Virus record (IMG/VR): IMGVR_UViG_2786546133_000001
Location: 25,636 to 89,635 of that record
Source: a virus
Taxonomy: Duplodnaviria; Caudoviricetes
Strand: one strand, 5' to 3'
Length of the DNA stretch: 64,000 bases
Below the pieces are notes generated by a model that worked only from the letters and a program-made list of their open reading frames with translations, was not told the origin of the DNA and searched no databases. How positions within the stretch are numbered: position 1 is the first letter of the stretch; the number at the start of each line of letters is the position of its first letter. The position numbers were made by a program, and so were the translations under genes. Below are positions 1-64,000 of this stretch, piece after piece.

Positions 1-2
1 CG

Positions 3-647
3 GCCGCCGCCGAGCTGCTCGACGAGAAGCTCATCGGACGGCGCATCGAGACCTACTCGATCGGCAAGGTCCTCGAAGCCGCGTTCGAGGCCGCTCCGTG
101 GCGCGAGCTGCTCGTACTCGCCGAGGAAAAGGGCATGGCCGACGCGCTCGATTCCGTCCGCAACCGTGCGACGAAGGCACTCCTCGAAGGCGCCGAGAGC
201 ACGAGCACGAACCAGCTCACGAACGAGGCGGGCCGACTGGAGCGCGAGGGCCTGCGGATGTTCCTCTCCCGCACCTACGGCTGGGCCGAGACGATCCGCG
301 AGCAGGAGGCCGAGCAGGCGGCCGAGGCCGAGCAGGAAGCCGCCGCCGAGCAGCAGGCGGCGGACGTCGTCGACGACGAGCCGAAGAAGACGCCGACCGA
401 CAAGCCGAAGAAGCCGACCCCCGCACAGCTCGCGATGCTGCGGAAGATCGAGACCGGTCAGGTAACGATCAAGGAACTCGGTTACGCCAGGCGCGCCGCC
501 TTCGGCCCCCACGGCCGCGAGAACCTCGGCGTCGTCGAGAACTGCATCTCGGGCCGCTTCGCCGAGCTCGACACGTCGACGACCCGCTACCAGGGCCAGG
601 CCGTCCGCCTCACCGACGCGGGCCGCGCCGCCCTCGCCGCCGCCTGA
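3..647 (+). CDS. Hypothetical phage protein, 5'-partial; possible C-terminal winged helix
   Basis: Frame of ORF 135..647 is open back to the window edge; GC3-rich codons; ends VRLTDAGRAAL. Confidence 0.7.
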   Translation, partial: AAAELLDEKLIGRRIETYSIGKVLEAAFEAAPWRELLVLAEEKGMADALDSVRNRATKALLEGAESTSTNQLTNEAGRLEREGLRMFLSRTYGWAETIREQEAEQAAEAEQEAAAEQQAADVVDDEPKKTPTDKPKKPTPAQLAMLRKIETGQVTIKELGYARRAAFGPHGRENLGVVENCISGRFAELDTSTTRYQGQAVRLTDAGRAALAAA

Positions 648-752
648 CGGCACCCCACGCTCACCGACGGGGCGCGTCCGCACCCAACCAGCGGACGCGC
701 CCCGCGGGCGCCCCAGACCGCCGCACTCGCCCTCTCGCCGAAGGAACACCCG

Positions 753-1202
753 ATGCCCGCCACCTCCGCTCGCGCCCTCACCGTCGACGACGTCACCGTG
801 ACCACCGACGACATGGGCCGCGTGTACGCCGTCATCCCCGACGAGATCGCCCGCCCGCTCGCGCTCGCCGCGCTCGAAGGGATCGACCCGCAGGCGCGCG
901 GGATCCACTTCGAGTCGGTCGCGCACCCCGCCGACTCGTGGGCGGCGGCCACGGTCCGGACCATCTTTGAAGCGCTGCTCGCCTCCCCCGACGTCGCCGA
1001 CGACCCGCACGAATGGGGCCTCGGCCAGTACCGCAAGCACGACGGCGGCACCTTCTACGGGTTCATTGTCGGCGCGAGCGGCTGGGACACGGCCCGCCGC
1101 TGGTGGCGCGACTACGACAACACCCGCGACCTGCGCGTGAGGGGTAACGCGAGCATCGCGTACCGCTCGCGCGGCGCCCTCGCCGGAACCTGCACCTTCT
1201 GA
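753..1202 (+). CDS. Hypothetical phage protein
   Basis: AAGGAA RBS; coding-like codon bias. Confidence 0.75.
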   Translation: MPATSARALTVDDVTVTTDDMGRVYAVIPDEIARPLALAALEGIDPQARGIHFESVAHPADSWAAATVRTIFEALLASPDVADDPHEWGLGQYRKHDGGTFYGFIVGASGWDTARRWWRDYDNTRDLRVRGNASIAYRSRGALAGTCTF

Positions 1203-1318
1203 CCGCCCCCGCCGCCCCCACGACCGCCGTCGCGGCGTGCTCGCCCTCCGCTCGCGGACACGCCCCGACGGCCCCCCCAGACCGCCCCGCAGACCCGGGC
1301 AGCGAAGGACCCGCACCC

Positions 1319-1540
1319 ATGACGATCAGCACGACGACGACCGCCCCCGAGCCGCTCGACGGCTGCCCCGGACCCGAGCGCGCGCACTGCGCCTACTGCG
1401 GGTCGACGAGCGTCAGCCGACCGGGCGCGCTGCTCGGCAACGGCGACACCTACTGCTGCGGCGCCCCCGTCTGCCGAGGCGACCGCGGGGACTGCGTCGC
1501 CGACCTGGAGGCGCACGAGAAGGCGCTGACGCCGCCCTGA
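1319..1540 (+). CDS. Small Cys-rich (Zn-binding) hypothetical protein
   Basis: AAGGA RBS; CAYC...CC...C motifs. Confidence 0.6.
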   Translation: MTISTTTTAPEPLDGCPGPERAHCAYCGSTSVSRPGALLGNGDTYCCGAPVCRGDRGDCVADLEAHEKALTPP

Positions 1541-1627
1541 GACGCCGAACCCGACGGGGGCCGACGAACCGCGCGGCCCCCGCCCCCGACCGCCCCAGAC
1601 GAGACCACAGGACGAAGGAGCAACGCC

Positions 1628-2305
1628 GTGACCGCGCAGGCCATCCGCACCACGTACAAGGGGCGCACGATCGAGGTCATCCCGCCGAGCAACCGCTACG
1701 CGGCGCCCGCCTTCACGGTGAACGACGCGTCGCCCAGGCCGGGCGAGCGCATGACCGGCGACCTCGGCCAGTCGGCCGCCGACTGCCTCGCGATGATCCG
1801 GCGGCTCATCGACGAGCGCGACGAGCAGGGCGCCGAGGGCATCCGCGGAGTCCGCGAGTACGCCTTTTGGTACGCGCCCGGGACGTGGGAGGAGTGCCCC
1901 AACGGCTCGGGCGCCGCGTACGGGCAGCACATCAAGCCCGTCGACGCCCCGTGCAACGAAGCGTCGTGCAAGGCGCAGGCGGCGCGCGTCGCCGCCCGCA
2001 AGGCCCGGCGGGCGCAGGGCAACCCGACGACGTCCGCCCTGTCGGCGCAGCTCGCGCGGGCCGGCTTCGAGCGGACCGGCGACGACGGCCGCCTGTCGGC
2101 CGGCTTCCGCGTGCTGAAGAACGAGGGCGGACCGGCGACCGGCGTGCGCGTCGTCTGGTACGGCGAGGGCGCTCGGATGCCGATGGACCGCACGCCCGGC
2201 CGCCTGCCCGAGGTCGCCGCCTTCGTGCGCGCGAAGGGCAAGTACGCCGTCCGGTACGAGGGCGGCGCGACGGTCTACGTCACCGCGAAGGGCGCCGCCG
2301 ACTGA
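1628..2305 (+). CDS. Hypothetical phage protein
   Basis: AAGGAG RBS, GTG start, codon bias. Confidence 0.75.
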   Translation: MTAQAIRTTYKGRTIEVIPPSNRYAAPAFTVNDASPRPGERMTGDLGQSAADCLAMIRRLIDERDEQGAEGIRGVREYAFWYAPGTWEECPNGSGAAYGQHIKPVDAPCNEASCKAQAARVAARKARRAQGNPTTSALSAQLARAGFERTGDDGRLSAGFRVLKNEGGPATGVRVVWYGEGARMPMDRTPGRLPEVAAFVRAKGKYAVRYEGGATVYVTAKGAAD

Positions 2306-2356
2306 TCGCCGGTCGCGCCGCCGGGGATGGGCCGGCGATTCTCCTCGTGGGGCAAC

Positions 2357-2387
2357 TTGACGGTGCAACGTGATGGTGCTTTACTTA
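2357..2387 (+). promoter_or_regulatory. Putative housekeeping-type early promoter
   Basis: TTGACG followed by AT-rich TTTACTTA at about 17-18 nt in an intergenic AT-rich patch. Confidence 0.45.
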
Positions 2388-2431
2388 TGTCTGTCAGCGC
2401 GGCACGGGGCCGCGCAGGGAGGGAGCAGGCC

Positions 2432-2704
2432 ATGAGCACCACGATCCGGATCCGCAACACCGAGGACGCCGTCGCCGTAGTCGCCGCCATGGCCACGAAG
2501 GTGATCGCGGCGGCCGGCCACGGCCACCACACCACGGACTACGTCGGCCAGGTCATGACCTCGGACGCGGTGCTCGACAAGATCCGCACCGCCTACGAGC
2601 GGCACACCGCGAACGGCAAGACGCCGAAGGACGCGGTGATCGCCGTCGGTCAGACCGTCGTCGCCTCGTACTGCGACCGCGCCGGAATCCCCACCAGCAA
2701 GTAA
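2432..2704 (+). CDS. Hypothetical phage protein
   Basis: GGAGGGAG RBS before ATG 2432 (MSTTIRIRN...). Confidence 0.75.
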   Translation: MSTTIRIRNTEDAVAVVAAMATKVIAAAGHGHHTTDYVGQVMTSDAVLDKIRTAYERHTANGKTPKDAVIAVGQTVVASYCDRAGIPTSK

Positions 2705-2764
2705 CCCCCTCCCTGGCGGGCGCCGACCAGGCGCCCGCCCCCACCCCGCGAAAGGACGCGCACC

Positions 2765-3277
2765 ATGACCGCCACCACCACCGCCGCCGCCCCCACCTAC
2801 GCCGCAGGCGACGTCGTCACGGGCCGCCCGCTGAAGAACGGCGAGCCGCAGGCCGTACGCAAGGGCATCGTCCTGGGCCCCTTCGGCACCGACCCGAAGG
2901 AAGGCGTGATCGTGTGGTGGTACGGCATGGGCCCCGCGTCCATGCAGACGACGTCGCTCATGTTCCCCCGCGAGCTCAAGGCGGCAGGCACCGTCGACGA
3001 GTTCTCCGAGGCCGTATGCCGACGCGTCGAGCGCGGCGCCGTCGCCTTCGACAAGGCGCACGCCGTCGGCCTCAAGGTCGCGGGCCGCCGCCTGCGCCTG
3101 CGCAACGCACGCCGCGAGGCCGCGCAGGTCCGGAACCGCTTCAAGGTCACGAAGCTGCGGGGCGGCTGGGCCGTAGAGGACACCGTCGAAGGCGGCTGCT
3201 GGACCGGACTCGTCTACGTCGGCGCCTGCCAGCTCCGCGACCGCAAGGAACGCGAGGCCCTCGCGGGCAAGCGCTGA
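2765..3277 (+). CDS. Hypothetical phage protein
   Basis: AAAGGA RBS; codon bias. Confidence 0.75.
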   Translation: MTATTTAAAPTYAAGDVVTGRPLKNGEPQAVRKGIVLGPFGTDPKEGVIVWWYGMGPASMQTTSLMFPRELKAAGTVDEFSEAVCRRVERGAVAFDKAHAVGLKVAGRRLRLRNARREAAQVRNRFKVTKLRGGWAVEDTVEGGCWTGLVYVGACQLRDRKEREALAGKR

Positions 3278-3357
3278 CCCTCCCTCCCCGCGGGGCGCCC
3301 GCTCGGCGCCCCGCCCCCGCTCCCCGCCCCGCCTGCTCGACGACGAGGACACCACCC

Positions 3358-3906
3358 ATGGACTTCCGCGAGACGACCGTCACCGTCTACGGCGTAACCC
3401 GCACCATCCGCACCGACTACGGCGACCGCGTGCGCACCGTCCGCCAGTTGGAGACGGCGCACACCAAGGCCGTACGCGCCACGCTCGCCGAGCTGCACGA
3501 GGCGGGCAAGGCCGACGCGCTCGCCGCCGCCGAGAAGGCCGCCAGGAAGGCCGAGCACGCCGCGCGTAACCACGCGAGCGGCCCCCTGCTGAACGAGGCG
3601 CGGCGGCTGCGTGAGCGCGTCAACGGCATCGCGAAGAGGAAGTTCGAGGCGCCGTCGTTCCCCGACCTCAAGGCCCGCATGCGGCCCGAACCCGTGAAGT
3701 TCGACCTCACCCCCGACGACCCGATGTTCGCCGACGTACACGAGTTCTTCGACCCCGAGGCCGAGGCCGCCGAGCGCGCCGCCGCCGAGCAGGCCGCCGC
3801 CGAAGAGCTGCCGAAGGACGCCCGCGAGTTCCTCGACTGGCTTCTGTCCGGCTCGCCGACGATGCCCGCCCACCTGATCACCACCACCGACCAGCCCGCC
3901 GCCTGA
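3358..3906 (+). CDS. Hypothetical phage protein
   Basis: GAGGA RBS before ATG 3358 (MDFRETTV...). Confidence 0.75.
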   Translation: MDFRETTVTVYGVTRTIRTDYGDRVRTVRQLETAHTKAVRATLAELHEAGKADALAAAEKAARKAEHAARNHASGPLLNEARRLRERVNGIAKRKFEAPSFPDLKARMRPEPVKFDLTPDDPMFADVHEFFDPEAEAAERAAAEQAAAEELPKDAREFLDWLLSGSPTMPAHLITTTDQPAA

Positions 3907-3969
3907 CCGCTGCTCGACGACCGGGCGCCCGCCGCGGCGCCCGGCCCTTCCCGCCCGAGGAGAACCAGC

Positions 3970-4554
3970 ATGCCCACCCCGACCACCGAGACCCGCGACG
4001 GCGACGAGCCGGCCGCGCCCCGCCCGGACACGCCCGAGCAGCGCGAAGCCGACCGCCTCGCGAAGATCGCCGACGGCCTGGAGGCCGAGGCCGCGCGCAT
4101 GTCGCGCCACGCGTCCGGCATGTACGGCCGCTTCGAGGGCGGTCAGCCGCTGCTCGTCGGCCACAGTTCCTACCGCTCCGCCGTCCGCGACCGCGACCGC
4201 GCCGACAACGCCACCCGCCGCGCCGTCGAGAAGGCCGAAGAGGCGAAGCGCGCGCGCTCCCGCGCCAACCAGGCCCAGGCCGTCGCCGACCTCGCCGCCG
4301 TCGAGGCGAGCCGCTCCCGCGACTGGCAGCCCGCCGACTTCCGCAAGGGCGACGTCGTCACCGTCCGCGACTTCCGCCGCGACATGGCCGTCACGAGCAC
4401 CTACGCCGTCAAGCGGGTCAACGCGAAGACGCTCACGCTCGACGGCGGCGGGGGCGGCTGGGACGACCCGAAGCGCACGTACGACCGCGTCCTGTCCCGC
4501 ACCCGCGACGGCGTCACCGTCACCGACCCCGGTCAGCTCGACGCCGACAGCTGA
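3970..4554 (+). CDS. DUF3560-like protein
   Basis: GQPLLVGHSS motif in a helical region resembles the DUF3560 GQPILVGHHS signature; GAGGAG RBS. Confidence 0.65.
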   Translation: MPTPTTETRDGDEPAAPRPDTPEQREADRLAKIADGLEAEAARMSRHASGMYGRFEGGQPLLVGHSSYRSAVRDRDRADNATRRAVEKAEEAKRARSRANQAQAVADLAAVEASRSRDWQPADFRKGDVVTVRDFRRDMAVTSTYAVKRVNAKTLTLDGGGGGWDDPKRTYDRVLSRTRDGVTVTDPGQLDADS

Positions 4555-4565
4555 GGAGCTACGAC

Positions 4566-4769
4566 GTGTCGAACCGGCAGAAGGAAGTGAAGGAGCTCTT
4601 CCGCAAGATCCGTAAACAGACGTCGAGCATCGAGCCGACCGGCGGCGGGCACTGGGCCGCCACCCACAAGACGACCGGCGAGACCGTTTACATCCCGTCG
4701 ACGCCGAGCGACGTCCGCGCCCTGAAGAACAAGCGCAGCGACCTGCGCGCCGCAGGCTTCCGCATATGA
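4566..4769 (+). CDS. HicA-like small dsRBD-fold protein
   Basis: 67 aa, basic, GGGHW followed by beta strands and PSTPSD..ALKN; GAGGAG RBS. Confidence 0.6.
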   Translation: MSNRQKEVKELFRKIRKQTSSIEPTGGGHWAATHKTTGETVYIPSTPSDVRALKNKRSDLRAAGFRI

Positions 4770-4792
4770 CCACGAGCAGGAGACACCCCACC

Positions 4793-5239
4793 ATGAGCAG
4801 CGAGCAGCAAGACGCCCCGGAGTTCACCGAGCACCAGGCCCGCCAGATGTTGCAGTACGGCGATTACCCGAACGCGGAAGCCTTTCAGCCGTTCCGCGGC
4901 GAGGGCGGGACGTTCCTCGGGTACACGTTCCAGGTCGGCCAGCTCCACGCCGCCCGATACGGCTGGATCGCCCCCGACGGCACGTACGGCAAGAGCCTGG
5001 AGGCGTACCGCTCGACCGCCTCGGACATGCTCGTGCAGGTCGCTCGGGACGCCCAGAACCGTACCGCGGTCCTCCGTGTCGGCGAGGTCGCCACCATGGG
5101 CACGGACGACCTGCTCGCGTACCTCCGCGGCAGGATCGAGCGCTTCCACGCCGACCCGGCCGACCGCACCCGCCAGGCGTGGGACGAGCTCGACCGGCGC
5201 CTGTCCGGCGGTCACCGCCCGCCGTCGGACTGGCGTTGA
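4793..5239 (+). CDS. Hypothetical phage protein
   Basis: AGGAG RBS. Confidence 0.7.
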   Translation: MSSEQQDAPEFTEHQARQMLQYGDYPNAEAFQPFRGEGGTFLGYTFQVGQLHAARYGWIAPDGTYGKSLEAYRSTASDMLVQVARDAQNRTAVLRVGEVATMGTDDLLAYLRGRIERFHADPADRTRQAWDELDRRLSGGHRPPSDWR

Positions 5240-5253
5240 CGGAGGCCCGGACC

Positions 5254-5502
5254 ATGAGCACACAGACCGGCCCGAGCATGACGCCGAAGCAGATCGACGA
5301 CCTGCGCGCGCTGCGCGAGGGAGGCCGCATCACCGACGCCTTCCTGACCAGCCTCGCCCGGCACCACCGCCGGGCGGAGGCCGACGGCGTCCGCAACCCG
5401 GCCCGCCACTTCGCCGCGTACTTCGACGTCCTGCCGCAGACCGTAGAGACATGGCTGCGGATGGCCCGCCGCCGCGGCCTCACCGGAAAGGACACCGGCT
5501 GA
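5254..5502 (+). CDS. Small HTH DNA-binding protein
   Basis: GGAGG RBS; FAAYFDVLPQTVETWLRMARRRG HTH pattern. Confidence 0.65.
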   Translation: MSTQTGPSMTPKQIDDLRALREGGRITDAFLTSLARHHRRAEADGVRNPARHFAAYFDVLPQTVETWLRMARRRGLTGKDTG

Positions 5503-5789
5503 TGGCCCTCGTACTGACGACCGTCTGCGACACGACGGAGTGCCTCGCCCTGCACGTCGGTCTGCCCGGCGCCGACGCCGAGCACGAGCGCGCCGCCGCC
5601 GAGCGAGCCGGCTGGGACGTCAGCAACCCCGACGGCCCGCACCACTGCCCGAGCTGCCACACCGGCGGCGACCCCGTGACCGAACTCGGCGAGTGCCCGA
5701 AGTGCCAGGGCCGACAGGTCGCCCTCGCCCGCGGCGAGCGCTGCCTGTACTGCCGCCACCTCACCCCGTACCCGCCCGGCGACGACTGA
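5502..5789 (+). CDS. Zn-finger protein
   Basis: TGATG coupling; CDTTEC, CPSC, CPKC, CLYC. Confidence 0.65.
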   Translation: MALVLTTVCDTTECLALHVGLPGADAEHERAAAERAGWDVSNPDGPHHCPSCHTGGDPVTELGECPKCQGRQVALARGERCLYCRHLTPYPPGDD

Positions 5790-5833
5790 CCAGCCGCTAC
5801 CCTCAGCCCAGGACGCGCGAAGGAGTACCGACC

Positions 5834-6127
5834 ATGAGCGGACCATCAGCAGCAGACCTCGCCCGGCGCCTCTCCGGAGGCTACGGCCGGGGCGAAGGAC
5901 ACTTCGGCCTCGTCGACGCCACCGACGCCGGGGCCGCCCAGTGCAAGACCTGCGGCGGTCACGCCGTCCTGTACTTCGTCGAGACGGCCGAGGAGACGAT
6001 GACGTATGCGTGCCTCGACCACGCCGCGGCGATCGCCTATGACGCCGCCGTAGCCTCGACCGCCTCGCCCGACGTCCCCGCCTCCGAGCGCGGCGCCGAC
6101 GACCGGCGGTGGCGCACGCAGGACTGA
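5834..6127 (+). CDS. Hypothetical Zn-ribbon-like protein
   Basis: AAGGAG RBS; CKTC...CLDH. Confidence 0.6.
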   Translation: MSGPSAADLARRLSGGYGRGEGHFGLVDATDAGAAQCKTCGGHAVLYFVETAEETMTYACLDHAAAIAYDAAVASTASPDVPASERGADDRRWRTQD

Positions 6128-6257
6128 GCCGCTCACCTTTCGCCCGAGCCCGCCTGGCACCAGCGCCGCGGCGGGCTCTCGCGCGTCCCGAGCATGTCCA
6201 CCCCGCCGCTTATCCTTCTCGGCCGACTCACCGGCCCGGCGACCAGGGGAAACGGCC

Positions 6258-7181
6258 ATGGACGACAAGGCGACGTACGCACGCACCGAGACACTCCCGC
6301 TCGGCCGGCTCCGGCCGTTCCCCGGCAACGCGAAGATCGGCAACGTCCCGAAGATCCTGGAGAGCCTTTGCAGGAACGGGCAGTACAGGTCGCTCGTCGT
6401 CCGCGAGCACGACGGCGGCACGCTGACCGTCCTCGCCGGTAACCACACCCTTCAGGCGCTCGCCGCCCACGGGCCCGGCGACTGCGGCATGACCACCCGC
6501 AACGGCGACACCGAGCGGCCCTGCGCCGTCTGCGGAAACAAGCCCTGGGATCCGGCCGCGCGCTGCGAGATCGTCACCTGCGACGACGACACCGCGACCC
6601 GGATCAACCTCGTCGACAACGCCTCGAACGACGGCGAGTACGACGCGCTCGCCCTCGCCGCGCTCGTCGAGGGCCTCGACGGCGACCTGACCGGCACGGG
6701 CTACACCGACGCCGACCTTGAGACGCTCGTGACCGCGCTGGACGTCGCGATGGACGACGCCGACCTGTACGACGACGAGGACGAGGACGAGGACGACAAG
6801 CAGGACCAGGCGCCCGAGCAGCCGGCGGCCGCCGCGGCGCCGACACCGACGACCGCGGTCGCGACCGGCGAGCAGCAGCCGGCGCCGGGCATCGTCACCG
6901 CGCCGACGCCGTCCGGGCTGGCCGCCGTCGACTCGTCGGCCGGGCTCGTGCCCGCCTTCTCGCACGAGCGCGTCCCGATGGTGCTGCACTTCTCGCAGGC
7001 CGACCGCGACGAGGCTGCCCGGCTCGTGTCCGCCGCCCGCGACATGTTCCCCGCCGACGAGTCCCCGGCGATCGTGCTGCGCTCCCTGCGCACGCTCGTC
7101 GCCGTCCTGGACTCGCGCCACTCCCCGGACGGCGTCGTGACCGTCGCCGCCCTGCTGCGCGCCGCAGGGGCCGACCGGTGA
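6258..7181 (+). CDS. ParB/Srx-like nuclease-domain protein (paralog 1)
   Basis: LRPFPGNAK...SL.RNGQYRSLVV...VLAGNHT...NLVDN ParB-N motifs; acidic linker. Confidence 0.8.
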   Translation: MDDKATYARTETLPLGRLRPFPGNAKIGNVPKILESLCRNGQYRSLVVREHDGGTLTVLAGNHTLQALAAHGPGDCGMTTRNGDTERPCAVCGNKPWDPAARCEIVTCDDDTATRINLVDNASNDGEYDALALAALVEGLDGDLTGTGYTDADLETLVTALDVAMDDADLYDDEDEDEDDKQDQAPEQPAAAAAPTPTTAVATGEQQPAPGIVTAPTPSGLAAVDSSAGLVPAFSHERVPMVLHFSQADRDEAARLVSAARDMFPADESPAIVLRSLRTLVAVLDSRHSPDGVVTVAALLRAAGADR

Positions 7182-7951
7182 CCGCCGTCGACGTCGCCCC
7201 GCCCCGCCGCCGTCGACGCCGCCGCCGGTCGCTGCGCCCCGAGCGGCTCCTGACGCAGAACTCAGAGCTGCGCGAAGAGGGCATATGGAACTGGACGATC
7301 CCGGCGCTCGCGACCCGCCTGCGTGACGGCCGCACCGTCAAGACGTGCCCGGCGGCCGGCGTCTGTGCCCTGGCCTGCTACGCGAGGAACGGGACGTACA
7401 ACTTCCCCGGCGTCGTCGAGCGTCATCAGCAAAACCTCGCGTACGTCCTCGACGACCCTGGCGGCTGGCAACGGCAGATGGTCGCCGAACTCGGCCACCC
7501 TCGGCACGCCGGCGGCTGGGTCCGCGTGCACGACGCCGGCGACTTCTTCAGTGACGCCTACCTCGCCGCCTGGCTGCGCGTCATGGCCTGGCGGCCCGAG
7601 GTCAACTTCTACGCGTACACGAAGGAAGTCGAGCGGTTCCGCAGGCTCGTCGAACCCGCCCCGCCCCGTAACTTCCGGTGGGTCTACTCCTACGGCGGCA
7701 CCGAGGACCACCTCCTCGACCCCGCCCGCGATCGCGTCGCCGACGTCTTCCCCGACGAGCAGGCGATCAGCGCGGCCGGCTGGCACAACCAGGACGCCTC
7801 AGACCTGCTCGCCGTCCTCGGGCCCGCGCCGGTCGGCATCCCCTCGAACCGCATCCCGCAATTCCGGCGCCGCATGGCGGGCCGCACCTTCCGCGAGTGG
7901 CAGGCCGAGCAGGACGCCCGCCGCGCCGCCCGGCGTTCGCCGAGCACCTGA
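7178..7951 (+). CDS. Gp88-like phage protein (Cys cluster)
   Basis: LLTQNSEL, TCPAAGVCALACYA, RVHDAGDF and FYAYTK motifs typical of actinophage Gp88 family. Confidence 0.65.
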   Translation: MTAVDVAPPRRRRRRRRSLRPERLLTQNSELREEGIWNWTIPALATRLRDGRTVKTCPAAGVCALACYARNGTYNFPGVVERHQQNLAYVLDDPGGWQRQMVAELGHPRHAGGWVRVHDAGDFFSDAYLAAWLRVMAWRPEVNFYAYTKEVERFRRLVEPAPPRNFRWVYSYGGTEDHLLDPARDRVADVFPDEQAISAAGWHNQDASDLLAVLGPAPVGIPSNRIPQFRRRMAGRTFREWQAEQDARRAARRSPST

Positions 7952-7968
7952 CCTGCCGGGCCGTCTCC

Positions 7969-8002
7969 TACCCTGTGTGTCGACTGCTGGTTGTGGGCCG
8001 AG
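7969..8002 (+). promoter_or_regulatory. Late leader element 1: TACCCT box + GCTGGTTGTGGGCCGAG
   Basis: One of 8 copies; ends 27 nt before ATG 8030. Confidence 0.75.
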
Positions 8003-8029
8003 TCAAGCGCTACCAGGGGATTCACGCTC

Positions 8030-8659
8030 ATGACTCAGGCCACGCACGTCCGGACCGCCGTCCTCGCCCTCGACGAGCTCACCCCGTATCCCGGTAACCC
8101 TCGCGTCGGGAACGTGCCGTCGATCCTCCAGAGCCTCCGCCGGAACGGGCAGTACCGCGGGCTCGTCGTCCGCGACGAAGGCAACGGCCGGCTCGTCATC
8201 CTCGCCGGCAACCACACCGCGAAGGCGCTCGCCGCGCACGGCCCGGAAGCCTGCGACTACACAGTCAAGGTCAACGGCACCGAGCGGCCCTGCGGCGTCT
8301 GCCAGAACCAGCCATGGGAGCCGAGCGCCCGCGTCGACGTCATCACCTGCGACGACGACACCGCCCGCCGCATCGTCCTCGCCGACAACAAGACCAGCGA
8401 CGACGGCACGTACGACAACGACGCCTTGGCCGAACTGCTCAGCTACCTCGACGAGGACGGCTACGAAGGCACCGGCTACAGCGACGACGAGGTCACGCGG
8501 CTGATCCACGTCGACCTCCCCGAGGGCTTCGAGTCGTACGCCGAAGACGTCGCCGACCAGCCCGGCACGTCGAGCAGCGAACCGGCGACCGCGTTCATTC
8601 ACACCTGCCCTAACTGCGGCCACGAGTTCCAGACCGGCGCGACCGGCACCGACAGCTGA
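8030..8659 (+). CDS. ParB/Srx-like nuclease-domain protein (paralog 2) with C-terminal Zn ribbon
   Basis: LTPYPGNPR...RNGQYRGLVV...ILAGNHT...LADNK; CPNCGHEF. Confidence 0.8.
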   Translation: MTQATHVRTAVLALDELTPYPGNPRVGNVPSILQSLRRNGQYRGLVVRDEGNGRLVILAGNHTAKALAAHGPEACDYTVKVNGTERPCGVCQNQPWEPSARVDVITCDDDTARRIVLADNKTSDDGTYDNDALAELLSYLDEDGYEGTGYSDDEVTRLIHVDLPEGFESYAEDVADQPGTSSSEPATAFIHTCPNCGHEFQTGATGTDS

Positions 8660-9708
8660 TGGGCGCCTACAAGGACCGACTCGACGCGCTGTGGGCGGCA
8701 CACGTCGCCCCGCGCGCCGACGACGCACCCACAGTCGTCAGCACGTTCGCGGGGGGCGGAGGATCGAGCCTGGGCTACGGCGCGGCCGGTTTCCGCGAGC
8801 TCCTCGCCGTCGAGTGGGACAAGCACGCCGCGATGTGCCTGCGTCGCAACTTCCCCGAGGTCGAGGTCTTCCACGGGGACATAGCCAAGGTCGACCCCTC
8901 GATCCTCGACCTCGCGCCCGGCGAGCTCGACGTCTTCGACGGCTCCCCGCCCTGCCAGGGCTTCAGCACCGCCGGGAAGCGGCAGATCGACGACCCCCGC
9001 AACGGCCTGTTCCGCGAGTACGTCCGCCTGCTCGACGCCTGGCAGCCGAAGGTGTTCGTGATGGAGAACGTGTCGGGCATGGTCAAGGGCCGCATGCGCT
9101 CCCTGTTCGCGGAGATCCTCGGCGCCCTCAAGACGGCCGGTCCGGGGTACCGCGTCGTCGCCCGGCTCGTCGACTGCGGGTACTTCGGCGTCGCCACCAT
9201 GCGACAGCGCATGATCTTCGTCGGCGTCCGCGAGGACCTCGCCCTCGACCCCGTCCACCCCGCCCCGCAGATGCGGCCGCCCGTCCTGCGCGACGCCCTC
9301 GAAGACCTCGGCGACCCCGGCCTCATCCTCCACCCCAAGGGCGGGATCACCACGCTCGCGCCGCTCGTACCGCCAGGCCGCGACGGCGCCGACGTCCTGC
9401 ACTCACGCGGTGCTCGACGAGCGTTCTTCAACCTCCAGCGCGCCCACTGGGACCGGCAATGCTGGACGATCACCAAGAGCATGGCCCCCGGACGTCACGG
9501 GATCATGCACCCCGACGAGAACCGCTTCCTGTCCTCGCGCGAGATCTGCCGCATCCAGGGCTTCCCCGACGCCTACGACTGGGGCGAGAGCCGGCTGCAA
9601 GACATCTGGGCCCGCGTCGGCAACAGCGTCCCGCCGCCCCTCATGCTCGCCGTCGCCTCCACCATCCGCGACCGCATCCTCACCCCCGCCCGCACCCGGC
9701 GCGAGTAG
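8659..9708 (+). CDS. DNA (cytosine-5)-methyltransferase
   Basis: Motif I FAGGGG, catalytic GSPPCQGFS, ENV, RQR, GNSVPP. Confidence 0.92.
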   Translation: MGAYKDRLDALWAAHVAPRADDAPTVVSTFAGGGGSSLGYGAAGFRELLAVEWDKHAAMCLRRNFPEVEVFHGDIAKVDPSILDLAPGELDVFDGSPPCQGFSTAGKRQIDDPRNGLFREYVRLLDAWQPKVFVMENVSGMVKGRMRSLFAEILGALKTAGPGYRVVARLVDCGYFGVATMRQRMIFVGVREDLALDPVHPAPQMRPPVLRDALEDLGDPGLILHPKGGITTLAPLVPPGRDGADVLHSRGARRAFFNLQRAHWDRQCWTITKSMAPGRHGIMHPDENRFLSSREICRIQGFPDAYDWGESRLQDIWARVGNSVPPPLMLAVASTIRDRILTPARTRRE

Positions 9709-9757
9709 TTGAAAACCAGAACTAGGACAAAGAACCGGACACGAGCGAGGGGGGCCC

Positions 9758-10183
9758 ATGCAGGGCAAGTCACCAAAGCAGCGGCTCACCGCCGCCGAGC
9801 GCCGTAAGCAGGCGTTCGGCCTGTACCTCGCCGGCGTCGACCTCGGCACCATCGCGCAGCAGGTCGGCTACGCCAACGCGAGCAACGCCCACCGCGCGAT
9901 CAAACAGGCCATCGAGGAGAGCACCGTCCGCGAGCAGCTCGAACAGACACAGGCGTCCATGGACGACGCTCGGCGCCTGGCCATGCTGCGGTACGACCGG
10001 CTACAGGCGGCGTTCTGGGGAGCGGCGGTCAAGGACAAGGACCGGCACGCGGCGAACATCGTGCTTAAGTGCATGGCGGGCCGGGACAAGCTGACCGGCG
10101 TCGAGGCGCCCCGCAAGGTCGAGCACTCGGGCGAGGTCACCACGTACGAGATCATCGGCGTCGACCCGGACGACCTCGTATGA
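9758..10183 (+). CDS. Terminase small subunit (putative)
   Basis: N-terminal HTH, KVEHSG tail, directly upstream of terL. Confidence 0.75.
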   Translation: MQGKSPKQRLTAAERRKQAFGLYLAGVDLGTIAQQVGYANASNAHRAIKQAIEESTVREQLEQTQASMDDARRLAMLRYDRLQAAFWGAAVKDKDRHAANIVLKCMAGRDKLTGVEAPRKVEHSGEVTTYEIIGVDPDDLV

Positions 10184-11664
10184 CCACGGTCGCCGAGCGG
10201 ACGGCGCCGGTCGTCACCTTCGAGGCGCGCGGCGCGCACCGCAAGCTGCTGCTGTGCCGGGACACCGAGGTCGCCGCCGTAGGCCGGGCCGGCTCGGGGA
10301 AGACGCTCGCGGCGTGCTGGAAGCTGCACCTGACGGCACTCAAGGTGCCGAACCTGCGGGCCCTCATGCTGCGCGCGACGCACACGAGCCTGACGGCGAC
10401 GACGCTCGTGTCCTTTCAGCGGTACGTCGCCGCGGCGGCGCTCGCCGACGGCTCGGTCCGCTGGTTCGGCGGATCGGGCAAGGATCCGGCGGCGTTCCGG
10501 TACGCCAACGGCAGTCAGATCCTCGTCGCCGGCGGCGACCGGCCCGAGAAGTTCCTGAGCGCCGAACTCGACCGGATCTTCTGTGACGAGGGCGTCGAGA
10601 TCAGCCTCGACCTGTACGAGACGCTGATCTCCCGTCTGCGCGGCGCGGCGCCGACGTACAAACAGATCATGCTCGCGACTAACCCGAGCCACCCGCAGCA
10701 CTGGATCAAACAGCGCGCCGACGGCGCTCAGCTCACGATGATCACCTCGGGGCACCAGGACAACCCCGCCTATGTGCGGCCCGACGGCACGTACACCGAG
10801 GCCGGCCGCGAGTACATGGAGAAGCTCGACGCGCTGACCGGCGTGCGCCGGGCGCGGCTGAAGGACGGGCGTTGGACGAGCGCCGACGGCGCCATCTACG
10901 AGGAGTGGGACGACACGGTGCACGTCGTCGACCGCTTCCCCGTGCCCGACGAGTGGCCGCGGATCTGGGGTGTCGACTTCGGCTTCACGAACCCTTTCAC
11001 GGTGCAGTGGTACGCGATCGATCCGGACGGCCGGCTGTGGATGTACCGCGAGCTGTATATGACCCGGCGCACCACGGACGAGCACGCGAGGACGATCCTC
11101 GACGCCGTCACCGTCGTCGACGAGGAGACCGGCGAACGCGAGTGGACGGAGCCGAGGCCCGTCGCGATCGTCTGCGACCACGACGCCGAGGACCGCGCGA
11201 TCCTGGAGCGCGAGCTGGGGCTCGTCACGACGGCGGCGCACAAGGCGGTGAAGACCGGCATCCAGGCCGTCAAGGCGCGGCTGCGACCGGCCGGTGACGG
11301 ACGCCCGCGGTTCTACGTCATGCGGGACACGCTGATCGAGCGGGACGAGCAGCTCGCCGAGGCGAAGAAACCGATGTGCTTCACGGACGAGGTGCCGGGC
11401 TACGTGTGGGCGAAGCCGGCCGCGGCGAAGGTCGGCAGCAAGGCCGAGCCCGAAGAGCCCTTGAAGGTCGACGACCACGGGATGGACACGGCGCGGTACG
11501 TCGTCGCCGAGCTGGATCTCGTCGGCGAGGCGCGTATCCAGTCGCCGACCAGGCGCGGCCCGCAGCAAGGGCCGGGCGGGCGGGGACGTCCGACGGCGGC
11601 CTCACGGTACGGGCGGGTCGTCGGCGGCCCGAACGGCACGGGCGGCGGCGGAGGCCGCCGGTGA
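10180..11664 (+). CDS. terL: Terminase large subunit (PBSX-like)
   Basis: Walker A GRAGSGKT, Walker B RIFCDE, ATNP, nuclease GVDFG and DDHGMDTARY. Confidence 0.92.
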   Translation: MTTVAERTAPVVTFEARGAHRKLLLCRDTEVAAVGRAGSGKTLAACWKLHLTALKVPNLRALMLRATHTSLTATTLVSFQRYVAAAALADGSVRWFGGSGKDPAAFRYANGSQILVAGGDRPEKFLSAELDRIFCDEGVEISLDLYETLISRLRGAAPTYKQIMLATNPSHPQHWIKQRADGAQLTMITSGHQDNPAYVRPDGTYTEAGREYMEKLDALTGVRRARLKDGRWTSADGAIYEEWDDTVHVVDRFPVPDEWPRIWGVDFGFTNPFTVQWYAIDPDGRLWMYRELYMTRRTTDEHARTILDAVTVVDEETGEREWTEPRPVAIVCDHDAEDRAILERELGLVTTAAHKAVKTGIQAVKARLRPAGDGRPRFYVMRDTLIERDEQLAEAKKPMCFTDEVPGYVWAKPAAAKVGSKAEPEEPLKVDDHGMDTARYVVAELDLVGEARIQSPTRRGPQQGPGGRGRPTAASRYGRVVGGPNGTGGGGGRR

Positions 11665-11705
11665 GCGCGCTCGGCACTCCGCACGCCCGGCGTACCGTCG
11701 ACGCC

Positions 11706-11981
11706 ATGGATCAGGACGCGCTCGCAGAGAAGTACCTTCACGGCCCGCTCGGCGCCGAGATCCGGGCCTCGATCGACTGGGCCCGGACCATCAGCTCGTC
11801 GGGCGACGTGCACACGCTCGAACTGTTCTTCAACCCCGCCGACGTCGAGGACGTGCCCACGGGCGCGACCCTGTTCGGGTACCGCGTGTGCCGCTCGATC
11901 GGCGTCCCCGTCGGGAAGGTGCTCGTCTTCGACCGCCCGTGGGGCAAGTACATCCGCCGCGGCGTCTACCCGCAGGCCTGA
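11706..11981 (+). CDS. Hypothetical protein, probably leaderless
   Basis: TACCGT 7 nt before ATG; coding-like bias. Confidence 0.6.
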   Translation: MDQDALAEKYLHGPLGAEIRASIDWARTISSSGDVHTLELFFNPADVEDVPTGATLFGYRVCRSIGVPVGKVLVFDRPWGKYIRRGVYPQA

Positions 11982-12317
11982 CGCCGTCGTGAGCGAGCGA
12001 GAGCTGAGCGACGCCGAGCAGCGCATCCGGGCGTCCATGAGACGCGCGCTCAGGGCGGAGCTGCGCCGCATGGGGGGCGGCGTGCTCAGGATGCCGCGCC
12101 GGTTCCTGGCCGACGACGTGCCGCGGGGTGAGGGGGGTCAGGCGCCGCCGGCCACGGGGTGTGTTGACCCGCGCCGTCCGGACACTGCATCGGCATGACC
12201 GGCGGTGCCTGCGCCGTCCCGCCCAGGCCCGAAGCCATCGGCGCGGGGACGACCCGCCGTCGAGCGGCGGCGCGGTCACGATAGCCCGGCCGTCTCGCCG
12301 GGCGCCGCTCCGACGTC

Positions 12318-12605
12318 TCACCGTGAGGCGACCGGCCGCCGACTGCGGGACGCGTACGCCCTCGCCGTCCAGAGAGATCGCGTCACCGCTGCTCGCCGCA
12401 GCCTCGCCCGCCGGTCCGTGCGCCGCTGCTCGGCCTCGGCCGCCTCACGCTCGGCGAACGCGCGCCCGATGTCCCGCAGCACCTCGCCGGCCAGGTCACG
12501 CCGGTCGGGCCCGAACGGTACGCCCGTGAACGCCAGGGAGGGACTCGCGATCCACCCCCGGCGGTGCAGCCACCGCTTCACCGCGCCCCGTATGCGTGCC
12601 CTCAC
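12318..12605 (-). CDS. Hypothetical basic protein
   Basis: GGAGGG RBS before GTG 12605; overlaps stop of upstream minus ORF. Confidence 0.5.
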   Translation of the reverse strand: MRARIRGAVKRWLHRRGWIASPSLAFTGVPFGPDRRDLAGEVLRDIGRAFAEREAAEAEQRRTDRRARLRRAAVTRSLWTARAYASRSRRPVASR

Positions 12606-12832
12606 GTGCGTTCCCTCCGTCGGCGTCGGGGGAGCGTAGCCCGGCCCCGCTGCTCGTCGTGCTCGTCGGGAATGAACGCCGTCTCGGCCGGCTCGCTGCT
12701 GCCGGGCTCGTAGATGAGCAGCTCGACGCCGCCCTCGACCGGCACCTCGACAGCCGACAGCGGCGGCCCCTCGGGCCCGTACGGCGCCGTCCCCCGCCCG
12801 TCCCCGGTGCGACGCCCGCAACAGGTGTTCAT
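12602..12832 (-). CDS. Hypothetical protein (MNTCCG...), probably leaderless
   Basis: TACCGT 6 nt before ATG on the minus strand. Confidence 0.45.
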   Translation of the reverse strand: MNTCCGRRTGDGRGTAPYGPEGPPLSAVEVPVEGGVELLIYEPGSSEPAETAFIPDEHDEQRGRATLPRRRRRERT

Positions 12833-12914
12833 GACACGACGGTAGGGGCGAGCGCTGACACACGCCCCCGAAATAGGACAACGCACCAGACCGCGCGCAC
12901 CCTGCGTGCACACT

Positions 12915-12938
12915 GTGCGCAGTGGCGCGCAGTATCCT
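12915..12938 (+). promoter_or_regulatory. Putative operator GTGCGCAGTGGCGCGCAG abutting TATCCT -10 box of head operon
   Basis: Identical 18-mer at 61488-61505 in the cro/repressor intergenic region. Confidence 0.65.
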
Positions 12939-12980
12939 GACCGCCGTCCGTGACCTGGGGATCTTGACGGAGGCGGCCCT

Positions 12981-13313
12981 GTGATCTCTCTGCCCGTGCT
13001 CGCACTGCTCGGCTTCGCCGCCTACAGGGCGACTCAGCTCGTCGTGCATGACACGATCCTCGACCCCGCCCGGCAGGCGCTCGCCGCCTGGCACGTGAAG
13101 AAGCTCGACAGCCGCCCGCGCGCCTTCGTGATGAAGCTGATCAGCTGCGTCTACTGCGCCGGTTACTGGCTGTCGGGCGTGACGCTGCTCGTCTACCTGC
13201 TCGCCGCCGACGCATGGGGCGACGCCCCGTGGATCGTCCACGGGATCGAGTGGTTCGCCGTCGCCGGGGTGCAGGCCCTCCTCAACCGGCGCGACGACTC
13301 GTGGGACGTGTGA
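12981..13313 (+). CDS. DUF1360-like membrane protein with CxxC
   Basis: AAYRATQLVVHDTILDP...LISCVYCAGYW; hydrophobic segments; GGAGG RBS. Confidence 0.75.
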   Translation: MISLPVLALLGFAAYRATQLVVHDTILDPARQALAAWHVKKLDSRPRAFVMKLISCVYCAGYWLSGVTLLVYLLAADAWGDAPWIVHGIEWFAVAGVQALLNRRDDSWDV

Positions 13314-13316
13314 CCC

Positions 13317-15053
13317 GTGGTGCGCCGCGAACTCACCGCCGCCGCCTCCCGCTACACGAAGAAGATCGCCAGTAGCCGCGTCCGGAAGCCCGACTCGTCG
13401 TGGCAGGCCGAGGGCTGGTCGTTCTACGACGTCGTGCCCGAGGTGCGGTTCGCCGCGACCTGGGTCGGCGGCGCCATGTCCGGCGCGACGCTGTTCGCCG
13501 GGCGCCGCGGCGACGACGGCACGATCGAGCGTGCGCCCGACGACCACCCGGCGACCGAGATCGTCCGGCAGATCGCCGGCGGCCCCGACGGGCAGTCGGG
13601 CATGCTCGGCGACTTCGGCCCTCACCTCGTCGTCGCCGGCGAGGGCTGGATCGTCATTCGGCCCACCACCGACAAGGCGACCGGCGCCGTCACCGGCTAC
13701 GAGTGGCGCGTCCTGTCCACGTCCGAGGTGCAGCAGCAGAACGGCAAGCTGACCGTCGAACTCGACGGCGAGCCGGTCGACCTGCCCGCGTACGACGAGG
13801 ACAACCCCGACGAGTCCGCGCCGATAGCGATCCGCGTGTGGAAGCCGCACCCGCGCCGCCACATCGAGGCCGACAGCCCCGTCCGCTCCAGCCTCGTCCT
13901 GCTCGAAGAGCTCCAGCTGTTGAACGCCGCCGTCGCGGCGATCGCCCGGAGCCGGCTGACCGGCCGGGGCGTGCTGCTCGTGCCGAAGGGGACGCGCTTC
14001 CCGACGCCGCCCGGCGCGCGCAACGACGCCGAGGACGACGTGATCGACGTGTTCATGGAGGTCGCCGCGACGGCGATCCGTGAACCGGAGTCCGCCGCGG
14101 CGACCGTCCCGATCGTGCTGGAGGTCCCGGCCGAAGCGATCGGCTCTATCAAGTGGCTGACGTTCGAGTCCGACTTCGACGAACTCGCCCTCAGGTTGCG
14201 CGACGAGGCGATCCGCCGGTTCGCGACCGGCCTCGAAGTCCCGGCAGAGATCTTGTTGGGCCTGTCCGATTCGAACCACTGGAACAGCTGGCTGATCGCG
14301 GGTGAGGCGATCCGACTCGGCGTCGAACCGCGGCTCGCCGTCATCGCGTACGCCCTCACCACGCAGTGGCTGCGCCCGCTGCTCGAAGCCCAAGGCGTCG
14401 ACGACGCCGAGGACTGGCTCGTCTGGTACGACACGAGCGCTCTGAGGGCCTCCAGCAACCGCGCACAGACCGCGCTCGAAGCGTTCCAGCTCGGGCTGAT
14501 CTCCGGTGAGGCCGCCCGCCGCGAAACCGGGTTCACCGAGGACGACCGGCCTGGCGCCACCGACCCCAACGGCGCGCAGCAGCCCGCCGACACGACGCAG
14601 ACGGAGGAACCCAGCAACGTGACGACCCTGCCCGTGGCCGAGTCCCCCAGCATTCCCGACACCCTGCCCGCCTCCGCCGTGCCCGACCTGCCGGCCGAGA
14701 TCCTCGCCGCCGTCGACGGGCTGATCTGGAACGCCCTCTACGCGGCGGGGACCCGGCTGCGGAACCGGCCCGCTTGCCCCCGCTCCGAGCGTGCGCACGC
14801 CCGCAGCATCGTCCCCACCGACCTGCACACCACGTACGCCGTCGACGCCGAGCAGATCGACGAGTGGCGCCTCCTCGAAGGCGCGTGGGTCCGCGTGCCC
14901 GAGATCGCCGCCCGCTACGGCCTCGACCCCGACTGCCTCACGTCCGCGCTCGACGAGTACGCCCGCGCGCTGATCGCCGCCCGTACCCCGTTCACGTTCG
15001 ACGACGTGCCCCGGCTGCTGCGCATGTCCGCCTGCAAGGCAGACGCGGCATGA
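13317..15053 (+). CDS. Portal protein
   Basis: Position after terL, size, PEVRFAATW...VAGEGW...NHWNSW...EAARRETGF. Confidence 0.8.
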   Translation: MVRRELTAAASRYTKKIASSRVRKPDSSWQAEGWSFYDVVPEVRFAATWVGGAMSGATLFAGRRGDDGTIERAPDDHPATEIVRQIAGGPDGQSGMLGDFGPHLVVAGEGWIVIRPTTDKATGAVTGYEWRVLSTSEVQQQNGKLTVELDGEPVDLPAYDEDNPDESAPIAIRVWKPHPRRHIEADSPVRSSLVLLEELQLLNAAVAAIARSRLTGRGVLLVPKGTRFPTPPGARNDAEDDVIDVFMEVAATAIREPESAAATVPIVLEVPAEAIGSIKWLTFESDFDELALRLRDEAIRRFATGLEVPAEILLGLSDSNHWNSWLIAGEAIRLGVEPRLAVIAYALTTQWLRPLLEAQGVDDAEDWLVWYDTSALRASSNRAQTALEAFQLGLISGEAARRETGFTEDDRPGATDPNGAQQPADTTQTEEPSNVTTLPVAESPSIPDTLPASAVPDLPAEILAAVDGLIWNALYAAGTRLRNRPACPRSERAHARSIVPTDLHTTYAVDAEQIDEWRLLEGAWVRVPEIAARYGLDPDCLTSALDEYARALIAARTPFTFDDVPRLLRMSACKADAA

Positions 15054-15280
15054 CCGGCCCGCAGACGCCCGGCACGCCGCCCCAGCGCCCGCGTGCCGTC
15101 CTCGCACGCCTCGACGTCGGCAACCTCCGCGAAGACCTGTGGTGTGCCGACTGCAAGGCGCTGAGCGGCTTCGCCGTCGATGTGCTCGCCATGCACGACG
15201 GCGGCGTGACCGTCGTCGGCACCGTGACCGGCTGCTCGATCTGCATGGACGCCGACCCTCCGGGGGTGGGCCGTGGCTGA
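15050..15280 (+). CDS. Small Zn-ribbon protein
   Basis: ATGA coupling to portal; WCADC...GCSIC. Confidence 0.6.
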   Translation: MTGPQTPGTPPQRPRAVLARLDVGNLREDLWCADCKALSGFAVDVLAMHDGGVTVVGTVTGCSICMDADPPGVGRG

Positions 15281-18200
15281 CACCGTGGACCAGGCGCTCG
15301 CCGACGCCGAGCGCGACGTCGCCGACGAGGTGCGCGCCGTCCTCGACGAACTCGCCGACGACATCGCCGCCGGCCTGGCGGACGCGACCGAGATCGTCGC
15401 CGCCCGCTGGTCGCTGTCTCGCATCGCCGGCATGTGGAGCGCGAAGGTGCCCCGCATCATGCGCCGGCTGTTCCGCGTCGCCGAGACGGCCGGCGAGCAG
15501 GCCGCGAACGACGTCGACGCCACGTTGCCCGACACGTGGGACGGCCTGCCCGGCCGGTACGACCGCGGCGACCTCCCGGCGTCGCTCGGCGACTACGCCA
15601 CCAGCACAGAGCACCTGTTGCGCGCCGTCGGCGACCGGCTCACCGAAGCCGCGGTCGCCGCGCTCGCCGAGGGCCTCGACGCAGGCGAGGACACCGCCCA
15701 GCTCCGCGCCCGGCTGCGTGCCCTGTTCGCCGCCGACGGCGCCCAGCTCGGCGAGTCCCGCGAGGAGCTGATCGCCCGGACCGAAGCCGTGCGCGCGTGG
15801 AATGGGGCGACGCTCGCCGCCGCGCAGGACCTGACGGGCGCGGACCGGCCGCTCGTCAAGCAGTGGCGCACCCGCGGCGACACCCGCGTCCGCGACAGCC
15901 ACCGCAAGGTGGACGGCTTCGTGCGGCTGCTCGACGACCCGTTCACCGTCGGCGGCGTCGACATGCAGTACCCCGGCGACCCGGCCGCGCCCGCCGACCA
16001 GGTCTGCAACTGCCGCTGTGTCCTGCGATTGCAGCGCGCCGAAGCGTCGGCGTCCGCAGGAAGTCAGGCGGGCCTCGGAGACGAATCTTCGAATCAAGGG
16101 CAGGCGACTGCCGCGGCTGACGGGAGCCACCTCATGGGCGGCATGATCGCGCTCATCCCCACCCGCGAGGACGCCGAGCGTCTCGCCCTCGACGGCGGCG
16201 AGGCCGCCGACGAACTGCACTGCACGCTGATGTTCCTCGGCGACCAGGGCGGCGACTGGACCACCGACCAGCGAAACGAACTGATCGCTGGTATCCGCGC
16301 GCGCTTCGCCGCGCTGCCCGGCCCCATCGACGCCCGCCTGTTCGGCGTCAACCACTGGAACCCCGGCGAGAACGGCGTATGGGTGTGGGCGACCGGCGAC
16401 GACAGCCCCGCCTACCCGGCGCTGCCCGACGCCCGCGCGCTCGCCGTCGAGGCGCTGGAAGACACCCACGAGCGCCCCGAGGTGCCCGAGCAGCATTCGC
16501 CCTGGGTCGCCCACGTCACGGGCGCGTACGACGCCGGTACGTGGCCTCTCGACCCGATGTGCGAGCGCCTCGGCCCGGTCCGGTTCGACCGCGTCCGCGT
16601 CGCGTTCGGCGGCGAGCACACGGACATCCCGCTCGGCCCCGAGGAGGAGCCCATGCCCGATACCAGCGCCGCGGCGTACGAGCCGCCCGTCCGCACCTGG
16701 TCCACGCCCGACGGCACCGCCCTTGCCTACGAGAACCAGGAGACCGGCGACGGCCGCGTGTTCGCCGCCGGCTCCCTGTACTGGGACGGCGCCGGCCCGT
16801 GGCCGCTCCAGTACGCCGACGAGATGGGCATGGGCCACGACGGCGCCGAACTCGCGGGCGCGATCCAGGCCATGAACCGCAACGGCGACCGGCTGACCGG
16901 TAACGGCGTGCTGTACCTGACGCAGCAAGCCGGCTGGGAGGCGTCGACGCTGCTCGACCAGAAGGCGCCGCTCGGCGTGTCCGTCGACCTCGATGACGTC
17001 AGTGTCGAGCTCGTCGACAACACCGCCCCGGCCGACGGGCAGCCGGCCGACGGCGGCGACGGGGGCGACGGCGCGCCGGTCCTCGCGTCCGCGACATACG
17101 CCCGCGCCTCCGTGCTGCGGCTCGGCGACGACGGATGGGTGATCACCGCGAGCAGCGCGATCGAGACGACCGCCTCGGCCGCCGCCCTCACCCGCGCCGT
17201 GCAGACCGTGCAGGTCATCTCTGGGCCAGGCGGCCGCATCCCCGCCGACACGGCGCGCGCCCTGTTCCCCGGCGCGCTGACGGCCGCCGCCGGCGACGCC
17301 GACAACCCGGACGGCGGGGTCGTCGTCCACGCCGAGAACGCAGGCGACTACCTGGTCCGCATCACCCGCGCCCGTGTCCGCGGCGCGACGCTCGTCGCGA
17401 TGCCCGCCTACGACAAGGCGCGCATCGTCATCGACCCCGAGCAGGTCCCCGAGGGCGAGCCGACGCAGGCGCCCGCCGAGGACGTCGCTGCGGCGGCCGG
17501 CTCCGACCTCACGCGGGTCGTCGCGCACGTCTGCGGCGCCCCGACGCCGGTCAGCGCCCGCGACGTCGCCGCCGCGCTCGGCCTCACCCTGTCGACGACG
17601 AAGCGGCACCTGCGCGCCGCCGTCCGTGACGAGCGGATCGTCCGCCTCGGGCGCGGCCTGTACGCCGCCCCGTCGACGATCCCCGAAGGCGACGTGTCGG
17701 CCGCCGCGACCGACGACCAGGCGACCGGCGAGCAGCCCACCGGCCACAACAGCGACGACGGCGACCACGGCCACGGCCACGGCATGACCGAACTGGAGGC
17801 GTCCGCCTGGACCGCCATGCGCGCCGCGCCGCCGATGCCCGCCGCCTGGTTCCGCGAGCCCACCGAGGAGGAACTGCCGCCCGGCAGCGGCGGCGTGCAC
17901 TTCGCGGACGGCCGGATCTGGGGATGGGTCGCACAGGCCGGTGTCCCGCACGCCACGCACGGCCGGAAGGTCACGATCGAGAAGCTCGCCGCGAACGACG
18001 GGCTGGACCTGTCGCACTTCCTGCGCGCCCGGTTCACCCTCGACGACGGCAGCGAGGTCCGCGCCGGCGCCTTCACGATGAACGTCGGCCACCACCGCGA
18101 CGGCTACGAATGCGAGACGGCAGCCTGCCAGTTCGACGACTCGCGGACCGTCGCCGGGATCGTCACGGTCGGCATGAGCGAGGGCGGCCTGTGGTTCAGC

Positions 18201-18662
18201 GGCGCGGCGTCGCCGTGGCTCGGCGAGTGGGATCTGAACGTCTTCCGCTCGTGTCAGCCGAGCTACCACATGACGCAGGGGCCCGACGGCCGTTGGCAGC
18301 TCCGCGCGGTCCTGTCCGTGCCCGTGCCCGGCCACTCGTCGCCGCTGCTCGCGTCCGCCGTCGTCGAGCGGTCGAACCTCGCGCTGACGGCCGCCGCCGC
18401 CCTGGCCGACGTCGCCGAGCCGGCCGCGCCGGTCGACGAGCCTGAGCCCGAGCACGCGCGCGCCGACGACGCCTCGCCGGTCGTCGAGCAGCTCACGGCG
18501 GCATTCCTCACCCCGACGTTCCTCGACACCTTCGCCGCTGCACTGGAGGAGCGGCAGCAGCAGCGCGCCGAGGTGCGCGCAGAGGTCGAGGCACTCGCGG
18601 CCCTGGTCGAACCGGGCGCCGCGATCACCGCAAGCGCTGCACCGCAGCAGGAAGGACGCTGA
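15273..18662 (+). CDS. MuF-like minor head protein fused to 2H phosphoesterase, protease/scaffold-like region and wHTH
   Basis: KQWRTRGDTRVRDSH...YPGDP...NCRC (MuF); HCTL and HVTG 2H motifs; VSVDLDD and RVRGATLVAMPAY protease-like segments; SARDVAAALGL..TTKRHL HTH. Confidence 0.75.
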   Translation: MADTVDQALADAERDVADEVRAVLDELADDIAAGLADATEIVAARWSLSRIAGMWSAKVPRIMRRLFRVAETAGEQAANDVDATLPDTWDGLPGRYDRGDLPASLGDYATSTEHLLRAVGDRLTEAAVAALAEGLDAGEDTAQLRARLRALFAADGAQLGESREELIARTEAVRAWNGATLAAAQDLTGADRPLVKQWRTRGDTRVRDSHRKVDGFVRLLDDPFTVGGVDMQYPGDPAAPADQVCNCRCVLRLQRAEASASAGSQAGLGDESSNQGQATAAADGSHLMGGMIALIPTREDAERLALDGGEAADELHCTLMFLGDQGGDWTTDQRNELIAGIRARFAALPGPIDARLFGVNHWNPGENGVWVWATGDDSPAYPALPDARALAVEALEDTHERPEVPEQHSPWVAHVTGAYDAGTWPLDPMCERLGPVRFDRVRVAFGGEHTDIPLGPEEEPMPDTSAAAYEPPVRTWSTPDGTALAYENQETGDGRVFAAGSLYWDGAGPWPLQYADEMGMGHDGAELAGAIQAMNRNGDRLTGNGVLYLTQQAGWEASTLLDQKAPLGVSVDLDDVSVELVDNTAPADGQPADGGDGGDGAPVLASATYARASVLRLGDDGWVITASSAIETTASAAALTRAVQTVQVISGPGGRIPADTARALFPGALTAAAGDADNPDGGVVVHAENAGDYLVRITRARVRGATLVAMPAYDKARIVIDPEQVPEGEPTQAPAEDVAAAAGSDLTRVVAHVCGAPTPVSARDVAAALGLTLSTTKRHLRAAVRDERIVRLGRGLYAAPSTIPEGDVSAAATDDQATGEQPTGHNSDDGDHGHGHGMTELEASAWTAMRAAPPMPAAWFREPTEEELPPGSGGVHFADGRIWGWVAQAGVPHATHGRKVTIEKLAANDGLDLSHFLRARFTLDDGSEVRAGAFTMNVGHHRDGYECETAACQFDDSRTVAGIVTVGMSEGGLWFSGAASPWLGEWDLNVFRSCQPSYHMTQGPDGRWQLRAVLSVPVPGHSSPLLASAVVERSNLALTAAAALADVAEPAAPVDEPEPEHARADDASPVVEQLTAAFLTPTFLDTFAAALEERQQQRAEVRAEVEALAALVEPGAAITASAAPQQEGR

Positions 18663-18665
18663 ACT

Positions 18666-18818
18666 GTGGGATGCAACTGCAAGAACAAGACTCAGTACGA
18701 GGTCGTCAACAGCGAAGGGACGGTCGTGTTCGGGCCGACGCCGTACAAGACGACCGCCGACGCCATGGCGACCCGGCACCAGGGCACCGTGCGCGAGGTC
18801 GCGAAGGACGGCGGCTGA
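18666..18818 (+). CDS. Small protein MGCNCKNK... (not in ORF track)
   Basis: GTG start, 50 aa, AGGAAGG upstream, TGATG coupling to next gene. Confidence 0.65.
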   Translation: MGCNCKNKTQYEVVNSEGTVVFGPTPYKTTADAMATRHQGTVREVAKDGG

Positions 18819-19120
18819 TGGCGTGCGGATCGTGCGGCAGCCGCACCGTGGCCCGCAGCACGGGCACCGGCAGCGCTCCCGTGCGCACCCTGTATCAGGT
18901 CGTCCTCGACGGCGGTAAGGGCCGTACGGCGTTCCAGACGCACGACGTCAACCTTGCCCGGACCGTCCGGGGCAACTACCCGGGCAGCGTGCTCGTCCCG
19001 GACCCCGACGCCGACACCGGCGCCCCGACGATGACGGCGGACGAGCCGGTCGACGAGCAGACCGCCGCCGACGACGCCCAGACGCCCGCTGACGAGCCCG
19101 AAGGCACCGCCGGGCCCTGA
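18818..19120 (+). CDS. Small protein MACGSCGS..., related to the preceding gene
   Basis: Coupled start; YQVV..GG matches YEVV..EG of previous ORF. Confidence 0.65.
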   Translation: MACGSCGSRTVARSTGTGSAPVRTLYQVVLDGGKGRTAFQTHDVNLARTVRGNYPGSVLVPDPDADTGAPTMTADEPVDEQTAADDAQTPADEPEGTAGP

Positions 19121-19146
19121 GCGACGGACTACCCTTTTCCAACGCC

Positions 19147-19185
19147 GTACGGGCGGACGTGAGACCTTTCACCCCCCGCCCGTAC
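19147..19185 (+). terminator. Stem-loop upstream of capsid promoter
   Basis: GTACGGGCGG / CCGCCCGTAC inverted repeat. Confidence 0.45.
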
Positions 19186-19188
19186 AGC

Positions 19189-19243
19189 TAAGATTCCTTT
19201 CGACCGCTGGTTATGGGCCGGGTCTCCTTGAGTCACAGGAGAC
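19189..19243 (+). promoter_or_regulatory. Late leader element 2: TAAGAT + GCTGGTTATGGGCCGGG + SD-occluding hairpin
   Basis: Motif 19206-19222; GTCTCCT pairs with AGGAGAC; ATG 19250. Confidence 0.8.
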
Positions 19244-19249
19244 GCGGTC

Positions 19250-20923
19250 ATGGCCGAGCCTTACGAGCTCCCCGAAGACATCACCAGCCTGAGCGCCGAG
19301 GACCTCGACGCCGAGATCACGCGAGCGACCGAGGTGTTCCAGGCCCGGCGCTCCGACCCGAGCCTGACCACCGCCGACCTTCCCGCCCTGCGCGAACTCG
19401 CGGCGGGCATTGAGGCCATGCGCGGCGAGCAGGCCGAGCGCGTCGAGCAGGCGCAGCAGGCACAGGCCGAACTCGACCAGCTCGCCGCGCAGGTGCTCGG
19501 CGAGGAGACGGCCGCCGAGGACGAGGGCGGCGAGGAGACGGCCGCCGAGGGCAGCGAGAACGCCGACGGCGGCGAGGGTGACGGCGGCGAGGGCGGGGAG
19601 GGCGGCGAAGTCGCCGCGGCAGCCACGCCGCGCCGTCCCGTGATCGCGCTGACCCAGGTCCGCGCCCGTCAGCCGCAGCAGGCGGTGCCGGTCGTGAAGG
19701 CCCCGTCGGTCGAGATCAAGGCGTCCGTCGACATGCCGGGGCTCGCGCCCGGCGAGGGCATCTCGATGGAGACCCTCACCGAGGGCATCATCCGCCGGGC
19801 CGGCGCGCTCGCGACGTCGGGCGGCGGCACTGGCATCGTCGCCTCGTACCGGCTGCCGTTCGACGACAAGAGCGGGCTCGTCGTCAACGACCCCGGCAAC
19901 GCCAACGAAGGACTGAACGCCGTCATCAAGGCGGCCGATCAGCGGCGCCTGCCGAAGGGTGACCTCGTCGCGAGCGGCGGATGGTGCGCGCCGTCCGAGA
20001 CCGTCTACGACATCACCGACATCGCGTGCCCCGACGGCCTGTGGGACCTGCCCGAGATCCAGCTCAGCCGCGGCGGCATCCGGTTCTTCCAGACCCCGAC
20101 GCTCGACGTCAACGCCATGACGTGGGTGTGGACCGAGGCGAACGACATCGCGGCCGGCTCGCCCGGCGGGCCGACGAAGCCCTGTTTCCGCATCCCCTGC
20201 CCGGACCCGATCGAGGTCCGCTGCGACGCGATCGGCGTCTGCCTTGAGGCGGGCATCCTGACGTCGCGCCACTTCCCGGAGCTGGTCAACTGGTACCAGC
20301 GGAACATCATGATCGCGCACGAGATGCGCATCCGCCGCGAGCTGTACGCCCGCGCCCGGACCGCGTCGACCGCCGTCACCGTGCCGGTCTCGTTCGCGTC
20401 GTTCTCCGCCGTCTACGGCGCCGTCGCCCTCCAGGCAACGGACATCATCGAGAAGCACAGCCTGTGTGAGCGCATCGGCCTCGAAGTCGTCTTCCCGTAC
20501 TGGGCCCGCGCGATGTTCCTCGCTGACATCGCCCGCCGCTCGGACACCGACGTCTGCGACCTCCCCGCGAACTGCATCGAGGACGCGTTCGCGACGCTCG
20601 GCGTCCGCGTGCAGTGGGCGAAGGGCCTGATCCCCGACGTCCCGACCAACATCGGCGGCACCAACCCGGCGACCACCTGGCCCGCCGACGTCGAGTTCCT
20701 GATCTACCCGACGGGCAACTTCCAGCTCGGGCGCGGCGCCGAGATCAACCTCGGCGTGATCCACGACTCGACCCGCCTCGCGACGAACGATTTCACGGCG
20801 CTCTTCGCCGAGGAATGCGTCGCGCTCGTCGACCGCGGTATCGAGTCGCGCGTCGTCACCGTGCCGGTCTGCGCCGACGGCTCGGTGGGCCCGCGGGCCA
20901 CGCCCGCATGCCCGATCGCCTGA
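19250..20923 (+). CDS. Major capsid protein with N-terminal scaffold-like domain
   Basis: Coiled-coil acidic N-terminus, LVASGGWCAPSETVYD motif, position. Confidence 0.85.
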   Translation: MAEPYELPEDITSLSAEDLDAEITRATEVFQARRSDPSLTTADLPALRELAAGIEAMRGEQAERVEQAQQAQAELDQLAAQVLGEETAAEDEGGEETAAEGSENADGGEGDGGEGGEGGEVAAAATPRRPVIALTQVRARQPQQAVPVVKAPSVEIKASVDMPGLAPGEGISMETLTEGIIRRAGALATSGGGTGIVASYRLPFDDKSGLVVNDPGNANEGLNAVIKAADQRRLPKGDLVASGGWCAPSETVYDITDIACPDGLWDLPEIQLSRGGIRFFQTPTLDVNAMTWVWTEANDIAAGSPGGPTKPCFRIPCPDPIEVRCDAIGVCLEAGILTSRHFPELVNWYQRNIMIAHEMRIRRELYARARTASTAVTVPVSFASFSAVYGAVALQATDIIEKHSLCERIGLEVVFPYWARAMFLADIARRSDTDVCDLPANCIEDAFATLGVRVQWAKGLIPDVPTNIGGTNPATTWPADVEFLIYPTGNFQLGRGAEINLGVIHDSTRLATNDFTALFAEECVALVDRGIESRVVTVPVCADGSVGPRATPACPIA

Positions 20924-20934
20924 CCCTTACGCCA

Positions 20935-20968
20935 CGCTGCCCCGGACCCTCTGCCGGCCGGGGCAGCG
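20935..20968 (+). terminator. Stem-loop after capsid gene
   Basis: CGCTGCCCCGG / CCGGGGCAGCG. Confidence 0.55.
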
Positions 20969-20989
20969 CGCGGATAGGAGGTGTGGCAG

Positions 20990-21823
20990 ATGCCTTCGGC
21001 GGGACTCCGGAAGTACGTTGACCCGATCCCCGGCGCGCCGTCGCCTCACGGGATCCTCGGCGGCTGCGTGGACGTCGTCGACGTCACCGACGAACACGAG
21101 CTGCTCGGAACCGAGTTCACTCCCCTGTCGTGCGCAACGGCGCATGACTGGTCGTGGTGCCCAGACGGCACGACCACGCCAGGCCCGGCCGAGAAGACGT
21201 TCGACCGGCCCGGCTCGTGCTCGTTCGAGCCGATCACGATCTACGCCGGTTCGACCTGCTCGACCCTCGGCCAGTCCTACGACGAGGCCGTGACGCACGC
21301 CCGCGAGTCGCTCCGCATGGGCGAACAGCGAGCGATTGAAGAGTGGTTCATGCGCGAGGTCCTGTGCGGCACGGCCGAGGACCTCACCCCGGCGGCGGGC
21401 GCCGTCAACATCACGCAAGGCGTCGCCACGCTCGAAGGCTGGCTCGCCGAGACGTACGGCGGGCAGGGCGTCCTTCACGCCCCGGCCGGTATCGCGGCGC
21501 TGCTCGGCTGCTGCAACGCCGTACAGCTCGACAACGGCAACCCGCGCACGCTCATGGGGAACTGCGCCGTCCTCGGCGCCGGCTACTCCCTGAACGTTGG
21601 GCCGACGACGTGCACGCAGGCCCCGGCCGGTGAGGCATGGCTGTACATCACGCCGCCGATCCGGATCCGCCGCGAGGCGGTCTTCGTCGTGCCGGAAGAC
21701 GAGGCCGAGAGCGTGCGGATCACCACGAACGACCGGTTCGTCCTCGCCGAGCGGACGTTCGTCGTCGAGATCGCCTGCTGCCAGGCGGCGGCTATCAGGG
21801 TGGGGATGTGCGCATGCAGCTAG
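20990..21823 (+). CDS. Capsid-associated Cys-rich virion protein
   Basis: AGGAG RBS; directly after capsid; about 14 Cys. Confidence 0.7.
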   Translation: MPSAGLRKYVDPIPGAPSPHGILGGCVDVVDVTDEHELLGTEFTPLSCATAHDWSWCPDGTTTPGPAEKTFDRPGSCSFEPITIYAGSTCSTLGQSYDEAVTHARESLRMGEQRAIEEWFMREVLCGTAEDLTPAAGAVNITQGVATLEGWLAETYGGQGVLHAPAGIAALLGCCNAVQLDNGNPRTLMGNCAVLGAGYSLNVGPTTCTQAPAGEAWLYITPPIRIRREAVFVVPEDEAESVRITTNDRFVLAERTFVVEIACCQAAAIRVGMCACS

Positions 21824-22383
21824 ACACGATCCGCGTGCAGCCGGCCCCCAGGGTGCGCGTCGACTTCGCCCGGTGGGCGATCGCGCAGACCCCGCCGGTC
21901 CGTACGTGCTCACACGACGCGTTCGCTGTCCCGGCGGACCTGTTCACACACATGCCGGAAGACCTGCTCGTCGGCTCGCTCGTCGACGGCCACCGTTACC
22001 GCTCCCCACTCGAGGACGCGCTCGCCGCGTCCGTCGAGCGCGAGAGCGTGCCGGGCGAGCCGCTGCCACCCGTGCCCGACTCGGCGTACCCGCCCGGTGC
22101 GACGCCGCTCGCCGAACCGACCGGCGACGGCGACGGCCAGGCGCCGACGCCCGAAGAGGTCGCCGTCGCGGGCGGCGACGAGCAGACGGCGGCCGCGCCC
22201 GACGGCGGCGACGAGCAGGCGACCGCCGCTGCTGCTGACGGAGGGGACAGCAGCGCGACGGCAGACGGCGACGAGCCGTTCGGCGCCGGTCCCTGGTCCT
22301 GCGACGTCTGCCCGCGCGAGTTCGACACCCGTCGCGGCAGGGACACCCACCGTCGGCAGGCGCACACGGAGGAGGCCCGCTGA
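21814..22383 (+). CDS. Hypothetical protein with C-terminal C2H2 zinc finger
   Basis: WSCDVCPREFDTRRGRDTHRRQAH. Confidence 0.7.
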   Translation: MQLDTIRVQPAPRVRVDFARWAIAQTPPVRTCSHDAFAVPADLFTHMPEDLLVGSLVDGHRYRSPLEDALAASVERESVPGEPLPPVPDSAYPPGATPLAEPTGDGDGQAPTPEEVAVAGGDEQTAAAPDGGDEQATAAAADGGDSSATADGDEPFGAGPWSCDVCPREFDTRRGRDTHRRQAHTEEAR

Positions 22384-24740
22384 TGGCACTCGTCCCTACT
22401 CCCTGTTCCTGCGGCGGCGGAGGCGGCGGCACCGTCGAGACGTGCTGCTCGCCGTCCATCACCGCTCAGCCCCTGTGCTGCGACGACGGCCGCACGATCC
22501 TGGTCGTGCTGCGCTCGCCGTGCGCCGACTGCGGCGGTACGGCGTTCCCGCCCGAGACGGCCGGCTGGGTCGACCCGACCACCGGCGTCTTCACGCCCGG
22601 CCCGGCCCCCGCCGGCTGCGGCTCCTGCTCGACGGCGTGCGCCGACACGGTGTGCGTCCAGCGCTGCGACGACACGAACGGCGACGGCCTCGCCGACACC
22701 ACGTACAGCGAGCTGTGGTGCGTCCGCGACGACGGCACTACCGCGCTGCTGCTCACCTACCAGGACGACCCGTCAACGCCGTACACGCCGGTCGCGCCCG
22801 TCGACTGCGAACTCGGCAGCATGACGTGTCACACACAACTGCTGTGCGACGACTCGGGCGCGTTCCTGCGCCGGTTCACGTTCATCTCGGACGGGACCGC
22901 GGCCTTCGTCGACGTCGCGCTCGACGGCGAGACACCACACGTCGTGATCGGCACCGTCCGCGACTGCGCGCAGACTTCCGACTGCGACCAGCCGCGCGAG
23001 CCGGCCGCCACGGTCGGGCTGTGCCTCGCCGACGGGACGCCGATCGCCGTCGTCGTCACCCGCGACTGCCAGGGCGTCACTCGCGAAGAGGGCTGGATCA
23101 ACCTCACGACCGGCGCCTACTCGACCGGGCAGCCCCCGGCCGGGGTCATGGCGTGCGGCGAGTCCCGCAGCGTCTCGACGACCGGCACGTTCTGCGACGT
23201 CGACGCGAACGGGAACGTCGTCGGCCTGGTCCTGATCGAGTACACCTACGCGGCAGACGGCAGCGTGTCGAGCGTCCGCCTCGTCGACGCCACCACCGGC
23301 CAGACCTACACCGCACAGGGCACCATCACCACCTGCCCCGCCGGCGTCGACCAGCCGGAACAAGACCTCGTCGTCCTCTGCGACATCGCAGCCGACGGCA
23401 GCGTGACCCGGTTCGTCCGCGACTACCGGCGCGACGAGAACGGGCAGATCGTCGGCCACACGGACTACACGCTCGCCGGGGCCAACTACCAGCCGACCGG
23501 CACCGTCGACGTCTGCGAAGGCGAGCCCACTCAGCCGTGCCGCAACACGAGCACGCTCCTCGTCTGCGACGTGCCGACCGACGGCGCACCGACCCCGACC
23601 GTCACCGACACCAACCCGACGCCGTACTACCCGTACCCCACAGGCTCCCCCGTCGCCGGCGCGCAAGCCCTGTGGGACGGCGGCACGCTCAACCTGCCGG
23701 CCGGTACGAGTCCGCAACCGGGCACCGTCGGCCGCGTCAACAGCATCGCCGCCACCATCCAAGCACCGCGCCCGGCCTGCGACACCGGCACCGCGCACGT
23801 CACCGTCTCCGTCAACGTCCTCCAGCAGGGCCCCGACAACGGATGCGCCCAGACCGGACACCTGCGCCTGTTCAACGGGACGACACAGGCCGCCCTCACC
23901 CTGCTCCCGGTCAACACCCCGGCCGGCTGGTTCGGCACGCTCACCGTCGAGGCCGACATCCCGGCCGCCGACCTCGCCGCGGGCAACGTCGCCGTCGCGC
24001 TCGCCCTGGACGCCTACGACGACAACCCCGTTGCATGCTCGCCGAGCCCGCGCCGTACCGGCTGGCAACTGTCCGCCTTCACCGCGACGACGGCATACGA
24101 CCAGACCGGTTGCGACCCGCAGTTCCTGCGCACGGTCACCGTCGACTGTGAAACCGGCGCCGTCGTCGCGGTCACGGACACCACCCTCGACGGGCAGCCG
24201 TACACGGTCACCGGCGAACCCGGCCAGTGCCAGGCCGGCGGCGGGGAGTGCTGCCCCGAACCGCCGTGTCCGGCACGGAACATCGTGCAGGCGGAGAAGT
24301 GCGACGACACGGACGGCGACGGCATCGCCGACGCCTGGTACGTCGAACTCCTCGGCGTCGACTGCACGGGCACGCCTACCTCGCTCGGCACGTACACCTG
24401 CGACCTGTCGGCGCCGTACACGCCGGTCGCGCCGGTCGACTGCGACGCGCCGGACCCGGTCGTCGAGCGCCCCGCAGGCGTTCAGGCGCACCGCGTCCAG
24501 CTCACCGCGGGCGGGACGTGGAACGCCGCCCAGTACGGCACGCTGCGCGCCGTCCAGGCGACCGCCCACGGCGGCACCGGCACCGTCAAGACCGCTGACG
24601 GCACGAGCACGCTCTTCGACGGCGAGACCGCCCAGTGGTCCATCACCAGGGACATGGACGTGCGGCTCATCGGGCCACTGACGATCACCGCGACGACGGG
24701 TGCTGTCGTCGTCAACTGGACTGAGGGAGTAGACCTGTGA
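22383..24740 (+). CDS. Modular Cys-rich repeat virion protein (fibre/decoration) 1
   Basis: About 50-aa LCD..FLR..LDG..Y.P...C repeats, DDT(N/D)GDG motifs, one inserted beta-rich domain. Confidence 0.75.
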   Translation: MALVPTPCSCGGGGGGTVETCCSPSITAQPLCCDDGRTILVVLRSPCADCGGTAFPPETAGWVDPTTGVFTPGPAPAGCGSCSTACADTVCVQRCDDTNGDGLADTTYSELWCVRDDGTTALLLTYQDDPSTPYTPVAPVDCELGSMTCHTQLLCDDSGAFLRRFTFISDGTAAFVDVALDGETPHVVIGTVRDCAQTSDCDQPREPAATVGLCLADGTPIAVVVTRDCQGVTREEGWINLTTGAYSTGQPPAGVMACGESRSVSTTGTFCDVDANGNVVGLVLIEYTYAADGSVSSVRLVDATTGQTYTAQGTITTCPAGVDQPEQDLVVLCDIAADGSVTRFVRDYRRDENGQIVGHTDYTLAGANYQPTGTVDVCEGEPTQPCRNTSTLLVCDVPTDGAPTPTVTDTNPTPYYPYPTGSPVAGAQALWDGGTLNLPAGTSPQPGTVGRVNSIAATIQAPRPACDTGTAHVTVSVNVLQQGPDNGCAQTGHLRLFNGTTQAALTLLPVNTPAGWFGTLTVEADIPAADLAAGNVAVALALDAYDDNPVACSPSPRRTGWQLSAFTATTAYDQTGCDPQFLRTVTVDCETGAVVAVTDTTLDGQPYTVTGEPGQCQAGGGECCPEPPCPARNIVQAEKCDDTDGDGIADAWYVELLGVDCTGTPTSLGTYTCDLSAPYTPVAPVDCDAPDPVVERPAGVQAHRVQLTAGGTWNAAQYGTLRAVQATAHGGTGTVKTADGTSTLFDGETAQWSITRDMDVRLIGPLTITATTGAVVVNWTEGVDL

Positions 24741-26064
24741 GCGGTTGCGGCTGCGGCCAGACCCCCATCATCATGAGCGCCACCCCGGCCGCCGCACGGG
24801 TCGACGTGGAAACGCTGCTGCTGTGCGATGTCCTCCCGGACGGCACCGTTGCCGGCCTCGCCCTCGTCGAGCCCGTCTACGACACGAGCAGCGGCGCCCG
24901 GGTCGGGACACGGATCGTCGACCCGACGACCGGCACCGCGTACACGCCGACCGGCACGCTCGGCGTCTGCGGTCCTCAGAGCGACCAGTGCGCCCGGCAG
25001 ATCAGCACCCGCACCCGATGCGACGACACCGACGCGGACGGCACCGGTGACGTCACCTATGTCGAGGTGTGGGCGCTCGACCCCTGCGACGGCGGCACCC
25101 CGCAGCTCCTCGGTACGTACCGAGACGGGGACTTCGCGCAGCCGTACACGCCGACGGCCCCCGTCGACTGCCCGGACGCGACCGCGGACACCCCGGTCGT
25201 CCTCGGCACCGTCTGCTACGACGTCGGCGGCGGAGCGACGCGCACTGCGGCAGTCCTGAAGTGCGCGGCCTGCGGCGACCCGGCGGTGACGTACCTCGAC
25301 GTCGAGACCGGCGCGACGCTCACCGCGCCCGCCATCGTCCCGTGCCCCGCCGCGGCGGACCGCTCGACGCAACTCCTGTGCGACGTCCAGGCGGACGGCA
25401 GCAGCGTGCCGTTCCTGCGGACGTTCACCAGCGACGGCACGACCACCACCACGGCGGACACCCTCCTCGACGGCGTCACCGCCTACGCGCCGACCGGCAC
25501 CGTCGGCGCGTGCCTGCCCGTCAACGACTGCGCGTCGCCGACCACGCCGACGGCCACGGTCGGCCTGTGCCTCGCGGACGGGACACCGATCGCCGTCACC
25601 GTCGTACGGGACTGCACCGGCACCGTCACCTCCGAGGGATGGATCAACCTCACGACCGGCGCGTTCTCTGTGGGCGCCCCGCCGGCCGGGACGGTCGCAT
25701 GCGGCGAGAGCCGCAGCGTCCAGGTATCGGGGACCTTCTGCGACGTCGACGCGAACGGCGACGTCCTCGGCCTGGTCCTGATCGAGTACAGCTACGCCGA
25801 CGACGGCACGATCGCCTCCGTGCGCCTGGTCGACGCGACGACCGGCACCACCTACACCCCCACCGGCACCATCACCGTCTGCCCGACCGGGACCGAGCAG
25901 CCCGAACAGGACGTCGTGCAGCTGTGCGACACCGCGACCGACGGCACCGTGACTCCCTTCGTCCGCGACTACCGGCGCGACGAGACCGGCGCCATCGTCG
26001 GGCACAGCGACTACACCCTTGACGGGGCCGCCTACACGCCGACGGGCACCGTGGGCGTGTGCGA
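23007..26064 (+). repeat. About 0.5-kb imperfect direct repeat (23007-23519 vs 25553-26064)
   Basis: ATVGLCLADGTPIAV...GTFCDVDANG...FVRDYRRDE...GTV.VC conserved at DNA and protein level. Confidence 0.85.
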
Positions 26065-28231
26065 GCCGAAGACGTGCAGCGACTGCGAGACCCTCGTCCT
26101 GTGCGACGACGGCGCCGACATCCCGGCCACCATCACCGGGGCCGCGGCCTCCGGAAGCCTGTCGAACGGCGTGACCTGGACGGCGACGAACACCGCCGGG
26201 ACTCAGGCGATGCCGCCCGCCTACAACAACAGCGACGGCTCATGGTGGGGCCTGCACGTCTTCCCCAACCCCACCGTGGCGCCCACGAAGTGGACGTTCA
26301 ACAAGCCGTCTGTCGTCGAGTTCTCCGTCTACCTCCACCACAACGCCAATCCGGCGCTCAACACCGCGCAGCTCCCCGCCGGGCTGGAAGTCGTCGAGCT
26401 GCCCATCGGGTACTCCTACGACGCGGCAACCGGTGTGCTCACGCGCACGTCGGACACCACCCCGCCCGAGCCCTGCTCGTACGTGAGCAACCCGCAGGTG
26501 GAGACGAGCGCCCGGTTCCGTACCGCGGGCGCGGTCACCACGTTCACGACCGCGCCGCCGCCCAACAGCCGCATTGCCCTGTGCGGGACGTTCTTCGACT
26601 ACTGGGCGGGCGCCATCACGGTGACCCCCAGCGGGCAGTTCCTTCGCACGATCTGCCGCGACTGCGGCGGCGCGGTCACCAGCACCAAGGACACCGCGCT
26701 GGACGGCACCACGCCGTACACGCCGCTGGGCGCGGTCACCCAGTGCTCGCCCCCGGTCCAGGAGCCCGAGCAGCGCTACGACGTGGAGCCGCTCGTCCTG
26801 TGCGACACCGCGGCGGACGGCACCGTGCATCAATTCCTGCGGCACTACGTGTACGACGACCTGACCGGCGCGCAGAGCACCTACCGAGACACCGCCCTGG
26901 ACGGCGTCACCCCGTACACGGTGAGCAGCGGCGGGACGGTCGGCACGTGCGGTGACTGCTGCCAGCCGGCCCAGGTGTGCATCCAGCAGAACCCGCAGCA
27001 GCGCATCGAGTTCATCAGCAACGACGGACAGGTCTACAACGGCACCGTTGACCCGGTGTGGAAGTGGACTCCGAACACCAACGGGCTGCCCCTGAACGAC
27101 CCGAACTTCGGCCCCGCGGCCAATGCGAGTTGGTACGACATGTACCGGCCGACCGCGTACCCGTCGACCCGGTGGACCATCACCGACACCGACACGAACC
27201 GGCCTGCCGGATGGATCACGCCTCACCCGGACTCGGGTGTCGCCCAGTCGTCCCCGCCGCTCCCCGGTGAGGGCCCGGCCGTCGCGACCAACACCGACTG
27301 GATCGGCCGGGCACAGTTCGCCCTGCCGGCGGGCGCTGATCCGGCTTCCATTCAGGTTCAGGTCACGGTCCTCAACGCCGACCAATACACCACCGGGTTC
27401 CGGCTGAACAACGGCCCGTGGCAGGCGATCCCCGATGGCGGATTCAACCCGACGGACCCGCCGAACAACGGCCACGGCGTCGCGTACACCTTCGGACCGG
27501 GCCAGATCCCCGGCGCGCAGCCAGGCGTGAACACGCTCTACATGCGGGTGCACGAGACAGTAGGCGGCGCGGCCGGTGTCATCGCGCACATGATCGTGAC
27601 GTACACCATCCTCCGTCCCGAGACGCGTTCCTGGACGCGGATGGTCTGCTGCGACGACTCGGTGTACTACCTGGACGAGGACGGGGTGCGGCAGGACGCC
27701 GTCCCGGACGGCTGGAACGTGGCGCCCTGCACCGGCGAGGCCGGCAGCAGCTCGACCGCTTGCGCCAAGCAGGTGGTAGAGCGGTGCGGCTGCGACGACA
27801 CCGACGGCGACGGCATCGGCGACGTCCAGTACACCGAATTCTGGGCCGTCGACCCGTGCGACGGCGCCGCCCCGACCCTGCTGGGTACCTACCTCGACGG
27901 GGACCTCACCCAGCCGTACACGCCGGTCGCGCCCGTGGAGTGCACCGCCGCGGAGGCGCTTCCGGGACCTGTGCTGACCGGTGTCCGCAACGTCACGGGG
28001 AACGCCAACCAGCAACTGGCCGCCGAGTTCCCCGGCTTGCAGAGCGTCACCCTGACGGTTCTGGCGGGATTCGTCGCCGTGACGATGTCCAGCGGCGCGA
28101 ACGTGACGATCCCGGCCGGCGTGACGATGACGTGGTCCGTCGCCAAGGACGACGACACCACGCTTGATCACGCGACGTTCGTCGGCACGACGGCCGCCGC
28201 GAACTACCTGCTGCACTGGACTTACCGCTAA
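24737..28231 (+). CDS. Modular Cys-rich repeat virion protein (fibre/decoration) 2
   Basis: Same repeat modules as previous gene plus two inserted unique domains. Confidence 0.75.
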   Translation: MSGCGCGQTPIIMSATPAAARVDVETLLLCDVLPDGTVAGLALVEPVYDTSSGARVGTRIVDPTTGTAYTPTGTLGVCGPQSDQCARQISTRTRCDDTDADGTGDVTYVEVWALDPCDGGTPQLLGTYRDGDFAQPYTPTAPVDCPDATADTPVVLGTVCYDVGGGATRTAAVLKCAACGDPAVTYLDVETGATLTAPAIVPCPAAADRSTQLLCDVQADGSSVPFLRTFTSDGTTTTTADTLLDGVTAYAPTGTVGACLPVNDCASPTTPTATVGLCLADGTPIAVTVVRDCTGTVTSEGWINLTTGAFSVGAPPAGTVACGESRSVQVSGTFCDVDANGDVLGLVLIEYSYADDGTIASVRLVDATTGTTYTPTGTITVCPTGTEQPEQDVVQLCDTATDGTVTPFVRDYRRDETGAIVGHSDYTLDGAAYTPTGTVGVCEPKTCSDCETLVLCDDGADIPATITGAAASGSLSNGVTWTATNTAGTQAMPPAYNNSDGSWWGLHVFPNPTVAPTKWTFNKPSVVEFSVYLHHNANPALNTAQLPAGLEVVELPIGYSYDAATGVLTRTSDTTPPEPCSYVSNPQVETSARFRTAGAVTTFTTAPPPNSRIALCGTFFDYWAGAITVTPSGQFLRTICRDCGGAVTSTKDTALDGTTPYTPLGAVTQCSPPVQEPEQRYDVEPLVLCDTAADGTVHQFLRHYVYDDLTGAQSTYRDTALDGVTPYTVSSGGTVGTCGDCCQPAQVCIQQNPQQRIEFISNDGQVYNGTVDPVWKWTPNTNGLPLNDPNFGPAANASWYDMYRPTAYPSTRWTITDTDTNRPAGWITPHPDSGVAQSSPPLPGEGPAVATNTDWIGRAQFALPAGADPASIQVQVTVLNADQYTTGFRLNNGPWQAIPDGGFNPTDPPNNGHGVAYTFGPGQIPGAQPGVNTLYMRVHETVGGAAGVIAHMIVTYTILRPETRSWTRMVCCDDSVYYLDEDGVRQDAVPDGWNVAPCTGEAGSSSTACAKQVVERCGCDDTDGDGIGDVQYTEFWAVDPCDGAAPTLLGTYLDGDLTQPYTPVAPVECTAAEALPGPVLTGVRNVTGNANQQLAAEFPGLQSVTLTVLAGFVAVTMSSGANVTIPAGVTMTWSVAKDDDTTLDHATFVGTTAAANYLLHWTYR

Positions 28232-28244
28232 GGAGACGCGCGCC

Positions 28245-28451
28245 ATGAGCGACGAGACCAACCAGGGCGCGGAGCCGGTCCGGAACCCGCGCTACTTCTC
28301 GAAGGACGGCGGGGTGCAGGTCGTCTACAACCTGCGCGACGCGTCCCCGTACGCCGAGCTTGGCTATCAGGAGGTCGACGAGGCCGCCTACCTGGCGAGC
28401 CTGCCCGACCCCACCGCCGAGCCGCTCCCGGACCCTGCGGGCGGTGAGTGA
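28245..28451 (+). CDS. Small fibre-chaperone-like protein
   Basis: AAGGAG RBS; RYF..DG...EVDEAAY resembles 44554 and 45665 ORFs. Confidence 0.6.
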   Translation: MSDETNQGAEPVRNPRYFSKDGGVQVVYNLRDASPYAELGYQEVDEAAYLASLPDPTAEPLPDPAGGE

Positions 28452-29095
28452 TGGCAGGGAGCTGCTGCGGTAGCGTCCGCGTCCTGCCGCGCCTGGACCC
28501 GGCCGCCTGCAACGCGTTGGAGCAGTCGGCGGCCGGCCTGCTCGTGCCCCGCACCGAAGTGGCGGGCATCGCCCCTGGAACTGCCGTGAGCACGCTGCGG
28601 TCCGTTGACGTTGACGTGGCTGCTCCCGCCGCAGGGGCCTGCCCGGAGACGTGGACGGTCGGTGCCCGCCTCACGCCAGTGTCCGGGCAGACATCCGGAT
28701 CTGTCGGCCTCGGTACTGCCGCCTTCGATACGTGGATCCCTGTCACCGGGGCTCAGTTGACCCTGCCGGAGGCAGGCGTCTACGAGGTGATCGCTGACGT
28801 CCAGGGCGGCGTGGTCATGAACGGCAGCGTCACCAACGCGTGGCTCCAAGCCCGGCTGTTCGACGTCACCGCGGGCGCCGTAGTCCCGCTCACCACGCGG
28901 ACCATCACGCTCTTCGCCGATACGCCCTCCGCGTCAGTGCACACCATCCACGGCAACGCCTCAGCAGCGGCGCTGTACCAGGTGGCTGGGCCGAGAACGA
29001 TTCGAGTCGAGGCCCTGAAGCACGTCGACGCGGGCACCACGAGCGGACAAGCCGTCTGGGCGCTGAACTTCCGGTACAAGAAGGTGAGCGACTGA
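28451..29095 (+). CDS. Virion protein with C1q/TNF-like beta domain (paralog A)
   Basis: LTLPEAGVYEV; N-terminal about 75 aa shared with next gene. Confidence 0.65.
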   Translation: MAGSCCGSVRVLPRLDPAACNALEQSAAGLLVPRTEVAGIAPGTAVSTLRSVDVDVAAPAAGACPETWTVGARLTPVSGQTSGSVGLGTAAFDTWIPVTGAQLTLPEAGVYEVIADVQGGVVMNGSVTNAWLQARLFDVTAGAVVPLTTRTITLFADTPSASVHTIHGNASAAALYQVAGPRTIRVEALKHVDAGTTSGQAVWALNFRYKKVSD

Positions 29096-29784
29096 TGGCG
29101 GGATCTTGCGGCCGTACGTACCGCATCGACCCGAAGCTGGACCCGGCGGCGTGCAACGCCTTGACGCAGACGGCGAGCGGCCTGCTCGTGCCGGGTACGG
29201 AGGTGGTGGGCATCGCCCCCGGAACGGCGGTCGGCACCGCGCGGTCCGTGGACGTGGACGTGACGCCACCGGCCGCCGGGGCGTGCCCGGAGACGTGGAC
29301 GGTTGGGGCACGACTCACCCCGCTATTCGGGACCCTCAACGCGGGCACGGCGGACCTGCGGACGTCGGCTCTGGGGCAGCAAGTGCCCCTGCCGAACAGC
29401 CAGGTGGTGTTGCCCGAGCCGGGCGTCTACCGGCTCACGGCCCACGTGTTCGGGCTGGCCACGTGGAACTTCAACGGCAGGCACATCGCCGCCATCAATG
29501 CCCTGTGGGTCAACACCGCCACGAACCAGTTCGTGCCTGGCAGCCCGAGGGCGGTGCTTCTCCACGACGAGCCCGGCACGGTCAACCCGGCGACAGGCCT
29601 CAAGTCCATCGGCGGGAACGCCGTATGTGAGGGCATCGTCACGATCACGGCTCCCACGACGTACGAGATCCGGGGACTGCGGGCCACCGGCGACGGTGGG
29701 ACGCAGGCCAACGCCAACCTCCAGCACTACCTGAGCAGCGGCACCAACCAGCAGGGCATCCTCTGGCAGAAGGTGAGCGACTGA
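29095..29784 (+). CDS. Virion protein with C1q/TNF-like beta domain (paralog B)
   Basis: MAGSCG..LDPAACNAL...CPETWTVGARLTP; VLPEPGVYRL; ends KVSD. Confidence 0.65.
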   Translation: MAGSCGRTYRIDPKLDPAACNALTQTASGLLVPGTEVVGIAPGTAVGTARSVDVDVTPPAAGACPETWTVGARLTPLFGTLNAGTADLRTSALGQQVPLPNSQVVLPEPGVYRLTAHVFGLATWNFNGRHIAAINALWVNTATNQFVPGSPRAVLLHDEPGTVNPATGLKSIGGNAVCEGIVTITAPTTYEIRGLRATGDGGTQANANLQHYLSSGTNQQGILWQKVSD

Positions 29785-30275
29785 TGACGGGGACGGCCGC
29801 GAGTCTCAACCTCGTCGACGGGGCGTGGGCGCAGACGGGCACGCTCAACTTCCTGCACACGCTCACCGGGGCACTCCGGGCCTGGGAGACCGTGCCCGAG
29901 GTGCCTTTGCTGACCATCCCGCGCGCCGGCGTGTGGGAGGTCAACTATCAGGTGCGCGGAGTCGCGCTGCTCCCGGCGCCGGGAGCAGCGGCCATCGACA
30001 CGGGTGTCGTCGCCGGTATGTACAAGAACGGGGCCCTCGTTCCCGGCACGGAAGCCATGGTCATCTACCACAGCGAAGCTGCGGGCGACCAGGGAAAGCA
30101 GATCCAGGCGACGGCCTCACGACAGTTCATGCACACGTTCGCCGCCGGGGACACGGTGGGCCTCGGCGCCTACCGCCTCGGTACGTCCGGCAGCGCCTCA
30201 GTGGTCAGCAACGGCGACGGCCGTACGTACATCTCGGCCCACTGGGTCGCCCCGGAAGGGGACAGCCCCTCATGA
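29784..30275 (+). CDS. C1q/TNF-like beta-domain protein (paralog C)
   Basis: MTGTAASL; LTIPRAGVWEV; TGATG coupling. Confidence 0.65.
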   Translation: MTGTAASLNLVDGAWAQTGTLNFLHTLTGALRAWETVPEVPLLTIPRAGVWEVNYQVRGVALLPAPGAAAIDTGVVAGMYKNGALVPGTEAMVIYHSEAAGDQGKQIQATASRQFMHTFAAGDTVGLGAYRLGTSGSASVVSNGDGRTYISAHWVAPEGDSPS

Positions 30276-30742
30276 CCGGTACCGCCGCCAGTCTTCGCAT
30301 CGCCGGTAGTGGCTTCGCTGTCCTGCCGGGAGGCGTCGACCTCATGCCGGCCGCCTCCGGGGCGTGGGTCGATATCGGGTTGTCGCTCGCGCTCCCCGCG
30401 GCCGGCACGTACCACCTGGACGCGGTTGTCCGGGGCAACATCGGCCGCATGACCACGGGTGAGAACGCGTACATCGCCGCCCGGCTGTGGGACGTCACCG
30501 CGGGCGCCGTCGTGCCCTTCACTGAGGCCATCGTCGTGCAGATCGCCGAGTTCGCCGGGGGTGCCGCGACGGCGTTGCAGTGGAACGACTCCGCCGCGAT
30601 CAGCGTCGAGTACGCGGTCACGTCGCCGAGAACGATCCGCCTCGAAGCCGCCCGGACCGATATCTCGGGTACCACCGACGTCGCCGGTATCGGTTCCGGC
30701 GGAATCCAGCAAACCACCCTGCGCTACGCGCGCATCGCGTGA
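30272..30742 (+). CDS. C1q/TNF-like beta-domain protein (paralog D)
   Basis: MTGTAASL; LALPAAGTYHL; ARLWDVTAGAVVP shared with paralog A. Confidence 0.65.
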   Translation: MTGTAASLRIAGSGFAVLPGGVDLMPAASGAWVDIGLSLALPAAGTYHLDAVVRGNIGRMTTGENAYIAARLWDVTAGAVVPFTEAIVVQIAEFAGGAATALQWNDSAAISVEYAVTSPRTIRLEAARTDISGTTDVAGIGSGGIQQTTLRYARIA

Positions 30743-30764
30743 CCCTTCACCTGGAGGAATCCTC

Positions 30765-31232
30765 ATGGCAGGAACCAGCGGTAGCGTCGCGGGACGGCCA
30801 GATCTTGAGTACGAGATCCTGTGTGACACGGCGGGGGCGTTCCTGCGCCGGTACGTCTTGGACGACACGGGCGCCCTCACGCACGTCGACACAACCCTGG
30901 ACGGTGCGGCGTACGTCCCGGTGGGGGCCGTGCAGCGCTGCTCGACGCCCGCCGCCCCCGCGAACCCGGTTATCGACGGCACGATCCAGCGGCAGCCCGG
31001 CGTAGGAACCATCACGATCCCGGCGGGAGCCCGCTCGATCACCCTCGTCGTCTACACGGGAAACCCGACCGTCGCCATCGGAGGCGGTCCGGCCGTAACG
31101 GTCGCGGCCGGGACCTCGCTCACGTGGGGCGTCGACCGAGGCGGCGACGCCGGCGAGAGCCTGCAAGACGCCTACGTTTTCACCGGCGTCGCGGGCAGTG
31201 ACTTCCTCGTCTCGTCGACCCGCGAGATCTGA
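30765..31232 (+). CDS. Minimal version of the Cys-repeat fibre proteins
   Basis: One LCD..AFLRR..LDG..YVP.G.V..C module plus shared C-terminal domain; GGAGG RBS. Confidence 0.7.
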   Translation: MAGTSGSVAGRPDLEYEILCDTAGAFLRRYVLDDTGALTHVDTTLDGAAYVPVGAVQRCSTPAAPANPVIDGTIQRQPGVGTITIPAGARSITLVVYTGNPTVAIGGGPAVTVAAGTSLTWGVDRGGDAGESLQDAYVFTGVAGSDFLVSSTREI

Positions 31233-31537
31233 TGACCACGGCCGGGGACTACGAAGCGCCGCAGCGTCGGCAGGAACGCGCCACCGCTGTCACGGACGCC
31301 AACGGCTCGGCCGTCTTCAACTGGCCCGCCGGGGCGTTCCCAGGCCCGCCGGTCGTCGCGCTCGCCGTCGAGGCGGGGGCCGGATTCCGCTCCGCGCGGA
31401 TCTCGGCGAACACCGCGACGTCGACGACGGTCAACGTGCTTCAGGCGGCCGGCGTGACCATCCTCGGTATCGGCGTCCTCGCCACGGGTACGCCCGCGGC
31501 GGGGGTCACCGTTCACGCGACGGCGACGGCCCCTTAG
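31232..31537 (+). CDS. Small beta-rich virion protein, paralog of 41856-42329 C-terminus
   Basis: TDANGSAVFNWP...PPVVALAV...GVTVHATA. Confidence 0.65.
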   Translation: MTTAGDYEAPQRRQERATAVTDANGSAVFNWPAGAFPGPPVVALAVEAGAGFRSARISANTATSTTVNVLQAAGVTILGIGVLATGTPAAGVTVHATATAP

Positions 31538-31554
31538 CGCTGATCGCCGACCGA

Positions 31555-31611
31555 TAAACTCAACTCTTGAGCCGCTGGTTTTGGGCCGGGCCCTCTGATC
31601 CTTCAGGAGGG
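31555..31611 (+). promoter_or_regulatory. Late leader element 3: TAAACT + GCTGGTTTTGGGCCGGG + SD-occluding hairpin
   Basis: Motif 31574-31590; CCCTCTGA pairs with TCAGGAGGG; GTG 31619. Confidence 0.8.
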
Positions 31612-31618
31612 TGCGGCC

Positions 31619-32293
31619 GTGTCCTGTCCGCTCATTGCCAACGCCGACGTCATGCGCGTCACACGCCTCGACCAGTGCGGCAACCCCATCACCGGCGCCG
31701 ACAACGGGTTCGTCTTCGAGTGCTTCAGCTCGCTCGCGATGAACAACAACTCCGACGACGGCGACGACATCGAGTACAAGGCCGCCAACGGCAAGATCTG
31801 TGGTTTCAAGAAGGGCTGCCCCACCTTCAAGGGTTTCGACCTGGAGCTGAACGTGTTCAGCGTCTCCCCGGAGCTGATCGAGATCCTCACGGGGAACCCG
31901 GTCTACCTGGGGTTCGACGGCGCACCGATCGGCTTCGACACGTGCTCGATCAAATGCGACACGGGCTTCGCGCTGGAGCTGTGGGCCGAGGTCCTCGGCG
32001 ACCAGTGCGCGGCGGGCGCACAGGGGCAGTGGATCTACTTCCTGCTGCCGTGGGTCACGAACGGTCTGCTCGGCGACCTGGAGATCGGCAGCGAGGCCGT
32101 GACGCTCCAGATCACCGGCTCGACGCGCGCGGGTGGCGCGTGGGGTGTCGGCCCGTACAACGTTCAGCCGGCCGACGCCGCGGGCACGCCCGGCCCGATG
32201 CTCACCCCGCTCGATGCGTCCTGCCACCGCCGGACGTTCATCACGACCACGCCGCCGCCGGTCCCGTCCTGTGACTACGTCGCGGTGCCGTGA
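31619..32293 (+). CDS. Major tail (tube) protein
   Basis: MRVTRLDQCG...FALELW...YFLLPWV; size and position. Confidence 0.75.
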   Translation: MSCPLIANADVMRVTRLDQCGNPITGADNGFVFECFSSLAMNNNSDDGDDIEYKAANGKICGFKKGCPTFKGFDLELNVFSVSPELIEILTGNPVYLGFDGAPIGFDTCSIKCDTGFALELWAEVLGDQCAAGAQGQWIYFLLPWVTNGLLGDLEIGSEAVTLQITGSTRAGGAWGVGPYNVQPADAAGTPGPMLTPLDASCHRRTFITTTPPPVPSCDYVAVP

Positions 32294-32322
32294 CCGTAGA
32301 CGGCCTACCGAGCGGCCGTGAG

Positions 32323-32354
32323 GCAGCCGTACGGCCTGAGCGCCGTACGGCTGC
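32323..32354 (+). terminator. Stem-loop after major tail gene
   Basis: GCAGCCGTACGGC / GCCGTACGGCTGC. Confidence 0.55.
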
Positions 32355-32389
32355 ACCATTCCCAACCACCAGCGGCGAGAGGTCCGCAG

Positions 32390-33196
32390 ATGGCGCTACA
32401 GCAGCCCTTGTGTGAGCCGTGGCCGTTCGATCCGTCGTGCTGCTCGGCGGCCGAGGGCGTCGACGAGGCGGTCATCGACCGTTGGCGGTCCGTGGCGACG
32501 ACGATCCTGTTCAACCTGTCCGGCCGGCGGTGGGGGCCGTCGTGCCCGTACACGGTGCGCCCGTGCCGTCGGCGCTGCCTCGACGCGCTGCCGCTCGCCG
32601 CGTCCTGGTCGTACGGCTCGCCGTGGATCCCGTACATCGGCAGCGACGGCGAGTGGCGCAACGCGAGCGTGTGCGGCTGCCGGTCCGACTGCTCGTGCGA
32701 CGAGCTGTGCGAAGTCCGCCTCGAAGGGCCGGTGTACGACGTGCTCGGCGTCGAGGTCGACGGCGTGACGCTGCCGGCGTCGGCGTACCGCGTCGACGAC
32801 GCCGGGATGCTGGTCCGCACCGACGGGCAGTGCTGGCCCGACTGCCAGAGCATGGCGGCGCCGCTCGGCCAGCCGGGCACGTTCGGCGTTCACTACCGGA
32901 TCGGGCTGCCGCTCGACGATGCGGCGATCGCCGCATACAGCGAACTCGTCTGCCACTTCCTCAAGGGGTGCGGCGGCGGGGCGTGCGGCTGCAAGATCCC
33001 GGCGAACGTCACGCGGCTGAGCCGGCAGGGCGTCGAGCAGGAGTTCAGCGACCCGACGCTCATCTACTCCGAGATGCGCACCGGCCTGCCGCTCGTCGAC
33101 CTGTGGCTGACGACCGTCAACCCCTACCGGCAGACCTCGCCGTCGCGGGTCTACTCCCCCGACTTCCGGCGCCCCAGGGCGCAGACCTGGCCGTAA
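32390..33196 (+). CDS. Head-to-tail adaptor
   Basis: ATTILFNLSGRR...VTRLSRQGV...TGLPLVDLWL..VNP. Confidence 0.7.
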   Translation: MALQQPLCEPWPFDPSCCSAAEGVDEAVIDRWRSVATTILFNLSGRRWGPSCPYTVRPCRRRCLDALPLAASWSYGSPWIPYIGSDGEWRNASVCGCRSDCSCDELCEVRLEGPVYDVLGVEVDGVTLPASAYRVDDAGMLVRTDGQCWPDCQSMAAPLGQPGTFGVHYRIGLPLDDAAIAAYSELVCHFLKGCGGGACGCKIPANVTRLSRQGVEQEFSDPTLIYSEMRTGLPLVDLWLTTVNPYRQTSPSRVYSPDFRRPRAQTWP

Positions 33197-33208
33197 GGAG
33201 GCCCCGCC

Positions 33209-33793
33209 GTGGCGTTGCGCCCTACGGCCATTCACGACCTCGCGCAGGCCGTCCTCGCGTGCGTGTGCGCGGCGTTGGAGGAGACGGCCGCAGAGGTCCC
33301 CGGACAGCCCGGCTGTCCGTGCCGCGCGTGCGTCGTGCCGGGCACGCCGGCCTGGGACTCGTGCGCCGACCCGTGCACAGGCGATACCGGCGGGCAGCTC
33401 ACGGTCAACGTCGCCCGCGTGTACCCGTCGAGCGACTTCCCGACGCAGTCCAACGACGTGCAGGGCGTCCGCGGCTGTATGCCCGCGCCGGTCACCGCCG
33501 TCGAGCTCGTTATCACGTTGCTTCGCTGCGCGCCGGGCCCGAACGAGAACGGCTGCCCGCCGTCGTGCGACGACCTCGCCGCCGCGGCGCAGGTGCTGCA
33601 CGTCGACGCCGTGACCGTCATGAACGCCCTGTACTGCTGCCTGCCCGGCCTCGGCGAGGCCCGCCGGGGCCTGAAGTTCGTCGTCGGCGCGCAGCGCACC
33701 ATCGGGCCCGAGGGCCTCTGCGTCGGCGTCGAGCAGCGCGTCACCGTGGCACTGGGCGGCTGCTCGTGCCCCGAGGAAGGAGTCAACCCGTGA
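33209..33793 (+). CDS. Tail terminator/completion-like protein (Cys-rich)
   Basis: AAGGAGG RBS; position; about 16 Cys. Confidence 0.55.
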   Translation: MALRPTAIHDLAQAVLACVCAALEETAAEVPGQPGCPCRACVVPGTPAWDSCADPCTGDTGGQLTVNVARVYPSSDFPTQSNDVQGVRGCMPAPVTAVELVITLLRCAPGPNENGCPPSCDDLAAAAQVLHVDAVTVMNALYCCLPGLGEARRGLKFVVGAQRTIGPEGLCVGVEQRVTVALGGCSCPEEGVNP

Positions 33794-34194
33794 GTGTCGA
33801 GGTCACGGTCAACCCGGACGTGATCGCTCGTCTGCTGCGGCGCCGCGGCGGGACGGTCGAGCGGAAGCTGCGGCAGCGGACCGAGCGCGTCGCGAACATC
33901 GCGGAGAACGAGGCGCCGGGCAGCATGGGCGACTACGTCTCGTGGGACGTCACAGAGGGGGCGCGCGGACTTCAGGGCGTCATCGTCTGCGACCATCCGG
34001 CCGTCCTGTTCGTGCTCAAGGGGACGCGGCCACACATCATCCGGCCCCGCCGTCAGCGGTCGGCGAGGAACCCCCGGCGACGGGCGATGCTGCGCTTCGA
34101 GACCGGCGGCCGCGTCGTCTTCGCGAGGCAAGTCCACCACCCCGGCACCCGCGCGAACAACTTCCTGGCGCGCGCCCTGCGCATGGGCCGTTGA
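33790..34194 (+). CDS. HK97 gp10-like tail completion protein
   Basis: GTRPHIIRP...VFARQVHHPGTRANNFLARAL. Confidence 0.75.
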   Translation: MSVEVTVNPDVIARLLRRRGGTVERKLRQRTERVANIAENEAPGSMGDYVSWDVTEGARGLQGVIVCDHPAVLFVLKGTRPHIIRPRRQRSARNPRRRAMLRFETGGRVVFARQVHHPGTRANNFLARALRMGR

Positions 34195-34231
34195 CCCGAG
34201 CCGTCGAGCGCTCGGCGCCGCGACCAGCGGC

Positions 34232-34295
34232 TACCCTCGGGGGTGCGCTGCTGGTTGTGGGCCGGGCGAGGAGCGGGAGACAGGGATACACCTGT
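34232..34295 (+). promoter_or_regulatory. Late leader element 4: TACCCT + GCTGGTTGTGGGCCGGG + hairpin over start codon
   Basis: Motif 34250-34266; ACAGG pairs with CCTGT; GTG 34294. Confidence 0.78.
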
Positions 34296-34833
34296 GCGTA
34301 AGTCCTTTGCCCTGAACACACAGCCACACGTCGCCGAGATCGGCGAGACCGAGCTCGAATTCCAGCCCGAAGTCATGGGCGACGAGTTCATGGACGCGTA
34401 CGCCGAGATGCGCGACGCGCAGCAGGCGCAGGGCGTCGACCTCGACGACCTCGCCGAGGCGGACCCGAAGGTCGTCCGCGGTACGGTTCGCGCGCTGCGG
34501 GTGTTCCTCGCCCGGCAGATGCTGCCCGCGTCGGCGGCGCTGTTCCTCCGCCTGAACGTCGTCGACTCGACCGGCGACGTCCTCGCGTCGTACGACGACC
34601 TGGGCGAGGCCGAGGCCGCCGCGGCAGAGAAGCCGGGCCGGCGCGTCGTCGACGAGCTGCGGCTTCCGACGCGCGTGATCGTCGAACTCCTCGAATGGGT
34701 CGTCGAGCTGTACGGGGGTGGCGACCGCCCTACTACGTCGTCTTCCGCATCTGCGACAGCATCGAGGCCGAGTGGAACGCGTGGGACGGGAGCCTCGCCC
34801 TCCAAGGCGTCGACCCGCACGCGTGGCCGCTAA
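34294..34833 (+). CDS. Tail assembly chaperone (G)
   Basis: Upstream of tape measure; low-complexity tail after RPT. Confidence 0.75.
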   Translation: MRKSFALNTQPHVAEIGETELEFQPEVMGDEFMDAYAEMRDAQQAQGVDLDDLAEADPKVVRGTVRALRVFLARQMLPASAALFLRLNVVDSTGDVLASYDDLGEAEAAAAEKPGRRVVDELRLPTRVIVELLEWVVELYGGGDRPTTSSSASATASRPSGTRGTGASPSKASTRTRGR

Positions 34834-35069
34834 GGCGCATGCTGAACGCCGCCGAGGCCGCCATGAGCGCGGCGGCGGAAGACGACGCCGCGAGGCAGCG
34901 CAACCGGGCGAAGCTGTACGCGCCGCCGCCGCGTGCCGCTCGTAGGCAGACGGCGGGCACGAGCCGGCCGCGACCGGCGAGCGGAGGCCTGAGCCTGGAC
35001 GCCGCTCGGGCGCTCATGTCCCAGGTCGCGAGCGAGGACGCGCGGCTCACGGGCCGGCGCAGCGGATAA
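34728..35069 (+). CDS. Tail assembly chaperone -1 frameshift extension (GT)
   Basis: Overlapping -1 ORF PYYVVFRICDSIEAEW... begins near CGCCCTAC 34726-34733; exact shift site inferred. Confidence 0.6.
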   Translation, partial: PYYVVFRICDSIEAEWNAWDGSLALQGVDPHAWPLRRMLNAAEAAMSAAAEDDAARQRNRAKLYAPPPRAARRQTAGTSRPRPASGGLSLDAARALMSQVASEDARLTGRRSG

Positions 35070-35156
35070 TCTGGAGATCACGGCAGCGCCCCGGCGCTGC
35101 TGCTCGCCGACTGGTTATGGGCCGGGCACCGTTCACGACTTCGTGAGGGTGCCCGG
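35067..35156 (+). promoter_or_regulatory. Late leader element 5: TAATCT, hairpin, ACTGGTTATGGGCCGGG, long SD-occluding hairpin
   Basis: Motif 35110-35126; CCGGGCACC/GGTGCCCGG and TCACG/CGTGA stems; GTG 35156. Confidence 0.78.
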
Positions 35157-38100
35157 TGACCACCCCAGCCGGCGACAGCGAGGATTTCGGGTCCGCTCGG
35201 ATCACGATCACGCTCGACGACAGCGGCGCCCTCCGCGACGCGCGCGACCTCGGGCAACGCATTCAGCAGGCCCTCGACAGGGCGACGCGCAACACCGGCG
35301 ACCAGATCCGCCGGAACATCGAGCGCGGCCTGCGGGCGGCGGCCGTTTCCGTTCGCGTCGAACCGGACACCTCCCGGTTCCGTACGCAGCTCGCCGCCGA
35401 CCTGCGCGGCCTGGACACTTCGATCAGGGTCACGGCGGATCCGCAGTTTTTCCGGACCCGGCTTCAGGCCGCACTTCGCAGCACGGGCGGCCTGACCGTC
35501 GACATCGGCGTCAACGAGGCACGGCTGCGGGCCCGGCTGAACCGGGTCACGCGGCGGATGACGGCGAACGTCACCCTGGCCCCGGACACGACCCGCTTTC
35601 AGGCGCGGGTCAACCGGGCACTGCGCGGGATCACGGCTCAAGTCCGCGTCGAACCGGACGTCGCTCGTTTCGCTGCTCGGCTGCGGTCGCAGTTGCGGGG
35701 GCTCGGGGCCGTCACCGTCCAGGCGCGGGCGGACGCCGCTCGTTTCCGGCGGCAGTTGGAGCGCGACCTGCGCGGGCTGCCGCCGATCAGCATCCGGGTA
35801 GACCCGGATCTGTCTCGGCTGAACGACGCGCTTCGCCGTCACAACGCGCCGACTGTGCGTGTGCCGGTCGACGTCGACCGCAACCGGCTGACCAGGGCTC
35901 TCGGCAGCCTGACGAGCAGTCTCGGCAGCATCGGCAAGCGGGCCGGGACCGCGCTCGGCGGGCTGCTCAAATTCGGGGCTATCGGCATCGCGGCGGCGAG
36001 CGCCGCGCAGAGCGTCGCCGGTCTCGTCGCCGCGCTCGCCCCGGCCGCCGGGATCATCGCCGCCTTCCCCGCAGCGGTCGCCGGCGTACAGATCTCGCTC
36101 CAGACCCTCAAGCTCGCCGTCCTGGGCGTCGGGGACGCCCTGAGCGCCGCGTTCTCCGGGGACGCGAAGGCGTTTCAGGAGGCGCTCGACAAGCTCGCTC
36201 CGGCGGCACAGAAGGCCGTCCTCGCCGTCAAGGCGCTCCAGCCCGAGCTGTCGAAGGTCCAGCAGTCCGTACAACAGGCGTTCTTCCGGCAGTTCTCGGG
36301 CGACGTCGGCGCGGCGATCAAGAACCTGCTGCCGTTGCGGACGCAGCTCGCCGGGCTGGCCGGGGAGTTCGGCAAGGCCGCCGACGAGGGTCTGAAGTTC
36401 GCCGCGTCTCAGCAGGCCGTCGCGCCGTTGCGGCAGATCATCCAGGGCACGACGCAGGCGGCGTCGGGGCTTCAAGCGGTCGTCGCGCCGCTCGCGAAGG
36501 GCTTCCTCGACGTCGCCGCGGCGGTGTCGAAGGCGTTCGGCTCGCAGGTCGGCGGCGCGATCGCTCAGGCCGGCGCGCAGTTCGGGACGTTCCTGTCGGA
36601 GTTCGCCGCGTCGGGCCGGGCGGTCGACGCCGTCCGGGGCGCGGTCGGTGTCTTTCAGCAGCTCGGCGCGATCGCGTCGAACGTCGGCGCGATCATCTCG
36701 GGCGTCTTCTCCGCCGCGTCCGGGGCGGGCGGCGGGCTGCTGAACAACCTCCAGACGATCACCGGCGCGTTCCGCGAGTTCGTCCAGTCCGCGCAGGGAC
36801 AGGAGGCGATCGGGAAGATCTTCGGCACGATCGGGACGATCGCCGCGCAGCTCGGGCCGATCCTGTCCGCGCTCGTCGGCCAGCTCGGGCAGATCGCGCC
36901 CGCGCTCGGCCCCGTCTTCTCGACCCTCGGCCCGGCGATCACGGGCCTGATCAACGCGCTCGGGCCCGCCCTGGCGGCGATCGCGCCGAGTCTCCAGACC
37001 GTCGCCGCCGCCCTCTCCGATGCCTTCGAGTCCATCGGCCCCAGCCTGGGCCCGCTCGGGCAGGCGATCGCCCAGGTCGTCACCGCACTGGCCCCGCTGC
37101 TGCCGCTCGCCGGGCAGCTCGTGTCGGTCCTGGCGACCGCCCTCGCGCCCGTTCTCTCGACACTCGCACAGGCGTTCCAGCCGATCATCCAGGCTGTCGT
37201 TGGCGCGCTCATGCCGATTCTGCCGCCGCTCGCCGACGCGTTCGTTCAGCTCGTCACCGCCCTGACGCCCCTCGCGACCGGCATCGGCCAGGCGATCGCA
37301 CAGGTCTTCCAGATCCTCGGCCCGGTCCTGACGCAGGTCGCGAACGTCATCGCTCAAGTCGCGGTCGCGCTGGTGCCACTGATCACCGCCCTCACGAACG
37401 CCCTGCTGCCGATCCTGCCGCCCATCGTCCAAGCCTTCTCGGCGATCTTGCAGGCGATCGTTCCGATCCTGCCGCCGGTCGCGCAGCTCGTCGCCGCCCT
37501 GGCCCCGCTGCTGGTGACGATCACGAACCTGCTCGCCCCCGTGCTCCAGATCGCTGCGGCGTTCGTGTCGTGGACGGCGATCAACATCGTCGTGCCGGTC
37601 ATTCAGGCCGTCGTCGGCATCCTGACCGGCCTGTTGACCGCTTTGTCATCTGTCGTCACGTTCATCACGAATCTGCCGTCGCTGATCGTGGCGGGCCTGT
37701 CGGCCCTCGGCTCCCTGATCTCGACCGCTTTCACCGCAGTCGTCACGTTCTTCCAGGGTCTTCCGGGGATGATCCTGGCCGCGTTGCAGGCGCTGCCGGG
37801 GCTGCTGAGCAACCTCTTCCATCTGGCGCTTCAGGCCGTGGGCACGGTCATCGGTACCGGTATCGGCCTGGTGATCCTGCTGTTCACCCGCGTGCCGGGG
37901 CTGATCGGCAACGCGCTCGTCTCGCTCGGCTCGCTGCTGGTCAGCCTGTTCACGTCGGCGTTGAACGCGGGCAAGTCGGCGGTGTCCGCCGGGATCTCGG
38001 CGACCGTCTCGTTCTTCTCGCAGCTGCCGGGCCGCGCGGTGTCGGTCCTCTCGTCCCTGCCGGGCCGGGCGGCGTCGGTGCTGCGCTCGGCGGGTTCGGC

Positions 38101-39454
38101 CATGCTCGGCGCCGCCAGGTCGGCCGGCTCGCAGCTCACCTCGTTCTTCTCGGGCCTGCCGGGGAAGATCAAGGGCGCGCTGTCGGGGGCCGGGTCGGCG
38201 CTCGTGTCCGTGGGCCGCGACCTGATCCGAGGCCTGATCGCCGGTGTCAAGGCGATGGCGGGGTCCATCGCGTCGGCCGCGAAGGAAGTCGTCGGCTCGG
38301 CGATCAAGGCCGCGAAGAACGTCCTGAAGATCGGCTCGCCGTCGAAGGTGTTCATCGCGATCGGTAAGGACACCGGCAAGGGCTTCGTCATCGGCCTGAC
38401 CAGCAGCGCGGCGGAGATCAAGCAGACCACCGACAAGATCGCCGCCGACATCCGGAACGCCTTCAAGGGCAAGAACACCAAGCTCGACGACCGGCTGTTG
38501 AAGCTGATCTCGGACGGCAACAAGAAGCTGACGTCGCTCGCAACCCAGCGAGACGCGATCGCGAAGCGGATCGCCGACGCGCAGAAGTTCGCGGCGGACA
38601 CGGCCGCCTCCGCCTTGCAGGGGTTCTCGCTTCAGAACCTCACGCAGGGCGGCGTGAGCCTGTTCAACATCACCGAGGGCCTCGACCAGGGAATCGCGCA
38701 GGTCAAGAACTTCACGAAGGAGATCAACGACCTCGCGAAGCGCGGCCTGCGCAAGGACTTGCTGTCTCAGATCATCGGGCTCGGGCCGCAACAGGGCGCC
38801 CAGCTCGCCGAGTTCCTGTCGAACCAGTCGACGGCGAGCCTGAAGCAGATCAACAGCTTGCAGAAGCAGCTCGTCGCCGCGACGAACTCGCTCGGCAAGA
38901 GCGCGGCCGACGACTTGTTCGACGCGGGCAAGCAGGCGTCGCGGGGCTTCCTCGCCGGTCTCAAGGCGCAGGAAAAGGACATCGACGCCCTCATGCTGTC
39001 GATCGCGAAGTCGATGCAGAAGGCGATCCGTTCCGCGCTCGGCATCCACTCGCCGTCGGTCGTGTTCCGGAAGATCGGCGACCAGACCGGGCACGGCTTG
39101 CAGCTCGGCATCCTCGACCGGCTCGCCGCGCTGCGGGAGTCGACACGCAAGGCAGCCCAGGTCGTCGCGCTCGCCGCGACGAAGCCGCTCGCCGGTCTCG
39201 GCTCGCTCGTCGCCGCGCCCGTGGTCACGCCGACGCTCGCCGGCGGCGGGGGCACGGTGCCGCTGACCCGGTCGAGCAGCGCCGCGGCGGGCGTCGACGC
39301 GGGAAGCGTCGCCGACCTGATCCGCGGCGTGCGCCGGGCGAGCACGGGCAGCGCGGCGGGAGTCACGAACAACTTCACCGTTCAGGCGGCACAGGACCCC
39401 GAGAAGACCGCGCGGCTCGTCCTGCGCCGTCTGGCACAGGCGGGGATCGCGTGA
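35156..39454 (+). CDS. Tape measure protein
   Basis: 1432 aa, Ala/Leu/Gly-rich amphipathic repeats, IGSPSKVF and IHSPSVVF motifs. Confidence 0.9.
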   Translation: MTTPAGDSEDFGSARITITLDDSGALRDARDLGQRIQQALDRATRNTGDQIRRNIERGLRAAAVSVRVEPDTSRFRTQLAADLRGLDTSIRVTADPQFFRTRLQAALRSTGGLTVDIGVNEARLRARLNRVTRRMTANVTLAPDTTRFQARVNRALRGITAQVRVEPDVARFAARLRSQLRGLGAVTVQARADAARFRRQLERDLRGLPPISIRVDPDLSRLNDALRRHNAPTVRVPVDVDRNRLTRALGSLTSSLGSIGKRAGTALGGLLKFGAIGIAAASAAQSVAGLVAALAPAAGIIAAFPAAVAGVQISLQTLKLAVLGVGDALSAAFSGDAKAFQEALDKLAPAAQKAVLAVKALQPELSKVQQSVQQAFFRQFSGDVGAAIKNLLPLRTQLAGLAGEFGKAADEGLKFAASQQAVAPLRQIIQGTTQAASGLQAVVAPLAKGFLDVAAAVSKAFGSQVGGAIAQAGAQFGTFLSEFAASGRAVDAVRGAVGVFQQLGAIASNVGAIISGVFSAASGAGGGLLNNLQTITGAFREFVQSAQGQEAIGKIFGTIGTIAAQLGPILSALVGQLGQIAPALGPVFSTLGPAITGLINALGPALAAIAPSLQTVAAALSDAFESIGPSLGPLGQAIAQVVTALAPLLPLAGQLVSVLATALAPVLSTLAQAFQPIIQAVVGALMPILPPLADAFVQLVTALTPLATGIGQAIAQVFQILGPVLTQVANVIAQVAVALVPLITALTNALLPILPPIVQAFSAILQAIVPILPPVAQLVAALAPLLVTITNLLAPVLQIAAAFVSWTAINIVVPVIQAVVGILTGLLTALSSVVTFITNLPSLIVAGLSALGSLISTAFTAVVTFFQGLPGMILAALQALPGLLSNLFHLALQAVGTVIGTGIGLVILLFTRVPGLIGNALVSLGSLLVSLFTSALNAGKSAVSAGISATVSFFSQLPGRAVSVLSSLPGRAASVLRSAGSAMLGAARSAGSQLTSFFSGLPGKIKGALSGAGSALVSVGRDLIRGLIAGVKAMAGSIASAAKEVVGSAIKAAKNVLKIGSPSKVFIAIGKDTGKGFVIGLTSSAAEIKQTTDKIAADIRNAFKGKNTKLDDRLLKLISDGNKKLTSLATQRDAIAKRIADAQKFAADTAASALQGFSLQNLTQGGVSLFNITEGLDQGIAQVKNFTKEINDLAKRGLRKDLLSQIIGLGPQQGAQLAEFLSNQSTASLKQINSLQKQLVAATNSLGKSAADDLFDAGKQASRGFLAGLKAQEKDIDALMLSIAKSMQKAIRSALGIHSPSVVFRKIGDQTGHGLQLGILDRLAALRESTRKAAQVVALAATKPLAGLGSLVAAPVVTPTLAGGGGTVPLTRSSSAAAGVDAGSVADLIRGVRRASTGSAAGVTNNFTVQAAQDPEKTARLVLRRLAQAGIA

Positions 39455-39493
39455 CCGGCGGCGAGCAGCAGACGAAGGCGAGGAGCGTCGACC

Positions 39494-40828
39494 TTGTTGA
39501 CTGACTACATCTCCGTCGGAGGTGTCGAGATCGCGAACACGGCCCGTCTGCGTGAGTACCTGCGGACCGTGGGCTCGCCGCTCGACAGCGGGTCGGACAT
39601 CTGCGCCTGCGACACGTTCACGGCCGCCGTCCTCGGCGACGAGCCGTACACGACGCCGGACGACGCGGCGTCGCCGGCACCGTGGTACGACCCGAGCGAT
39701 CCGGCGTCGGCGGAGTTCGCCGGGTTCCTCGTCCTGTCCATGGACGGCGTCGATGACTTCCCCGTGAAGCGCACGGTGACGACGTCGGTCACGGGCGGCG
39801 GCTCGCTCGGACCGGCGCGCGTGCAGCCGCGTGACATCACCGTCTCGGGGATCCTGCTCGGGTCGACGTGCTGCGGCGTCGAGTTCGGGCTGCGCTATCT
39901 GGCGGCTGCGCTCCAGGGCTGCACGGGCTCGCAGTGCGGCGGCGACTGCGTCACGATGTACGACTGCTGTCCGGGCGAGGACATGACGGCCGCCGAGTTC
40001 AACGCCGCGCACCGCCGCACCTACCGGCGGGTGGCGTTGACGGACGGGCCGAAGGTGACCGGCCGGGCGGGAACGGGCTCGTGCGGCGGCGGACGCTGCT
40101 CGATCGGCGCCGACGTCGTCACCGTCGAGTTCACCCTGACCGCGGCGACGCCGTGGGCGTACACGGACGAGGTGCCGCTGCTGACGGTGGGCATCCCGAC
40201 CGACGACGACGGCGAGTGCGTCGAGTGGTGCATCCACGACAGCCGGCTTCCCGACTGGGTGCCGCAGTGCGGCGGCTGCCGCCTGGCGGACTGTGTGGAC
40301 TCGCAGGACGCGTGCGCGGATCCGACGTGTGTGCCGCCCGCCCCGCCGGTCCCGACGGCGCCCGAGACGTGCTTCTGTGCGTCCCTGGCGACGAGCCAGG
40401 AGTGTTACGAGGTCGACCTGTCGAACCGGTCCGGGTGGATCGACGACGTGCCGATCATCAATGTGTACGCGGGCAGCGAGGACCTGCGCCGGGTGTCTAT
40501 CAGCCTGTATCAGCGGACCGAGGCCGACGAGAACCTGACGTGTGCCGAGCTCGCCGAGAAGAAGCGTTGCGAGCCCTACGCGCGGTGGGAGATCGGTTTC
40601 GTCCCGGCGGGCGGCGAGCTGCTGCTCGACGGGCAGACGAGCAGGGCCACGCTGGATTGCAACCGGCAGTGCTCGTCGGCGACGTCGGTCTACGGCCGCA
40701 ACGGCTCGCCGCCGACCTGGCCCGTGCTGAACTGCGCCGCGTTCTGCCTGTGCATCGAATCGGACGCGTTCGTGCCGCCCGCCCCGGACGCGACGGTGTC
40801 CCTGTCGGTGTCGGGTAGGGCGTCCTGA
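39494..40828 (+). CDS. Distal tail (Dit-like) minor tail protein, very Cys-rich
   Basis: Follows tape measure; PRDITVSG, VEFTLTAATPW; about 28 Cys. Confidence 0.7.
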   Translation: MLTDYISVGGVEIANTARLREYLRTVGSPLDSGSDICACDTFTAAVLGDEPYTTPDDAASPAPWYDPSDPASAEFAGFLVLSMDGVDDFPVKRTVTTSVTGGGSLGPARVQPRDITVSGILLGSTCCGVEFGLRYLAAALQGCTGSQCGGDCVTMYDCCPGEDMTAAEFNAAHRRTYRRVALTDGPKVTGRAGTGSCGGGRCSIGADVVTVEFTLTAATPWAYTDEVPLLTVGIPTDDDGECVEWCIHDSRLPDWVPQCGGCRLADCVDSQDACADPTCVPPAPPVPTAPETCFCASLATSQECYEVDLSNRSGWIDDVPIINVYAGSEDLRRVSISLYQRTEADENLTCAELAEKKRCEPYARWEIGFVPAGGELLLDGQTSRATLDCNRQCSSATSVYGRNGSPPTWPVLNCAAFCLCIESDAFVPPAPDATVSLSVSGRAS

Positions 40829-41856
40829 TGGCCGGCCTGGGGTGCGCCGCGGAGTACACGGCCGTCGTCGCGGACCGTGACGGCGCGATCCTGTCCAACC
40901 TCGTCACCGTGACTCATGTCGAGTTCACGCGCGTGCTGAACGACGCGAGCACGGCCCGTGTCGTCGTCGTCCCCGACCTCGACTGTTGCGAGAAGCTCGG
41001 CGACGTCCGCTCGTGGCGGAACTGGCTGCACATCTACCGGAACGGCGACTACGTGTGGGGCGGGCCGATCCTGACGGCGGAATGGAGCCTCGGGCAGTTC
41101 GAGATCAACGCGGGCGACGTCATCTCGGTTCTCAACCGGCGTACGCCGCACGAGTCGAAGGCGTTCACGAACACGGACCTGACGGACATCGCGACGTGGC
41201 TGATCGAGGACGGTTTCCTTCCCGACGACCCCGGTCATACGGTGAACGTCCTCGCCCCGTCCGGGGTGTCTGGCTCACGCGAGTACACCGAGGACATCGG
41301 GCAGACCGGCGACCACCTGAAAGACCTCGCGGACACCGGCCTCGACTTCACCGCCGTCGGTAACTCGATCCTGCTGCTCCCCGACGACTGGAGCGCGAGC
41401 GTGGGCCTGCTGACGGACGCCGACCTTCCCGACGGCCTGAGCGTCGCCGAGGACGGGACGGCGCTCGCCACGCGGTGGATCGTCTACGGCAGCGACGACA
41501 GCGGCGTGAAGGGCGTCGCCGGCGGCGTCCACCCGTATTACGGGCTGATCGAGCGGAGCATCCAAGACACCTCGATCAAGGACAACGACTCTGCGACCGC
41601 GGCGGCGCAGTCGCGGCTGAACGCCTCTCTGCCCGTGCCGGTCTACATCGACACGCAAGAGGTCACGCTGTCGCCGGACGCGGGGGTCGACGTCACGCGG
41701 ATCGTGCCGGGCTGGTGCATCGACCTCGCAACGACGACGACGTGCCGGAACGTCTCGCAGCGTATGAAGATCACGGGTCTGCACGTGACGGCCGACGGCG
41801 ACGGCGAGTCGGTACAGGTCCAGCTCGGGCCCGTCAGCGCGGAAGGCGATGCGTAA
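40828..41856 (+). CDS. Minor tail/baseplate hub protein
   Basis: FTRVLNDAS...LHIYRNGDYVWGGPI. Confidence 0.7.
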   Translation: MAGLGCAAEYTAVVADRDGAILSNLVTVTHVEFTRVLNDASTARVVVVPDLDCCEKLGDVRSWRNWLHIYRNGDYVWGGPILTAEWSLGQFEINAGDVISVLNRRTPHESKAFTNTDLTDIATWLIEDGFLPDDPGHTVNVLAPSGVSGSREYTEDIGQTGDHLKDLADTGLDFTAVGNSILLLPDDWSASVGLLTDADLPDGLSVAEDGTALATRWIVYGSDDSGVKGVAGGVHPYYGLIERSIQDTSIKDNDSATAAAQSRLNASLPVPVYIDTQEVTLSPDAGVDVTRIVPGWCIDLATTTTCRNVSQRMKITGLHVTADGDGESVQVQLGPVSAEGDA

Positions 41857-42329
41857 TGGCGTACAGGGGACCGGCCTCGCGGACGCTGCCGGGGAATCCG
41901 CTCGGCGGCGTGCTGCGCGACATGGAACGTACGAGCCGCAAGGGCGGACGTCAGGGACCGCAGGGCGAGCAAGGCCCGCAGGGCGAGGCCGGGCCGCAGG
42001 GCGAACCAGGCCCGCCGGGACCGCCGGGACTGCCGGGCGCGTCGCCTGCCGCGGCGGTCGCGACCACGGGCAGCGACGGCCGCGCGGTGTGGACGTTCCC
42101 CGTGCCGTTCGCTGCCGCGCCGGTCGTCAGCGCGCTCGCCGTCGACCTCAACCCGGCCGACGATCGCACGGTGACGGTCGCCCTGGAGGCTGTGACGGCG
42201 ACGAGCGTCGCGGTCCGCGTGTGGCAGACGCAGCCGCTGCTCGGGCTCGGCGTGCTGCCGCTCGTGCCCGCGCAGGCGGGGGTACAGGTGCACCTCACGG
42301 CGATCGGGCAGCCGGCCGGGGATCAGTGA
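41856..42329 (+). CDS. Collagen-like repeat minor tail protein
   Basis: GPQGEQGPQGEAGPQGEPGPPGPPGLPG. Confidence 0.75.
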   Translation: MAYRGPASRTLPGNPLGGVLRDMERTSRKGGRQGPQGEQGPQGEAGPQGEPGPPGPPGLPGASPAAAVATTGSDGRAVWTFPVPFAAAPVVSALAVDLNPADDRTVTVALEAVTATSVAVRVWQTQPLLGLGVLPLVPAQAGVQVHLTAIGQPAGDQ

Positions 42330-42769
42330 CCGGCGGGCGCCCGCCGGTCTCCCTGCCGCGCGCCTGTGCGCGTCTGTCGGCCGCCCCAGGGCGGCGCCCC
42401 GTGCTCGCTTCGGGGGAAGTCCTCGCGGCGCTCGTACGGGGCCGCCAGGAGCCGCAGGGCGTGCTCGTAGCCGTCGCGCGCCTCGGGCCCGCCGCCAGGC
42501 CACGCCGACCAGTCGACGAGCTGCAACTTCGCGTGCAACTCGGCGAGCCTGGCCGGGTCGGCGTCAGGCACGGTCGCCGTCCTGATGTACTCCTCCATCG
42601 GGTACGGGTAGCCGTCGAGGAGCAACGTCGGGGCGTCGCCTTCCGAGACGATCTCGACGTCGTGCCCGTCGAAGATGCTCGGCACGAACCGGCGGCGCCC
42701 CTGCTGCGCCTCGATCTCCTCCTGATACCGCTCGCTCAGGTACGCGGCGAGCACGTCCATGGCGTCCAT
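42323..42769 (-). CDS. Hypothetical protein inserted antisense in tail region (moron-like)
   Basis: AGGAAGG RBS; ALRLLAAPY..R.DF C-terminal pattern. Confidence 0.6.
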   Translation of the reverse strand: MDAMDVLAAYLSERYQEEIEAQQGRRRFVPSIFDGHDVEIVSEGDAPTLLLDGYPYPMEEYIRTATVPDADPARLAELHAKLQLVDWSAWPGGGPEARDGYEHALRLLAAPYERREDFPRSEHGAPPWGGRQTRTGARQGDRRAPAGH

Positions 42770-42836
42770 GCGGGTCCTTCCTGCTGCTCGACGGACGGCT
42801 CGACAGGATGGCAGACGGGTGCGGAGCCGACGGCCG

Positions 42837-42869
42837 TAAGCTGATCGTCGCCGCTGGTTGTGGGCCGGG
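42837..42869 (+). promoter_or_regulatory. Late leader element 6: TAAGCT + GCTGGTTGTGGGCCGGG
   Basis: Motif 42853-42869; ATG 42896. Confidence 0.78.
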
Positions 42870-42895
42870 CACGTGCGATTCCCCGAGGGGTTCCG

Positions 42896-43615
42896 ATGGC
42901 GCGCGCTTGTGCTTGCGACACGTACTTCACCGTCAACTCGTCCACGGGTGAGCTGTGCCTGAAGCCGGGCACGCAGGGCCTGCGGCAGACCCTCTACTTC
43001 AGCGCCGGGACGTACACGTTCAACAAGGCCAACTATCCGTGGCTCGCGCGCGTCGAGGTCGAGGTGCAGGGCGCGGGCGGAGGATCGGCCGGCGCGAACG
43101 CCGACACGGGCGAGGCGATCGTCCGGCCCGGCGGTGCGGGCGGCGGCTACTCGAAGTCGCTGATTGACGCGTCCGCGCTCCCGGCGTCGGTGCCAATCAA
43201 GGTCGGGACGGGCGGCGCCGCGGGCACATCCACGACGGACGGCGGCGACGGCGAACCGTCGTCGTTCGGCAGCCTCGTCATCGCGAACGGCGGGAGCGGC
43301 GGCACCAACAACATGCCGTCGGGTACGACCGCGAGCACCTCCCAGGGCATCGCGGGGCCGACAGCGGGCACGGGCGACTTCGCGATCGGCGGCGGCGCCT
43401 CCGGGTCGGCGATCCGCTTGAACGGCAGTTTCGGCATGGCCGGCTTCGGCGGCGACTCGTTCCTCGGCACCGGCGGGCTCGGCCGCACCTCGCAGGGCAA
43501 CGGGCTCGGGAACCGCGGTTTCGGCGCGGGAGCGGGCGGCGCGCTTTCCTTCGGCGGCGCCGTCGACGGCGGAAAGGGCGGCGACGGGCGCGTGATCGTG
43601 CACCTCTACGGCTGA
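42896..43615 (+). CDS. Glycine-rich tail fibre-like protein
   Basis: VEVQGAGGGS...GGAGGGY...GGDGRVIV glycine-rich domain; starts MARACAC. Confidence 0.75.
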   Translation: MARACACDTYFTVNSSTGELCLKPGTQGLRQTLYFSAGTYTFNKANYPWLARVEVEVQGAGGGSAGANADTGEAIVRPGGAGGGYSKSLIDASALPASVPIKVGTGGAAGTSTTDGGDGEPSSFGSLVIANGGSGGTNNMPSGTTASTSQGIAGPTAGTGDFAIGGGASGSAIRLNGSFGMAGFGGDSFLGTGGLGRTSQGNGLGNRGFGAGAGGALSFGGAVDGGKGGDGRVIVHLYG

Positions 43616-43637
43616 TCTGCCGCCGGCTGCCGCGTCC

Positions 43638-43698
43638 TAGACTGAGCGGTAGCCGCTGGTTCTGGGCCGGGCACGAGCGCACCCCGAGAGGTGGTCGT
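43638..43698 (+). promoter_or_regulatory. Late leader element 7: TAGACT + GCTGGTTCTGGGCCGGG + SD hairpin
   Basis: Motif 43655-43671; ACGA/CACC pair with GGTG/TCGT; TTG 43700. Confidence 0.78.
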
Positions 43699-43699
43699 C

Positions 43700-44539
43700 T
43701 TGGCCAGGTGTCAGTGCGGCGGCGGCGGCTGCAACTGCGTGGTACAGGCGGGCGATAACGCCATCGTCACAGGCGGCGGGTCGACGGCGAACCCGTACGT
43801 CGTGACCGCTGTCACGAACTGCGACGAGGTCCGCGGCTGTCTGTCCGCCGGTCCGGGAATCGCCTTCGACCCGGCGACCGGCGTGATCGGCGCGGACGTG
43901 TCGAGCACGCCCGGGAACAACCTGGTCATCGACGCGAACGGCCTGTACGTGCCGACGGGCGCGGCGACCGTCCAGACCGGATGCGGGCTGCGCGGCGACG
44001 GGTCGGCGAGCGCGCCCCTGCGCGCCAACACCGCGACGTGGCCGTTCTCGTGCGACATCACCTCCAACGGCGGCGACGTCTACTGCGACCCGTCGTCGGG
44101 CCAGCTGATGACCGACCCGCCGTTCAAGGCCCGGTACCGCGAGGTGAACCTCGGCGACTCGTTCGCCGCTCGCGCGGTGCCCGCCAACGAAACGACGATC
44201 GACACGATCAGCGTCGCCCTGACCAACCCGGACCCGTGCCGGGACGCGTTCGTGATCGTGCACCGCGCCCTCGACGTCGACTTCAACCTCCCGGCCGACG
44301 GCGGGCAGGCCATGTCGGGGATCAACGGCGACGATCTGAACTACCTGAAGAATACGGGCAGCACGGCCATTACGGCCTGGCACGGGCAGCACAACGTGAT
44401 GCACAACAGCGTCATCGCGGCCGGTGCGACCCAGGCAATCAACCTGGCGATCACGCTCGGCCGGGGCGGCGGCGGCGCGACGTACACCCGCTTCCAAGCC
44501 ACGATCCGGGTGTGGCTGTTCTCCATCCCTCTGAGCTGA
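43700..44539 (+). CDS. Minor tail/fibre protein (paralog 1)
   Basis: MARCQCGGGGCNC; GSTANPYVV; TNPDPCR. Confidence 0.7.
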   Translation: MARCQCGGGGCNCVVQAGDNAIVTGGGSTANPYVVTAVTNCDEVRGCLSAGPGIAFDPATGVIGADVSSTPGNNLVIDANGLYVPTGAATVQTGCGLRGDGSASAPLRANTATWPFSCDITSNGGDVYCDPSSGQLMTDPPFKARYREVNLGDSFAARAVPANETTIDTISVALTNPDPCRDAFVIVHRALDVDFNLPADGGQAMSGINGDDLNYLKNTGSTAITAWHGQHNVMHNSVIAAGATQAINLAITLGRGGGGATYTRFQATIRVWLFSIPLS

Positions 44540-44553
44540 TCGGGGCCCGTGCT

Positions 44554-44859
44554 GTGGACGAGACCACCACCATCACGACGACGACGCGTTACTACCAGCT
44601 TCCCGACGGCCGGCTTCGCGAGGTGACGCTGACCGAGGGCGTGAGCGTGTCCCTGCCCGAAGGCGCGGTCGAGCTGGACGTCGCGGAGTACACGGCCGTG
44701 CTCGGCGTGATCGAGCAGGGGCGCGCCGCGGCGGAGGCGGCGCAGCAGGCGGCCGATCAGGCAGCGGCTCACGTCGCGTACGTCGCGCTCGCCGCGATCC
44801 TCCCGGACGCCGTCGCGCGACGCCTGTCCGGGTACACGCCGCTCGTCGACCTCGACTGA
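44554..44859 (+). CDS. Fibre chaperone-like protein (paralog 1)
   Basis: YYQLPDG...ARRLSGYTP. Confidence 0.6.
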   Translation: MDETTTITTTTRYYQLPDGRLREVTLTEGVSVSLPEGAVELDVAEYTAVLGVIEQGRAAAEAAQQAADQAAAHVAYVALAAILPDAVARRLSGYTPLVDLD

Positions 44860-44896
44860 CCAGGGCGGAGGCCCCAAAGGGCGCCGCTTCGCCTCA

Positions 44897-44954
44897 TACA
44901 CTGTCATCGCTGCTGGTTCTGGGCCGGGCTATGGACTCCACTCCTTCGGAGGGG
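44897..44954 (+). promoter_or_regulatory. Late leader element 8: TACACT + GCTGGTTCTGGGCCGGG + SD hairpin
   Basis: Motif 44912-44928; CTCC pairs with GGAG; ATG 44958. Confidence 0.78.
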
Positions 44955-44957
44955 CTC

Positions 44958-45650
44958 ATGGCAAGCTGCAAGTGCGGCGGCGGACAATGCAGTTGCGTCG
45001 TCATCGCCGGGCCCGGCGCGACCGTCACGGGTGCCGGTTCGACGGCCAACCCGTACGTGGTCGGCGCGGACCCGAACGTCACCGCCGGCTGCGGCATCAC
45101 GGGCGACGGGTCGGCGGCGAACCCTCTCACGGCGAACACCCAGACGTGGCCGTTCACGTGCGACATCGGCGCGAACGGCGGCGGCGTGTACTGCGACCCG
45201 GCAACGGGCGAGCTGCACACCGATCCCCCGGTCTGGGGGGAGTTCGAGGGGAACCAGCAGACCACGGCCCTGTCGACGCCCCTCCCCGTGCCTACGTCGG
45301 CGTCGCAGGTGATCGACACGATTTCGATCACTGTCACGAACCCGGACCCGTGCCGCCGCGCGCTCGGCTTCCTGTTCCGCGAGGTCGACCTCGACTTCAC
45401 GCTGCCGCCGAACTCGGGCGCCATGGCCAGTATCGACGGCGACGACATGAACTATCTCGGCAACCAGGGAAGCGGGACGATCTTCGCCACCCACTCCCAG
45501 GACAACAAGATCACCGTGCTCACCCTCAACCCTGGGGAGACGCGCACGATCACGATGAACGTCGAGGCCGGTCGAGGCAGCGGCGGAGCGACGATCACCC
45601 GCATCCAGAAGTCCCTTCGGGCGTGGTTCTGGACGCCCCAGTTCAACTGA
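44958..45650 (+). CDS. Minor tail/fibre protein (paralog 2)
   Basis: MASCKCGGGQCSC; highly similar to 43700-44539. Confidence 0.7.
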   Translation: MASCKCGGGQCSCVVIAGPGATVTGAGSTANPYVVGADPNVTAGCGITGDGSAANPLTANTQTWPFTCDIGANGGGVYCDPATGELHTDPPVWGEFEGNQQTTALSTPLPVPTSASQVIDTISITVTNPDPCRRALGFLFREVDLDFTLPPNSGAMASIDGDDMNYLGNQGSGTIFATHSQDNKITVLTLNPGETRTITMNVEAGRGSGGATITRIQKSLRAWFWTPQFN

Positions 45651-45664
45651 CAGGAGTCCAGGCC

Positions 45665-45949
45665 ATGGCAGAGCAGACCTTTTACTACGAGTACCCGGAC
45701 GGCGCGGTCGCCGAGCGCGTGACGACGGCGGCCGACCCAGATCACCCGCAGGGCGTCACGCTGCTGACGGCGGACGAGTACGCCAGGAAGAAGGCAGCCA
45801 TCGAGGCGGCCCTCGCCGAGCGGCAGGCCGACGTCCGGGCGGCGGAGACCGCGGCGAAGCAGAGCGCGTACGACGCGCTGATCGCGGCCAACTTCGATCC
45901 GGCCGTCGCCGCGACCCTGTCCGGCTACACGCCGCCGACGGAGGGCTGA
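45665..45949 (+). CDS. Fibre chaperone-like protein (paralog 2)
   Basis: AGGAG RBS; YYEYPDG...AATLSGYTP. Confidence 0.65.
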   Translation: MAEQTFYYEYPDGAVAERVTTAADPDHPQGVTLLTADEYARKKAAIEAALAERQADVRAAETAAKQSAYDALIAANFDPAVAATLSGYTPPTEG

Positions 45950-45952
45950 TCC

Positions 45953-47056
45953 ATGGCGACGACATGCCGGGGTCTCGACGTCTCGGCGTACCAGGGCGCA
46001 CAGGACTGGGCCGCGCACAAGCGGGCCGGTGCCGTCTTCGCCTTCGCCAAGGCCAGCGAGGGCATGCGCTCGCGCGACGCCCGGTTCGCGATGCACGTGC
46101 AGGGCATCAAGGCGGCCGGGCTCGTGCCGGGCGGCTATCACTTCGCCTGGCCGAACCAGGACGTCGCGACCGAGGCGGCGAACTACATCGACGCCGTCAA
46201 GCCGCAGGCGGGCAAGGGCTTCGTCCACTGGCTCGACCTGGAGCGGTACAGCGACGGCCGGAACTACTCGGGCCGCTCGTCGGCGCAGATCAAGGCGTGG
46301 GCCACGGCGTGGATCGCCGCCGTGCAGAAGGCGTTCCCCGGGCAGCGCGTCGGCGTCTACACCAGCGCCGACGACATCGCGGCGGGCCGGGCACCCGACG
46401 GCGTGCCGCTGTGGTACCCCGCCTATCCGGGCGCGAGCGTCGACACCTACGCCGAGGCGGAGGCCCGACCGGCGCCGTCCCCGTCCGGGCGGAAGCCGCT
46501 GATCTGGCAGTTCACCAGCGACCCCGCCGGTAGTGGTCCGCGAATGGACCTGAACCTCGCGTACATGTCCGAGGCCGCGTTCCGGGCGTGGGCGGCCGGC
46601 GGCAGCACCGACGACGCGCCCGGCAAGGGAGGGGACGACGTGCCCGATTACGTGAACCTCGGGGTCGCGAAGCCGTACACGCTCGCGCCCGGGAAGTGGG
46701 ACTCGATCGAGTTCGCCACCGAGTGGAACGACACGGCGAGCGACCACGGGACCGGCGGCAGCGTCTTCGTGCGCGGTGCCGCCCGGTTCACCGGCAGCGT
46801 GTCCCTGGCGTTCAGCGGCCTGCCGGTCGGGCACGTCGTCCAGGCCCGCATGTCCGAGTACAACGGCGACGAGCTCGCGGCCGACCACTCGATACACGAG
46901 ATCGTCGGTACGCCCGGCGGGACGTACGCCGTCGTGCCGCTCGTGAAGCGGCTCGCGAAGGACCGCGGTATGCGGGTGCGGCTGCTGAACCAGTCGAACG
47001 TGCCGGTCACCATAACCAGCGCCGTCCTGACGGCGCTCGTCTTCAAGGAGTCCTGA
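45953..47056 (+). CDS. Endolysin, GH25 muramidase
   Basis: GLDVSAYQG, FAFAKASEG, GGYHF, WLDLE, IWQFTS, DLN. Confidence 0.9.
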   Translation: MATTCRGLDVSAYQGAQDWAAHKRAGAVFAFAKASEGMRSRDARFAMHVQGIKAAGLVPGGYHFAWPNQDVATEAANYIDAVKPQAGKGFVHWLDLERYSDGRNYSGRSSAQIKAWATAWIAAVQKAFPGQRVGVYTSADDIAAGRAPDGVPLWYPAYPGASVDTYAEAEARPAPSPSGRKPLIWQFTSDPAGSGPRMDLNLAYMSEAAFRAWAAGGSTDDAPGKGGDDVPDYVNLGVAKPYTLAPGKWDSIEFATEWNDTASDHGTGGSVFVRGAARFTGSVSLAFSGLPVGHVVQARMSEYNGDELAADHSIHEIVGTPGGTYAVVPLVKRLAKDRGMRVRLLNQSNVPVTITSAVLTALVFKES

Positions 47057-47057
47057 C

Positions 47058-47351
47058 GTGCTGCTGCCTTCCATCCTCCGTACGGTCGTGCCGCTCGTCG
47101 CCGGCTGGATCCTCGTCGCCCTGACCGGGCTCGGGTTCTCGCTCAACAGCAACACCGCGCAGGCGGCTGTGACGCTCGCCGTCGCCGGGGCCTACTACAT
47201 CGTGTTCCGGCTCGTCGAGCGGGCGGCCGAGAAGTTCGGCGGGCCGGTCTGGCTCAAGGGCGCCGTCGGCGCGCTGCTCGGCTACGCCCGGCCGCCGCAG
47301 TACAAGCCGACGGACGACATCGCCGACCTGATCCGCCAGAGCCGCACATGA
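47058..47351 (+). CDS. Holin (putative)
   Basis: SILRTVVPLVAGW, two or three TM segments, after lysin. Confidence 0.7.
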   Translation: MLLPSILRTVVPLVAGWILVALTGLGFSLNSNTAQAAVTLAVAGAYYIVFRLVERAAEKFGGPVWLKGAVGALLGYARPPQYKPTDDIADLIRQSRT

Positions 47352-47665
47352 GCACGCCGCAGGACTCCAACGTGATCATCACGCCGGGGCAGATGTATCA
47401 GGAGGTACAGAACTTGTCGCGACTGGTCTCACGGATCGACGGGAAGCTCGACGGCATCCTGACCGACAACCGAGAGATCAAGGGCGACGTCTCCGACCAT
47501 GAGGCGCGTATCCGCGCGCTGGAACTGGGCGAGACCGAGCGGCAGAAGCGAGAAACGGCACGGATCGACGAGCTCGAAACGCGGCGGTGGCCGCTGCCCG
47601 CGCTCGGGGCCGTCGCCGCCCTCGTCGGCGCCGCCGGCGGCGTCGCCGGGTTCTTCCTGCGCTGA
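47348..47665 (+). CDS. Lysis-cassette coiled-coil membrane protein
   Basis: DHEARIRALE coiled coil plus C-terminal TM. Confidence 0.65.
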   Translation: MSTPQDSNVIITPGQMYQEVQNLSRLVSRIDGKLDGILTDNREIKGDVSDHEARIRALELGETERQKRETARIDELETRRWPLPALGAVAALVGAAGGVAGFFLR

Positions 47666-47677
47666 CGCCCTCCGACT

Positions 47678-47719
47678 GAGCCCCTCGTCGTCCCACCGCT
47701 CCGGGATGACGGGGGGCTC
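47678..47719 (+). terminator. Stem-loop after lysis cassette
   Basis: GAGCCCCTCGTCGTCCC pairs with GGGATGACGGGGGGCTC. Confidence 0.6.
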
Positions 47720-47735
47720 TGCCATGCTGACCGGC

Positions 47736-48125
47736 ATGGACGCACACGACGACCTCGAGGAACTGCTCGCGCGCTTGCCGCAGAAGTCGCCGCGCGAGCT
47801 GCTCGCCGAGGTCGAGGCGGCACGCCGGGCGGCCGAGGCGGCACCGTTGCCCGAGCCGAGCCTCATCCCGATGCCGACGTACCCGGACGACCGGCGGGGC
47901 CTGCTCGGCGGCACGATGCGCTTCGGGTGCCCGCTCGGCTGCGACTGGCACCACGACGAGCACCCAGGGCGCGACGCGGCGACAGAGCCGCTCGTCCTGC
48001 CCGCCGACCTCGACCGGCTCGACGAGGCGCTCACCGCGCACGCGAACGCGCGCGCCGAGGCCTTCCGGCTGCGGGTCGAGCAGGCGATCACGGACCACTT
48101 CGACCAGGCGCACCCCGGCCGCTGA
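47736..48125 (+). CDS. Hypothetical protein, probably leaderless
   Basis: CATGCT 7 nt before ATG; CPLGCDWHH. Confidence 0.6.
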   Translation: MDAHDDLEELLARLPQKSPRELLAEVEAARRAAEAAPLPEPSLIPMPTYPDDRRGLLGGTMRFGCPLGCDWHHDEHPGRDAATEPLVLPADLDRLDEALTAHANARAEAFRLRVEQAITDHFDQAHPGR

Positions 48126-48240
48126 CCGGTCGTGTCAGTGCCCCCGTCTACCGTGGTCGTGTCCTTTTCCGATTGCGTCTGGCTGCGCTGATCTTTGGAC
48201 CTTGCGCCCCCGTCCGGCTACCGGGCGGGGGCGGCATGCT

Positions 48241-48414
48241 TCACGCGGCCGGCTCGACGTCGCCGCGCGTGAGGTCCCCCCACAGGTCGAGCAGCAGCCG
48301 GTACCGCTCGGCGCGGGCCGGTGTCGCGGGCTCACCCATCAGGGCGCGTATACGGGCGTTGACGTCGTCCAGGGCAGGGCAGCGGCACCCGTTCGGGCAG
48401 GTCGAGGGGGACAC
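48241..48414 (-). CDS. Small protein divergent from XRE regulator
   Basis: VNARIRALM...RYRLLLDLW...VEPAA, a type often beside actinomycete XRE genes. Confidence 0.5.
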   Translation of the reverse strand: MSPSTCPNGCRCPALDDVNARIRALMGEPATPARAERYRLLLDLWGDLTRGDVEPAA

Positions 48415-48577
48415 GACGTCACGATACGAGCGAGCACTGACACGGCGACTGGCCTGGGTGAAAGTCGACGTGCGCGGGAAGGCGAAGAGCCCCACTCCCT
48501 GGGGAGCGGGGCTCGTTCGTGACCCACGAAGCCGACCGCGGGTACTGTTCTGGTGTCGAAGCAGAACAGGAGCCAGT

Positions 48578-49771
48578 ATGCACGCTCTGCCCGAAGACCA
48601 CACCGGCGTGCGAATGCGACGCCTTCGCCGCGAACGCCACCTCACCCAAAGGGCCGTCTCGGAGCTCTCCGGGATCCCGTACAGCACGTACACGAAAACG
48701 GAGCAAGGGGTCATCCCGGCCACCCCCCACGTGATCGCCGCGTTCGCCCGAGCGATCCGCGTCGAGGTGGCGACCGTCGTCGGCCAGCCCTACGCGACCG
48801 AGCTGCGCGCCGACGAACTCGACGTGCTGATAAGCCCCGTGCGCCATGCGCTCGACGTCTACGACCTCGGCCCCGATCCGGACATCCGCCCCCGCAGTCT
48901 CGTCGACCTGCACGACGACGCCGAAGCCCTGTGCGCGGCCGTCCGTGCCGGGGAGATCAAGCAGGCGGCGAGCAGCGTCGCCGGCCTGATCGAGGAGGCG
49001 ACGACGGCGGCGCACCTGAGCGGCAGCACCGAGGGATGGCTGACGCTCGCCTCGTTCTACCGCACCGCGTACGACGTCGCGGCCAAGCTCGGGTTTCCGG
49101 ATCTGGCTCAGCTGTCGCTCGCTCGGATGGAGTGGGCCGCGCAGCGTGGCTCGGACGCCGTGCTCGGCGGCATGTATCAGTACCTGCGGGCGCTGACGTA
49201 CTTGCGTGAGGGCAAGTACCGCACAGGGCAGCGTCTCGTCACCCTCGGACTGTCGGCGCTCCAGCAGGCCGACGAGAGCCGTGAGCGAGAGGTCGTCACG
49301 GGGCAACTCCACCTAGGGGCGGCCGTCATGGCCGGCCGGGCGCACAACAAGGCCGAAGCGCTCTCGCACCTCGGGGAGGCCGAGCGGATCGCCGGTACGA
49401 CCGGCGAATCGGTGCGTGTGCACTGGCTCGCTTTCGGCCCGACCAACGTGAAGGTGCATCGCGTGTCGGTGCTCGCCGAGCTCGACGAGTACAGCAAGGC
49501 GGTTGAGGTGACGTCGGACCTGCGGATCCCCGAGGACTGGCCCAAGTCGCGGACGAGCCACCACTACGCCGAGGTCGCTCGGGCGCAGATGTGGACGGGG
49601 AAGATCGACGAGTCGTTCAAGAGCCTGGTTCTCGCTCGGAAGACGGCGCCGCAGCAGGCGAAGTACCACCCGACGGTGCGGGAGACGTACGCCGGTCTTG
49701 AGGCCGCGTACCGACGTCTGCCCGAGTCGTTCCTGTCGTACGGCTCTTGGCTGAGCGCGGCGCACGGGTAG
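48578..49771 (+). CDS. XRE-family HTH regulator with TPR-like C-terminus
   Basis: RRERHLTQRAVSELSGI.YSTYTKTEQG; FGPTNVKVHRV; AGGAG RBS. Confidence 0.85.
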   Translation: MHALPEDHTGVRMRRLRRERHLTQRAVSELSGIPYSTYTKTEQGVIPATPHVIAAFARAIRVEVATVVGQPYATELRADELDVLISPVRHALDVYDLGPDPDIRPRSLVDLHDDAEALCAAVRAGEIKQAASSVAGLIEEATTAAHLSGSTEGWLTLASFYRTAYDVAAKLGFPDLAQLSLARMEWAAQRGSDAVLGGMYQYLRALTYLREGKYRTGQRLVTLGLSALQQADESREREVVTGQLHLGAAVMAGRAHNKAEALSHLGEAERIAGTTGESVRVHWLAFGPTNVKVHRVSVLAELDEYSKAVEVTSDLRIPEDWPKSRTSHHYAEVARAQMWTGKIDESFKSLVLARKTAPQQAKYHPTVRETYAGLEAAYRRLPESFLSYGSWLSAAHG

Positions 49772-49794
49772 CGCCTGACGCTCGGTCACCCCTT

Positions 49795-49830
49795 GGCCCC
49801 AACTATCAATAACTCTTGATAGTTGGGGCC
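49795..49830. promoter_or_regulatory. Perfect 15-bp inverted repeat (operator or terminator)
   Basis: GGCCCCAACTATCAA-TAACTC-TTGATAGTTGGGGCC. Confidence 0.7.
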
Positions 49831-50023
49831 TTGTCGTGCCGCCACGATGTCGGGACTGGACTTTCGACATGGAGCCGACCATGACGAACAACCGCTTCCC
49901 GGACCAGTGGCGCACCCGTCGACGCGCCGCAGCCGGTGCCCCCCTGCTACACCTCTTGCGTAGCGTCCGCAGGCCGAGCCCTGCACCGCTCCCGTTGTCG
50001 GCTCCGCGTTCCCATAAGAGGAC

Positions 50024-50503
50024 GTGATGACAACGACTGCTGTAGACCTGCGCCGCCCGGCCCCCCACCGCTGCGACGCCATGACCGCATCGTTCGCGGT
50101 CGTCCCCTGCAACGGCGAGCGCCTGCCCCGCGACGAGGACGCCCGACGCGTACGGGCAATGCGCCGTCTCACCGCCGCCCGGCTCAAGCTGGTCGGTCTG
50201 GAAGCGATGGCCGACGACGTACTGGTGATCGTCTCGGAGCTGCTGACGAACGCGCTCATGCACAGCGGCACTTGGGAGATCTCCCTGTCGCTCGTCGTGC
50301 AGGCCGACAGTCTGCGCATCGAGGTACGAGACGGCATGCCCGGCAAGGCCGAGGCGAAGCGGCCCGAGCCGTCGGACGAGTCCGGCCGGGGGCTGTGGCT
50401 GCTCGACGCCCTGGTAGCCGAACGCCGCGGCACGTGGGGAACACTCGACGCCGGCGCATGCACCTGGTGCACGCTGCCCTTAGCGACGGGAGCGCAGAAG
50501 TGA
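50024..50503 (+). CDS. HATPase_c ATP-binding protein (anti-sigma-like)
   Basis: VSELLTNALMH, IEVRDG, ESGRGLWLL; in-frame TTA at 50480. Confidence 0.85.
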   Translation: MMTTTAVDLRRPAPHRCDAMTASFAVVPCNGERLPRDEDARRVRAMRRLTAARLKLVGLEAMADDVLVIVSELLTNALMHSGTWEISLSLVVQADSLRIEVRDGMPGKAEAKRPEPSDESGRGLWLLDALVAERRGTWGTLDAGACTWCTLPLATGAQK

Positions 50504-50925
50504 GCGCGGCGGCCACCATCCCGCGATGGACACACCCCGTCCCCCCATGGACCCCCACGCTCGACACAGACGCCGTCACCAACGTCTTAGCGGCCGTTCG
50601 GCGCTGGACAGCCTTCGACGGCGACGCGCTGCTCGACGACGTGGGCGCGGTCATCGACGACGTGATCCCGCCCGAGGACGACGTCGAAGAACTCGCCGAG
50701 CGCATGCGCGGCCACCTGATGCGGCTCGTCGCTATCGCCGTCGCGAACCAGGCGGACGAGGACGACCAGGCCGCCGAACTGATCGAGCGGGCGCGCGAGG
50801 TGCGCGCCGAGGACATGCCCGGCGACCACTGGCGGGCCGTCGGACACCTGCGCCGGATGGCGTGGTCGGTGAACGAGTTACTGGAACGGCTGGGCGCCAT
50901 CCGATGCCTGAAGGAGTACGCGTGA
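50500..50925 (+). CDS. DUF6415-like helical protein
   Basis: ELAERMRGHLMRL...VGHLRRMAW..NELLERL; TTA at 50587 and 50878. Confidence 0.6.
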   Translation: MSAAATIPRWTHPVPPWTPTLDTDAVTNVLAAVRRWTAFDGDALLDDVGAVIDDVIPPEDDVEELAERMRGHLMRLVAIAVANQADEDDQAAELIERAREVRAEDMPGDHWRAVGHLRRMAWSVNELLERLGAIRCLKEYA

Positions 50926-51611
50926 TCCAGTTTCCCCGCGCCGCCGTGAGCAGTTCGAGCGAGCAGGGCGTGATCCCTTTCATCACCCAGCGCAAGGGCG
51001 AAGAGGCCGCATCGGCGAACCTCTACCTCCTGCGCCGCAGCGGCACCAACCTTCTCCGCCTGTTCTACAGCGACGAAGACCCCCGAGACCGGCCGCTGCG
51101 CTACATGCTGTGGGCCCGGTGCACGTTCAGCATGGACGACGACGGGATGCCTGTCGGCGAGCCGCAATGGAAGTTCGTGCACCCGTACCGGCAGATGGTG
51201 ACGATGCTCGGAAACCGCTGTCAGATCTGCACACGACCGGCGCGGACCCCGCTCGGGATGATCTTCCTTGCCGGGCCGAAGGACTACGACCCTGCCTCGC
51301 CGGTCATCTCGACGTGGCAGCCGCCCGTATGCGCTCGGCACGTCCGCACGGCGGCGAAACTGTGCCCGCACATGGAGGAGAACCCGACGGTCTTCCTCGC
51401 GGGGAGTGCCCCTCTGTACGGCGTCGTGGGGACCGTCTACGGCTTCGGGCCGAACGGGACCGTCGAAGTCGTCGAGACGCCGGACGAGCCCGTGAAGTTC
51501 GACGACCCGCGCGCTCCACGAACGCTCGCCTCGCAGCTCGTACGGCGCCTGTCGTCGTTCCGGGTCCTGGACATGGACGAACTCCTCGCCGAGCTGGCGG
51601 TCGCCGCATGA
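50922..51611 (+). CDS. Conserved actinomycete hypothetical protein (Zn-binding)
   Basis: VHPYRQ...RCQIC...PPVCARH...LCPH. Confidence 0.7.
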   Translation: MIQFPRAAVSSSSEQGVIPFITQRKGEEAASANLYLLRRSGTNLLRLFYSDEDPRDRPLRYMLWARCTFSMDDDGMPVGEPQWKFVHPYRQMVTMLGNRCQICTRPARTPLGMIFLAGPKDYDPASPVISTWQPPVCARHVRTAAKLCPHMEENPTVFLAGSAPLYGVVGTVYGFGPNGTVEVVETPDEPVKFDDPRAPRTLASQLVRRLSSFRVLDMDELLAELAVAA

Positions 51612-52012
51612 ACGGCGTCAGCACGAGGATGCGCGAGGCATGCCAAAACGCGCTGTGGAACCCTGCGCCGACCCCGAAGGAGGTCGCGCAACTGACCTCC
51701 GAACTTGAGGGCTACGTCCGGGAGCTCAGCCCGCAGTTGGCCGCGCTCGTGCCGCGTATGGGCGAGAACATGCAATCGCTGACGGCGGTTGTGCTGCGTC
51801 ACGTCGACGAGGTCCTCGACGAGCGGGCGCCGCGCGTGAAGGCGGCGACCCGGCTGCAAGACCTCGGCGTCGTCGTACGCGCCGTGCTGGCGGTGCTCGA
51901 CCGCCCCGGCGACCTCGCTCCGGGCGACGACGAGGAGGCGGAGGCCGTGGCCTGTGATCCCGGCGGCTGGCTGCTCGTCGTGCCGCGGGCCGAAGACTCC
52001 CGAACGCGCTAG
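51608..52012 (+). CDS. Hypothetical helical protein (DUF6415-like)
   Basis: ATGA coupling; LTSELEGYVREL. Confidence 0.55.
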   Translation: MNGVSTRMREACQNALWNPAPTPKEVAQLTSELEGYVRELSPQLAALVPRMGENMQSLTAVVLRHVDEVLDERAPRVKAATRLQDLGVVVRAVLAVLDRPGDLAPGDDEEAEAVACDPGGWLLVVPRAEDSRTR

Positions 52013-52328
52013 GCCCGCGCCTTCGGGATTCAGGCTCCGGCTCTCCCGCTTCCACTCCCCCGGCGGTGGAGAGCCGGAGCCGCACCGAGACGCCGGCGGG
52101 GTCGGGGTGCTGCGCCTCGCCTCCGGCCTCGTCGGCAGCAACGCCCGTCCCGGGTCGCCGGACCGCATCCATACGGCGGCTCGGGGCGGGTCTACGACTC
52201 CCGCGCGGCGACGGCCAGGCAAGACGGGCCGCGCGGGAAAGCCGGCCCCTCGACGTCCCCCTGGCGGGGGGCCGGCTCTTGCCCTCGCTCGTGCGCTCGT
52301 ACAGAACCCCGTGGAAGGGAATCGCGCC

Positions 52329-53438
52329 GTGCATACCCTCATCGCCGCACCGTTCGGCGGTACCAACCTCGTCCTGCGTCCGGGAAGCCCGAAGGCTATC
52401 CGGGTCGGCAGTGGCAAGTTCAGTGAGATCTCGACGTCGGTAGCCGAGCAGCAGGCGGTGCCGTCCTGGCTCGCCAGTGCCGCGGCGACGCAGTGGGGCG
52501 TAGACCTGCACGACAGCCCGGCCGCGGAGACGATCCTCATCCGGTCGGCCGGCCCGTACCAGTTCAGCCGCGCGACCGTGGAACTCAACCTCGGCTGTGA
52601 CTACGACTGCGTGATGTGCTACCTCGGCGAGAAGCGATTCGAGAGCCTGCCCCTCGCCGACTGGCGGAAGGTCATGGAGCTTCTCCGCGACGCCGGGGTG
52701 ATCTGGCTCCAGCTCACCGGCGGCGAGCCGCTCGTCGACCCGCACTTCCCCGAGGTGTACGCGTACGCGTACGAGCTGGGCATGCAGCTTGAGATCTTGT
52801 CGAACGGATCGCGGCTGCACAAGGATCACGTCCGCCGGCTGCTCGTCGAGCGGCCGCCCTACAAGATGTCGCTCAGCGTGTACGGCGCGACAGAGGAGAC
52901 GTACGACACGGTCACGCGGAACCATGGCGCTTTCGGCCGGTTCCGCCAGGGGGTCGACGCGGCGATCGCCGCCGGCCTGAACATCGACCTGAGCCTGATC
53001 ATCGTGCGGGAGAACGAGCACGAGGTCGACGCGATGCGCGAGTGGGCGAAGAGTCTCGGTCTGCCGTTCCGCGAGTACGCGAACATCTCGCCGACGATCC
53101 ACGGCACCGCCGAGCCGCTGCCGTCGCAGTCGCCACAGCACCTCACCAACCGGGCCCCGTTCACCGGCTGCCCGGCCGGGGTGACGTTCTTCCACGTCAA
53201 CCCGTTCGGCAAGGCGTCAATCTGCAAGGTCGGACGCGAGCCGAACATCGACCTTCTCGCCGAAGGCGTCGAAGGTCTGTCCCGACTCGGTGACATCGCC
53301 GAGTCCCTCATGCTTCGCACTGGAGGATGCAGCGGCTGCAAGCTCTCCGACTCCTGTCGGGTATGCAGGCCGATGGCGAAGGTCTTCCAGCAAGCGAAGG
53401 CACCACTACACCACTACTGTCAACACGGAAGCAGGTGA
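52329..53438 (+). CDS. Radical SAM/SPASM peptide maturase
   Basis: CDYDCVMC, LTGGEP, C-terminal CPAG...ICK...CSGC...CRVC...YC; GAAGGGA RBS before GTG 52329. Confidence 0.88.
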   Translation: MHTLIAAPFGGTNLVLRPGSPKAIRVGSGKFSEISTSVAEQQAVPSWLASAAATQWGVDLHDSPAAETILIRSAGPYQFSRATVELNLGCDYDCVMCYLGEKRFESLPLADWRKVMELLRDAGVIWLQLTGGEPLVDPHFPEVYAYAYELGMQLEILSNGSRLHKDHVRRLLVERPPYKMSLSVYGATEETYDTVTRNHGAFGRFRQGVDAAIAAGLNIDLSLIIVRENEHEVDAMREWAKSLGLPFREYANISPTIHGTAEPLPSQSPQHLTNRAPFTGCPAGVTFFHVNPFGKASICKVGREPNIDLLAEGVEGLSRLGDIAESLMLRTGGCSGCKLSDSCRVCRPMAKVFQQAKAPLHHYCQHGSR

Positions 53439-53444
53439 CCTTTC

Positions 53445-53585
53445 ATGGCCGCTGTGATGGTCGACATCGCCCCGATCCCCGCCACGGTCCCGGAAGACCG
53501 AGACGCGGTCGTGCTCGTCGAGGACGTCGAGGCGCTGACCGCCGACACGCTGCCGGGCTGCGGCGACGACAACCCGTACAACTGA
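53445..53585 (+). CDS. Putative RiPP precursor peptide, 46 aa (not in ORF track)
   Basis: MAAVMVDIAPIPATVPEDRDAVVLVEDVEALTADTLPGCGDDNPYN; AGGTG RBS; immediately after rSAM. Confidence 0.75.
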   Translation: MAAVMVDIAPIPATVPEDRDAVVLVEDVEALTADTLPGCGDDNPYN

Positions 53586-53597
53586 CCTACCCGTAAG

Positions 53598-53634
53598 GGC
53601 GAGGTGGGACGGCGCTCCGCCGTCCCACCTCGCC
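53598..53634 (+). terminator. Perfect 17-bp stem-loop after precursor
   Basis: GGCGAGGTGGGACGGCG-CTC-CGCCGTCCCACCTCGCC. Confidence 0.7.
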
Positions 53635-53677
53635 GCCCCTCAGCACGTCCGACCCATCTGCCTACTGGAGCACTTCC

Positions 53678-54478
53678 TTGCCGACGCACCGCCTGACCGA
53701 AATTCCCGCTGACGCGCTCAAGGCGATCGAAGCCGTCGCCGGGCCCGTGCTCGACGTCGAGATGCTCTCGGCCGGCTACAACAGCGAGATCGCCGCTCGC
53801 CTACACCTCGCCGGAGGCACGGTTTTCGTGAAGGGGCTGGGCCAAGACCACCCGCGGGTGTGGACGCAGCAGCGCGAGGCCGACGTCAACCCGCATACCG
53901 GCGGCCTTGCCCCCGCCCTGCGGTGGCACATCCAGCAAGGCGGATGGAACCTGCTCGGGTTCGAGGACCTCGGCGGCAGGCACGCCGACTACTCGCCGGG
54001 CTCCCCTGACCTGGAACTCGTCCTTCAGGCAATGTGGCGCCTGGCATCGCTCGTCGCGCCGTCGTCGGTCGACCTCAAGACGATGCCGGCGCGGATGGGC
54101 GGGCACGTCGGCGACCCGGAAGAGGCCCGCCTGTTCGGCGGGGCGAGCCTGCTGCACACCGATTGGAATCCGGACAACGTCCTGATCGTCGACGGCATGG
54201 CGCGGCTGGTCGACTGGGCGTGGGCCTCGCGCGGCGCTTCCTGGGTCGATCCGGCGCTGTGGGTGATCTGGCTGCTCGCCTCGGGGCACGACGTGTCGAG
54301 CGCTGAGGAACTGGCCGGACGGCATCCGGCCTGGAGCGGCACGCCGGTCCGCGCCGTCGACGCGTTCGCGCAGGCTCAAGCCCGGCTGTGGGAGGCGATC
54401 GCGAGCGCCGACCGGCCGGACGAGTGGACGCACAGGCTGCATGCGGCCGCACGGACCTGGGCTGAGCACCGGCAATGA
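53678..54478 (+). CDS. Aminoglycoside-phosphotransferase-like kinase
   Basis: VFVK, HTDWNPDNVL, LVDWAW; GGAG RBS, TTG start. Confidence 0.8.
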   Translation: MPTHRLTEIPADALKAIEAVAGPVLDVEMLSAGYNSEIAARLHLAGGTVFVKGLGQDHPRVWTQQREADVNPHTGGLAPALRWHIQQGGWNLLGFEDLGGRHADYSPGSPDLELVLQAMWRLASLVAPSSVDLKTMPARMGGHVGDPEEARLFGGASLLHTDWNPDNVLIVDGMARLVDWAWASRGASWVDPALWVIWLLASGHDVSSAEELAGRHPAWSGTPVRAVDAFAQAQARLWEAIASADRPDEWTHRLHAAARTWAEHRQ

Positions 54479-54718
54479 TGGGCATGCGCTGGTGAAGCTC
54501 CGGCCCGTCCGCTCCCCCCGTGGCGGGCGGGCCGGTGACGTCGTCTCTGCCGGTGTCGCCCCACGGTTGGGCGATCCTCAAATGGGGGGACAGCGAGTGT
54601 CCGGCAGAGGGCCCGTGACCCGCAGTCGAATCGCGAAGAACAAACGGCCGCGTCGGCTGCCATCCGGTCCGATCCCGGACACGGGCGTTCCCCCCCTTTG
54701 CACGCTCAGGAGTGACTC

Positions 54719-55201
54719 GTGAACCAGGACCAGGGCGCCGCCGTCGAAGTGCGGTCCGCCGACGAGCGGGACGAGTGGGAAGCGTCCTGGTACCGCGAGC
54801 GACTGGCGGACCCGTTGCTCGTCGCCGCCGGGGTGGTGGTCGTCGTCGACCGGCTCGGCTATCTCGCGGTGCCGGTCGGCGGCGAGCGGCGCGGCGGGTA
54901 CATCAGCGTCAGCGACGCGGCGGCGGTCATGCCGCTACGCCAGGCGCTCGACGGGCGCGACGGCTTCCCCGCGTTGCGGGTGCGCTGGTCGACGTGCCCG
55001 AGCGCCTGTCACGTCGTCGAGTGGGGCGAGCCGGCGCCTGAGACGGACGACCACGAGGCACTTGGCCGGGTCTACGGATACAGCGACGCGGCGGTCCGCG
55101 AGTTCGCCGACCAGCACCCGCCGCCCCCGTCGGGCCCCGCAGTCACCGAGCGGCGACCTTCCCGGCTCGGTAGGCGCGCATCGTCTTCGCGCCGCGCCTG
55201 A
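54719..55201 (+). CDS. DUF6302-like hypothetical protein
   Basis: LAVPVGGERRGGY...GFPALRVRWS...VVEWGE...LGRVYGYS; AGGAG RBS. Confidence 0.6.
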   Translation: MNQDQGAAVEVRSADERDEWEASWYRERLADPLLVAAGVVVVVDRLGYLAVPVGGERRGGYISVSDAAAVMPLRQALDGRDGFPALRVRWSTCPSACHVVEWGEPAPETDDHEALGRVYGYSDAAVREFADQHPPPPSGPAVTERRPSRLGRRASSSRRA

Positions 55202-55714
55202 CGCCGTCCTCTTCGGCGCACATCTTGTGAGCCGGCTTGCCCTGCTCGTCGCGCAGGTAAGTAAGCCGCTCGCAGTACCGGCACGGCCGCTCGTCCCTCC
55301 CCCAGTGCGAGCGGGCGGTCCAGTCGAGGAGCTGGCCCGGCGCGAGTTCGGGCAGCGGCGGCGGCGGTTTTCTCTGCCTGGGCGGCATGGATGGCCGTCC
55401 TCCTTTTGGCGGCGAGCAGCGCGCCGCCGGGCGCGCCGCTGCAACCTGCGCCGAAGTACCCGGCGTTCGTCCTCGTCGAGGCCGCCCCACACGCCGTCGC
55501 GCTCGTGCCGGTCGAGCGAGTGCCGCAGGCACTGCTCGATGACGGGGCAGCGAGCGCATACGGCTTTCGCTTCGTTCGCGACGAGCTGTGCCTTGGCCCG
55601 GCCGAAGTCCTTCGGGAAGAAGATCGCCGGGTCTTCCTCGCGGCAGGCGGCGTCGTCCCTCCAGTCGTTCGGCCGGGGCAGGGTGTCGGGCGCGTAGCGG
55701 CTCGGTCGGCCCAT
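54935..55714 (-). CDS. whiB: WhiB-family transcription factor (domain in about 55400-55714; stop unusually distal)
   Basis: WRDDAAC...FFP...AKAVCARCPVIEQC...GVWGG. Confidence 0.8.
   Translation of the reverse strand: MGRPSRYAPDTLPRPNDWRDDAACREEDPAIFFPKDFGRAKAQLVANEAKAVCARCPVIEQCLRHSLDRHERDGVWGGLDEDERRVLRRRLQRRARRRAARRQKEDGHPCRPGRENRRRRCPNSRRASSSTGPPARTGGGTSGRAGTASGLLTCATSRASRLTRCAPKRTASGAARRRCAPTEPGRSPLGDCGARRGRRVLVGELADRRVAVSVDPAKCLVVVRLRRRLAPLDDVTGARARRPAHPQRGEAVAPVERLA
55143..55388 (-). CDS. Small Zn-binding phage protein
   Basis: AAGGAGG RBS; PCRYC...HKMCAE. Confidence 0.65.
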   Translation of the reverse strand: MPPRQRKPPPPLPELAPGQLLDWTARSHWGRDERPCRYCERLTYLRDEQGKPAHKMCAEEDGVRRGAKTMRAYRAGKVAAR

Positions 55715-56007
55715 CAGCCGTCGGCCTGCTCGGCGCCCTCGGCGGGCGCCTGGGGCGCCTGTGCGATGGTGAGCGGCATCGTGTCCCAGTCGCCGCCCGT
55801 CGGCGCCTGTGGGGGCGTCTGGGCGTCGTCGCCGGTCGTCGTGGCGGTCTGCCGCGGCAGCCGGTGCGTGCCGGTCGGGCGCAGCGACCGCCAGGCGGCG
55901 ACGGCGAGCGCGGCGAGCAGCAGCGGCCCCCACCACCAGAACACCGACAGCAGCGCGTCGACGGCCAGGCCGAGCATGAGCGCGGTCGCCTTGAGTGCCT
56001 CGATCAC
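55714..56007 (-). CDS. Membrane protein
   Basis: Hydrophobic N-terminus; coupled to neighbours. Confidence 0.6.
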   Translation of the reverse strand: MIEALKATALMLGLAVDALLSVFWWWGPLLLAALAVAAWRSLRPTGTHRLPRQTATTTGDDAQTPPQAPTGGDWDTMPLTIAQAPQAPAEGAEQADG

Positions 56008-56258
56008 GACGTCCCCTCGTCCTCGCGGGTCTCGCCGTCGGCGCCGGCCTCGCGCCACCGGATGATGGTCTTCTCGGTGACGCCGAGCGCGCGCCCGACG
56101 GACTTCGCCGAGCCGGTCGAGTTCCGGGCCGCGTACAGCCGTTCCTCGGGCGACAGGGCGGAGTGGTGCAGCGTCCCCTTCAGGACGCGGTCGACGGCGA
56201 CGAGATCGATCCCGGCGACGTACGTCGCGTACGGCTTGACGTCTGGCCGCGCGCTCAT
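56004..56258 (-). CDS. Small HTH protein
   Basis: SAKSVGRALGVTEKTIIRWR. Confidence 0.7.
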   Translation of the reverse strand: MSARPDVKPYATYVAGIDLVAVDRVLKGTLHHSALSPEERLYAARNSTGSAKSVGRALGVTEKTIIRWREAGADGETREDEGTS

Positions 56259-56713
56259 CACGAGCCGCCGTTCTCGCGGGCCTTGCGCTGCGCGCGCAGA
56301 ACGCGGTCTTCGAGGTGAGCGCCGGCGACGCAGTGCTCGCGCTCGCACGCGGGCGCGTGCGTGATGTTCCCCTCGGGCTCGCGCTGGTAGTGGACGCGGA
56401 ACACCGCCCGGTACGCCGTCTCTGCGTGACTGCGCCACCACAACACCGGCGTGCCTTGCGGGTGCCGGCTGCCGGTCCACTCGGCGTGACCGTCGTCGAC
56501 GGGCTTGACCCGCCGGGCGATCGCCTCTTCCCACGTCTTTTCGGGCACGCGCCGCCCGCGCTGGAAGGTGTCGAGCCCGAGTTGCTGCCTCACCTCGTCG
56601 ACGCGCCCCCAGGGCACGCCGAGCGCTCGCGCGACGGACAGGTTCGACACCTCGGGCGACGTCAGGTGCCGGGCTATCTGCTCGTCGGTGACCTCGGCGA
56701 TCGCCGTCGTCAT
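56258..56713 (-). CDS. HTH plus degenerate HNH-like protein
   Basis: VARALGV; HAEWTG...AYRAVF...ACEREHCVAGAHL. Confidence 0.6.
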   Translation of the reverse strand: MTTAIAEVTDEQIARHLTSPEVSNLSVARALGVPWGRVDEVRQQLGLDTFQRGRRVPEKTWEEAIARRVKPVDDGHAEWTGSRHPQGTPVLWWRSHAETAYRAVFRVHYQREPEGNITHAPACEREHCVAGAHLEDRVLRAQRKARENGGS

Positions 56714-57288
56714 CGCTTCACCTCCGGCCAAGTGACCTTGTCGAGCCGCTCGCGCTGCGCCTGCGGCATCGGGAACAGGGGGGCGCCCAGGAAGTCGAGG
56801 CCGGCGCACCAGAGCCAGAACGCGTCAAGCTGGTTGTCGTCGGGGAACTCCCGGCCGGCTCGCTTCAGGGCGGCGATCGCCATCGGGACCTTGTCGCCGC
56901 TGCCCTTGCCGGTCGCGTACGCCTTGAGCGTCGCCGGGGTGATCAGCGCGTACGGGACGCCCGCCTTGTTCAGGACGGACCGCACGACGCCGTGAACCAT
57001 GGCGATCGGCTTCGCGGCGTGGCTGTTCTGCGGGATGTCTTCGAGGACGGCGAGCGTCGGCACGGGGCCGAGGTCGCCGCCGCCGATCGCGATCTCTGCG
57101 GCCGTCTCGATCTGCAACAGCCGCCGGTCGCCGTCCTTCTGCCGCGTCCTCACGGTGGCCGTGGAACCGTCCCGGTAGCAGATGCCGGGCGCGGTGAGGG
57201 ACAGGTCGAAGGCGACGACGGACAGGCCGGGGACGGCCCCCGCCGTCGGTGCGGCGGGGGCGTCCTCGAACAGGGTCGGCTCGGTCAC
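56710..57288 (-). CDS. RuvC-like Holliday junction resolvase
   Basis: AFDLSLTAPG, VLED, PATLKAYATGKG, DDNQLDA. Confidence 0.8.
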   Translation of the reverse strand: MTEPTLFEDAPAAPTAGAVPGLSVVAFDLSLTAPGICYRDGSTATVRTRQKDGDRRLLQIETAAEIAIGGGDLGPVPTLAVLEDIPQNSHAAKPIAMVHGVVRSVLNKAGVPYALITPATLKAYATGKGSGDKVPMAIAALKRAGREFPDDNQLDAFWLWCAGLDFLGAPLFPMPQAQRERLDKVTWPEVKR

Positions 57289-57986
57289 TTCTCGGGACTC
57301 CCGTCCATCCAGCCTTCGGGCAGCGGCGGCGCGAGCTGTATCCGCGTCAGGACCAGGTCGTCGGGGTCGTTCGTCTTGCAGTTGGCGCGGGCCTCCAGGA
57401 ACCGGCTGGGCAGTTCCTCGGGGGCGAGGCCGGTCGACGTGGTGAGCTGGTCGAGCAGCACCGTGACGGGCTGATCGATGTTCCAGCCGACGACGACGAC
57501 GCGCGCGGTCCGCGTCTTCAGGTCGACGGCCTCGACCTCGACGGGCGTCGCGAACCGGTGCTCGGTCCGCGCGGTGATGTACCGGCGACCGGCGTCGGTG
57601 ATGCTCGGCGCGTCCTGCTCGTCGGGGGTGACGTAACCGCGGGCGCGCAGGGTGCGCAGGAAGCCGCCCTCGTCGGTGAACGACTCGCACGACGCGAGCG
57701 CGCGGAGGATCTCCTCGGCGGCCTCGGGCATCGGGCTTTCCGTGGCGTGCTTCGTGATGCGGGTCATCTCTGCCCGCCAGGCGTGCGTGCCACGGGTCGT
57801 CGGCGCCGAGCACGGGCAGCCGGCGACGTAGACGGCGAGGTCGGCCGGGGTGTGCCGCATGCACTCGCCGACGTCGTGCCGGCCGCGCTCACACAGGGCG
57901 GCGGTGCAGCACGAGCAGTTCGGGCACGGTTCCTGAGCGGGTCTGAGCTGCTCGGCGGCGGTGGGGTCGAGAGTCGTTTCTGTCAT
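57285..57986 (-). CDS. Hypothetical protein with Cys-rich N-terminus
   Basis: CPNCSCC...GCPC; coupled genes. Confidence 0.65.
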   Translation of the reverse strand: MTETTLDPTAAEQLRPAQEPCPNCSCCTAALCERGRHDVGECMRHTPADLAVYVAGCPCSAPTTRGTHAWRAEMTRITKHATESPMPEAAEEILRALASCESFTDEGGFLRTLRARGYVTPDEQDAPSITDAGRRYITARTEHRFATPVEVEAVDLKTRTARVVVVGWNIDQPVTVLLDQLTTSTGLAPEELPSRFLEARANCKTNDPDDLVLTRIQLAPPLPEGWMDGSPEK

Positions 57987-58240
57987 CGCGTCCGTCCTGG
58001 GGTGGTGTGTCCGCAGTTGAAGCACTGCCGCGAGCCGTCGTCGCTGATCGCGTGCGGCTGTCGGCGCTGCTCGCGCGGGCAGTTGTCGAAGTCGACGAGC
58101 GCCGGGCCGTCTTCCAGCCCGAGCGTGAGAACCGCGGGCTCGTCGGTGAGCCGGTCGGCCACGGCGGCCGCCGGCGCGAGGGCCGGGGCGCCGTGGAACA
58201 GCAGGCCGCGCAGGGCGGCGAGCGCCGACCGGCCGTTCAC
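57983..58240 (-). CDS. Small Zn-ribbon protein
   Basis: NCPRE...QCFNCG. Confidence 0.55.
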   Translation of the reverse strand: MNGRSALAALRGLLFHGAPALAPAAAVADRLTDEPAVLTLGLEDGPALVDFDNCPREQRRQPHAISDDGSRQCFNCGHTTPGRTR

Positions 58241-58986
58241 CGCTCGGCCGCCTGTCGCGGCGCGGGGATCAGCGGCCAGCCGATCCGGAAATCGTGGGCG
58301 AGGTGCTCTTTGCCGGGCGTCGTCGCGAAGTGCTCGCGCAGGTCCTCTTGCTGGGTGAGGGCCCAGCCGACTTGCTCGGCGTGCAGTTCGCCGGGCGTCC
58401 GGCGGGCGAGCCACCTGTGCCGGTTGGCGATCTTCCACGCGACGGCGCATGCCGCCTTCGCGTCCGCCGCCGGATCGTGCGCGCCGTCGAGGTCAACGAC
58501 GTAGTGCTTGCACAGGTCTTCGAGGGTGCGGCCGCCGCGCCGGTAGCGGTCGACGCGCTTATCGAGGACGCGCGGGTCGATGACGCACGGCTCGCACCGC
58601 TCCCACAGGGTGGGCAAGCCGAACCGGCGGGCCTCGCGGTCGAGGATCGTCAGGTCGAACGGCGCGTTCATGGCGACGAGCGGCCAACCGGAGTTCACGC
58701 CGGCGGCGATCGTGGCGAGGATCTCGTCGACGACCTCGGCCGCCGGGCGTCCCGACGCGCGGGCCGCCTCGGTCGTCCACCCGTGCACGGCCGTCGCCTC
58801 GGCGGGAATCGGCGTGACCGTTCCGTCGGGGTCGGTCAGGTTCGACACCCAGGGCCACGTCTCGGTTTCCCGGCCGCCGCCGTAGCGGACTACGGCGGCG
58901 GACACGATGCGGGCTGTCTCGACGTCGGTCGACGTCGTTTCGAGGTCGGCCCCGAGCAGGGGCCGACGGTGCCAGGTGAGGGCCAC
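58237..58986 (-). CDS. DnaQ-like DEDDh 3'-5' exonuclease
   Basis: DLETT, AMNAPFD, AHDPAADA. Confidence 0.85.
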   Translation of the reverse strand: MALTWHRRPLLGADLETTSTDVETARIVSAAVVRYGGGRETETWPWVSNLTDPDGTVTPIPAEATAVHGWTTEAARASGRPAAEVVDEILATIAAGVNSGWPLVAMNAPFDLTILDREARRFGLPTLWERCEPCVIDPRVLDKRVDRYRRGGRTLEDLCKHYVVDLDGAHDPAADAKAACAVAWKIANRHRWLARRTPGELHAEQVGWALTQQEDLREHFATTPGKEHLAHDFRIGWPLIPAPRQAAER

Positions 58987-58992
58987 GAGTGG

Positions 58993-59976
58993 TTACCGCC
59001 TCTTGTTCCGGTCGCGGTTGCGGCGCCGCGGCTTGACCCGGCCGCGACCGGCGCTCGCCTTCCGCGGCAGGGTCTGCACGGGGACGTCCTGCGACGCCTC
59101 GGCCGCCGCGGCGGCGCGTCGGGCGTCGGCCTCCAGCGAGGCCGTCTCGGGGTCGAACACGGCGAGGATCTGCGGGCGCCCGTCCTCGGCGGCCTGCTCG
59201 ACGGCGACGAGCGCGCGCAGCTCGGCCGACTGCGGGACCAGCTTCGCCATGCGGCGTACGGCCGTCTTCACGTGCATGTCGTCGAAGTGCGTATGCCAGA
59301 ACGAATCCTTCGCGCCGGTCTGCTCGGCCCGCTGGTACGCCTTGCTGTACTCGTCGCGGACCGCCTCGGCGTCGTCGCGGGTGACGATCGCGACCGCCGA
59401 GCGGGCGCCGCCGTCGAGCCACGCGAAGGCGTACGCGAACAGCGGCTTCCCCCGCTGCTCGGCGGACGCGAGGATCTGCGGCTTGTGCGTGAAGTCGAGC
59501 GGCGCGGGCGCGGTCGGCTCGTAGGTCCACTCGTCGCCCTCGTAGACCAGGCCGGTCACGACGGACTTCACCAGGCCCGAGCGGTACATCAGGTCGACGT
59601 AACCGAGGTACGTCGGGATGAACACCGCGATCCGGTCGTCAGCGGTGATGACCGCCTGGCGGCCGTCGGGGATGAGCCCGAAGCGGGCGCACGTGATGAC
59701 GGCCTGGAGCACGCTCGCGGGGGTGCAGGTACGCAGCTTCGGCAGGACGGGCAGCAGCGCGGCGAAGAACAGGTCGGCGCTGATGTGCTTCGGCAGCGCC
59801 TTCTCGACGTCGGCCCGGTAGCGGCCGAGCCACTCGCCGACCGCCGCCGACTGCTCGTCGTGACCGGCGGGGGTTTCCTCGGCGCCGTCGGCGCGGCTGT
59901 GCTCGGCGTCCTCGCCGGTCGTCACGCCGCCCGCCGTCGCCGCCTTCACGCGGTCCTTGAGAGTTGCCAGGGCCAT
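58993..59976 (-). CDS. recT: RecT-family ssDNA annealing protein
   Basis: CTPASVL...FGLIPDG...YLGYVDLMYRSG...VYEGDE...MHVKTAVRR. Confidence 0.88.
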   Translation of the reverse strand: MALATLKDRVKAATAGGVTTGEDAEHSRADGAEETPAGHDEQSAAVGEWLGRYRADVEKALPKHISADLFFAALLPVLPKLRTCTPASVLQAVITCARFGLIPDGRQAVITADDRIAVFIPTYLGYVDLMYRSGLVKSVVTGLVYEGDEWTYEPTAPAPLDFTHKPQILASAEQRGKPLFAYAFAWLDGGARSAVAIVTRDDAEAVRDEYSKAYQRAEQTGAKDSFWHTHFDDMHVKTAVRRMAKLVPQSAELRALVAVEQAAEDGRPQILAVFDPETASLEADARRAAAAAEASQDVPVQTLPRKASAGRGRVKPRRRNRDRNKRR

Positions 59977-59978
59977 GG

Positions 59979-61082
59979 TCACAGCTCCTTCGCGGGGACG
60001 CGCAGCACGCGAGCGCGGTACTGCTCGTACGTCTTGGACTGCTCGGTCTTGAGCCGCTCGACGTCGAGGACCTCGACGGTCGTCGTGTACTGCGCGGCGA
60101 GCTCGGGCTGTTCCTCCGCGAAGCGCTTCGCGGCGAACGTGCCGTTCTGCTTCCACGACCAGGCGACGGACTTCCCGACCTTCGCGACCTCGGCGGACTC
60201 CGTGATCAGCCGCATCTCGTTCTCGACGGTGGTCAGTTCGGTGTCGAGCGTCTTGATCCGCTCGCGCAGGTCCGCGCGCCGCGCGCGCAGCTCCTTCGCC
60301 TTGCCGAGGTCGACGTCGACGACGCCGCCTTCCTTGGCCTGCCACAGCCGGCCGAGGAGTTCCTTCGTCGCGTCCAGTCCGTCGGCGGGCGGCGGGAAGC
60401 CCTCGACGACGTGCCGCTGATACCAGTCGCCGCAGTAGCCGACGAGGTACGCGATCATCTCCTCGTCGCGCTCGATGCGGTGGTACCGCAGCTTGTTACC
60501 GCCGACGAGCGCGGCGACCCACGCGTACGACCAGCCGCCGACGGCCATGTACCAGTGCGCCTGAAGGGCGGGGGCGTCGGGAACGCCGTCCTCCCACTCG
60601 TCGAGCTGGTACTCGCTGCGGTTCTTCAGCTCGACGGGGGCGACGACCTCGCCCGTCTCGGGGTCGAGGGCGTACCGGTCGACGTTCGCCCTCATCCACT
60701 CGTGCTCGGTGTGCACGAGCGTGCCCGGAGTCGGAACGGCCGGAATGCCCGAGCGCTTCGTGAACAGGTAGGCGACGAAGTCCTCGATGTCGCGGCCGAC
60801 CTCGGCGTACTCGCTCAGGGCGGCGTCCGCCTCGACGGCGCGGCCGTGCTTGGCCTCGAAGACGTGGCGCGGTCCCTGGTACTTGTCGAGCCCGAGGATC
60901 TTCGCGACGTCCGACCCGCCGATGCCGCTACGGCGCGCGGCGTGCCACTGCTCGTCGGTCGCGTCGGCGGGCAGCAGCAGGCGGGCCGTCGGGGCGCCGA
61001 AGGCGAGGTCGCGCGGGGAACCGGGCGCGGCCTTCTCGATCGCTGCGGGAGTCCAGGGCTGTTCAGTAGTCTGCGTGGACAA
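59979..61082 (-). CDS. YqaJ-like viral recombinase exonuclease
   Basis: WHAARRSGIGGSD, RANVD, ELKN, QAHWYM. Confidence 0.88.
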   Translation of the reverse strand: MSTQTTEQPWTPAAIEKAAPGSPRDLAFGAPTARLLLPADATDEQWHAARRSGIGGSDVAKILGLDKYQGPRHVFEAKHGRAVEADAALSEYAEVGRDIEDFVAYLFTKRSGIPAVPTPGTLVHTEHEWMRANVDRYALDPETGEVVAPVELKNRSEYQLDEWEDGVPDAPALQAHWYMAVGGWSYAWVAALVGGNKLRYHRIERDEEMIAYLVGYCGDWYQRHVVEGFPPPADGLDATKELLGRLWQAKEGGVVDVDLGKAKELRARRADLRERIKTLDTELTTVENEMRLITESAEVAKVGKSVAWSWKQNGTFAAKRFAEEQPELAAQYTTTVEVLDVERLKTEQSKTYEQYRARVLRVPAKEL

Positions 61083-61159
61083 CGTTCCTCTTCTCAGGTG
61101 GTTCGTTTCGGGGGAGTCGGGGCCGTAGAGCCGTGCAGGGCTCGCGGCCCCGTTCGCCG

Positions 61160-61435
61160 TCAAGACGCGGCGGGGCCCGCCGTTGCCGACGTGCTCGTGT
61201 GCTTCGCCTCCAGCGAGACGAGCGGGCAGTTCAGCGCGTCGGCGATCTTTCGGAGGTTCGCGGGCGTCGCGTTTCGGCGACCGGCCTCGATGTCGCACAT
61301 CAGTTGTTCCGAGAACCCGCACGCCGCAGCGAGCGCGCGCTTCGTCATGCCTGCGCGTTGCCGGGCGAAGGTCACTGCCTCGGGTGCGTGGTGGAAGGGG
61401 GAGCCTCTCGGGCGCCGCTTTTGGCGTTCGCTCAT
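61160..61435 (-). CDS. Cro-like XRE HTH protein
   Basis: ARQRAGMTKRALAAACG...DIEAGRRN; heads recombination operon. Confidence 0.8.
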   Translation of the reverse strand: MSERQKRRPRGSPFHHAPEAVTFARQRAGMTKRALAAACGFSEQLMCDIEAGRRNATPANLRKIADALNCPLVSLEAKHTSTSATAGPAAS

Positions 61436-61446
61436 GATTCAGAACG

Positions 61447-61585
61447 TAGTGCGTAGGGGCGCACCGTGCAACACCATGCGCACCATAGTGCGCAGTGGCG
61501 CGCAGAGTCTGTAACTTCGCACAGGTGGGGCGCAATGGCGCGCCCGTGTGCCTTCGTGTAGCGCGATAGCGCGTAGTTATGCGAA
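61447..61585. promoter_or_regulatory. Genetic-switch intergenic region with repeated GCGC(A)-type boxes
   Basis: Between divergent HTH genes; includes the 18-mer at 61488-61505. Confidence 0.65.
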
Positions 61586-61595
61586 GCTGCCGGTC

Positions 61596-62066
61596 ATGGA
61601 TGCGCAGACACCAGATCCGCCCGCAGAGGCGGAGATGATCAGGAAGGCCCTTCGCCGGGCGCGGCTATCCGGCCGCGAGGCGGCACGGAGGGCGGGACTC
61701 AGCGAGACCCGTTGGCGGCAGATCGCCAGCGGGTATCAGGACGTCGGCAAGGGCGTCCGTGTCCCGACACAGGCGCCGGACGACACGCTCGTCCGCGTGG
61801 CGCAGGTGCTCGGGATCCCATCGGACGACCTTCGCTCGGTCGGCCGCGACACTGCCGCAGAGCTGCTCGACGAACTCGCCGGTCCGCCGACTCCGGCCAG
61901 CACGCCGACAGCGACCGGTGATTCGCGTATCGCGGCGATCGCGACTCTGCTCGCGGACCTTCCGCCAGAGGCTCAGGAGGAGGTGCTGCGACAGGTCGGC
62001 CTCGCCGGGGTGCAACCCGCTCAGGCAGAGAAGCCGGCCGACGAGCAGCGTCGCCGGGTGGGCTGA
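61596..62066 (+). CDS. Immunity repressor-like HTH protein
   Basis: LSGREAARRAGLSETRWRQIASG; divergent from Cro-like gene. Confidence 0.75.
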   Translation: MDAQTPDPPAEAEMIRKALRRARLSGREAARRAGLSETRWRQIASGYQDVGKGVRVPTQAPDDTLVRVAQVLGIPSDDLRSVGRDTAAELLDELAGPPTPASTPTATGDSRIAAIATLLADLPPEAQEEVLRQVGLAGVQPAQAEKPADEQRRRVG

Positions 62067-62156
62067 CAAGATTACAGAAAAGTCACGAACTAGCCCCACT
62101 AGTGCAATAGTTGACTATCTGTCACATGATGCTCACACGAAACAAAGGGGGCATAA

Positions 62157-62942
62157 GTGGCAGACGTTTTGCTGTCAGGTGTTCTCGGCGCGGCGGTCCT
62201 CGCGATCGTCCTGCTCTATCGAACCGTCCAGAAACTCTCTGGGCAGACCACCCAGCTCCGCGCCGAGCTCACCGCTCAGAAGATCGCCGCGCTCCAGCAG
62301 CGCGCACCCGAACCCGCACCCGCCGCCGAAGAAGTCGAGCCCGCCCGGCGTAAGCGGCACCTCGCGCTCTACATCGGCGGCGGCGTCGGCGCCGTCCTCG
62401 CCTCATTCGGCGAGCGACTGCGCGACCTGATGAGGCGGCACCGCCGAGCGACCGCCGCGGGGACGGCCGTCGTCGTCGCCGCCGCATCGACCGCCGCAGC
62501 GCTGTACCTGACGTCGAACGACACTCACCCGGCGACCGGCGAGACGCACCCGCCGGCCACGGCCACCGACACGCCGGGCGACGACGAGCCGGCCGACGAC
62601 GCGCAGCCCGTGGCAAACACCGGCACCGTCGGCCGCCAGGACACCGGCCGCAGCACGCCCGCCGCCGGGCAGCCGCCCGCCGGGCCGACGCCCGCCACGA
62701 GTCCGGGCGCAGCCACGGCAACGCCGAGCGGCAGCGCCTCGCCGAGCACGTCCGGAAACGGCCCTGCCGAGCCGTCACATCCCGTGATGCCGACGCCGTC
62801 CGCGCCGTCAACACCGGACACAGGAACCCCAGTTCCGTCACCTTCCGGCCAAGGTCCGGGCAGTGGCGACAGCGAACAGAACGACGACGAAGATTGCCTC
62901 GCGCGTGTACACGTGCCGCCACTCGTCGACCTGTGTGTTTGA
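62157..62942 (+). CDS. Membrane protein (paralog 1)
   Basis: N-terminal TM, LRAELTAQKIAAL, EPARRKRHLALYIGGG, Pro/Thr-rich tail. Confidence 0.7.
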   Translation: MADVLLSGVLGAAVLAIVLLYRTVQKLSGQTTQLRAELTAQKIAALQQRAPEPAPAAEEVEPARRKRHLALYIGGGVGAVLASFGERLRDLMRRHRRATAAGTAVVVAAASTAAALYLTSNDTHPATGETHPPATATDTPGDDEPADDAQPVANTGTVGRQDTGRSTPAAGQPPAGPTPATSPGAATATPSGSASPSTSGNGPAEPSHPVMPTPSAPSTPDTGTPVPSPSGQGPGSGDSEQNDDEDCLARVHVPPLVDLCV

Positions 62943-62965
62943 ACTGGCGTCAGCAGCAAGGACAT

Positions 62966-62997
62966 TGGAGGGGGTTTCCACCAGGAAACCCCCTCCA
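62966..62997. terminator. 14-bp stem-loop
   Basis: TGGAGGGGGTTTCC-ACCA-GGAAACCCCCTCCA. Confidence 0.6.
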
Positions 62998-63157
62998 GTG
63001 CTCTCATGACGTACCGTCGGTAACTTTCGTCGCGGTTGTTCGACTGATCGAATCCAGTGACTTTCTGGTCACGTACGGTTGACGAATGGGCTTTCTACAC
63101 TGAAAGAATCGAGCTTGAAACGGCTCGTTTGAGCCGAAGCTACACAGGGGGTCAGGT

Positions 63158-64000
<843 letters not shown>

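Follow-up and report, generated by a model that had tools for sequence, protein, structure and literature searches.

Late gene control in phages is, in textbook accounts, transcriptional and relies on Q, late sigma factors or activators. A described system of another kind is Com/mom of phage Mu, in which an inhibitory stem covers the Shine-Dalgarno (SD) sequence and the start codon, and Com, a 62-aa zinc-finger activator with one target gene, binds a short 5' element and is thought to open the ribosome-binding site (RBS). Small promoter-proximal RNA hairpins that are read by a protein are also known from lambda nut boxB and from RAT elements of the BglG/LicT type; lambda boxB is a stem with a GNRA-like pentaloop, accompanied by boxA and an N-type protein. 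Stoperators, on the other hand, are duplex-DNA sites for an immunity repressor. Those of L5 are asymmetric, multi-copy, intergenic and oriented with transcription, as cited in PMC3203893. The same paper describes the SAS repeats of Cluster K mycobacteriophages, which are 13 bp long (GGGATAGGAGCCC-type), contain the SD, lie 3-7 bp from the start codon and precede non-structural genes only, as well as the ESAS repeats, for which the authors found RNA pairing to be unsupported; the function of SAS/ESAS is not established, and a role in translation is suspected (PMC3203893).

The element described here resembles Mu Com/mom in that the SD and the start codon lie in a predicted stem, with a short element immediately 5' of it. 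It differs in serving eight targets per genome, a virion-gene regulon, against the one gene in Mu, and in that its 5' element is a covarying hairpin sharing a strand with the inhibitory helix. Like nut boxB and RAT, it is a small RNA hairpin, probably close to a promoter, and with RAT it shares a conserved but weak hairpin, one strand of which also takes part in a stronger stem downstream. Unlike in nut or RAT, that stem holds the RBS and lacks a U tract, the element occurs eight times per genome, and no CAT-domain protein was found. The loop reads NUG or UNUGG. As described in PMC3203893, SAS/ESAS are likewise short asymmetric actinobacteriophage repeats with many copies, a single orientation and a tie to start codons; unlike SAS, the present element is 21 nt long, lies 24-34 nt upstream, excludes the SD, precedes virion genes and has an RNA structure supported by covariation, so that sequence, spacing and genes all set it apart from the Cluster K family.

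The repeat, its boxes and its genes

The pattern RCTGGTTNTGGGCCGRG is present in eight exact copies in the window, i.e., the whole stretch of 64,000 nt that was analysed, all of them intergenic, on the + strand, and starting at 7986, 19206, 31574, 34250, 35110, 42853, 43655 and 44912, while 100 shuffles of the window gave 0 chance matches. The N base in copies 1-8 is G, A, T, G, A, G, C and C, and thus takes all four bases. All of this agrees with the initial annotation, although the conserved block proved wider than the motif given there: it spans 21 nt (positions -3 to +17; GCC-GC-UGGUU-NUG-GGCCG-GGC), in which only N7 is free. No further copy was detected in the window at up to 2 mismatches, nor an added one in the rest of the 89.6-kb provirus, a Streptomyces-type prophage, at up to 1 mismatch. 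The Rfam comparison proposed at that stage was run and no family matches the element; the whole window has no match at the gathering score, and at E ≤ 5 the stretch 31500-35250 has two weak matches, both away from its three copies. The element is not mentioned in the literature searched, which includes the main texts of PMC5511901, PMC11536984, PMC13722658 and PMC10732093 in the portions available. Among public sequencing runs, sampled words were found in three soil DNA runs (5-6% of the words), with no RNA run among them.

Each copy follows a TANNNT box and precedes a gene, all on the + strand. Copy 1 has the box TACCCT (7969-7974), which we call -10-like given the enrichment of such boxes across relatives, and a hairpin at 7983-8003 before a ParB-like gene at 8030 (phrog_723); all three pairs of its basal helix (ACU..AGU) are changed and pairing is kept throughout. 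In copy 2, the box TAAGAT (19189-19194) and the hairpin (19203-19223, basal helix ACC..GGU) precede the major capsid gene at 19250, and GUCUCCU (19222-19228) pairs with AGGAGAC, covering the SD. The major tail protein gene at 31619 is preceded by copy 3 (box TAAACT, 31555-31560; hairpin, 31571-31591) and the tail assembly chaperone gene at 34294 by copy 4 (box TACCCT, 34232-34237; hairpin, 34247-34267), whose basal helix GCU..GGC includes a U·G pair. The box of copy 5 (TAATCT, 35067-35072) overlaps the stop codon of the upstream frame and lies 33 nt from the hairpin (35106-35127), with a GC-rich stem-loop in between; this hairpin, which has a 3-nt bulge (GAC), stands before the tape measure gene at 35156, and here CCGGGCACC pairs with GGUGCCCGG, the latter abutting the GUG start. 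Copy 6 (box TAAGCT, 42837-42842; hairpin, 42850-42870) is followed by a fibre-like gene at 42896 (phrog_863), copy 7 (box TAGACT, 43638-43643; hairpin, 43652-43672) by a gene at 43700 with a TTG start and the N-terminus LARCQCGG, and copy 8 (box TACACT, 44897-44902; hairpin, 44909-44929) by a gene at 44958 with the N-terminus MASCKCGG. The chaperone and the tape measure were named by homology to annotated genes of TurkishDelight. The gene list proposed at the outset is thus retained for the ParB-like, capsid, major tail, chaperone and tape measure genes, while of its three fibres one is fibre-like and two are without a known family. The late timing of the genes served is assumed from gene content.

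The element is also present in IMG/VR proviruses, in prophages of Streptomyces and Streptosporangiaceae and in the cultured phage TurkishDelight; the hairpin is common to hundreds of related prophages, and its sequence is identical in phages of several host genera. In none of 54 multi-copy loci elsewhere do copies occur on both strands. Phages of Cluster BG carry a variant, recovered with a covariance-model search, in which the U6·G10 pair is lost and the other changes are one-sided (U5 to C), and phiC31 is without the element (best covariance-model match, E=0.13).

The distances in the window are exactly those originally reported, i.e., 11, 11, 13, 12, 37, 10, 11 and 9 nt from TANNNT box to motif, and 27, 27, 28, 27, 29, 26, 28 and 29 nt from motif end to start codon for copies 1-8. 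Among relatives, 146 of 197 leaders have a TANNNT box no more than 20 nt away, where base composition would predict about 5% by our estimate; C occupies the fifth position in 88% of these boxes, so that the box reads TANNCT. The hairpin is 6-11 nt downstream of the box in 116/168 copies, and a start codon is found 24-34 nt downstream in 133/168; the earlier view that the motif is tied more tightly to the start codon than to the box holds only mildly. Start spacing is kept in 41 copies without a box, and 24 of the 168 have a box and no start detected at 24-34 nt. In housekeeping sigma promoters, the -10 TANNNT and the start are separated by a short, constant distance, and a -35 is optional in actinobacteria. 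Neither a -35 nor a TGn accompanies the boxes of the 197 leaders, and canonical two-hexamer promoters number 0 in 30000-46000. By these sequence features the TANNCT box is a real one that probably serves as a -10 element, and promoter and leader functions would then coexist; it may also be that the box is not the promoter.

Hairpin fold, covariation and an alternative helix

The basal helix of the hairpin has 3 bp and is separated by a GC bulge of 2 nt from an inner helix of 5 bp, three of which are G·U; the loop reads NUG. The same fold was recovered by unguided RNAalifold. Of the mini-hairpin originally drawn, the five inner pairs stand, while G15 pairs with position -1 and not with C1, so G0 and C1 are left as a bulge. 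Covariation was assessed in 150 of 158 selected copies, in which 98.5% of the cells in the hairpin are paired and the three basal pairs hold 15 compensatory cells, against 1.5±1.1 in shuffles (0/500); when the pairing partners were slid, 20-62% were paired. A15 goes with U-1 in 8/8 cases, A16 with U-2 in 5/6 (the exception, L062, is from a non-phage context) and U17 with A-3 in 8/12. As the inner helix is invariant among exact copies, there is no two-sided covariation in it. The basal pairs admit U·G (44 cases), while C·A or A·C is nearly absent (2 cases), thus the element acts as RNA and not as a DNA palindrome. Taken alone, the hairpin contributes between -1.8 and -5.2 kcal/mol, and in the window copies the free-energy minimum is another structure.

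Alternatively, the 3' strand of the hairpin can form a helix with the spacer and the region of the start codon; hairpin and downstream helix are mutually exclusive. In 22 tape-measure leaders, 96.1% of the cells of the alternative helix are paired, with an AU/CG exchange of 15:6 and 7 compensatory cells against 2.0±1.0 in shuffles (0/500). When the 5' half was removed from 188 leaders, position 17 paired downstream as C-G in 153 and as U-A in 8, and thus covaries with two different partners. The same 188 leaders were folded in comparison with 30 dinucleotide shuffles each. The ensemble energy was -22.3 versus -19.5 kcal/mol, the paired probability of the SD/start 0.69 versus 0.59, and the pairing of the motif 3' half to the start region 0.46 versus 0.33 (Wilcoxon p=4e-8, inflated as all such folding p-values are by the relatedness of the leaders by descent); the excess pairing over shuffles is moderate. 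As in Mu Com/mom, the SD and start codon are predicted to be sequestered in a stem more stable than expected. The 5' hairpin shares 2-4 nt or more with this stem, just 2-4 nt in several copies, and may compete with it. The proposal that six of eight copies fold over the SD/start fits most window copies, as well as the 188 leaders, which exceed their shuffles; copies 1 and 6 have weak downstream helices, as previously pointed out, and so does copy 4.

A putative translational switch and its rivals

We give a probability of about 45% to a promoter-proximal leader switch that gates the translation of late mRNAs, probably via a candidate binding factor. Each copy would act in cis as RNA, located at the 5' end of a late-gene message or close to it, with the TANNCT box probably starting transcription 0-4 nt before the hairpin. 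The G-rich 3' strand (GGCCGGGC) would pair with the C-rich spacer and the start-codon region 25-30 nt downstream, and this long-range pairing would bury the SD and the start codon; since the long-range helix is the more stable structure, late mRNAs are proposed to be translationally closed by default. They would open once a specific, putative factor, either phage- or host-encoded, keeps the weak hairpin with its invariant sequence in the closed form. A weak hairpin that is out-competed in free-energy folds is the arrangement expected of a factor-opened lock such as that of Mu Com/mom. The presumed direction of effect is activation, and the same anatomy fits repression as well. Of the translational lock as initially conceived, the RNA element and the pairing of the RBS region above shuffles, often with the motif 3' strand, are upheld, while a factor gene was not found among the compared carriers. 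That the whole virion-gene regulon is gated post-transcriptionally by a universal 21-nt RNA switch, with one putative factor unlocking capsid, tail and fibre together, is a tentative and rather doubtful extension.

Candidates for the factor were sought by gene content. By tblastn of the provirus ORFs, no non-structural gene is common to the provirus, TurkishDelight, Xkcd426 and five further proviruses, the last being fragments (56-85% complete), and only virion-module genes and an HNH endonuclease recur among those carriers. Neither this gene sharing nor Pfam scans of 40 ORFs named a small zinc-finger activator of the Mu type. A 418-aa HTH protein encoded upstream of the window (provirus bases 16956-18212) matches Xkcd426 gp76 and nothing in TurkishDelight, and is unrelated to the sigma-like gp12 of phiC31 (E=0.27); a GP88-family gene just upstream of copy 1 is also absent from TurkishDelight. 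Pairing with 16S rRNA was discarded as well, as the duplex of the motif with a Streptomyces 16S (-30.3 to -34.4 kcal/mol) is close to shuffled values (-29.8±2.3 kcal/mol), and so was 16S mimicry, the best sense-strand similarity being 12/20.

Other readings of the hairpin have to be weighed against translational gating. It could be a 5'-terminal stabiliser or a processing determinant, or mark where cleavage frees stable monocistronic mRNAs, with an RBS helix that is incidental or tunes the yield. If transcription starts about 7 nt after the box, as is common for a -10 element, the hairpin would be preceded by 0-4 unpaired nucleotides at box-to-hairpin gaps of 6-11 nt, which suits a stabiliser, as does the presence in the regulon of capsid and tail tube, the virion proteins of highest abundance; a stabiliser, however, needs just a stable stem, whereas the present one is weak, and stem, bulge and loop are fixed at every position save N7. 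In tape-measure leaders the hairpin is moreover at least 33 nt from the box and behind another stem-loop. The lack of a phage factor common to the carriers would suit a host enzyme, and the box-less copies sit inside operons, where cleavage would make sense, yet the selected pairing between 3' strand and start region is left unexplained, and we regard this reading as unlikely. Less credit still is given to a nut- or RAT-like transcription element, whose nascent hairpin, with or without a protein, would modify RNA polymerase or block an attenuator, leading to late read-through. The overlap of a conserved, weak hairpin with a downstream stem of greater stability does follow RAT/terminator logic, but it is the SD and start codon that lie in the downstream stems, and the U tract is absent. 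The number of elements roughly equals that of promoter-like boxes, which resembles the single nut site of each lambda early promoter, and in tandem duplicates it is the first copy that keeps the box spacing; against this, the 41 box-less copies keep theirs to the start codon. Terminator-like sites in 30000-46000 (4 versus 4.1 expected in shuffles) are not at leaders, and the terminator-like stem of the tape-measure leader is upstream of the hairpin, where help with read-through is impossible.

Finally, the element could be read as DNA, being either a stoperator-type operator for a late repressor or a late-activator site over +1 to +21 of late promoters. Its asymmetry, multiple intergenic copies and single orientation to transcription are those of L5 stoperators as described in PMC3203893, and it is directly downstream of a -10-like box without a -35. 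Nevertheless, the asymmetry between U·G and C·A would be meaningless for duplex recognition and, together with the compensatory changes, indicates single-stranded RNA pairing, placing the element outside the L5 type. Unlike stoperators, it behaves as RNA and is invariant across many phages, its identity over several host genera being unlike that of immunity operators. An activator held in a fixed geometry to the polymerase would call for a tighter spacing to the box than the one seen, which is spread evenly from 6 to 10 nt and has outliers at 13-37 nt. The downstream sequence, which is variable, is under selection for pairing with the element. The DNA-level alternative raised by the initial annotation has thus become very improbable, whereas the sense-strand RNA it favoured is supported.

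Implications for actinobacteriophages

If translational gating is true, a large group of temperate actinobacteriophages would have a post-transcriptional late switch where other phages use a late sigma factor, an activator or an antiterminator, and a structured leader RNA before every major virion gene would exert control over the regulon as a whole. The element would add to the cis-regulatory RNAs a new family that Rfam does not contain, and it could be used as a compact, portable expression element for Streptomyces engineering, as a sequence tag for the late modules of this prophage lineage in genomes, and as a defined bait for an RNA-binding regulator in actinobacteria, a phylum that to our knowledge is without Hfq and CsrA. 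It also suggests that other unexplained actinophage repeats, e.g., SAS, deserve tests at the RNA level.

Occurrence, anatomy and gene context of the element

The 17-nt core pattern proposed in the initial annotation is found exactly eight times in the window (7986, 19206, 31574, 34250, 35110, 42853, 43655 and 44912, all on the plus strand), while 100 shuffles gave 0 matches, and the -10-like TANNNT boxes, gaps and start codons of the eight copies agree with those listed in that annotation. No extra window copies were detected at up to two mismatches, nor further ones at up to one mismatch in the other 25.6 kb of the source record, an IMG/VR provirus of 89.6 kb with 71% G+C. Copy 1 precedes a ParB-like gene opening a methylase-terminase block, copy 2 the major capsid gene, copy 3 the major tail protein gene, copies 4 and 5 the genes of the tail assembly chaperone and the tape measure, respectively, and copies 6-8 three genes for distal tail or fibre-like proteins, of which one is phrog_863.

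Across 197 non-redundant leaders, the conserved block extends to 21 nt (positions -3 to +17, GCC GC TGGTT N TG GGCCG GGC), with N7 as the only free position. Of the 197, 146 have a TANNNT box no more than 20 nt upstream, and its fifth base is C in 88% of these; neither a -35 signal nor a TGn near the box was seen in this set, and the gap between box and hairpin base is flatly distributed over 6-10 nt. From the end of the 17-nt core, the best start codon is reached after 24-34 nt in 168/197 leaders (mode, 27-30 nt). For the linkage to both features, 168 copies were taken from multi-copy loci as an unbiased set: the box is found at 6-11 nt in 116 and the start codon at 24-34 nt in 133, with both present in 92, only the start in 41, only the box in 24 and neither in 11. 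Thus, the element is tied to both features, and the earlier claim that its position tracks the start codon more tightly than the promoter holds only as a slight preference. In tandem duplicates in other phages, the box spacing is kept by the first copy and the start spacing by the second. Such pairs, 23-39 nt apart and with a box only at the first copy, lie upstream of major tail, tape measure and fibre genes (e.g., 18517/18556 and 22908/22934 in the related locus L140; also in L012, L055, L077, L084 and L087). Tape-measure leaders often have box and hairpin separated by a GC-rich stem-loop. The window has such a stem-loop at 35082-35103 (GCAGCGCC..GGCGCUGC), with copy 5 on one side and, on the other, its TAATCT box, which shares bases with the stop codon of the chaperone frame; equivalent stems are inserted in the tape-measure leaders of other proviruses.

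Several features of the neighbouring genes were recorded. Many hairpin-led proteins begin with Cys-rich N-termini (e.g., MARCGCGG, MASVCVC, MAKCCG), including those at 42896, 43700 and 44958; this group comprises 70/197 leaders by a crude grouping in which a few rows are mis-sorted or chance matches. Two small tandem ORFs (18666-18818 and 18818-19120; N-termini GCNC and ACGSC) directly precede the capsid leader, the second giving a mere lead to DUF7196 in Atlas (score 0.85). At 8030-9708, the ParB-like gene headed by copy 1 is followed by a C-5 cytosine methyltransferase gene (PF00145, E=3e-57), and the pair sits directly before the terminase genes; Streptomyces phage TurkishDelight has the same ParB-ParB-methylase order without a hairpin copy at that place. 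A 141-aa gene in the small-terminase position (9758-10183), kept in TurkishDelight and phage Xkcd426, matches phrog_645 (E=2.4e-27), labelled 'Rnase E' in PHROGs, as is the phiSAJS1 counterpart gp2; sequence searches of Pfam, NCBIfam and PDB gave no match for the window gene, and an annotation artefact may lie behind the label. A weak AbiEi_4 winged-helix match under the curated cutoff (E=1.7e-4) covers residues 760-799 of the 1129-aa MuF-like capsid morphogenesis fusion protein (15273-18662). An integrase occupies the left end of the provirus record (bases 1-1647 of that record), and minus-strand homologues of TurkishDelight Cro, exonuclease, RecT and DnaQ-like genes lie at its far right end (window 56258-62942); this record may represent a permutation of the TurkishDelight arrangement or hold more than one element.

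Distribution among phages and proviruses

Scans with the core motif returned at least 119 stretches in IMG/VR and at least 120 in a set of one genome per prokaryotic species. Among the matches listed, a TANNNT box stands 6-11 nt before the hairpin base in 100/182 and 63/148 copies, respectively. At least 54 loci are multi-copy (35 from IMG/VR and 19 from the species scan), and among the matches listed none of the 54 has copies on both strands. The remaining single copies listed come from unrelated bacteria and have no box; they resemble chance or coding matches. By the record titles of the matches listed, promoter-like context is found in Streptomyces, Kitasatospora, Embleya, Nonomuraea, Planomonospora, Planotetraspora and Sphaerisporangium. 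When a 61-nt query around copy 6 was run against 50,697 deposited phage records, the element was recovered only in the temperate TurkishDelight, which carries nine exact copies on a single strand, upstream of the capsid, chaperone and minor tail genes and, in tandem, of the major tail and tape measure genes. Five more proviruses hold 6-9 copies apiece (37 exact, one strand per record). In lytic cluster BG (Woodruffvirus) phages, the variant GCUGGCGUUAGGCCGGGU sits behind a TANNNT box upstream of capsid and major tail genes. The element is absent from phiC31.

Pairing within the element and over the ribosome-binding site

RNAalifold of 20 tail-tube leaders paired GCC (-3 to -1) with GGC (15 to 17), enclosing an inner UGGUU/GGCCG helix and leaving G0 and C1 as a bulge. 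Among the 197 leaders, A15 is matched by U-1 in 8/8 cases, A16 by U-2 in 5/6 (the exception, leader L062, has a non-phage context) and U17 by A-3 in 8/12; the window's own copies covary likewise (ACU..AGU, ACC..GGU, GCC..GGC, GCU..GGC). Covariation was also evaluated on 158 copies chosen by context alone (box plus downstream ORF), with up to five mismatches allowed, of which 150 were run, two L246 locus rows and six TurkishDelight rows being left out. In these 150, standard pairs fill 98.5% of cells, two-sided changes occur at three pairs, and compensatory cells number 15 versus 1.5±1.1 in 500 shuffles (0/500 reach 15), while sliding the partners lowers pairing to 20-62%. Exact copies show no variation in the inner helix, whose support is thus limited to changes on one side in variants (U5 to C); BG phages lack the 6:10 pair and have a 5-nt loop instead. 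At the basal pairs of the 197 leaders, U·G is common (36+6+2) and C·A or A·C nearly absent (0+0+2). That G·U is accepted where C·A is avoided points to RNA pairing on the sense strand rather than recognition of a DNA palindrome, and these comparative data fit an element acting as a sense-strand RNA hairpin.

The 3' strand has a second predicted partner. In 22 tape-measure leaders, a helix joins G14-C17 and the three bases after it to sequence directly next to the start codon (96.1% paired; AU/CG exchange 15:6), with 7 compensatory cells versus 2.0±1.0 in shuffles (0/500) and 22-59% pairing for slid partners. With the hairpin 5' half removed, position 17 is paired in 164/188 leaders (C-G 153, U-A 8, U·G 2, G-C 1), with a partner that is mostly 3-10 nt before the start or within the start and second codon. 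Position 17 therefore covaries with two different partners, as mutually exclusive structures predict. When the variable segment of each of the 188 leaders was compared with 30 dinucleotide shuffles, ensemble energy was -22.3 versus -19.5 kcal/mol, paired probability of the Shine-Dalgarno/start region 0.69 versus 0.59, and pairing of the motif 3' half with the start region 0.46 versus 0.33 (p=4e-8), a moderate excess among leaders that share descent. The small hairpin has a predicted probability of only 0.15; in the window copies, it is worth -1.8 to -5.2 kcal/mol alone, and forcing it costs 1.8-19 kcal/mol above the minimum. The downstream helices are weak in copies 1, 4 and 6.

Rival readings and a candidate two-state leader

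The hairpin could instead be a 5' stabiliser or processing signal, or a transcription element of the nut or RAT kind; both are rivals to a translational role. A DNA operator is the weakest alternative, because the basal pairs admit U·G but hardly ever C·A and the box spacing is loose. A further reading, pairing of the element with 16S rRNA, was rejected after testing. In logic, the element is akin to Mu Com/mom and to RAT/antiterminator pairs, from which it differs as a multi-copy virion-gene regulon whose protein is not known. It has no match in Rfam, and no description of the motif was found in the literature searched. Closest among repeats already described are the Cluster K SAS/ESAS (PMC3203893), which differ in sequence, position and gene class and in showing no RNA pairing. 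We rate the element as a new cis-regulatory leader RNA family, used regulon-wide.

The most economical reading is a two-state promoter-proximal leader. Its default state would have the ribosome-binding site shut by the element's G-rich 3' strand, and its alternative state, with the conserved hairpin formed, would free that site. Since the hairpin is weak, yet all its bases (bulge, G·U pairs and loop included) are fixed across phages of several host genera, we infer a specific factor that would read the hairpin and hold it shut. No non-structural gene common to the compared carriers was found, five of these being incomplete records, so that the factor is possibly host-encoded or a protein of the structural module. 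Promoters consisting only of a -10 box before prophage late genes would leak in lysogens, and a translational lock of this kind would render the leak harmless.

What the first reader, a model, noticed from the sequence alone, without database searches (positions are those of the whole stretch)
12981..45650. Cysteine-rich outer virion plus a CxxC membrane protein: possible phage-encoded disulfide cross-linking system
Seen (manual counts): capsid 12 Cys, all in the C-terminal ~315 aa; 20990 protein about 14/277; tail tube 10/224; adaptor about 17/268; terminator-like about 16/194; Dit-like about 28/444; fibres full of paired Cys. In contrast I find no Cys in the 1432-aa tape measure, the capsid scaffold part or the portal core. 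The first gene of the head operon is a DUF1360-like membrane protein with CVYC at the start of a hydrophobic helix. Established: DsbB and VKOR use a helix-start CxxC, and poxviruses encode their own disulfide pathway. Inference: the shell is disulfide- or metal-stapled and DUF1360 may be the oxidase.
Basis: partly seen in the sequence, partly recalled or inferred. Interest (0 to 1): 0.75.

Follow-up and report, generated by a model that had tools for sequence, protein, structure and literature searches.

The report
Disulfide-stapled Streptomyces phage particle
This integrated Streptomyces phage builds its outer shell, tail and fibres from unusually cysteine-rich proteins that almost certainly lock together by disulfide bonds, as was recently seen in a related mycobacterial phage, and it also carries a small conserved membrane protein that may, or may not, catalyse those bonds.

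Summary
The cysteine counts are right. Ten exposed virion proteins hold 189 Cys in 4,354 aa (4.3%), against 1.1% in the other 104 called genes. The tape measure (0/1432), the capsid N-terminal 245 aa and portal residues 1-486 hold none.

The window is a provirus of the actinophage lineage with separate hexon and penton capsid proteins. A 2026 preprint on a relative, phage Jabs, shows about 1,700 disulfides linking capsid, connector, tail and tip by cryo-EM. The window keeps the same universal Cys. In 80 related loci, Cys numbers are almost always even and variable Cys appear and vanish in specific pairs. A disulfide-stapled virion is therefore well supported, but it is no longer new.

The DUF1360 gene is real. 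Its CxxC is near-invariant (140 of 142). It probably sits at the cytoplasmic start of a membrane helix, and it stays inside the structural module across the lineage. However, its presence does not track Cys density, it shows no DsbB, VKOR or Erv likeness, and spontaneous oxidation is known elsewhere. A catalytic role is an untested lead (about 0.2-0.25) on a question the Jabs authors call open.

The parts
12981..13313 (+). DUF1360 membrane protein, 110 aa. Its only two Cys form C56-x-x-C59 at the start of the second membrane helix.
   Evidence: Pfam PF07098 35.1 bits and phrog_781 E 8.6e-28. CxxC is kept in 140 of 142 aligned representatives. AF2 model pLDDT 97.3 with helices 4-22, 25-39, 45-55, 57-75, 84-107.
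13317..15053 (+). Portal protein, 578 aa, 3 Cys, all after residue 486.
   Evidence: phrog_776 E 3e-175; Cys positions.
15273..18662 (+). MuF-like and capsid maturation protease fusion, 9 Cys in 1129 aa (0.8%).
   Evidence: Pfam Phage_Mu_F and phrog_859; annotated this way in Xkcd426 and Abt2graduatex2.
19250..20923 (+). Major capsid hexamer protein. Residues 1-245 (scaffold-like part) have no Cys; residues 246-557 have 12.
   Evidence: phrog_777 E 5.5e-162. C246 and C317 lie in columns that are Cys in 8 of 8 phages. Counts.
20981..21823 (+). Major capsid pentamer (penton) protein, 14 Cys in 280 aa.
   Evidence: phrog_779. Homologue of KLucky39 gp13, annotated 'major capsid pentamer protein', E 3e-8. 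C93 column is Cys in 8 of 8.
22383..24740 (+). Large Cys-rich protein of unknown role (41 Cys in 785 aa). It shares a roughly 250-aa, 10-Cys domain with the next gene.
   Evidence: phrog_18824 E 3e-210; the same Cys spacing occurs in both genes. The start may be 22506.
24737..28231 (+). Large Cys-rich paralogue (43 Cys in 1164 aa).
   Evidence: phrog_18824 E 6e-270 in 6 stretches.
31619..32293 (+). Major tail (tube) protein, 10 Cys in 224 aa.
   Evidence: phrog_792 E 1.7e-91. C20, C61 and C130 are Cys in 8 of 8 phages. Paired columns 3/218.
32390..33196 (+). Head-to-tail adaptor, 17 Cys in 268 aa, including C-x-C-x3-C-x-C-x3-C.
   Evidence: phrog_783 E 1e-87. Eleven columns are Cys in 73 of 73 sequences; paired columns 18/188, 107/148 and 159/166.
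33209..33793 (+). Tail terminator, 16 Cys in 194 aa (8.2%).
   Evidence: AF2 model pLDDT 88.1. Foldseek hits to the tail terminators of phages 7-7-1, T5, Mu and lambda gpU, E 3e-5 to 4e-4, probability 1.00. Same gene position as Jabs ORF79.
35156..39454 (+). Tape measure protein, 1432 aa without a single Cys.
   Evidence: phrog_305 and others; count. About 16 Cys would be expected at the 1.13% background.
39494..40828 (+). Distal tail (Dit-like) minor tail protein, 28 Cys in 444 aa.
   Evidence: phrog_838; homologues are annotated as minor tail proteins directly after the tape measure. Paired columns 279/293, 304/420 and one pair inside an insertion.
40828..41856 (+). Minor tail protein in the Tal position, 5 Cys in 342 aa.
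   Evidence: phrog_837 E 7.5e-74.
43691..44539 (+). Fibre-like protein with an N-terminal C-x-C-x4-C-x-C cluster, 10 Cys.
   Evidence: Of nine IMG/VR homologues aligned from query residue 4 or earlier, seven have a four-Cys N-terminal cluster and two have C-x-C only. Three fibre genes of Xkcd426 and Abt2graduatex2 begin M-A-R-C-x-C.
44931..45650 (+). Second fibre-like paralogue with the same N-terminal Cys cluster, 8 Cys. The true start is probably the Met nine codons downstream of 44931.

Best explanation
The window is the structural half of a temperate Streptomyces siphophage. It belongs to the actinophage lineage that builds its capsid from two proteins, a hexon protein and a penton protein. 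Proteins that stay on the outside of the finished particle (both capsid proteins, adaptor, tail terminator, tube, Dit hub, fibres) carry many paired Cys. These form intra- and inter-subunit disulfides that weld capsid, connector, tail and tip into one covalent body. Proteins that are removed, transient or enclosed (the capsid N-terminal part, protease, chaperones, tape measure) carry few or none.

The bonds most likely close late, when assembled particles with pre-positioned thiols meet oxidising conditions at or after lysis, without a dedicated catalyst having been shown.

What is shown: the counts, the homology, the parity and the paired gain and loss of Cys. What is shown only in a relative: the bonds themselves. 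What is inferred: the timing and the absence of a catalyst. The fibres' N-terminal C-x-C...C-x-C clusters probably anchor them covalently to the Cys-rich Dit hub, as in Jabs and Pam3 (inference).
For: Lineage:
- PHROG families for portal, hexamer capsid, pentamer-like protein, tube and adaptor.
- 877 phage records hold the capsid family, and the closest are Woodruffvirus.
- The same gene order is seen in Xkcd426, Abt2graduatex2, KLucky39, Rosebush, Zagie, EMoore, Pam4 and Jollymon.

Experimental precedent: the Jabs preprint (passages) reports about 1,700 disulfides, namely MCPh C271-C347, C281-C563, MCPp C97-MCPh C271, tube C60-C79 and C131-C19, terminator C93-tube C79, tube C19-Dit C100, and fibre proteins bonded to Dit.

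Mapping: KLucky39 Cys positions equal the Jabs numbers at constant offsets (9 lower in MCPh at all four Cys, 1 higher in the tube at all four, 2 higher in MCPp). The matching columns are Cys in 8 of 8 phages, including the window's capsid C246 and C317, penton C93, and tube C20, C61 and C130.

Parity in homologues from 80 IMG/VR loci:
- tube: 73 of 74 even (counts 8, 10, 12)
- terminator: 72 of 73 even (12-18)
- capsid: 15 of 15 even (8, 10, 12)

Paired columns whose presence pattern is shared by 0-2 of 730-1762 non-Cys patterns:
- tube 3/218 and 25/C-terminal extension
- terminator 41/120 and 185/187
- adaptor 18/188, 107/148 and 159/166
- Dit 279/293, 304/420 and one pair inside an insertion
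On a tube tree, 3/218 and 25/C-terminal extension each changed on 3-4 branches.

Enrichment is 4.34% against 1.13%.
Against: - No disulfide was observed for this phage. The model tools return no coordinates, so I could not check whether the paired Cys touch.
- The Jabs-to-KLucky39 mapping rests on residue-number offsets, because the Jabs record is not in the collection and its Table S3 was not readable.
- The Jabs tube C79 equivalent is Phe in the window's clade, so at least one bond is rewired.
- Adaptor counts are mostly odd (65 of 72), and 14 of 45 Dit and 7 of 25 penton homologues are odd.
- Capsid and penton pairs coincide with clade splits (3-26 non-Cys patterns share them), so they are weak on their own.
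- Per-pair sign tests cannot reach significance.
- Four-Cys sets such as terminator C18, C20, C36, C38 come and go together and could be Zn sites.
- Nothing here shows that oxidation is uncatalysed.
Confidence: 0.55

Rival explanations
1. The disulfide network is the same, but the DUF1360 protein is a phage-encoded membrane thiol-disulfide oxidoreductase. Its CxxC sits at the cytoplasmic end of a membrane helix. It oxidises, or proofreads and isomerises, virion thiols in or at the edge of the reducing cytoplasm late in infection, possibly passing electrons to a membrane quinone.
For: - CxxC is kept in 140 of 142 aligned representatives, taken from the best 150 of 1,375 family hits. The commonest forms are CPYC, CPFC, CPWC and CPHC, and 89 of 150 proteins have exactly two Cys.
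- R16, D24 and R31 are also more than 90% conserved.
- C56 lies at the N-cap of helix 57-75 in a model of pLDDT 97.3.
- Mean K+R is 5.5 in the loop before the CxxC, against 0.24 in the loop after that helix. This places the motif on the cytoplasmic side, where virions assemble (inference by the positive-inside rule).
- A DUF1360-like gene is present in all 8 named relatives examined. It lies directly upstream of the portal in 7 and two genes away in Pam4.
- tblastn counts track the capsid family by host genus: Streptomyces 17 against 17, Gordonia 182+20 against 198, Mycobacterium 440 against 496.
- In rearranged locus L077 the gene left the portal but stayed among the tail-fibre genes.
- No thioredoxin, glutaredoxin, DsbA or Erv family was found in the provirus proteins I scanned (25 and 89 proteins).
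- The Jabs authors call catalysis an open question. [quoted passage not shown]
Against: - Co-occurrence with the lineage is one evolutionary event, not a correlation.
- The gene is present whether the capsid protein has 2 Cys (Zagie, EMoore) or 12, so there is no dose relation.
- There is no second Cys pair and no Pfam hit to DsbB, VKOR or Erv.
- There is no convincing structural neighbour: Foldseek best E 1.8, VIA best Z 6.3 for a helical protein.
- Milano has a virion disulfide network and no PF07098 match. That model also misses Zagie's divergent copy.
- Engineered Cys in another siphophage's tube protein formed disulfides (abstract of PMC13576161).
- A lone CxxC could equally hold a metal in a dimer.
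Confidence: 0.22
2. A large share of the Cys bind metal (Zn, or Fe-S) rather than pairing. The C-x-C, CC and C-x3-C clusters in the adaptor, terminator, Dit and fibre N-termini would then be metal staples.
For: - Motifs such as C-x-C-x3-C-x-C-x3-C in the adaptor and C18-x-C20...C36-x-C38 in the terminator.
- The four terminator Cys are present together in 5 of 8 phages and absent together in 3, as expected for a four-ligand site.
- The adaptor segment that holds the cluster was not resolved in Jabs (residues 68-102).
Against: - The bonds seen in Jabs are disulfides.
- Variable Cys change two at a time, often 80-200 residues apart, not in threes or fours.
- His is scarce in these proteins (1-2 in the tube and terminator).
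- No metal-binding Pfam family was hit.
Confidence: 0.1
3. DUF1360 has nothing to do with redox. It is a membrane-bound morphogenesis helper, for example one that starts portal or prohead assembly at the membrane, or a lysis or exclusion protein that rides in the late operon.
For: It abuts the portal gene (4-base gap here; directly upstream in 7 of 8 named relatives and 4 of 7 IMG/VR loci where it was in range). It has conserved charged residues in a 33-residue cytoplasmic loop. A membrane-bound portal assembly helper is known in T4 (gp40; recalled, not checked here).
Against: In L077 the gene is separated from the portal by about 12 kb and lies among fibre genes. This reading does not explain why the CxxC is the most conserved feature of the family. 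Likely holins lie after the endolysin (47058-47665; by position only).
Confidence: 0.1

Closest known systems
Mycobacterium abscessus phage Jabs (bioRxiv 10.64898/2026.07.24.740622; abstract and passages read)
   Same: Same lineage: adjacent hexon and penton capsid genes, then tube, adaptor and terminator in the same order. The conserved Cys that form inter-capsomer, inter-ring, terminator-tube and tube-Dit disulfides are shared. Fibre proteins are bonded to Dit.
   Different: The window's clade has two to three times more Cys in the five core proteins: 69 here against 23 in the Jabs-like KLucky39. The tube C79 equivalent is lost and seven other tube Cys are gained. Two giant Cys-rich proteins (41 and 43 Cys) are added. 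The host is Streptomyces and the phage is integrated. No structure exists for this clade.
Agrobacterium phage Milano (PMC10491603, PMC10811340; passages and listing)
   Same: A virion-wide disulfide network across capsid, neck and tail. DTT destabilises the particles.
   Different: Unrelated contractile-tailed phage of a Gram-negative host. The network is proposed to restrain sheath contraction. No PF07098 match in its genome.
Cyanophage Pam3 (PMC9942802; passages)
   Same: An N-terminal Cys of trimeric fibres is disulfide-bonded to Cys-rich patches of the baseplate, and DTT releases the fibres. This resembles the N-terminal Cys clusters of the window's fibres and its 28-Cys Dit.
   Different: A myophage with different proteins. 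The link to the window is by analogy only.
Poxvirus cytoplasmic disulfide pathway (E10R, A2.5L, G4L) and the Erv oxidases of giant viruses (recalled; PMC2132897 and PMC3509050 seen only in a search listing)
   Same: A virus-encoded route for making structural disulfides on the cytoplasmic side, with a membrane-associated CxxC protein at its head.
   Different: Those enzymes are FAD-bound Erv/ALR proteins. DUF1360 has no such family match and no cofactor site that I could recognise.
DsbB and VKOR membrane thiol oxidases
   Same: A CxxC at the end of a membrane helix, within a small all-helical membrane protein.
   Different: DsbB and VKOR have four-helix cores, a second essential Cys pair, and active sites on the outer face. 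DUF1360 has one Cys pair, three membrane-length helices, and a predicted cytoplasmic CxxC.
SPbeta prophage BdbA and BdbB of Bacillus subtilis (recalled, not checked here)
   Same: Prophage-encoded thiol-disulfide oxidoreductases.
   Different: They serve the secreted peptide sublancin outside the membrane, not the virion, and they belong to the thioredoxin and DsbB families.

Membership tests
Two-capsid-protein (hexon plus penton) actinophage lineage with a disulfide-linked virion (Jabs type) | Adjacent genes for a long hexamer capsid protein and a short pentamer capsid protein | tested here: met
   phrog_777 and phrog_779 at 19250-20923 and 20981-21823. BLASTP to KLucky39 'major capsid hexamer' (E 9e-53) and 'pentamer' (E 3e-8) proteins.
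Two-capsid-protein (hexon plus penton) actinophage lineage with a disulfide-linked virion (Jabs type) | Cys equivalent to the Jabs inter-capsomer bonds (MCPh C271-C347; MCPp C97) | tested here: met
   Window C246, C317 and penton C93 lie in columns that are Cys in 8 of 8 phages. Equivalence to Jabs goes through constant number offsets with KLucky39, which is an inference.
Two-capsid-protein (hexon plus penton) actinophage lineage with a disulfide-linked virion (Jabs type) | The four tube Cys of the inter-ring bonds (Jabs C19, C60, C79, C131) | tested here: inconclusive
   C20, C61 and C130 are present. The C79 position is Phe in the window and in 64 of 75 clade members, and seven other Cys are gained.
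Two-capsid-protein (hexon plus penton) actinophage lineage with a disulfide-linked virion (Jabs type) | Disulfides actually present in the particle; T=9 shell without cement proteins | not testable with these tools
   Needs virions or a structure. The PDB sequence search found no relative.
DUF1360 (Pfam PF07098) | Match to the family model above the curated cut-off | tested here: met
   35.1 bits against a cut-off of 21; 30.7 bits in the six-frame search.
DUF1360 (Pfam PF07098) | Single CxxC followed by G-x-W at the start of a hydrophobic helix | tested here: met
   C56 and C59 are kept in 140 of 142, G61 in 130 and W63 in 130 of 150 representatives.
DsbB / VKOR membrane thiol oxidases | Sequence membership | tested here: not met
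   The only Pfam match at E up to 0.01 is DUF1360.
DsbB / VKOR membrane thiol oxidases | A second essential Cys pair in an extracytoplasmic loop | tested here: not met
   The window protein has two Cys only, as do 89 of 150 representatives.
DsbB / VKOR membrane thiol oxidases | Four-helix membrane core; fold likeness | tested here: inconclusive
   The model has five helices, three of membrane length. Foldseek best E 1.8, with VKOR at rank 41 and E 6.2. VIA best Z 6.3, within the noise for helical proteins.
Erv/ALR sulfhydryl oxidases (poxvirus E10R type) | Erv1/ALR domain anywhere in the provirus | tested here: not met
   No such Pfam family in the 25 and 89 proteins scanned. About ten short called ORFs were not scanned.
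Tail terminator (lambda gpU-like), for 33209-33793 | Fold match to solved tail terminators and a position after the adaptor | tested here: met
   Foldseek hits to 7-7-1, T5 p142, Mu and lambda gpU, E 2.7e-5 to 4e-4, probability 1.00, TM 0.41-0.59. The gene follows the adaptor, as Jabs ORF79 does.

The most novel reading that the evidence does not exclude
DUF1360 is the first phage-encoded catalyst of virion disulfide formation. It would be a roughly 110-residue membrane protein of a new fold whose cytoplasm-facing CxxC oxidises or shuffles thiols of assembling capsid and tail proteins. It would be a core gene of the whole two-capsid-protein actinophage lineage (at least 685 of 877 sequenced genomes by tblastn) and of many Streptomyces prophages. 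This would answer the question the Jabs authors leave open.
Probability: 0.2. Interest if true: 0.85.

Novelty: new member of a known kind. Interest (0 to 1): 0.58.

Why it matters
Covalent, virion-wide disulfide networks were described only recently (Milano 2023-24, Jabs 2026). How they form inside a cell with a reducing cytoplasm is unanswered.

This window shows that the Streptomyces branch of the Jabs lineage has pushed the strategy further, with up to 8% Cys in a structural protein. The sequence comparisons give a ready list of predicted bonded pairs.

It also points to one small conserved gene with a near-invariant CxxC, carried in the structural module of hundreds of easily handled actinophages. 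Deleting or mutating it would test directly whether phages bring their own disulfide catalyst. If the gene proves irrelevant, that supports self-templated oxidation, which is useful for designing stable phage particles and protein nanotubes.

Tried and rejected
- Sequence search of the PDB with terminator, adaptor, tube and capsid found no relative.
- The Jabs record PQ001584 is not in the phage collection, so Jabs was mapped only through residue numbers.
- NCBIfam gave nothing for ten virion proteins.
- The search for related loci with an eight-portal alignment failed because no conserved stretch was found. I used the tube alignment instead. It kept the best 80 of 553 relatives, so the sample is biased towards the window's clade.
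- A distant DUF1360 representative (P0253) found nothing in genome contigs. In the phage collection it found only the same actinophage lineage: 352 records, all actinobacterial hosts. I therefore found no independent phage lineage carrying DUF1360 on which to test co-occurrence.
This includes the Bacillus subtilis hit seen among the controls. My recollection that the B. subtilis member is the sporulation gene yjcA could not be confirmed: PMC3533761 lists yjcA without naming the family.
- Fold searches for DUF1360 gave only weak helical look-alikes.
- Per-pair tree tests had too few independent contrasts.
- Literature searches for a phage-encoded virion disulfide catalyst or for DUF1360 function found none. 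The searches were: DUF1360 (2 papers); actinobacteriophage, disulfide and capsid; phage-encoded, disulfide bond formation, virion and CxxC; and mycobacteriophage, membrane protein, portal, cysteine and cluster B.
- I rejected compositional bias as the cause. The Cys-free tape measure and the Cys-rich Dit are adjacent genes with the same GC3 (0.92 and 0.93).

Full report
WHAT THE WINDOW IS

The window is bases 25636-89635 of an 89,635-base IMG/VR provirus. It has 69-73% G+C and an integrase at the far left end of the provirus. PHROG and Pfam scans identify a standard siphophage late region on the + strand:
- DUF1360 protein (12981-13313)
- portal
- MuF-protease fusion
- major capsid (hexamer) protein
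- a phrog_779 protein, which is the homologue of the 'major capsid pentamer protein' of cluster B mycobacteriophages
- two very large phrog_18824 proteins
- tube, adaptor and a 194-aa protein
- chaperone-like genes
- a 1432-aa tape measure
- a Dit-position minor tail protein, a Tal-position protein and fibres
- a GH25 endolysin

The capsid family occurs in 877 records of the phage collection (Mycobacterium 496, Gordonia 198, Microbacterium 131, Arthrobacter 18, Streptomyces 17). The nearest named phages are Streptomyces Woodruffviruses at 52-60% identity.

Ten outer virion proteins hold 189 Cys in 4,354 residues (4.34%). The other 104 genes that I called in the provirus hold 238 in 21,031 (1.13%). 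The gene list comes from my own GC3-based caller.

- The tape measure has 0 of 1432, where about 16 would be expected.
- The capsid protein has none in residues 1-245 and 12 in residues 246-557.
- The portal has none before residue 487.
- The MuF-protease has 0.8%.

Base composition is not the cause. The Cys-free tape measure and the 6.3%-Cys Dit gene next to it have the same third-position G+C.

IT IS A LINEAGE TRAIT

The same proteins are Cys-rich in Xkcd426 and Abt2graduatex2: tube 10, adaptor 15, terminator-position protein 12, Dit 24-26, penton 10, capsid 8, tape measure 0. Distant relatives show a weaker version:

| Phage | Capsid | Penton | Tube | Adaptor | Terminator | Dit |
|---|---|---|---|---|---|---|
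| KLucky39 | 6 | 2 | 4 | 5 | 6 | 14 |
| Rosebush | 8 | 2 | 4 | 7 | 4 | 15 |
| Zagie | 2 | 4 | 4 | 10 | 10 | - |
| EMoore | 2 | 2 | 4 | 5 | 3 | - |
| Pam4 (cyanophage) | 4 | 4 | 4 | 11 | 12 | - |

Over the five core proteins, the window has 69 Cys, the Woodruffviruses 55, and the others 16-35.

DIRECT PRECEDENT

A July-August 2026 preprint (10.64898/2026.07.24.740622; abstract and passages read through 'find') gives the cryo-EM structure of M. abscessus phage Jabs. Its T=9 capsid is made of a 594-aa hexon protein and a 257-aa penton protein. [quoted passage not shown] The named bonds are:
- MCPh C281-C563 within hexons
- C271-C347 between hexons
- MCPp C97-MCPh C271
- tube C60-C79 and C131-C19 between rings
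- terminator C93-tube C79
- tube C19-Dit C100
- several bonds within and between Dit subunits
- fibre proteins bonded to a Dit insertion

I could not obtain the Jabs sequence, and no relative is in the PDB copy by sequence. However, the Cys positions of KLucky39 equal the Jabs numbers at constant offsets: 262/272/338/554 against 271/281/347/563, 20/61/80/132 against 19/60/79/131, and 99 against 97. In an eight-phage alignment, the columns of Jabs C271 and C347, penton C97, and tube C19, C60 and C131 are Cys in 8 of 8. In the window they are capsid C246 and C317, penton C93, and tube C20, C61 and C130. Zagie and EMoore have just those two capsid Cys. The Jabs tube C79 column is Phe in the window's clade, which instead has seven further tube Cys. 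The network is therefore partly rewired.

INDEPENDENT SEQUENCE EVIDENCE FOR PAIRING

A tube-anchored scan of IMG/VR found 553 relatives, and the 80 best loci were kept. That sample is biased towards the window's clade.

Among unique homologues, Cys counts are:
- tube: 8, 10 or 12 in 73 of 74 (one has 9)
- terminator: 12, 14, 16 or 18 in 72 of 73
- capsid: 8, 10 or 12 in 15 of 15
- Dit: 31 even, 14 odd
- penton: 18 even, 7 odd
- adaptor: mostly odd, with 15, 17 or 19 in 65 of 72 after trimming to the shorter start

Variable Cys columns come and go together:
- tube 3 with 218 (agree in 74 of 75) and 25 with a C-terminal extension (75 of 75)
- terminator 41 with 120 and 185 with 187 (74 of 74 each)
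- adaptor 18 with 188, 107 with 148, and 159 with 166
- Dit 279 with 293, 304 with 420, and one pair inside an insertion

For these ten pairs, at most 2 of the 730-1762 non-Cys residue patterns in the same alignment share the pattern. The coupling is therefore specific and not a by-product of clade structure. On a tube tree built without those columns, the first two pairs changed on 3-4 branches each. The per-pair sign test has too few contrasts to be significant. Capsid and penton pairs (325/523, 436/442, 52/75, 80/266, 129/211, 154/270, 177/178) exist, but they coincide with clade splits (3-26 other patterns) and count for little.

Gain and loss two at a time, often between positions 80-200 residues apart, is what disulfides predict. 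Four-ligand metal sites do not predict it. A few four-Cys sets (terminator C18, C20, C36, C38; the adaptor C-x-C-x3-C-x-C) behave as units and could be either.

OTHER ANATOMY

The 194-aa protein is a tail terminator. Its model has pLDDT 88.1, and it gives Foldseek hits to the terminators of 7-7-1, T5, Mu and lambda at E 3e-5 to 4e-4.

The fibre genes at 43691 and 44931 begin with C-x-C-x4-C-x-C. The three Woodruffvirus fibre genes I read begin M-A-R-C-x-C...C-x-C. Nine IMG/VR homologues are aligned from query residue 4 or earlier. Seven of them have a four-Cys N-terminal cluster, and the other two have C-x-C only. By analogy with Jabs (fibres bonded to Dit) and Pam3 (fibre N-terminal Cys bonded to Cys-rich baseplate patches, released by DTT; PMC9942802, passages), these clusters probably anchor the fibres covalently to the 28-Cys Dit. 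This is inference.

THE DUF1360 GENE

The facts in its favour:
- The protein matches PF07098 above the cut-off.
- A profile search of 1.84 billion representatives found 1,375 relatives. Among the best 150, both Cys are kept in 140 of the 142 that align across the motif. The commonest forms are CPYC, CPFC, CPWC and CPHC, and 89 of the 150 have exactly two Cys.
- R16, D24 and R31 are also above 90% conserved.
- The AlphaFold2 model is very confident (pLDDT 97.3) and puts C56 at the N-cap of helix 57-75.
- Lys+Arg counts over 123 sequences (5.5 in the loop before the motif, 0.24 in the short loop after that helix, 1.35 in the C-tail) place the CxxC at the cytoplasmic face by the positive-inside rule (inference).
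- A DUF1360-like gene occurs in all eight named relatives examined. It lies directly upstream of the portal in seven and two genes away in Pam4. Six of seven scanned match Pfam at E below 0.001. Zagie's copy, with CFWC, is recognisable only by eye.
- tblastn counts with three family members follow the capsid family genus by genus: Streptomyces 17/17, Gordonia 182+20/198, Mycobacterium 440/496. This makes at least 685 of 877 records.
- In one rearranged IMG/VR locus (L077) the gene lies among the fibre genes, 12 kb from the portal. Its tie is therefore to the structural module and not to the portal as such.
- No thioredoxin-, DsbA- or Erv-type protein was found elsewhere in the provirus.

The facts against it:
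- The association with a disulfide-linked virion is a single lineage-level co-occurrence. I found no independent phage lineage with DUF1360 on which to test it.
- Presence does not scale with Cys content.
- There is no second Cys pair, no DsbB, VKOR or Erv family match, and no convincing structural neighbour.
- Milano lacks a match, although that search also misses Zagie's divergent copy.
- Tube proteins of another siphophage form inter-ring disulfides after the Cys are introduced (abstract of PMC13576161).

The Jabs authors write that whether formation is spontaneous or catalysed by host or phage oxidoreductases 'remains an open question'. [quoted passage not shown] My four literature searches found nothing on DUF1360 function beyond two passing mentions. 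One of these notes a DUF1360 membrane protein, gp7, in B1 mycobacteriophages.

VERDICT

The disulfide-stapled virion is well supported and already has an experimental model in the same lineage. On that point the finding is therefore a new, more extreme member of a known kind.

The link to DUF1360 is a reasonable lead that I rate at about 0.2-0.25. It is not published, as far as my searches reach. It is easily testable and bears on a question posed in 2026.

What could change this reading is listed under next steps. The Jabs supplementary Table S3, which I could not read, would firm up or correct the residue mapping.

Noticed in passing
window 22383-28231: Two adjacent giant genes (785 and 1164 aa; 41 and 43 Cys) share a domain of about 250 aa with the same Cys spacing (6, 13, 15, 29, 13, 47, 15, 45). 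Both match phrog_18824, which has no known function. They sit between the penton and tube genes. Xkcd426 has related genes, but Abt2graduatex2 and the mycobacteriophages do not. Their place in the virion is unknown.
   Followed up: partly
L001 4325-7600 and L002 4210-7257, against window 35156-39454: In the Woodruffviruses and in loci L077 and L081 the tape measure gene lies upstream of the DUF1360-portal block. In the window and in L062 it is in the usual place after the chaperone genes.
   Followed up: no
L077 15496-18816: This is a rearranged relative. DUF1360 lies between the Tal-like gene and the fibre genes, and the penton gene lies after the fibres instead of after the hexon gene.
   Followed up: partly
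window 11982-12980: About 1 kb between a small gene after the terminase and the DUF1360 gene has no ORF with coding-like GC3. It also has no tRNA and no sigma-70-like promoter.
   Followed up: partly
window 1319-1540 and 5502-5789: Two small early-region ORFs are very Cys-rich (7 of 73 and 8 of 95 residues) and have no Pfam match. They are probably small metal-binding proteins and are not part of the virion set.
   Followed up: no
window 50081-55201: To the right of the lysis genes lies a block with a histidine-kinase-like ATPase, two DUF6415 proteins, a radical SAM protein (10 Cys) and DUF6302. It may be cargo or a defence-type island of the provirus.
   Followed up: no
L002 20479-20853 and L001 27331-27570: In the Woodruffviruses, small ORFs just upstream of the Dit gene are extremely Cys-rich (11 of 124 and 4 of 79 residues, with CC and C-x3-C motifs). 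Whether they are real genes was not checked.
   Followed up: no
L002 44800-46635: The annotated DNA helicase of Abt2graduatex2 has 29 Cys in 611 aa. High Cys content in this group is therefore not confined to virion proteins.
   Followed up: no

Follow-up and report, generated by a model that had tools for sequence, protein, structure and literature searches.

A phage-borne cassette of a radical SAM/SPASM enzyme, a short peptide and an APH-fold kinase is a probable uncharacterised RiPP system of actinomycetes

Several described systems combine a radical SAM (rSAM) enzyme carrying a SPASM-type region with a short precursor peptide. In the streptide (SuiA/SuiB) and sporulation killing factor (SkfA/SkfB) systems, a short precursor gene adjoins the gene for an enzyme built from an N-terminal domain, a radical SAM barrel and an auxiliary-cluster domain; these systems form Lys-Trp and Cys-Met links, respectively, and neither is known to have a kinase. 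The ranthipeptide and sactipeptide maturases (PapB, CteB, AlbA, and StsB) are also rSAM/SPASM enzymes and act on Cys-containing cores, and PapB links Cys-x3-Asp sites by a thioether. In the mycofactocin (MftA/MftB/MftC) and PQQ (PqqA/PqqD/PqqE) pathways, an rSAM/SPASM enzyme works on the extreme C-terminus of a short aromatic-ended peptide. Kinases of the APH fold that act on a peptide are found in class V lanthipeptide and thioamitide clusters, where they phosphorylate Ser/Thr and a partner lyase then carries out the elimination. Streptomycin 6-kinase confers self-resistance by phosphorylating the antibiotic. According to the main text of a survey of temperate-phage clusters, prophage-borne biosynthetic clusters are mostly bacteriocins, and a Streptomyces phage mentioned there carries a type 3 PKS (10.1101/2020.10.01.322628).

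The window analysed here is a 64,000-nucleotide stretch of a tailed-phage record (IMG/VR IMGVR_UViG_2786546133_000001, positions 25,636 to 89,635). Positions 52329-54478 hold an rSAM gene, an ORF of 46 aa, a 17-bp hairpin and the gene of an APH-fold kinase, all on the (+) strand. An earlier note, made from the sequence alone, had described a RiPP-like cluster of exactly these elements at this place, and all of them were found there:

52329..53438 (+), radical SAM/SPASM peptide maturase, 369 aa, GTG start (Pfam PF04055, homologues, AlphaFold2 model, structural matches)
52329..52553 (+), N-terminal domain, residues 1-75, three strands then three helices, predicted to be a peptide-recognition (RRE-like) domain (predicted structure)
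52596..52619 (+), CX3CX2C motif (C90, C94, C97) for the SAM-binding 4Fe-4S cluster (invariant in 40/40 aligned homologues)
53169..53420 (+), SPASM-type region, C281-x12-G-x4-C299 ... C334-x2-C337-x5-C343-x2-C346 ... C364 (seven Cys invariant in 40/40)
53445..53585 (+), precursor peptide gene, 46 aa and stop, 6 nt downstream of the end of the rSAM gene (conserved ORF)
53508..53540 (+), leader motif VVLVEDVEALT, residues 22-32, alternately hydrophobic and acidic (peptide alignment and position tables)
53556..53582 (+), core GCGDDNPYN, residues 38-46, with Cys39, Asp41, Asp42, Asn43, Pro44 and Tyr45 (peptide alignment and position tables)
53598..53634 (+), perfect 17-bp stem with a 3-nt loop between precursor and kinase genes (folding against shuffles)
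53678..54478 (+), APH-fold kinase, 266 aa, TTG start (alignment, model, Foldseek)

The domain architecture, the fold matches and the near-universal three-gene synteny support the description as a RiPP-like cluster. We put the probability at roughly 70% that the maturase, precursor and kinase genes form an uncharacterised and widespread RiPP cassette of actinomycetes, which is carried here as cargo of a Streptomyces temperate phage. Judging from sequence relationships, its product is probably a cross-linked, tyrosine-phosphorylated peptide, of which we infer both the chemistry and the biological role.

The cassette lies inside a prophage. Genes for terminase, portal, capsid, tape measure and endolysin precede it, genes for RuvC, RecT and RecE follow it, and the record is classed as a provirus, in agreement with the prophage origin that had been proposed. 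The endolysin gene and the RuvC/RecT/RecE genes border it on the two sides. It is not specific to prophages, as most copies examined were in chromosomal contexts with variable neighbours. The rSAM enzyme was present in 90 of 401 sampled Streptomycetaceae genomes (E ≤ 1e-60), corresponding to at least 22% of the sampled species. The cassette was also found in other actinomycetes, in the isolated phage Success, where it corresponds to gp3-gp2-gp1, and in 11 other IMG/VR viral contigs, flanked by genes for tape measure, tail, capsid, portal, integrase or primase. As small peptide-type prophage cargo it resembles the clusters of the survey, which in its main text does not describe it and does not use the term "radical SAM" (10.1101/2020.10.01.322628).

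The enzyme belongs to the radical SAM superfamily, since the CX3CX2C motif is invariant and the Pfam Radical_SAM model (PF04055) matched with 54.7 bits (cut-off 29.5). Full-length homologues with 53-73% identity numbered more than 100, and the GTG start fits them, M1, H2 and L4 being nearly invariant there. The AlphaFold2 model had a mean pLDDT of 84. SPASM motifs follow the pattern CX9-15GX4C, gap, CX2CX5CX3C, gap, C and serve two auxiliary clusters. All seven cysteines of this pattern are present in the enzyme, with x2 rather than x3 in the last spacing, and structure comparison aligned the region with the SPASM domains of SuiB, anSME and PqqE. The Pfam SPASM model did not match the protein at E ≤ 1, so that SPASM membership rests on the cysteine motif and the predicted fold. 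Within the SPASM part of the model, pLDDT was below 50 at residues 253-268 and 334-340.

The N-terminal segment, noted earlier as a short beta-beta-beta-alpha element, takes the predicted form of three strands (residues 4-9, 12-16, and 23-26) followed by helices (28-39, 46-56, and 65-68), all with pLDDT above 90 in the AlphaFold2 model. SuiB and SkfB aligned from model residue 1-3, whereas enzymes without an N-terminal peptide-binding domain aligned only from about residue 75. The segment is thus predicted to be an RRE-like peptide-recognition domain, RREs being leader-binding, winged-helix-like domains with three strands and three helices; the Pfam PqqD (RRE) model had no match to the protein at E ≤ 1, and the assignment therefore rests on the predicted structure. 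The best whole-length structural matches, with Foldseek also run, were SuiB (Z 21.5) and SkfB (Z 21.4), and the match to the peptide-bound structure of SuiB covered 323 residues with an rmsd of 4.6. The cassette shares with both systems the adjoining precursor gene and, as predicted, the domain plan, but the two enzymes have only 13-20% sequence identity to the one described here, and the core peptides are unrelated.

All scores against described NCBIfam families fell below the family cut-offs. The best match was the mycofactocin maturase MftC (TIGR03962; 69.4 bits, cut-off 265), and the others included PqqE (TIGR02109; 47.7 bits, cut-off 381.35), AlbA (NF012164; 43.3 bits, cut-off 850), StsB (NF045574; 43.4 bits, cut-off 625), SkfB (TIGR04403; 39.1 bits, cut-off 300) and prokaryotic viperin (NF038283; 39.5 bits, cut-off 180). 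The PADLOC pVip models, one of which is for kinase-associated viperins, matched with 49.5 and 40.8 bits, and viperins were among the fold matches to residues 76-324. It could be argued from these matches that the enzyme modifies nucleotides as viperins do, working with a nucleotide kinase beside an incidental small ORF. This is highly improbable, because the pVip matches span only residues 89-232, within the radical SAM core common to both kinds of enzyme, the viperin score is far from its cut-off, and the small ORF is conserved. The enzyme also has the seven-Cys SPASM region and the peptide-binding-like N-terminal domain, neither of which viperins are known to have.

The precursor peptide has an acidic leader and ends in LPGCGDDNPYN. 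The earlier note had made its proposal depend on conservation of this peptide beside homologous enzymes, and conservation was indeed found: a homologous short ORF followed the enzyme gene in 95 of 97 related loci, the remaining two being cut by contig ends, and the same ORF was directly downstream in 19/19 and 30/30 loci of two smaller sets. Cys39, Asp42, Asn43 and Pro44 were invariant among 20 aligned peptides, and position tables built on 89 unique tails gave the C-terminal pattern Cys...[DE]-D-[NQ]-P-[Y/F/H] over variable leaders. Codons varied synonymously at the conserved core residues; for example, the invariant proline was encoded by CCG in 53, CCC in 32, CCT in 2 and CCA in 2 of 91 unique DNA tails. 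In each of 20 loci examined, the ATG or GTG start had a Shine-Dalgarno-like sequence before it. This conservation and synteny show that the ORF is a genuine gene linked to the enzyme. A variable leader, a conserved core and a precursor co-inherited with its enzyme, which are general marks of RiPP clusters, were all seen in the 95 of 97 loci and the 20-peptide alignment. The peptide matched only seven database proteins, of which all the named ones are called "hypothetical" or "uncharacterized", and its homologue in phage Success, gp2, is likewise annotated as a hypothetical protein.

Two types of core were observed, a single-Cys type with Cys-x-Asp spacing and a two-Cys type whose second Cys stands three residues before the conserved Asp. 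The spacing of the two-Cys cores matches the Cys-x3-Asp sites of PapB, and CteB was among the fold matches of the enzyme. In contrast to the ranthipeptide and sactipeptide families, the single-Cys cores have Cys-x-Asp, the cores hold one or two cysteines rather than many, and a kinase or GNAT acetyltransferase gene is linked. The difference in Cys-acidic spacing between the two core types fits awkwardly with one fixed thioether ring.

The core also has an aromatic residue at or near its C-terminus and, four positions earlier, an acidic one. In this it resembles PqqA, which has Glu-x3-Tyr, and MftA, which ends in Cys-Gly-Val-Tyr. This resemblance, together with MftC as the best NCBIfam match, the PqqE score and PqqE among the fold matches, would suit a cassette whose product is a redox cofactor or small molecule derived from the peptide, similar to mycofactocin or PQQ, the cross-linked C-terminal residues being excised by host peptidases. 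We consider such a product improbable. Both scores fall well short of the family cut-offs (265 and 381 bits), and the cassette has neither a linked peptidase, flavoenzyme, glycosyltransferase or partner dehydrogenase nor the downstream pathway genes. Those pathways use a separate recognition protein, whereas the predicted recognition domain here is part of the enzyme, and no quinone could arise from the Phe or His that the aromatic position tolerates. A patchy distribution (90/401) and carriage by phages are, moreover, unusual for cofactor pathways.

Between the precursor and kinase genes, the hairpin folded better than expected by chance (z = -4.75; 0/200 shuffles folded as well). No T-run follows it, and no T-run terminator was found. 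Of 84 loci, 58 had an uninterrupted stem of at least 9 bp no further than 110 nt from the peptide stop. A scan of positions 51500-55300 for consensus promoters and terminators gave no match, which says little on Streptomyces promoters. The hairpin probably raises the amount of precursor transcript over that of the kinase.

The kinase model had a pLDDT of 95, and its best Foldseek matches were APH(4)-Ia, YtaA, APH(3')-IIa, CcrZ, and the macrolide and amicoumacin kinases (TM 0.5-0.64). K52, E67, H160-x-D162-x4-N167 and D179 are conserved; in 34 sequences K52, H160, N167 and D179 were invariant and D162 nearly so. The protein thus has the ATP-binding Lys, the H-x-D-x4-N loop and the metal-binding Asp of the APH/choline kinase fold family. 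The Pfam APH model (PF01636) did not match the window kinase at E ≤ 1, a precomputed PF01636 match was present in 4 of 120 homologues among the matches listed, a profile search of PDB sequences gave APH(4)-Ia only at E = 0.011, and a sequence search of PDB chains gave E = 0.09 or weaker. PADLOC had no match for the kinase or seven neighbours. The homologues are named "aminoglycoside phosphotransferase" at NCBI.

The presence of the kinase is associated with the aromatic residue of the core. All 77 loci with a kinase have Tyr at this position, whereas the 17 loci without one have Phe (11), His (4) or Tyr (2) and mostly lie beside a GNAT acetyltransferase gene. None of the 15 Phe or His cores is accompanied by a kinase. 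The kinase adjoins the rSAM-peptide pair on the same strand, downstream, in 77 of 79 scorable Tyr loci, either directly or, in a few loci, after a GNAT gene or a gap of ~0.8-1.1 kb. On the rSAM tree, four changes between Tyr and non-Tyr coincide with four changes of kinase presence, and the kinase tree largely mirrors the rSAM tree. These changes amount to three (on well-supported branches) or four independent contrasts, a number with which the sign test (p = 0.25) cannot reach significance. In five GNAT-only loci the available sequence ends too early for a kinase following the GNAT gene to be excluded. The earlier suggestion that the peptide is possibly phosphorylated keeps its conditional form and gains indirect support from the restriction of the kinase to Tyr-bearing cores.

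Two stricter rules were rejected. Kinase and GNAT are not mutually exclusive, as three loci (L068, L078, and L093) carry both. Nor does Tyr require the kinase: among the Tyr loci with enough sequence, only L097 and L099, which are near-identical viral contigs, combine Tyr with a GNAT gene and no kinase. Unlinked kinase paralogues were seen in two of four genomes with only Phe/His cores.

A possible mechanism can be outlined from these features. The 46-aa peptide would be the substrate of the rSAM enzyme, and the hydrophobic-acidic motif of its leader may dock on the N-terminal domain, as the predicted fold suggests. The radical SAM core, with the two SPASM auxiliary Fe-S clusters, would then abstract hydrogen in the C-terminal core, giving at least one cross-link. 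By analogy with ranthipeptides and sactipeptides, the likeliest guess would be a thioether that joins the conserved Cys and a carbon within the Asp/Asn stretch; alternatively, a carbon-carbon link such as that made by PqqE could connect the aromatic ring with the acidic residue at position -4. The APH-fold kinase may subsequently phosphorylate the hydroxyl of the core Tyr. This target is proposed because loci with the kinase always have Tyr as their aromatic residue, and because in single-Cys cores such as GCGDDNPYN, which have no Ser or Thr, Tyr is the only hydroxyl-bearing residue. The cassette would share a peptide-directed APH-fold kinase with class V lanthipeptide and thioamitide clusters, but it has no lyase, its single-Cys cores are free of Ser/Thr, and Tyr covaries with the kinase. 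Phosphorylation, or acetylation by GNAT in the Phe/His variants, possibly keeps the product harmless in its producer as a pro-drug or means of self-resistance. Such a self-protective role would explain the persistence of kinases without the enzyme and peptide in other genomes.

Stand-alone kinases were in fact found, and a confinement of the kinase to the cassette was rejected. Eight high-scoring kinase loci were examined from genomes without a listed rSAM match; six had neither rSAM nor peptide, and one more had a peptide remnant only. Their contexts are unrelated and they are nested among the cassette kinases; the kinase tree needs six changes. Kinase homologues occurred in 130 of 401 genomes at E ≤ 1e-50, compared with 90 of 401 for the rSAM enzyme at E ≤ 1e-60, although 4-6 candidates per genome were scored, which makes genome-level co-occurrence unreliable. 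One genome listed without the enzyme (G007) carries the full cassette. The window kinase shares 81% identity with one of the stand-alone kinases (L105), but only 51-58% with those of sister cassettes.

The wider occurrence of the kinase, its unrelated stand-alone contexts, the closeness of the window kinase to one of them and a fold family dominated by antibiotic kinases are what would be expected if the kinase were a phosphotransferase for housekeeping or small-molecule resistance that just happens to accompany the rSAM-peptide pair, leaving the peptide unphosphorylated. We regard this as rather unlikely, given the fixed position beside the rSAM-peptide pair in 77 of 79 scorable Tyr loci, the largely mirrored trees and the absence of the kinase from all 15 loci with Phe or His cores. 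The closeness to L105 does suggest that the window kinase may work independently of the peptide. With phosphorylation of the peptide retained as the preferred reading, the stand-alone copies suggest a resistance function, which would affect how "aminoglycoside phosphotransferase" annotations are read. The amicoumacin self-resistance kinase AmiN, a fold match, is likewise an APH-fold enzyme beside a biosynthetic pathway, and stand-alone copies in non-producers would fit a comparable role. Unlike the cassette, however, AmiN and streptomycin 6-kinase act on substrates that are not ribosomal peptides, and the cassette has no linked phosphatase or exporter for reactivation or release.

A more far-reaching reading, which we hold only tentatively and think doubtful as a whole, is that the cassette makes a new class of radical-SAM-cross-linked peptide toxin, traded as a weapon by temperate actinophages and chromosomes. 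The kinase would then be the immunity gene, masking the Tyr hydroxyl by phosphorylation so that a pro-drug is held in the producer; stand-alone kinases would be resistance genes against the toxin of neighbours; and the repeated switches from Tyr to Phe or His, with GNAT replacing the kinase, would be escapes from kinase-based resistance. If so, a peptide-toxin arms race could be read in the genomes. As had been noted before, no protease or transporter is nearby, and the Pfam scan of 10 neighbouring ORFs found neither. Without a linked protease or exporter, the freeing and release of the mature product lack an explanation. Release of a toxin by phage lysis or hyphal death would account for the missing exporter.

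The cassette family matched no curated family in the NCBIfam, Pfam and PADLOC scans, and no description of it was found in the literature searched, in line with the earlier view that it is not a characterised class; supplementary tables of large rSAM-RiPP surveys may list the family. The core-motif strings GDDNPY, DDNPY, DDQPY and DDNPF gave no relevant literature match, and the searched portions of reviews do not mention an rSAM cassette with a kinase. If confirmed, the cassette would add a RiPP family for which no description was found, with a distinctive core motif and possible Tyr phosphorylation by an antibiotic-kinase-like enzyme, a pairing likewise not found in the literature searched. 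For natural-product chemists it is a compact, easily expressed three-gene target, and the naturally occurring Tyr, Phe and His cores, accompanied by kinase, GNAT or neither, provide built-in controls for both tailoring enzymes. For phage biologists it is a cargo module that recurs and that can be tested directly for any advantage it gives a lysogen.

Upstream of the cassette lies an accessory block (47499..52012, +), and one further gene stands downstream of the kinase; all are given as context only:

47499-48125 (+), ORF of unknown function
48614-49771 (+), XRE/HTH_31 regulator (Pfam)
50024-50503 (+), HATPase_c_2 anti-sigma-like protein (Pfam)
50500-50925 (+), DUF6415 protein (Pfam)
50922-51611 (+), ORF of unknown function
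51608-52012 (+), DUF6415 protein (Pfam)
54719..55201 (+), DUF6302 protein (Pfam PF19819, 129.5 bits)

The upstream genes are not conserved with the cassette as a set, and the DUF6302 gene was not found beside it in the other loci of a 19-locus set. The regulators among them could indicate that the product is a signalling peptide rather than a toxin and acts through the adjacent XRE and anti-sigma-like proteins to set phage lysogeny or the development of the host. This is quite improbable, since the regulators vary by locus and are missing from many, no export signal or transporter is present, and kinases kept without the enzyme and peptide would be left unexplained. Such regulator genes are also very abundant in these genomes, and some co-location is expected. 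What speaks for a signal, besides the XRE/HTH_31 and HATPase_c_2 genes of the window, is the recurrence of similar genes elsewhere: HATPase_c_2 homologues were near the cassette in 6 of 19 and 7 of 30 loci of two locus sets, HTH genes adjoin it in phage Success, and HTH_31+DUF5753 and DUF6879 genes precede the GNAT-type cassettes.

The three adjacent plus-strand genes encoding a radical SAM enzyme (rSAM), a 46-aa peptide, and a kinase are most safely described as an uncharacterised RiPP cassette, in which the peptide would be the substrate of the rSAM. Searches of NCBIfam, Pfam, and PADLOC returned no family for the enzyme or the peptide, nor for the trio as a whole. No description of the cassette was found in the published literature, although an unnamed entry in the supplements of large surveys is possible. 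Its features in the window are as follows.

52329-53438, plus strand, rSAM, with Radical_SAM as its sole Pfam match
53445-53585, plus strand, precursor peptide, starting 6 nt past the rSAM stop
53598-53634, hairpin with a perfect 17-bp stem, after the peptide gene
53678-54478, plus strand, kinase

A peptide ORF was located downstream of the rSAM gene in all 19 full-length loci from named genomes, in all 30 Streptomycetaceae loci, and in 95 of the 97 non-duplicate loci, viral ones included; the other two were both cut by contig ends. The counts exclude places fetched twice (L025, L063, and L086), an unpublished genome (L055), the window's own record (L024), and N-terminal fragments or a distant relative (L020–L022). 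The C-terminal core was of two types: 35 unique single-Cys tails followed the pattern G-C-[G/N/S]-[D/E/N]-D-N-P-[Y/F]-[N/R/Q/K or none], and 54 unique two-Cys tails followed C-[S/N]-C-x-[A/S/V]-[G/S/D]-[D/E]-D-[N/Q]-P-[Y/F/H], with the aromatic residue as the last residue. The leader was variable except for a hydrophobic-acidic motif about 10–20 residues ahead of the Cys. Synonymous codons for the invariant peptide residues differed between loci, and a ribosome-binding-like sequence preceded the peptide in the 20 loci inspected. In 58 of 84 loci, the stop codon of the peptide was followed by a stem of at least nine uninterrupted pairs (median, 14 pairs). Judging from these sequence comparisons, the peptide is a conserved gene. 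It is almost never annotated, being represented by seven database proteins, of which every named one is “hypothetical” or “uncharacterized”; in the isolated Streptomyces phage Success, it is annotated as gp2, hypothetical.

All specific NCBIfam models scored far below cut-off for the rSAM, the best being MftC (69 bits against a cut-off of 265). The CX3CX2C motif (C90, C94, and C97) and seven C-terminal Cys with SPASM-like spacing were invariant in an alignment of 40 sequences. In the AlphaFold2 model (pLDDT 84), an N-terminal domain of three strands and then three helices precedes a radical SAM barrel and a Cys-rich C-terminal domain; this last domain was less confident, as is expected when its clusters are absent. 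SkfB, BlsE, SuiB, and CteB ranked at the top of the Foldseek search. Upon re-alignment, SuiB with bound peptide (Z 21.5) and SkfB (Z 21.4) matched the model from residue 1–3 to the end, whereas BlsE, anSME, MoaA, PqqE, and viperins matched it only from about residue 75. The modelled enzyme is thus built like a RiPP maturase to which a predicted leader-recognition domain is fused. In Streptomyces sp. NBC_00019, two rSAM fragments with identical scores (L020 and L021) covered residues 4–103 only, with 51% identity; one was situated no more than about 17 kb from the end of a plasmid and the other no more than that from a chromosome end, possibly as remnants within terminal repeats.

A thioether from the conserved Cys to the Asp/Asn stretch is the favoured putative cross-link, in view of that Cys and of the precedents from SPASM enzymes. 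The acidic residue four positions before the aromatic one makes a PqqE-like carbon–carbon link a possible alternative.

The window (G + C content, 71%) comes from an 89.6-kb IMG/VR record, classed as a provirus, of which it forms the 3′ 64 kb. The following phage genes were identified by PHROG matches.

10180-11664, terminase
13317-15053, portal
15285-18662, MuF/protease fusion
19250-20923, major capsid protein
35156-39454, tape measure protein
45953-47056, endolysin
56710-57288, minus strand, RuvC-like resolvase
58993-59982, minus strand, RecT
59979-61082, minus strand, RecE-like exonuclease

Between the endolysin and the minus-strand early genes (RuvC-like, RecT, and RecE-like) sits a plus-strand accessory block with an XRE/HTH_31 regulator, an anti-sigma-like HATPase_c_2 gene, two DUF6415 genes, one unknown gene, the cassette trio, and DUF6302. 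Flanked in this way by endolysin and early phage genes, the cassette therefore lies within the phage genome and not in the host flank.

Several neighbouring genes were also recorded. The 229-aa protein encoded ahead of the rSAM gene (50922-51611, plus strand), the unknown one of the accessory block, had no Pfam or PADLOC match; a single weak relative (30% identity; E = 7e-14) adjoins the cassette in locus L045 (3228-3830). A gene for a WhiB-like transcription factor (54935-55717, minus strand; WhiB domain at about 55454-55663; Pfam Whib, 85.6 bits) follows closely after the cassette block, on the opposite strand, and its open frame overruns the DUF6302 gene at its 3′ end, so that the stop given, or else the overlap, is provisional. 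HATPase_c_2 genes, which have a high background, lay at most a few kb from the cassette in 6 of 19 and 7 of 30 loci (L001–L003, L010, L015, L019, L034, L035, L038, L039, L043, L052, and L054), often with XRE/HTH_31 regulators alongside; in the window, the two genes together span 48614-50503. In the virion region, a large, repetitive 1164-aa protein (24737-28231, plus strand) matched PHROG 18824 (unknown function) very strongly over six stretches and had no Pfam match above cut-off.

An rSAM match at E ≤ 1e-60 was present in 90 of 401 Streptomycetaceae species genomes, and in 12 of 401 and 25 of 301 genomes from the class and the order of genome G002, respectively. These counts are lower bounds, as genome G007, listed as negative, has a full cassette. 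Neighbours outside the three cassette genes differed between loci. Phage carriage of the cassette recurs: phage Success encodes the rSAM (gp3), peptide (gp2), and kinase (gp1) at the left end of its genome, and in eleven IMG/VR contigs the cassette adjoins tape measure, tail, capsid, portal, integrase, or primase genes. In the rSAM tree (79 rows, quick IQ-TREE), the window's copy was nested among chromosomal Streptomyces copies, the nearest with 72% identity, and the Success copy fell in a different clade on a long branch. One IMG/VR contig (L101) carries the cassette between a major head protein gene and a portal/MuF-like gene, an unusual place for cargo.

The aromatic residue of the core covaried with the presence of the kinase or of an acetyltransferase (GNAT) gene, the latter assigned with moderate Pfam backing only, as listed below.

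Core residue and accompanying enzyme genes among scored loci
Tyr, kinase: 74 loci
Tyr, kinase and GNAT: 3 loci
Tyr, GNAT without kinase: 2 loci (L097 and L099, near-identical viral contigs)
Phe, GNAT: 9 loci
His, GNAT: 4 loci
Phe, neither: 2 loci

A kinase was never found with a Phe or His core among these loci. Phe is present in L096, which is closely related to L097 and L099. Four Tyr/non-Tyr changes and four changes in kinase presence were placed on the same branches of the rSAM tree. Every independent Tyr/kinase pair (three on well-supported branches, four on all) ran in the same direction, and this result was not significant (p = 0.25) because such pairs were too few. In single-Cys cores, Tyr is the sole hydroxyl-bearing residue. 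We infer that the kinase would need the Tyr hydroxyl and, most simply, would phosphorylate Tyr; the evidence for this phosphorylation is the covariation itself. GNAT-type cassettes had DUF6879 and HTH_31+DUF5753 genes upstream. The kinase lay 0.8–1.1 kb past the peptide in L008 (about 7236-8227), L045, and L050, compared with the usual 0.2 kb or so, and therefore something has been inserted between them; the rSAM match in L008 was split into two segments.

The kinase had no significant Pfam or NCBIfam match and a weak sub-threshold match to Pfam TCAD9 (E = 0.0086). Its model (pLDDT 95) adopted the aminoglycoside-phosphotransferase fold, and the ATP-binding Lys, the H-x-D-x4-N catalytic loop, and the metal-binding Asp were retained in the alignment. 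NCBI names its homologues “aminoglycoside phosphotransferase.”

Kinase homologues were present in 130 of 401 Streptomycetaceae genomes (E ≤ 1e-50). Among eight high-scoring kinase loci fetched from genomes for which no rSAM match was listed, one held a full cassette, one a peptide remnant without rSAM, and six neither rSAM nor peptide. The neighbours of these six were unrelated (amino acid permease, glutamine-synthetase-like gene, Ser/Thr kinases, and NUDIX gene). Stand-alone copies were scattered among cassette kinases in the kinase tree, requiring six changes, and one was 81% identical to the window's kinase. Unlinked kinase paralogues also occurred in two of the four genomes whose cassettes are only of the Phe/His type. 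This pattern fits a gene with its own use, such as resistance to the product, and fits less well an enzyme solely tailoring the neighbouring peptide. Together with the enzyme families and the lack of an exporter, the retention of kinases without rSAM and peptide suggests a self-protection (pro-drug) role for the kinase and GNAT.

Among the fetched loci, L105 (3149-4805; genome G165) carries two tandem kinase paralogues, which share 33% and 81% identity with the kinase of the window, without rSAM or peptide and adjoining amino acid permease, glutamine-synthetase-like, and peptidase S51 genes. In L111 (genome G169), a peptide-like remnant at about 3780-3903, with a degenerate leader and the cassette core motif at its end, immediately precedes a kinase gene that has no rSAM in its vicinity, and this locus looks like a decaying cassette.
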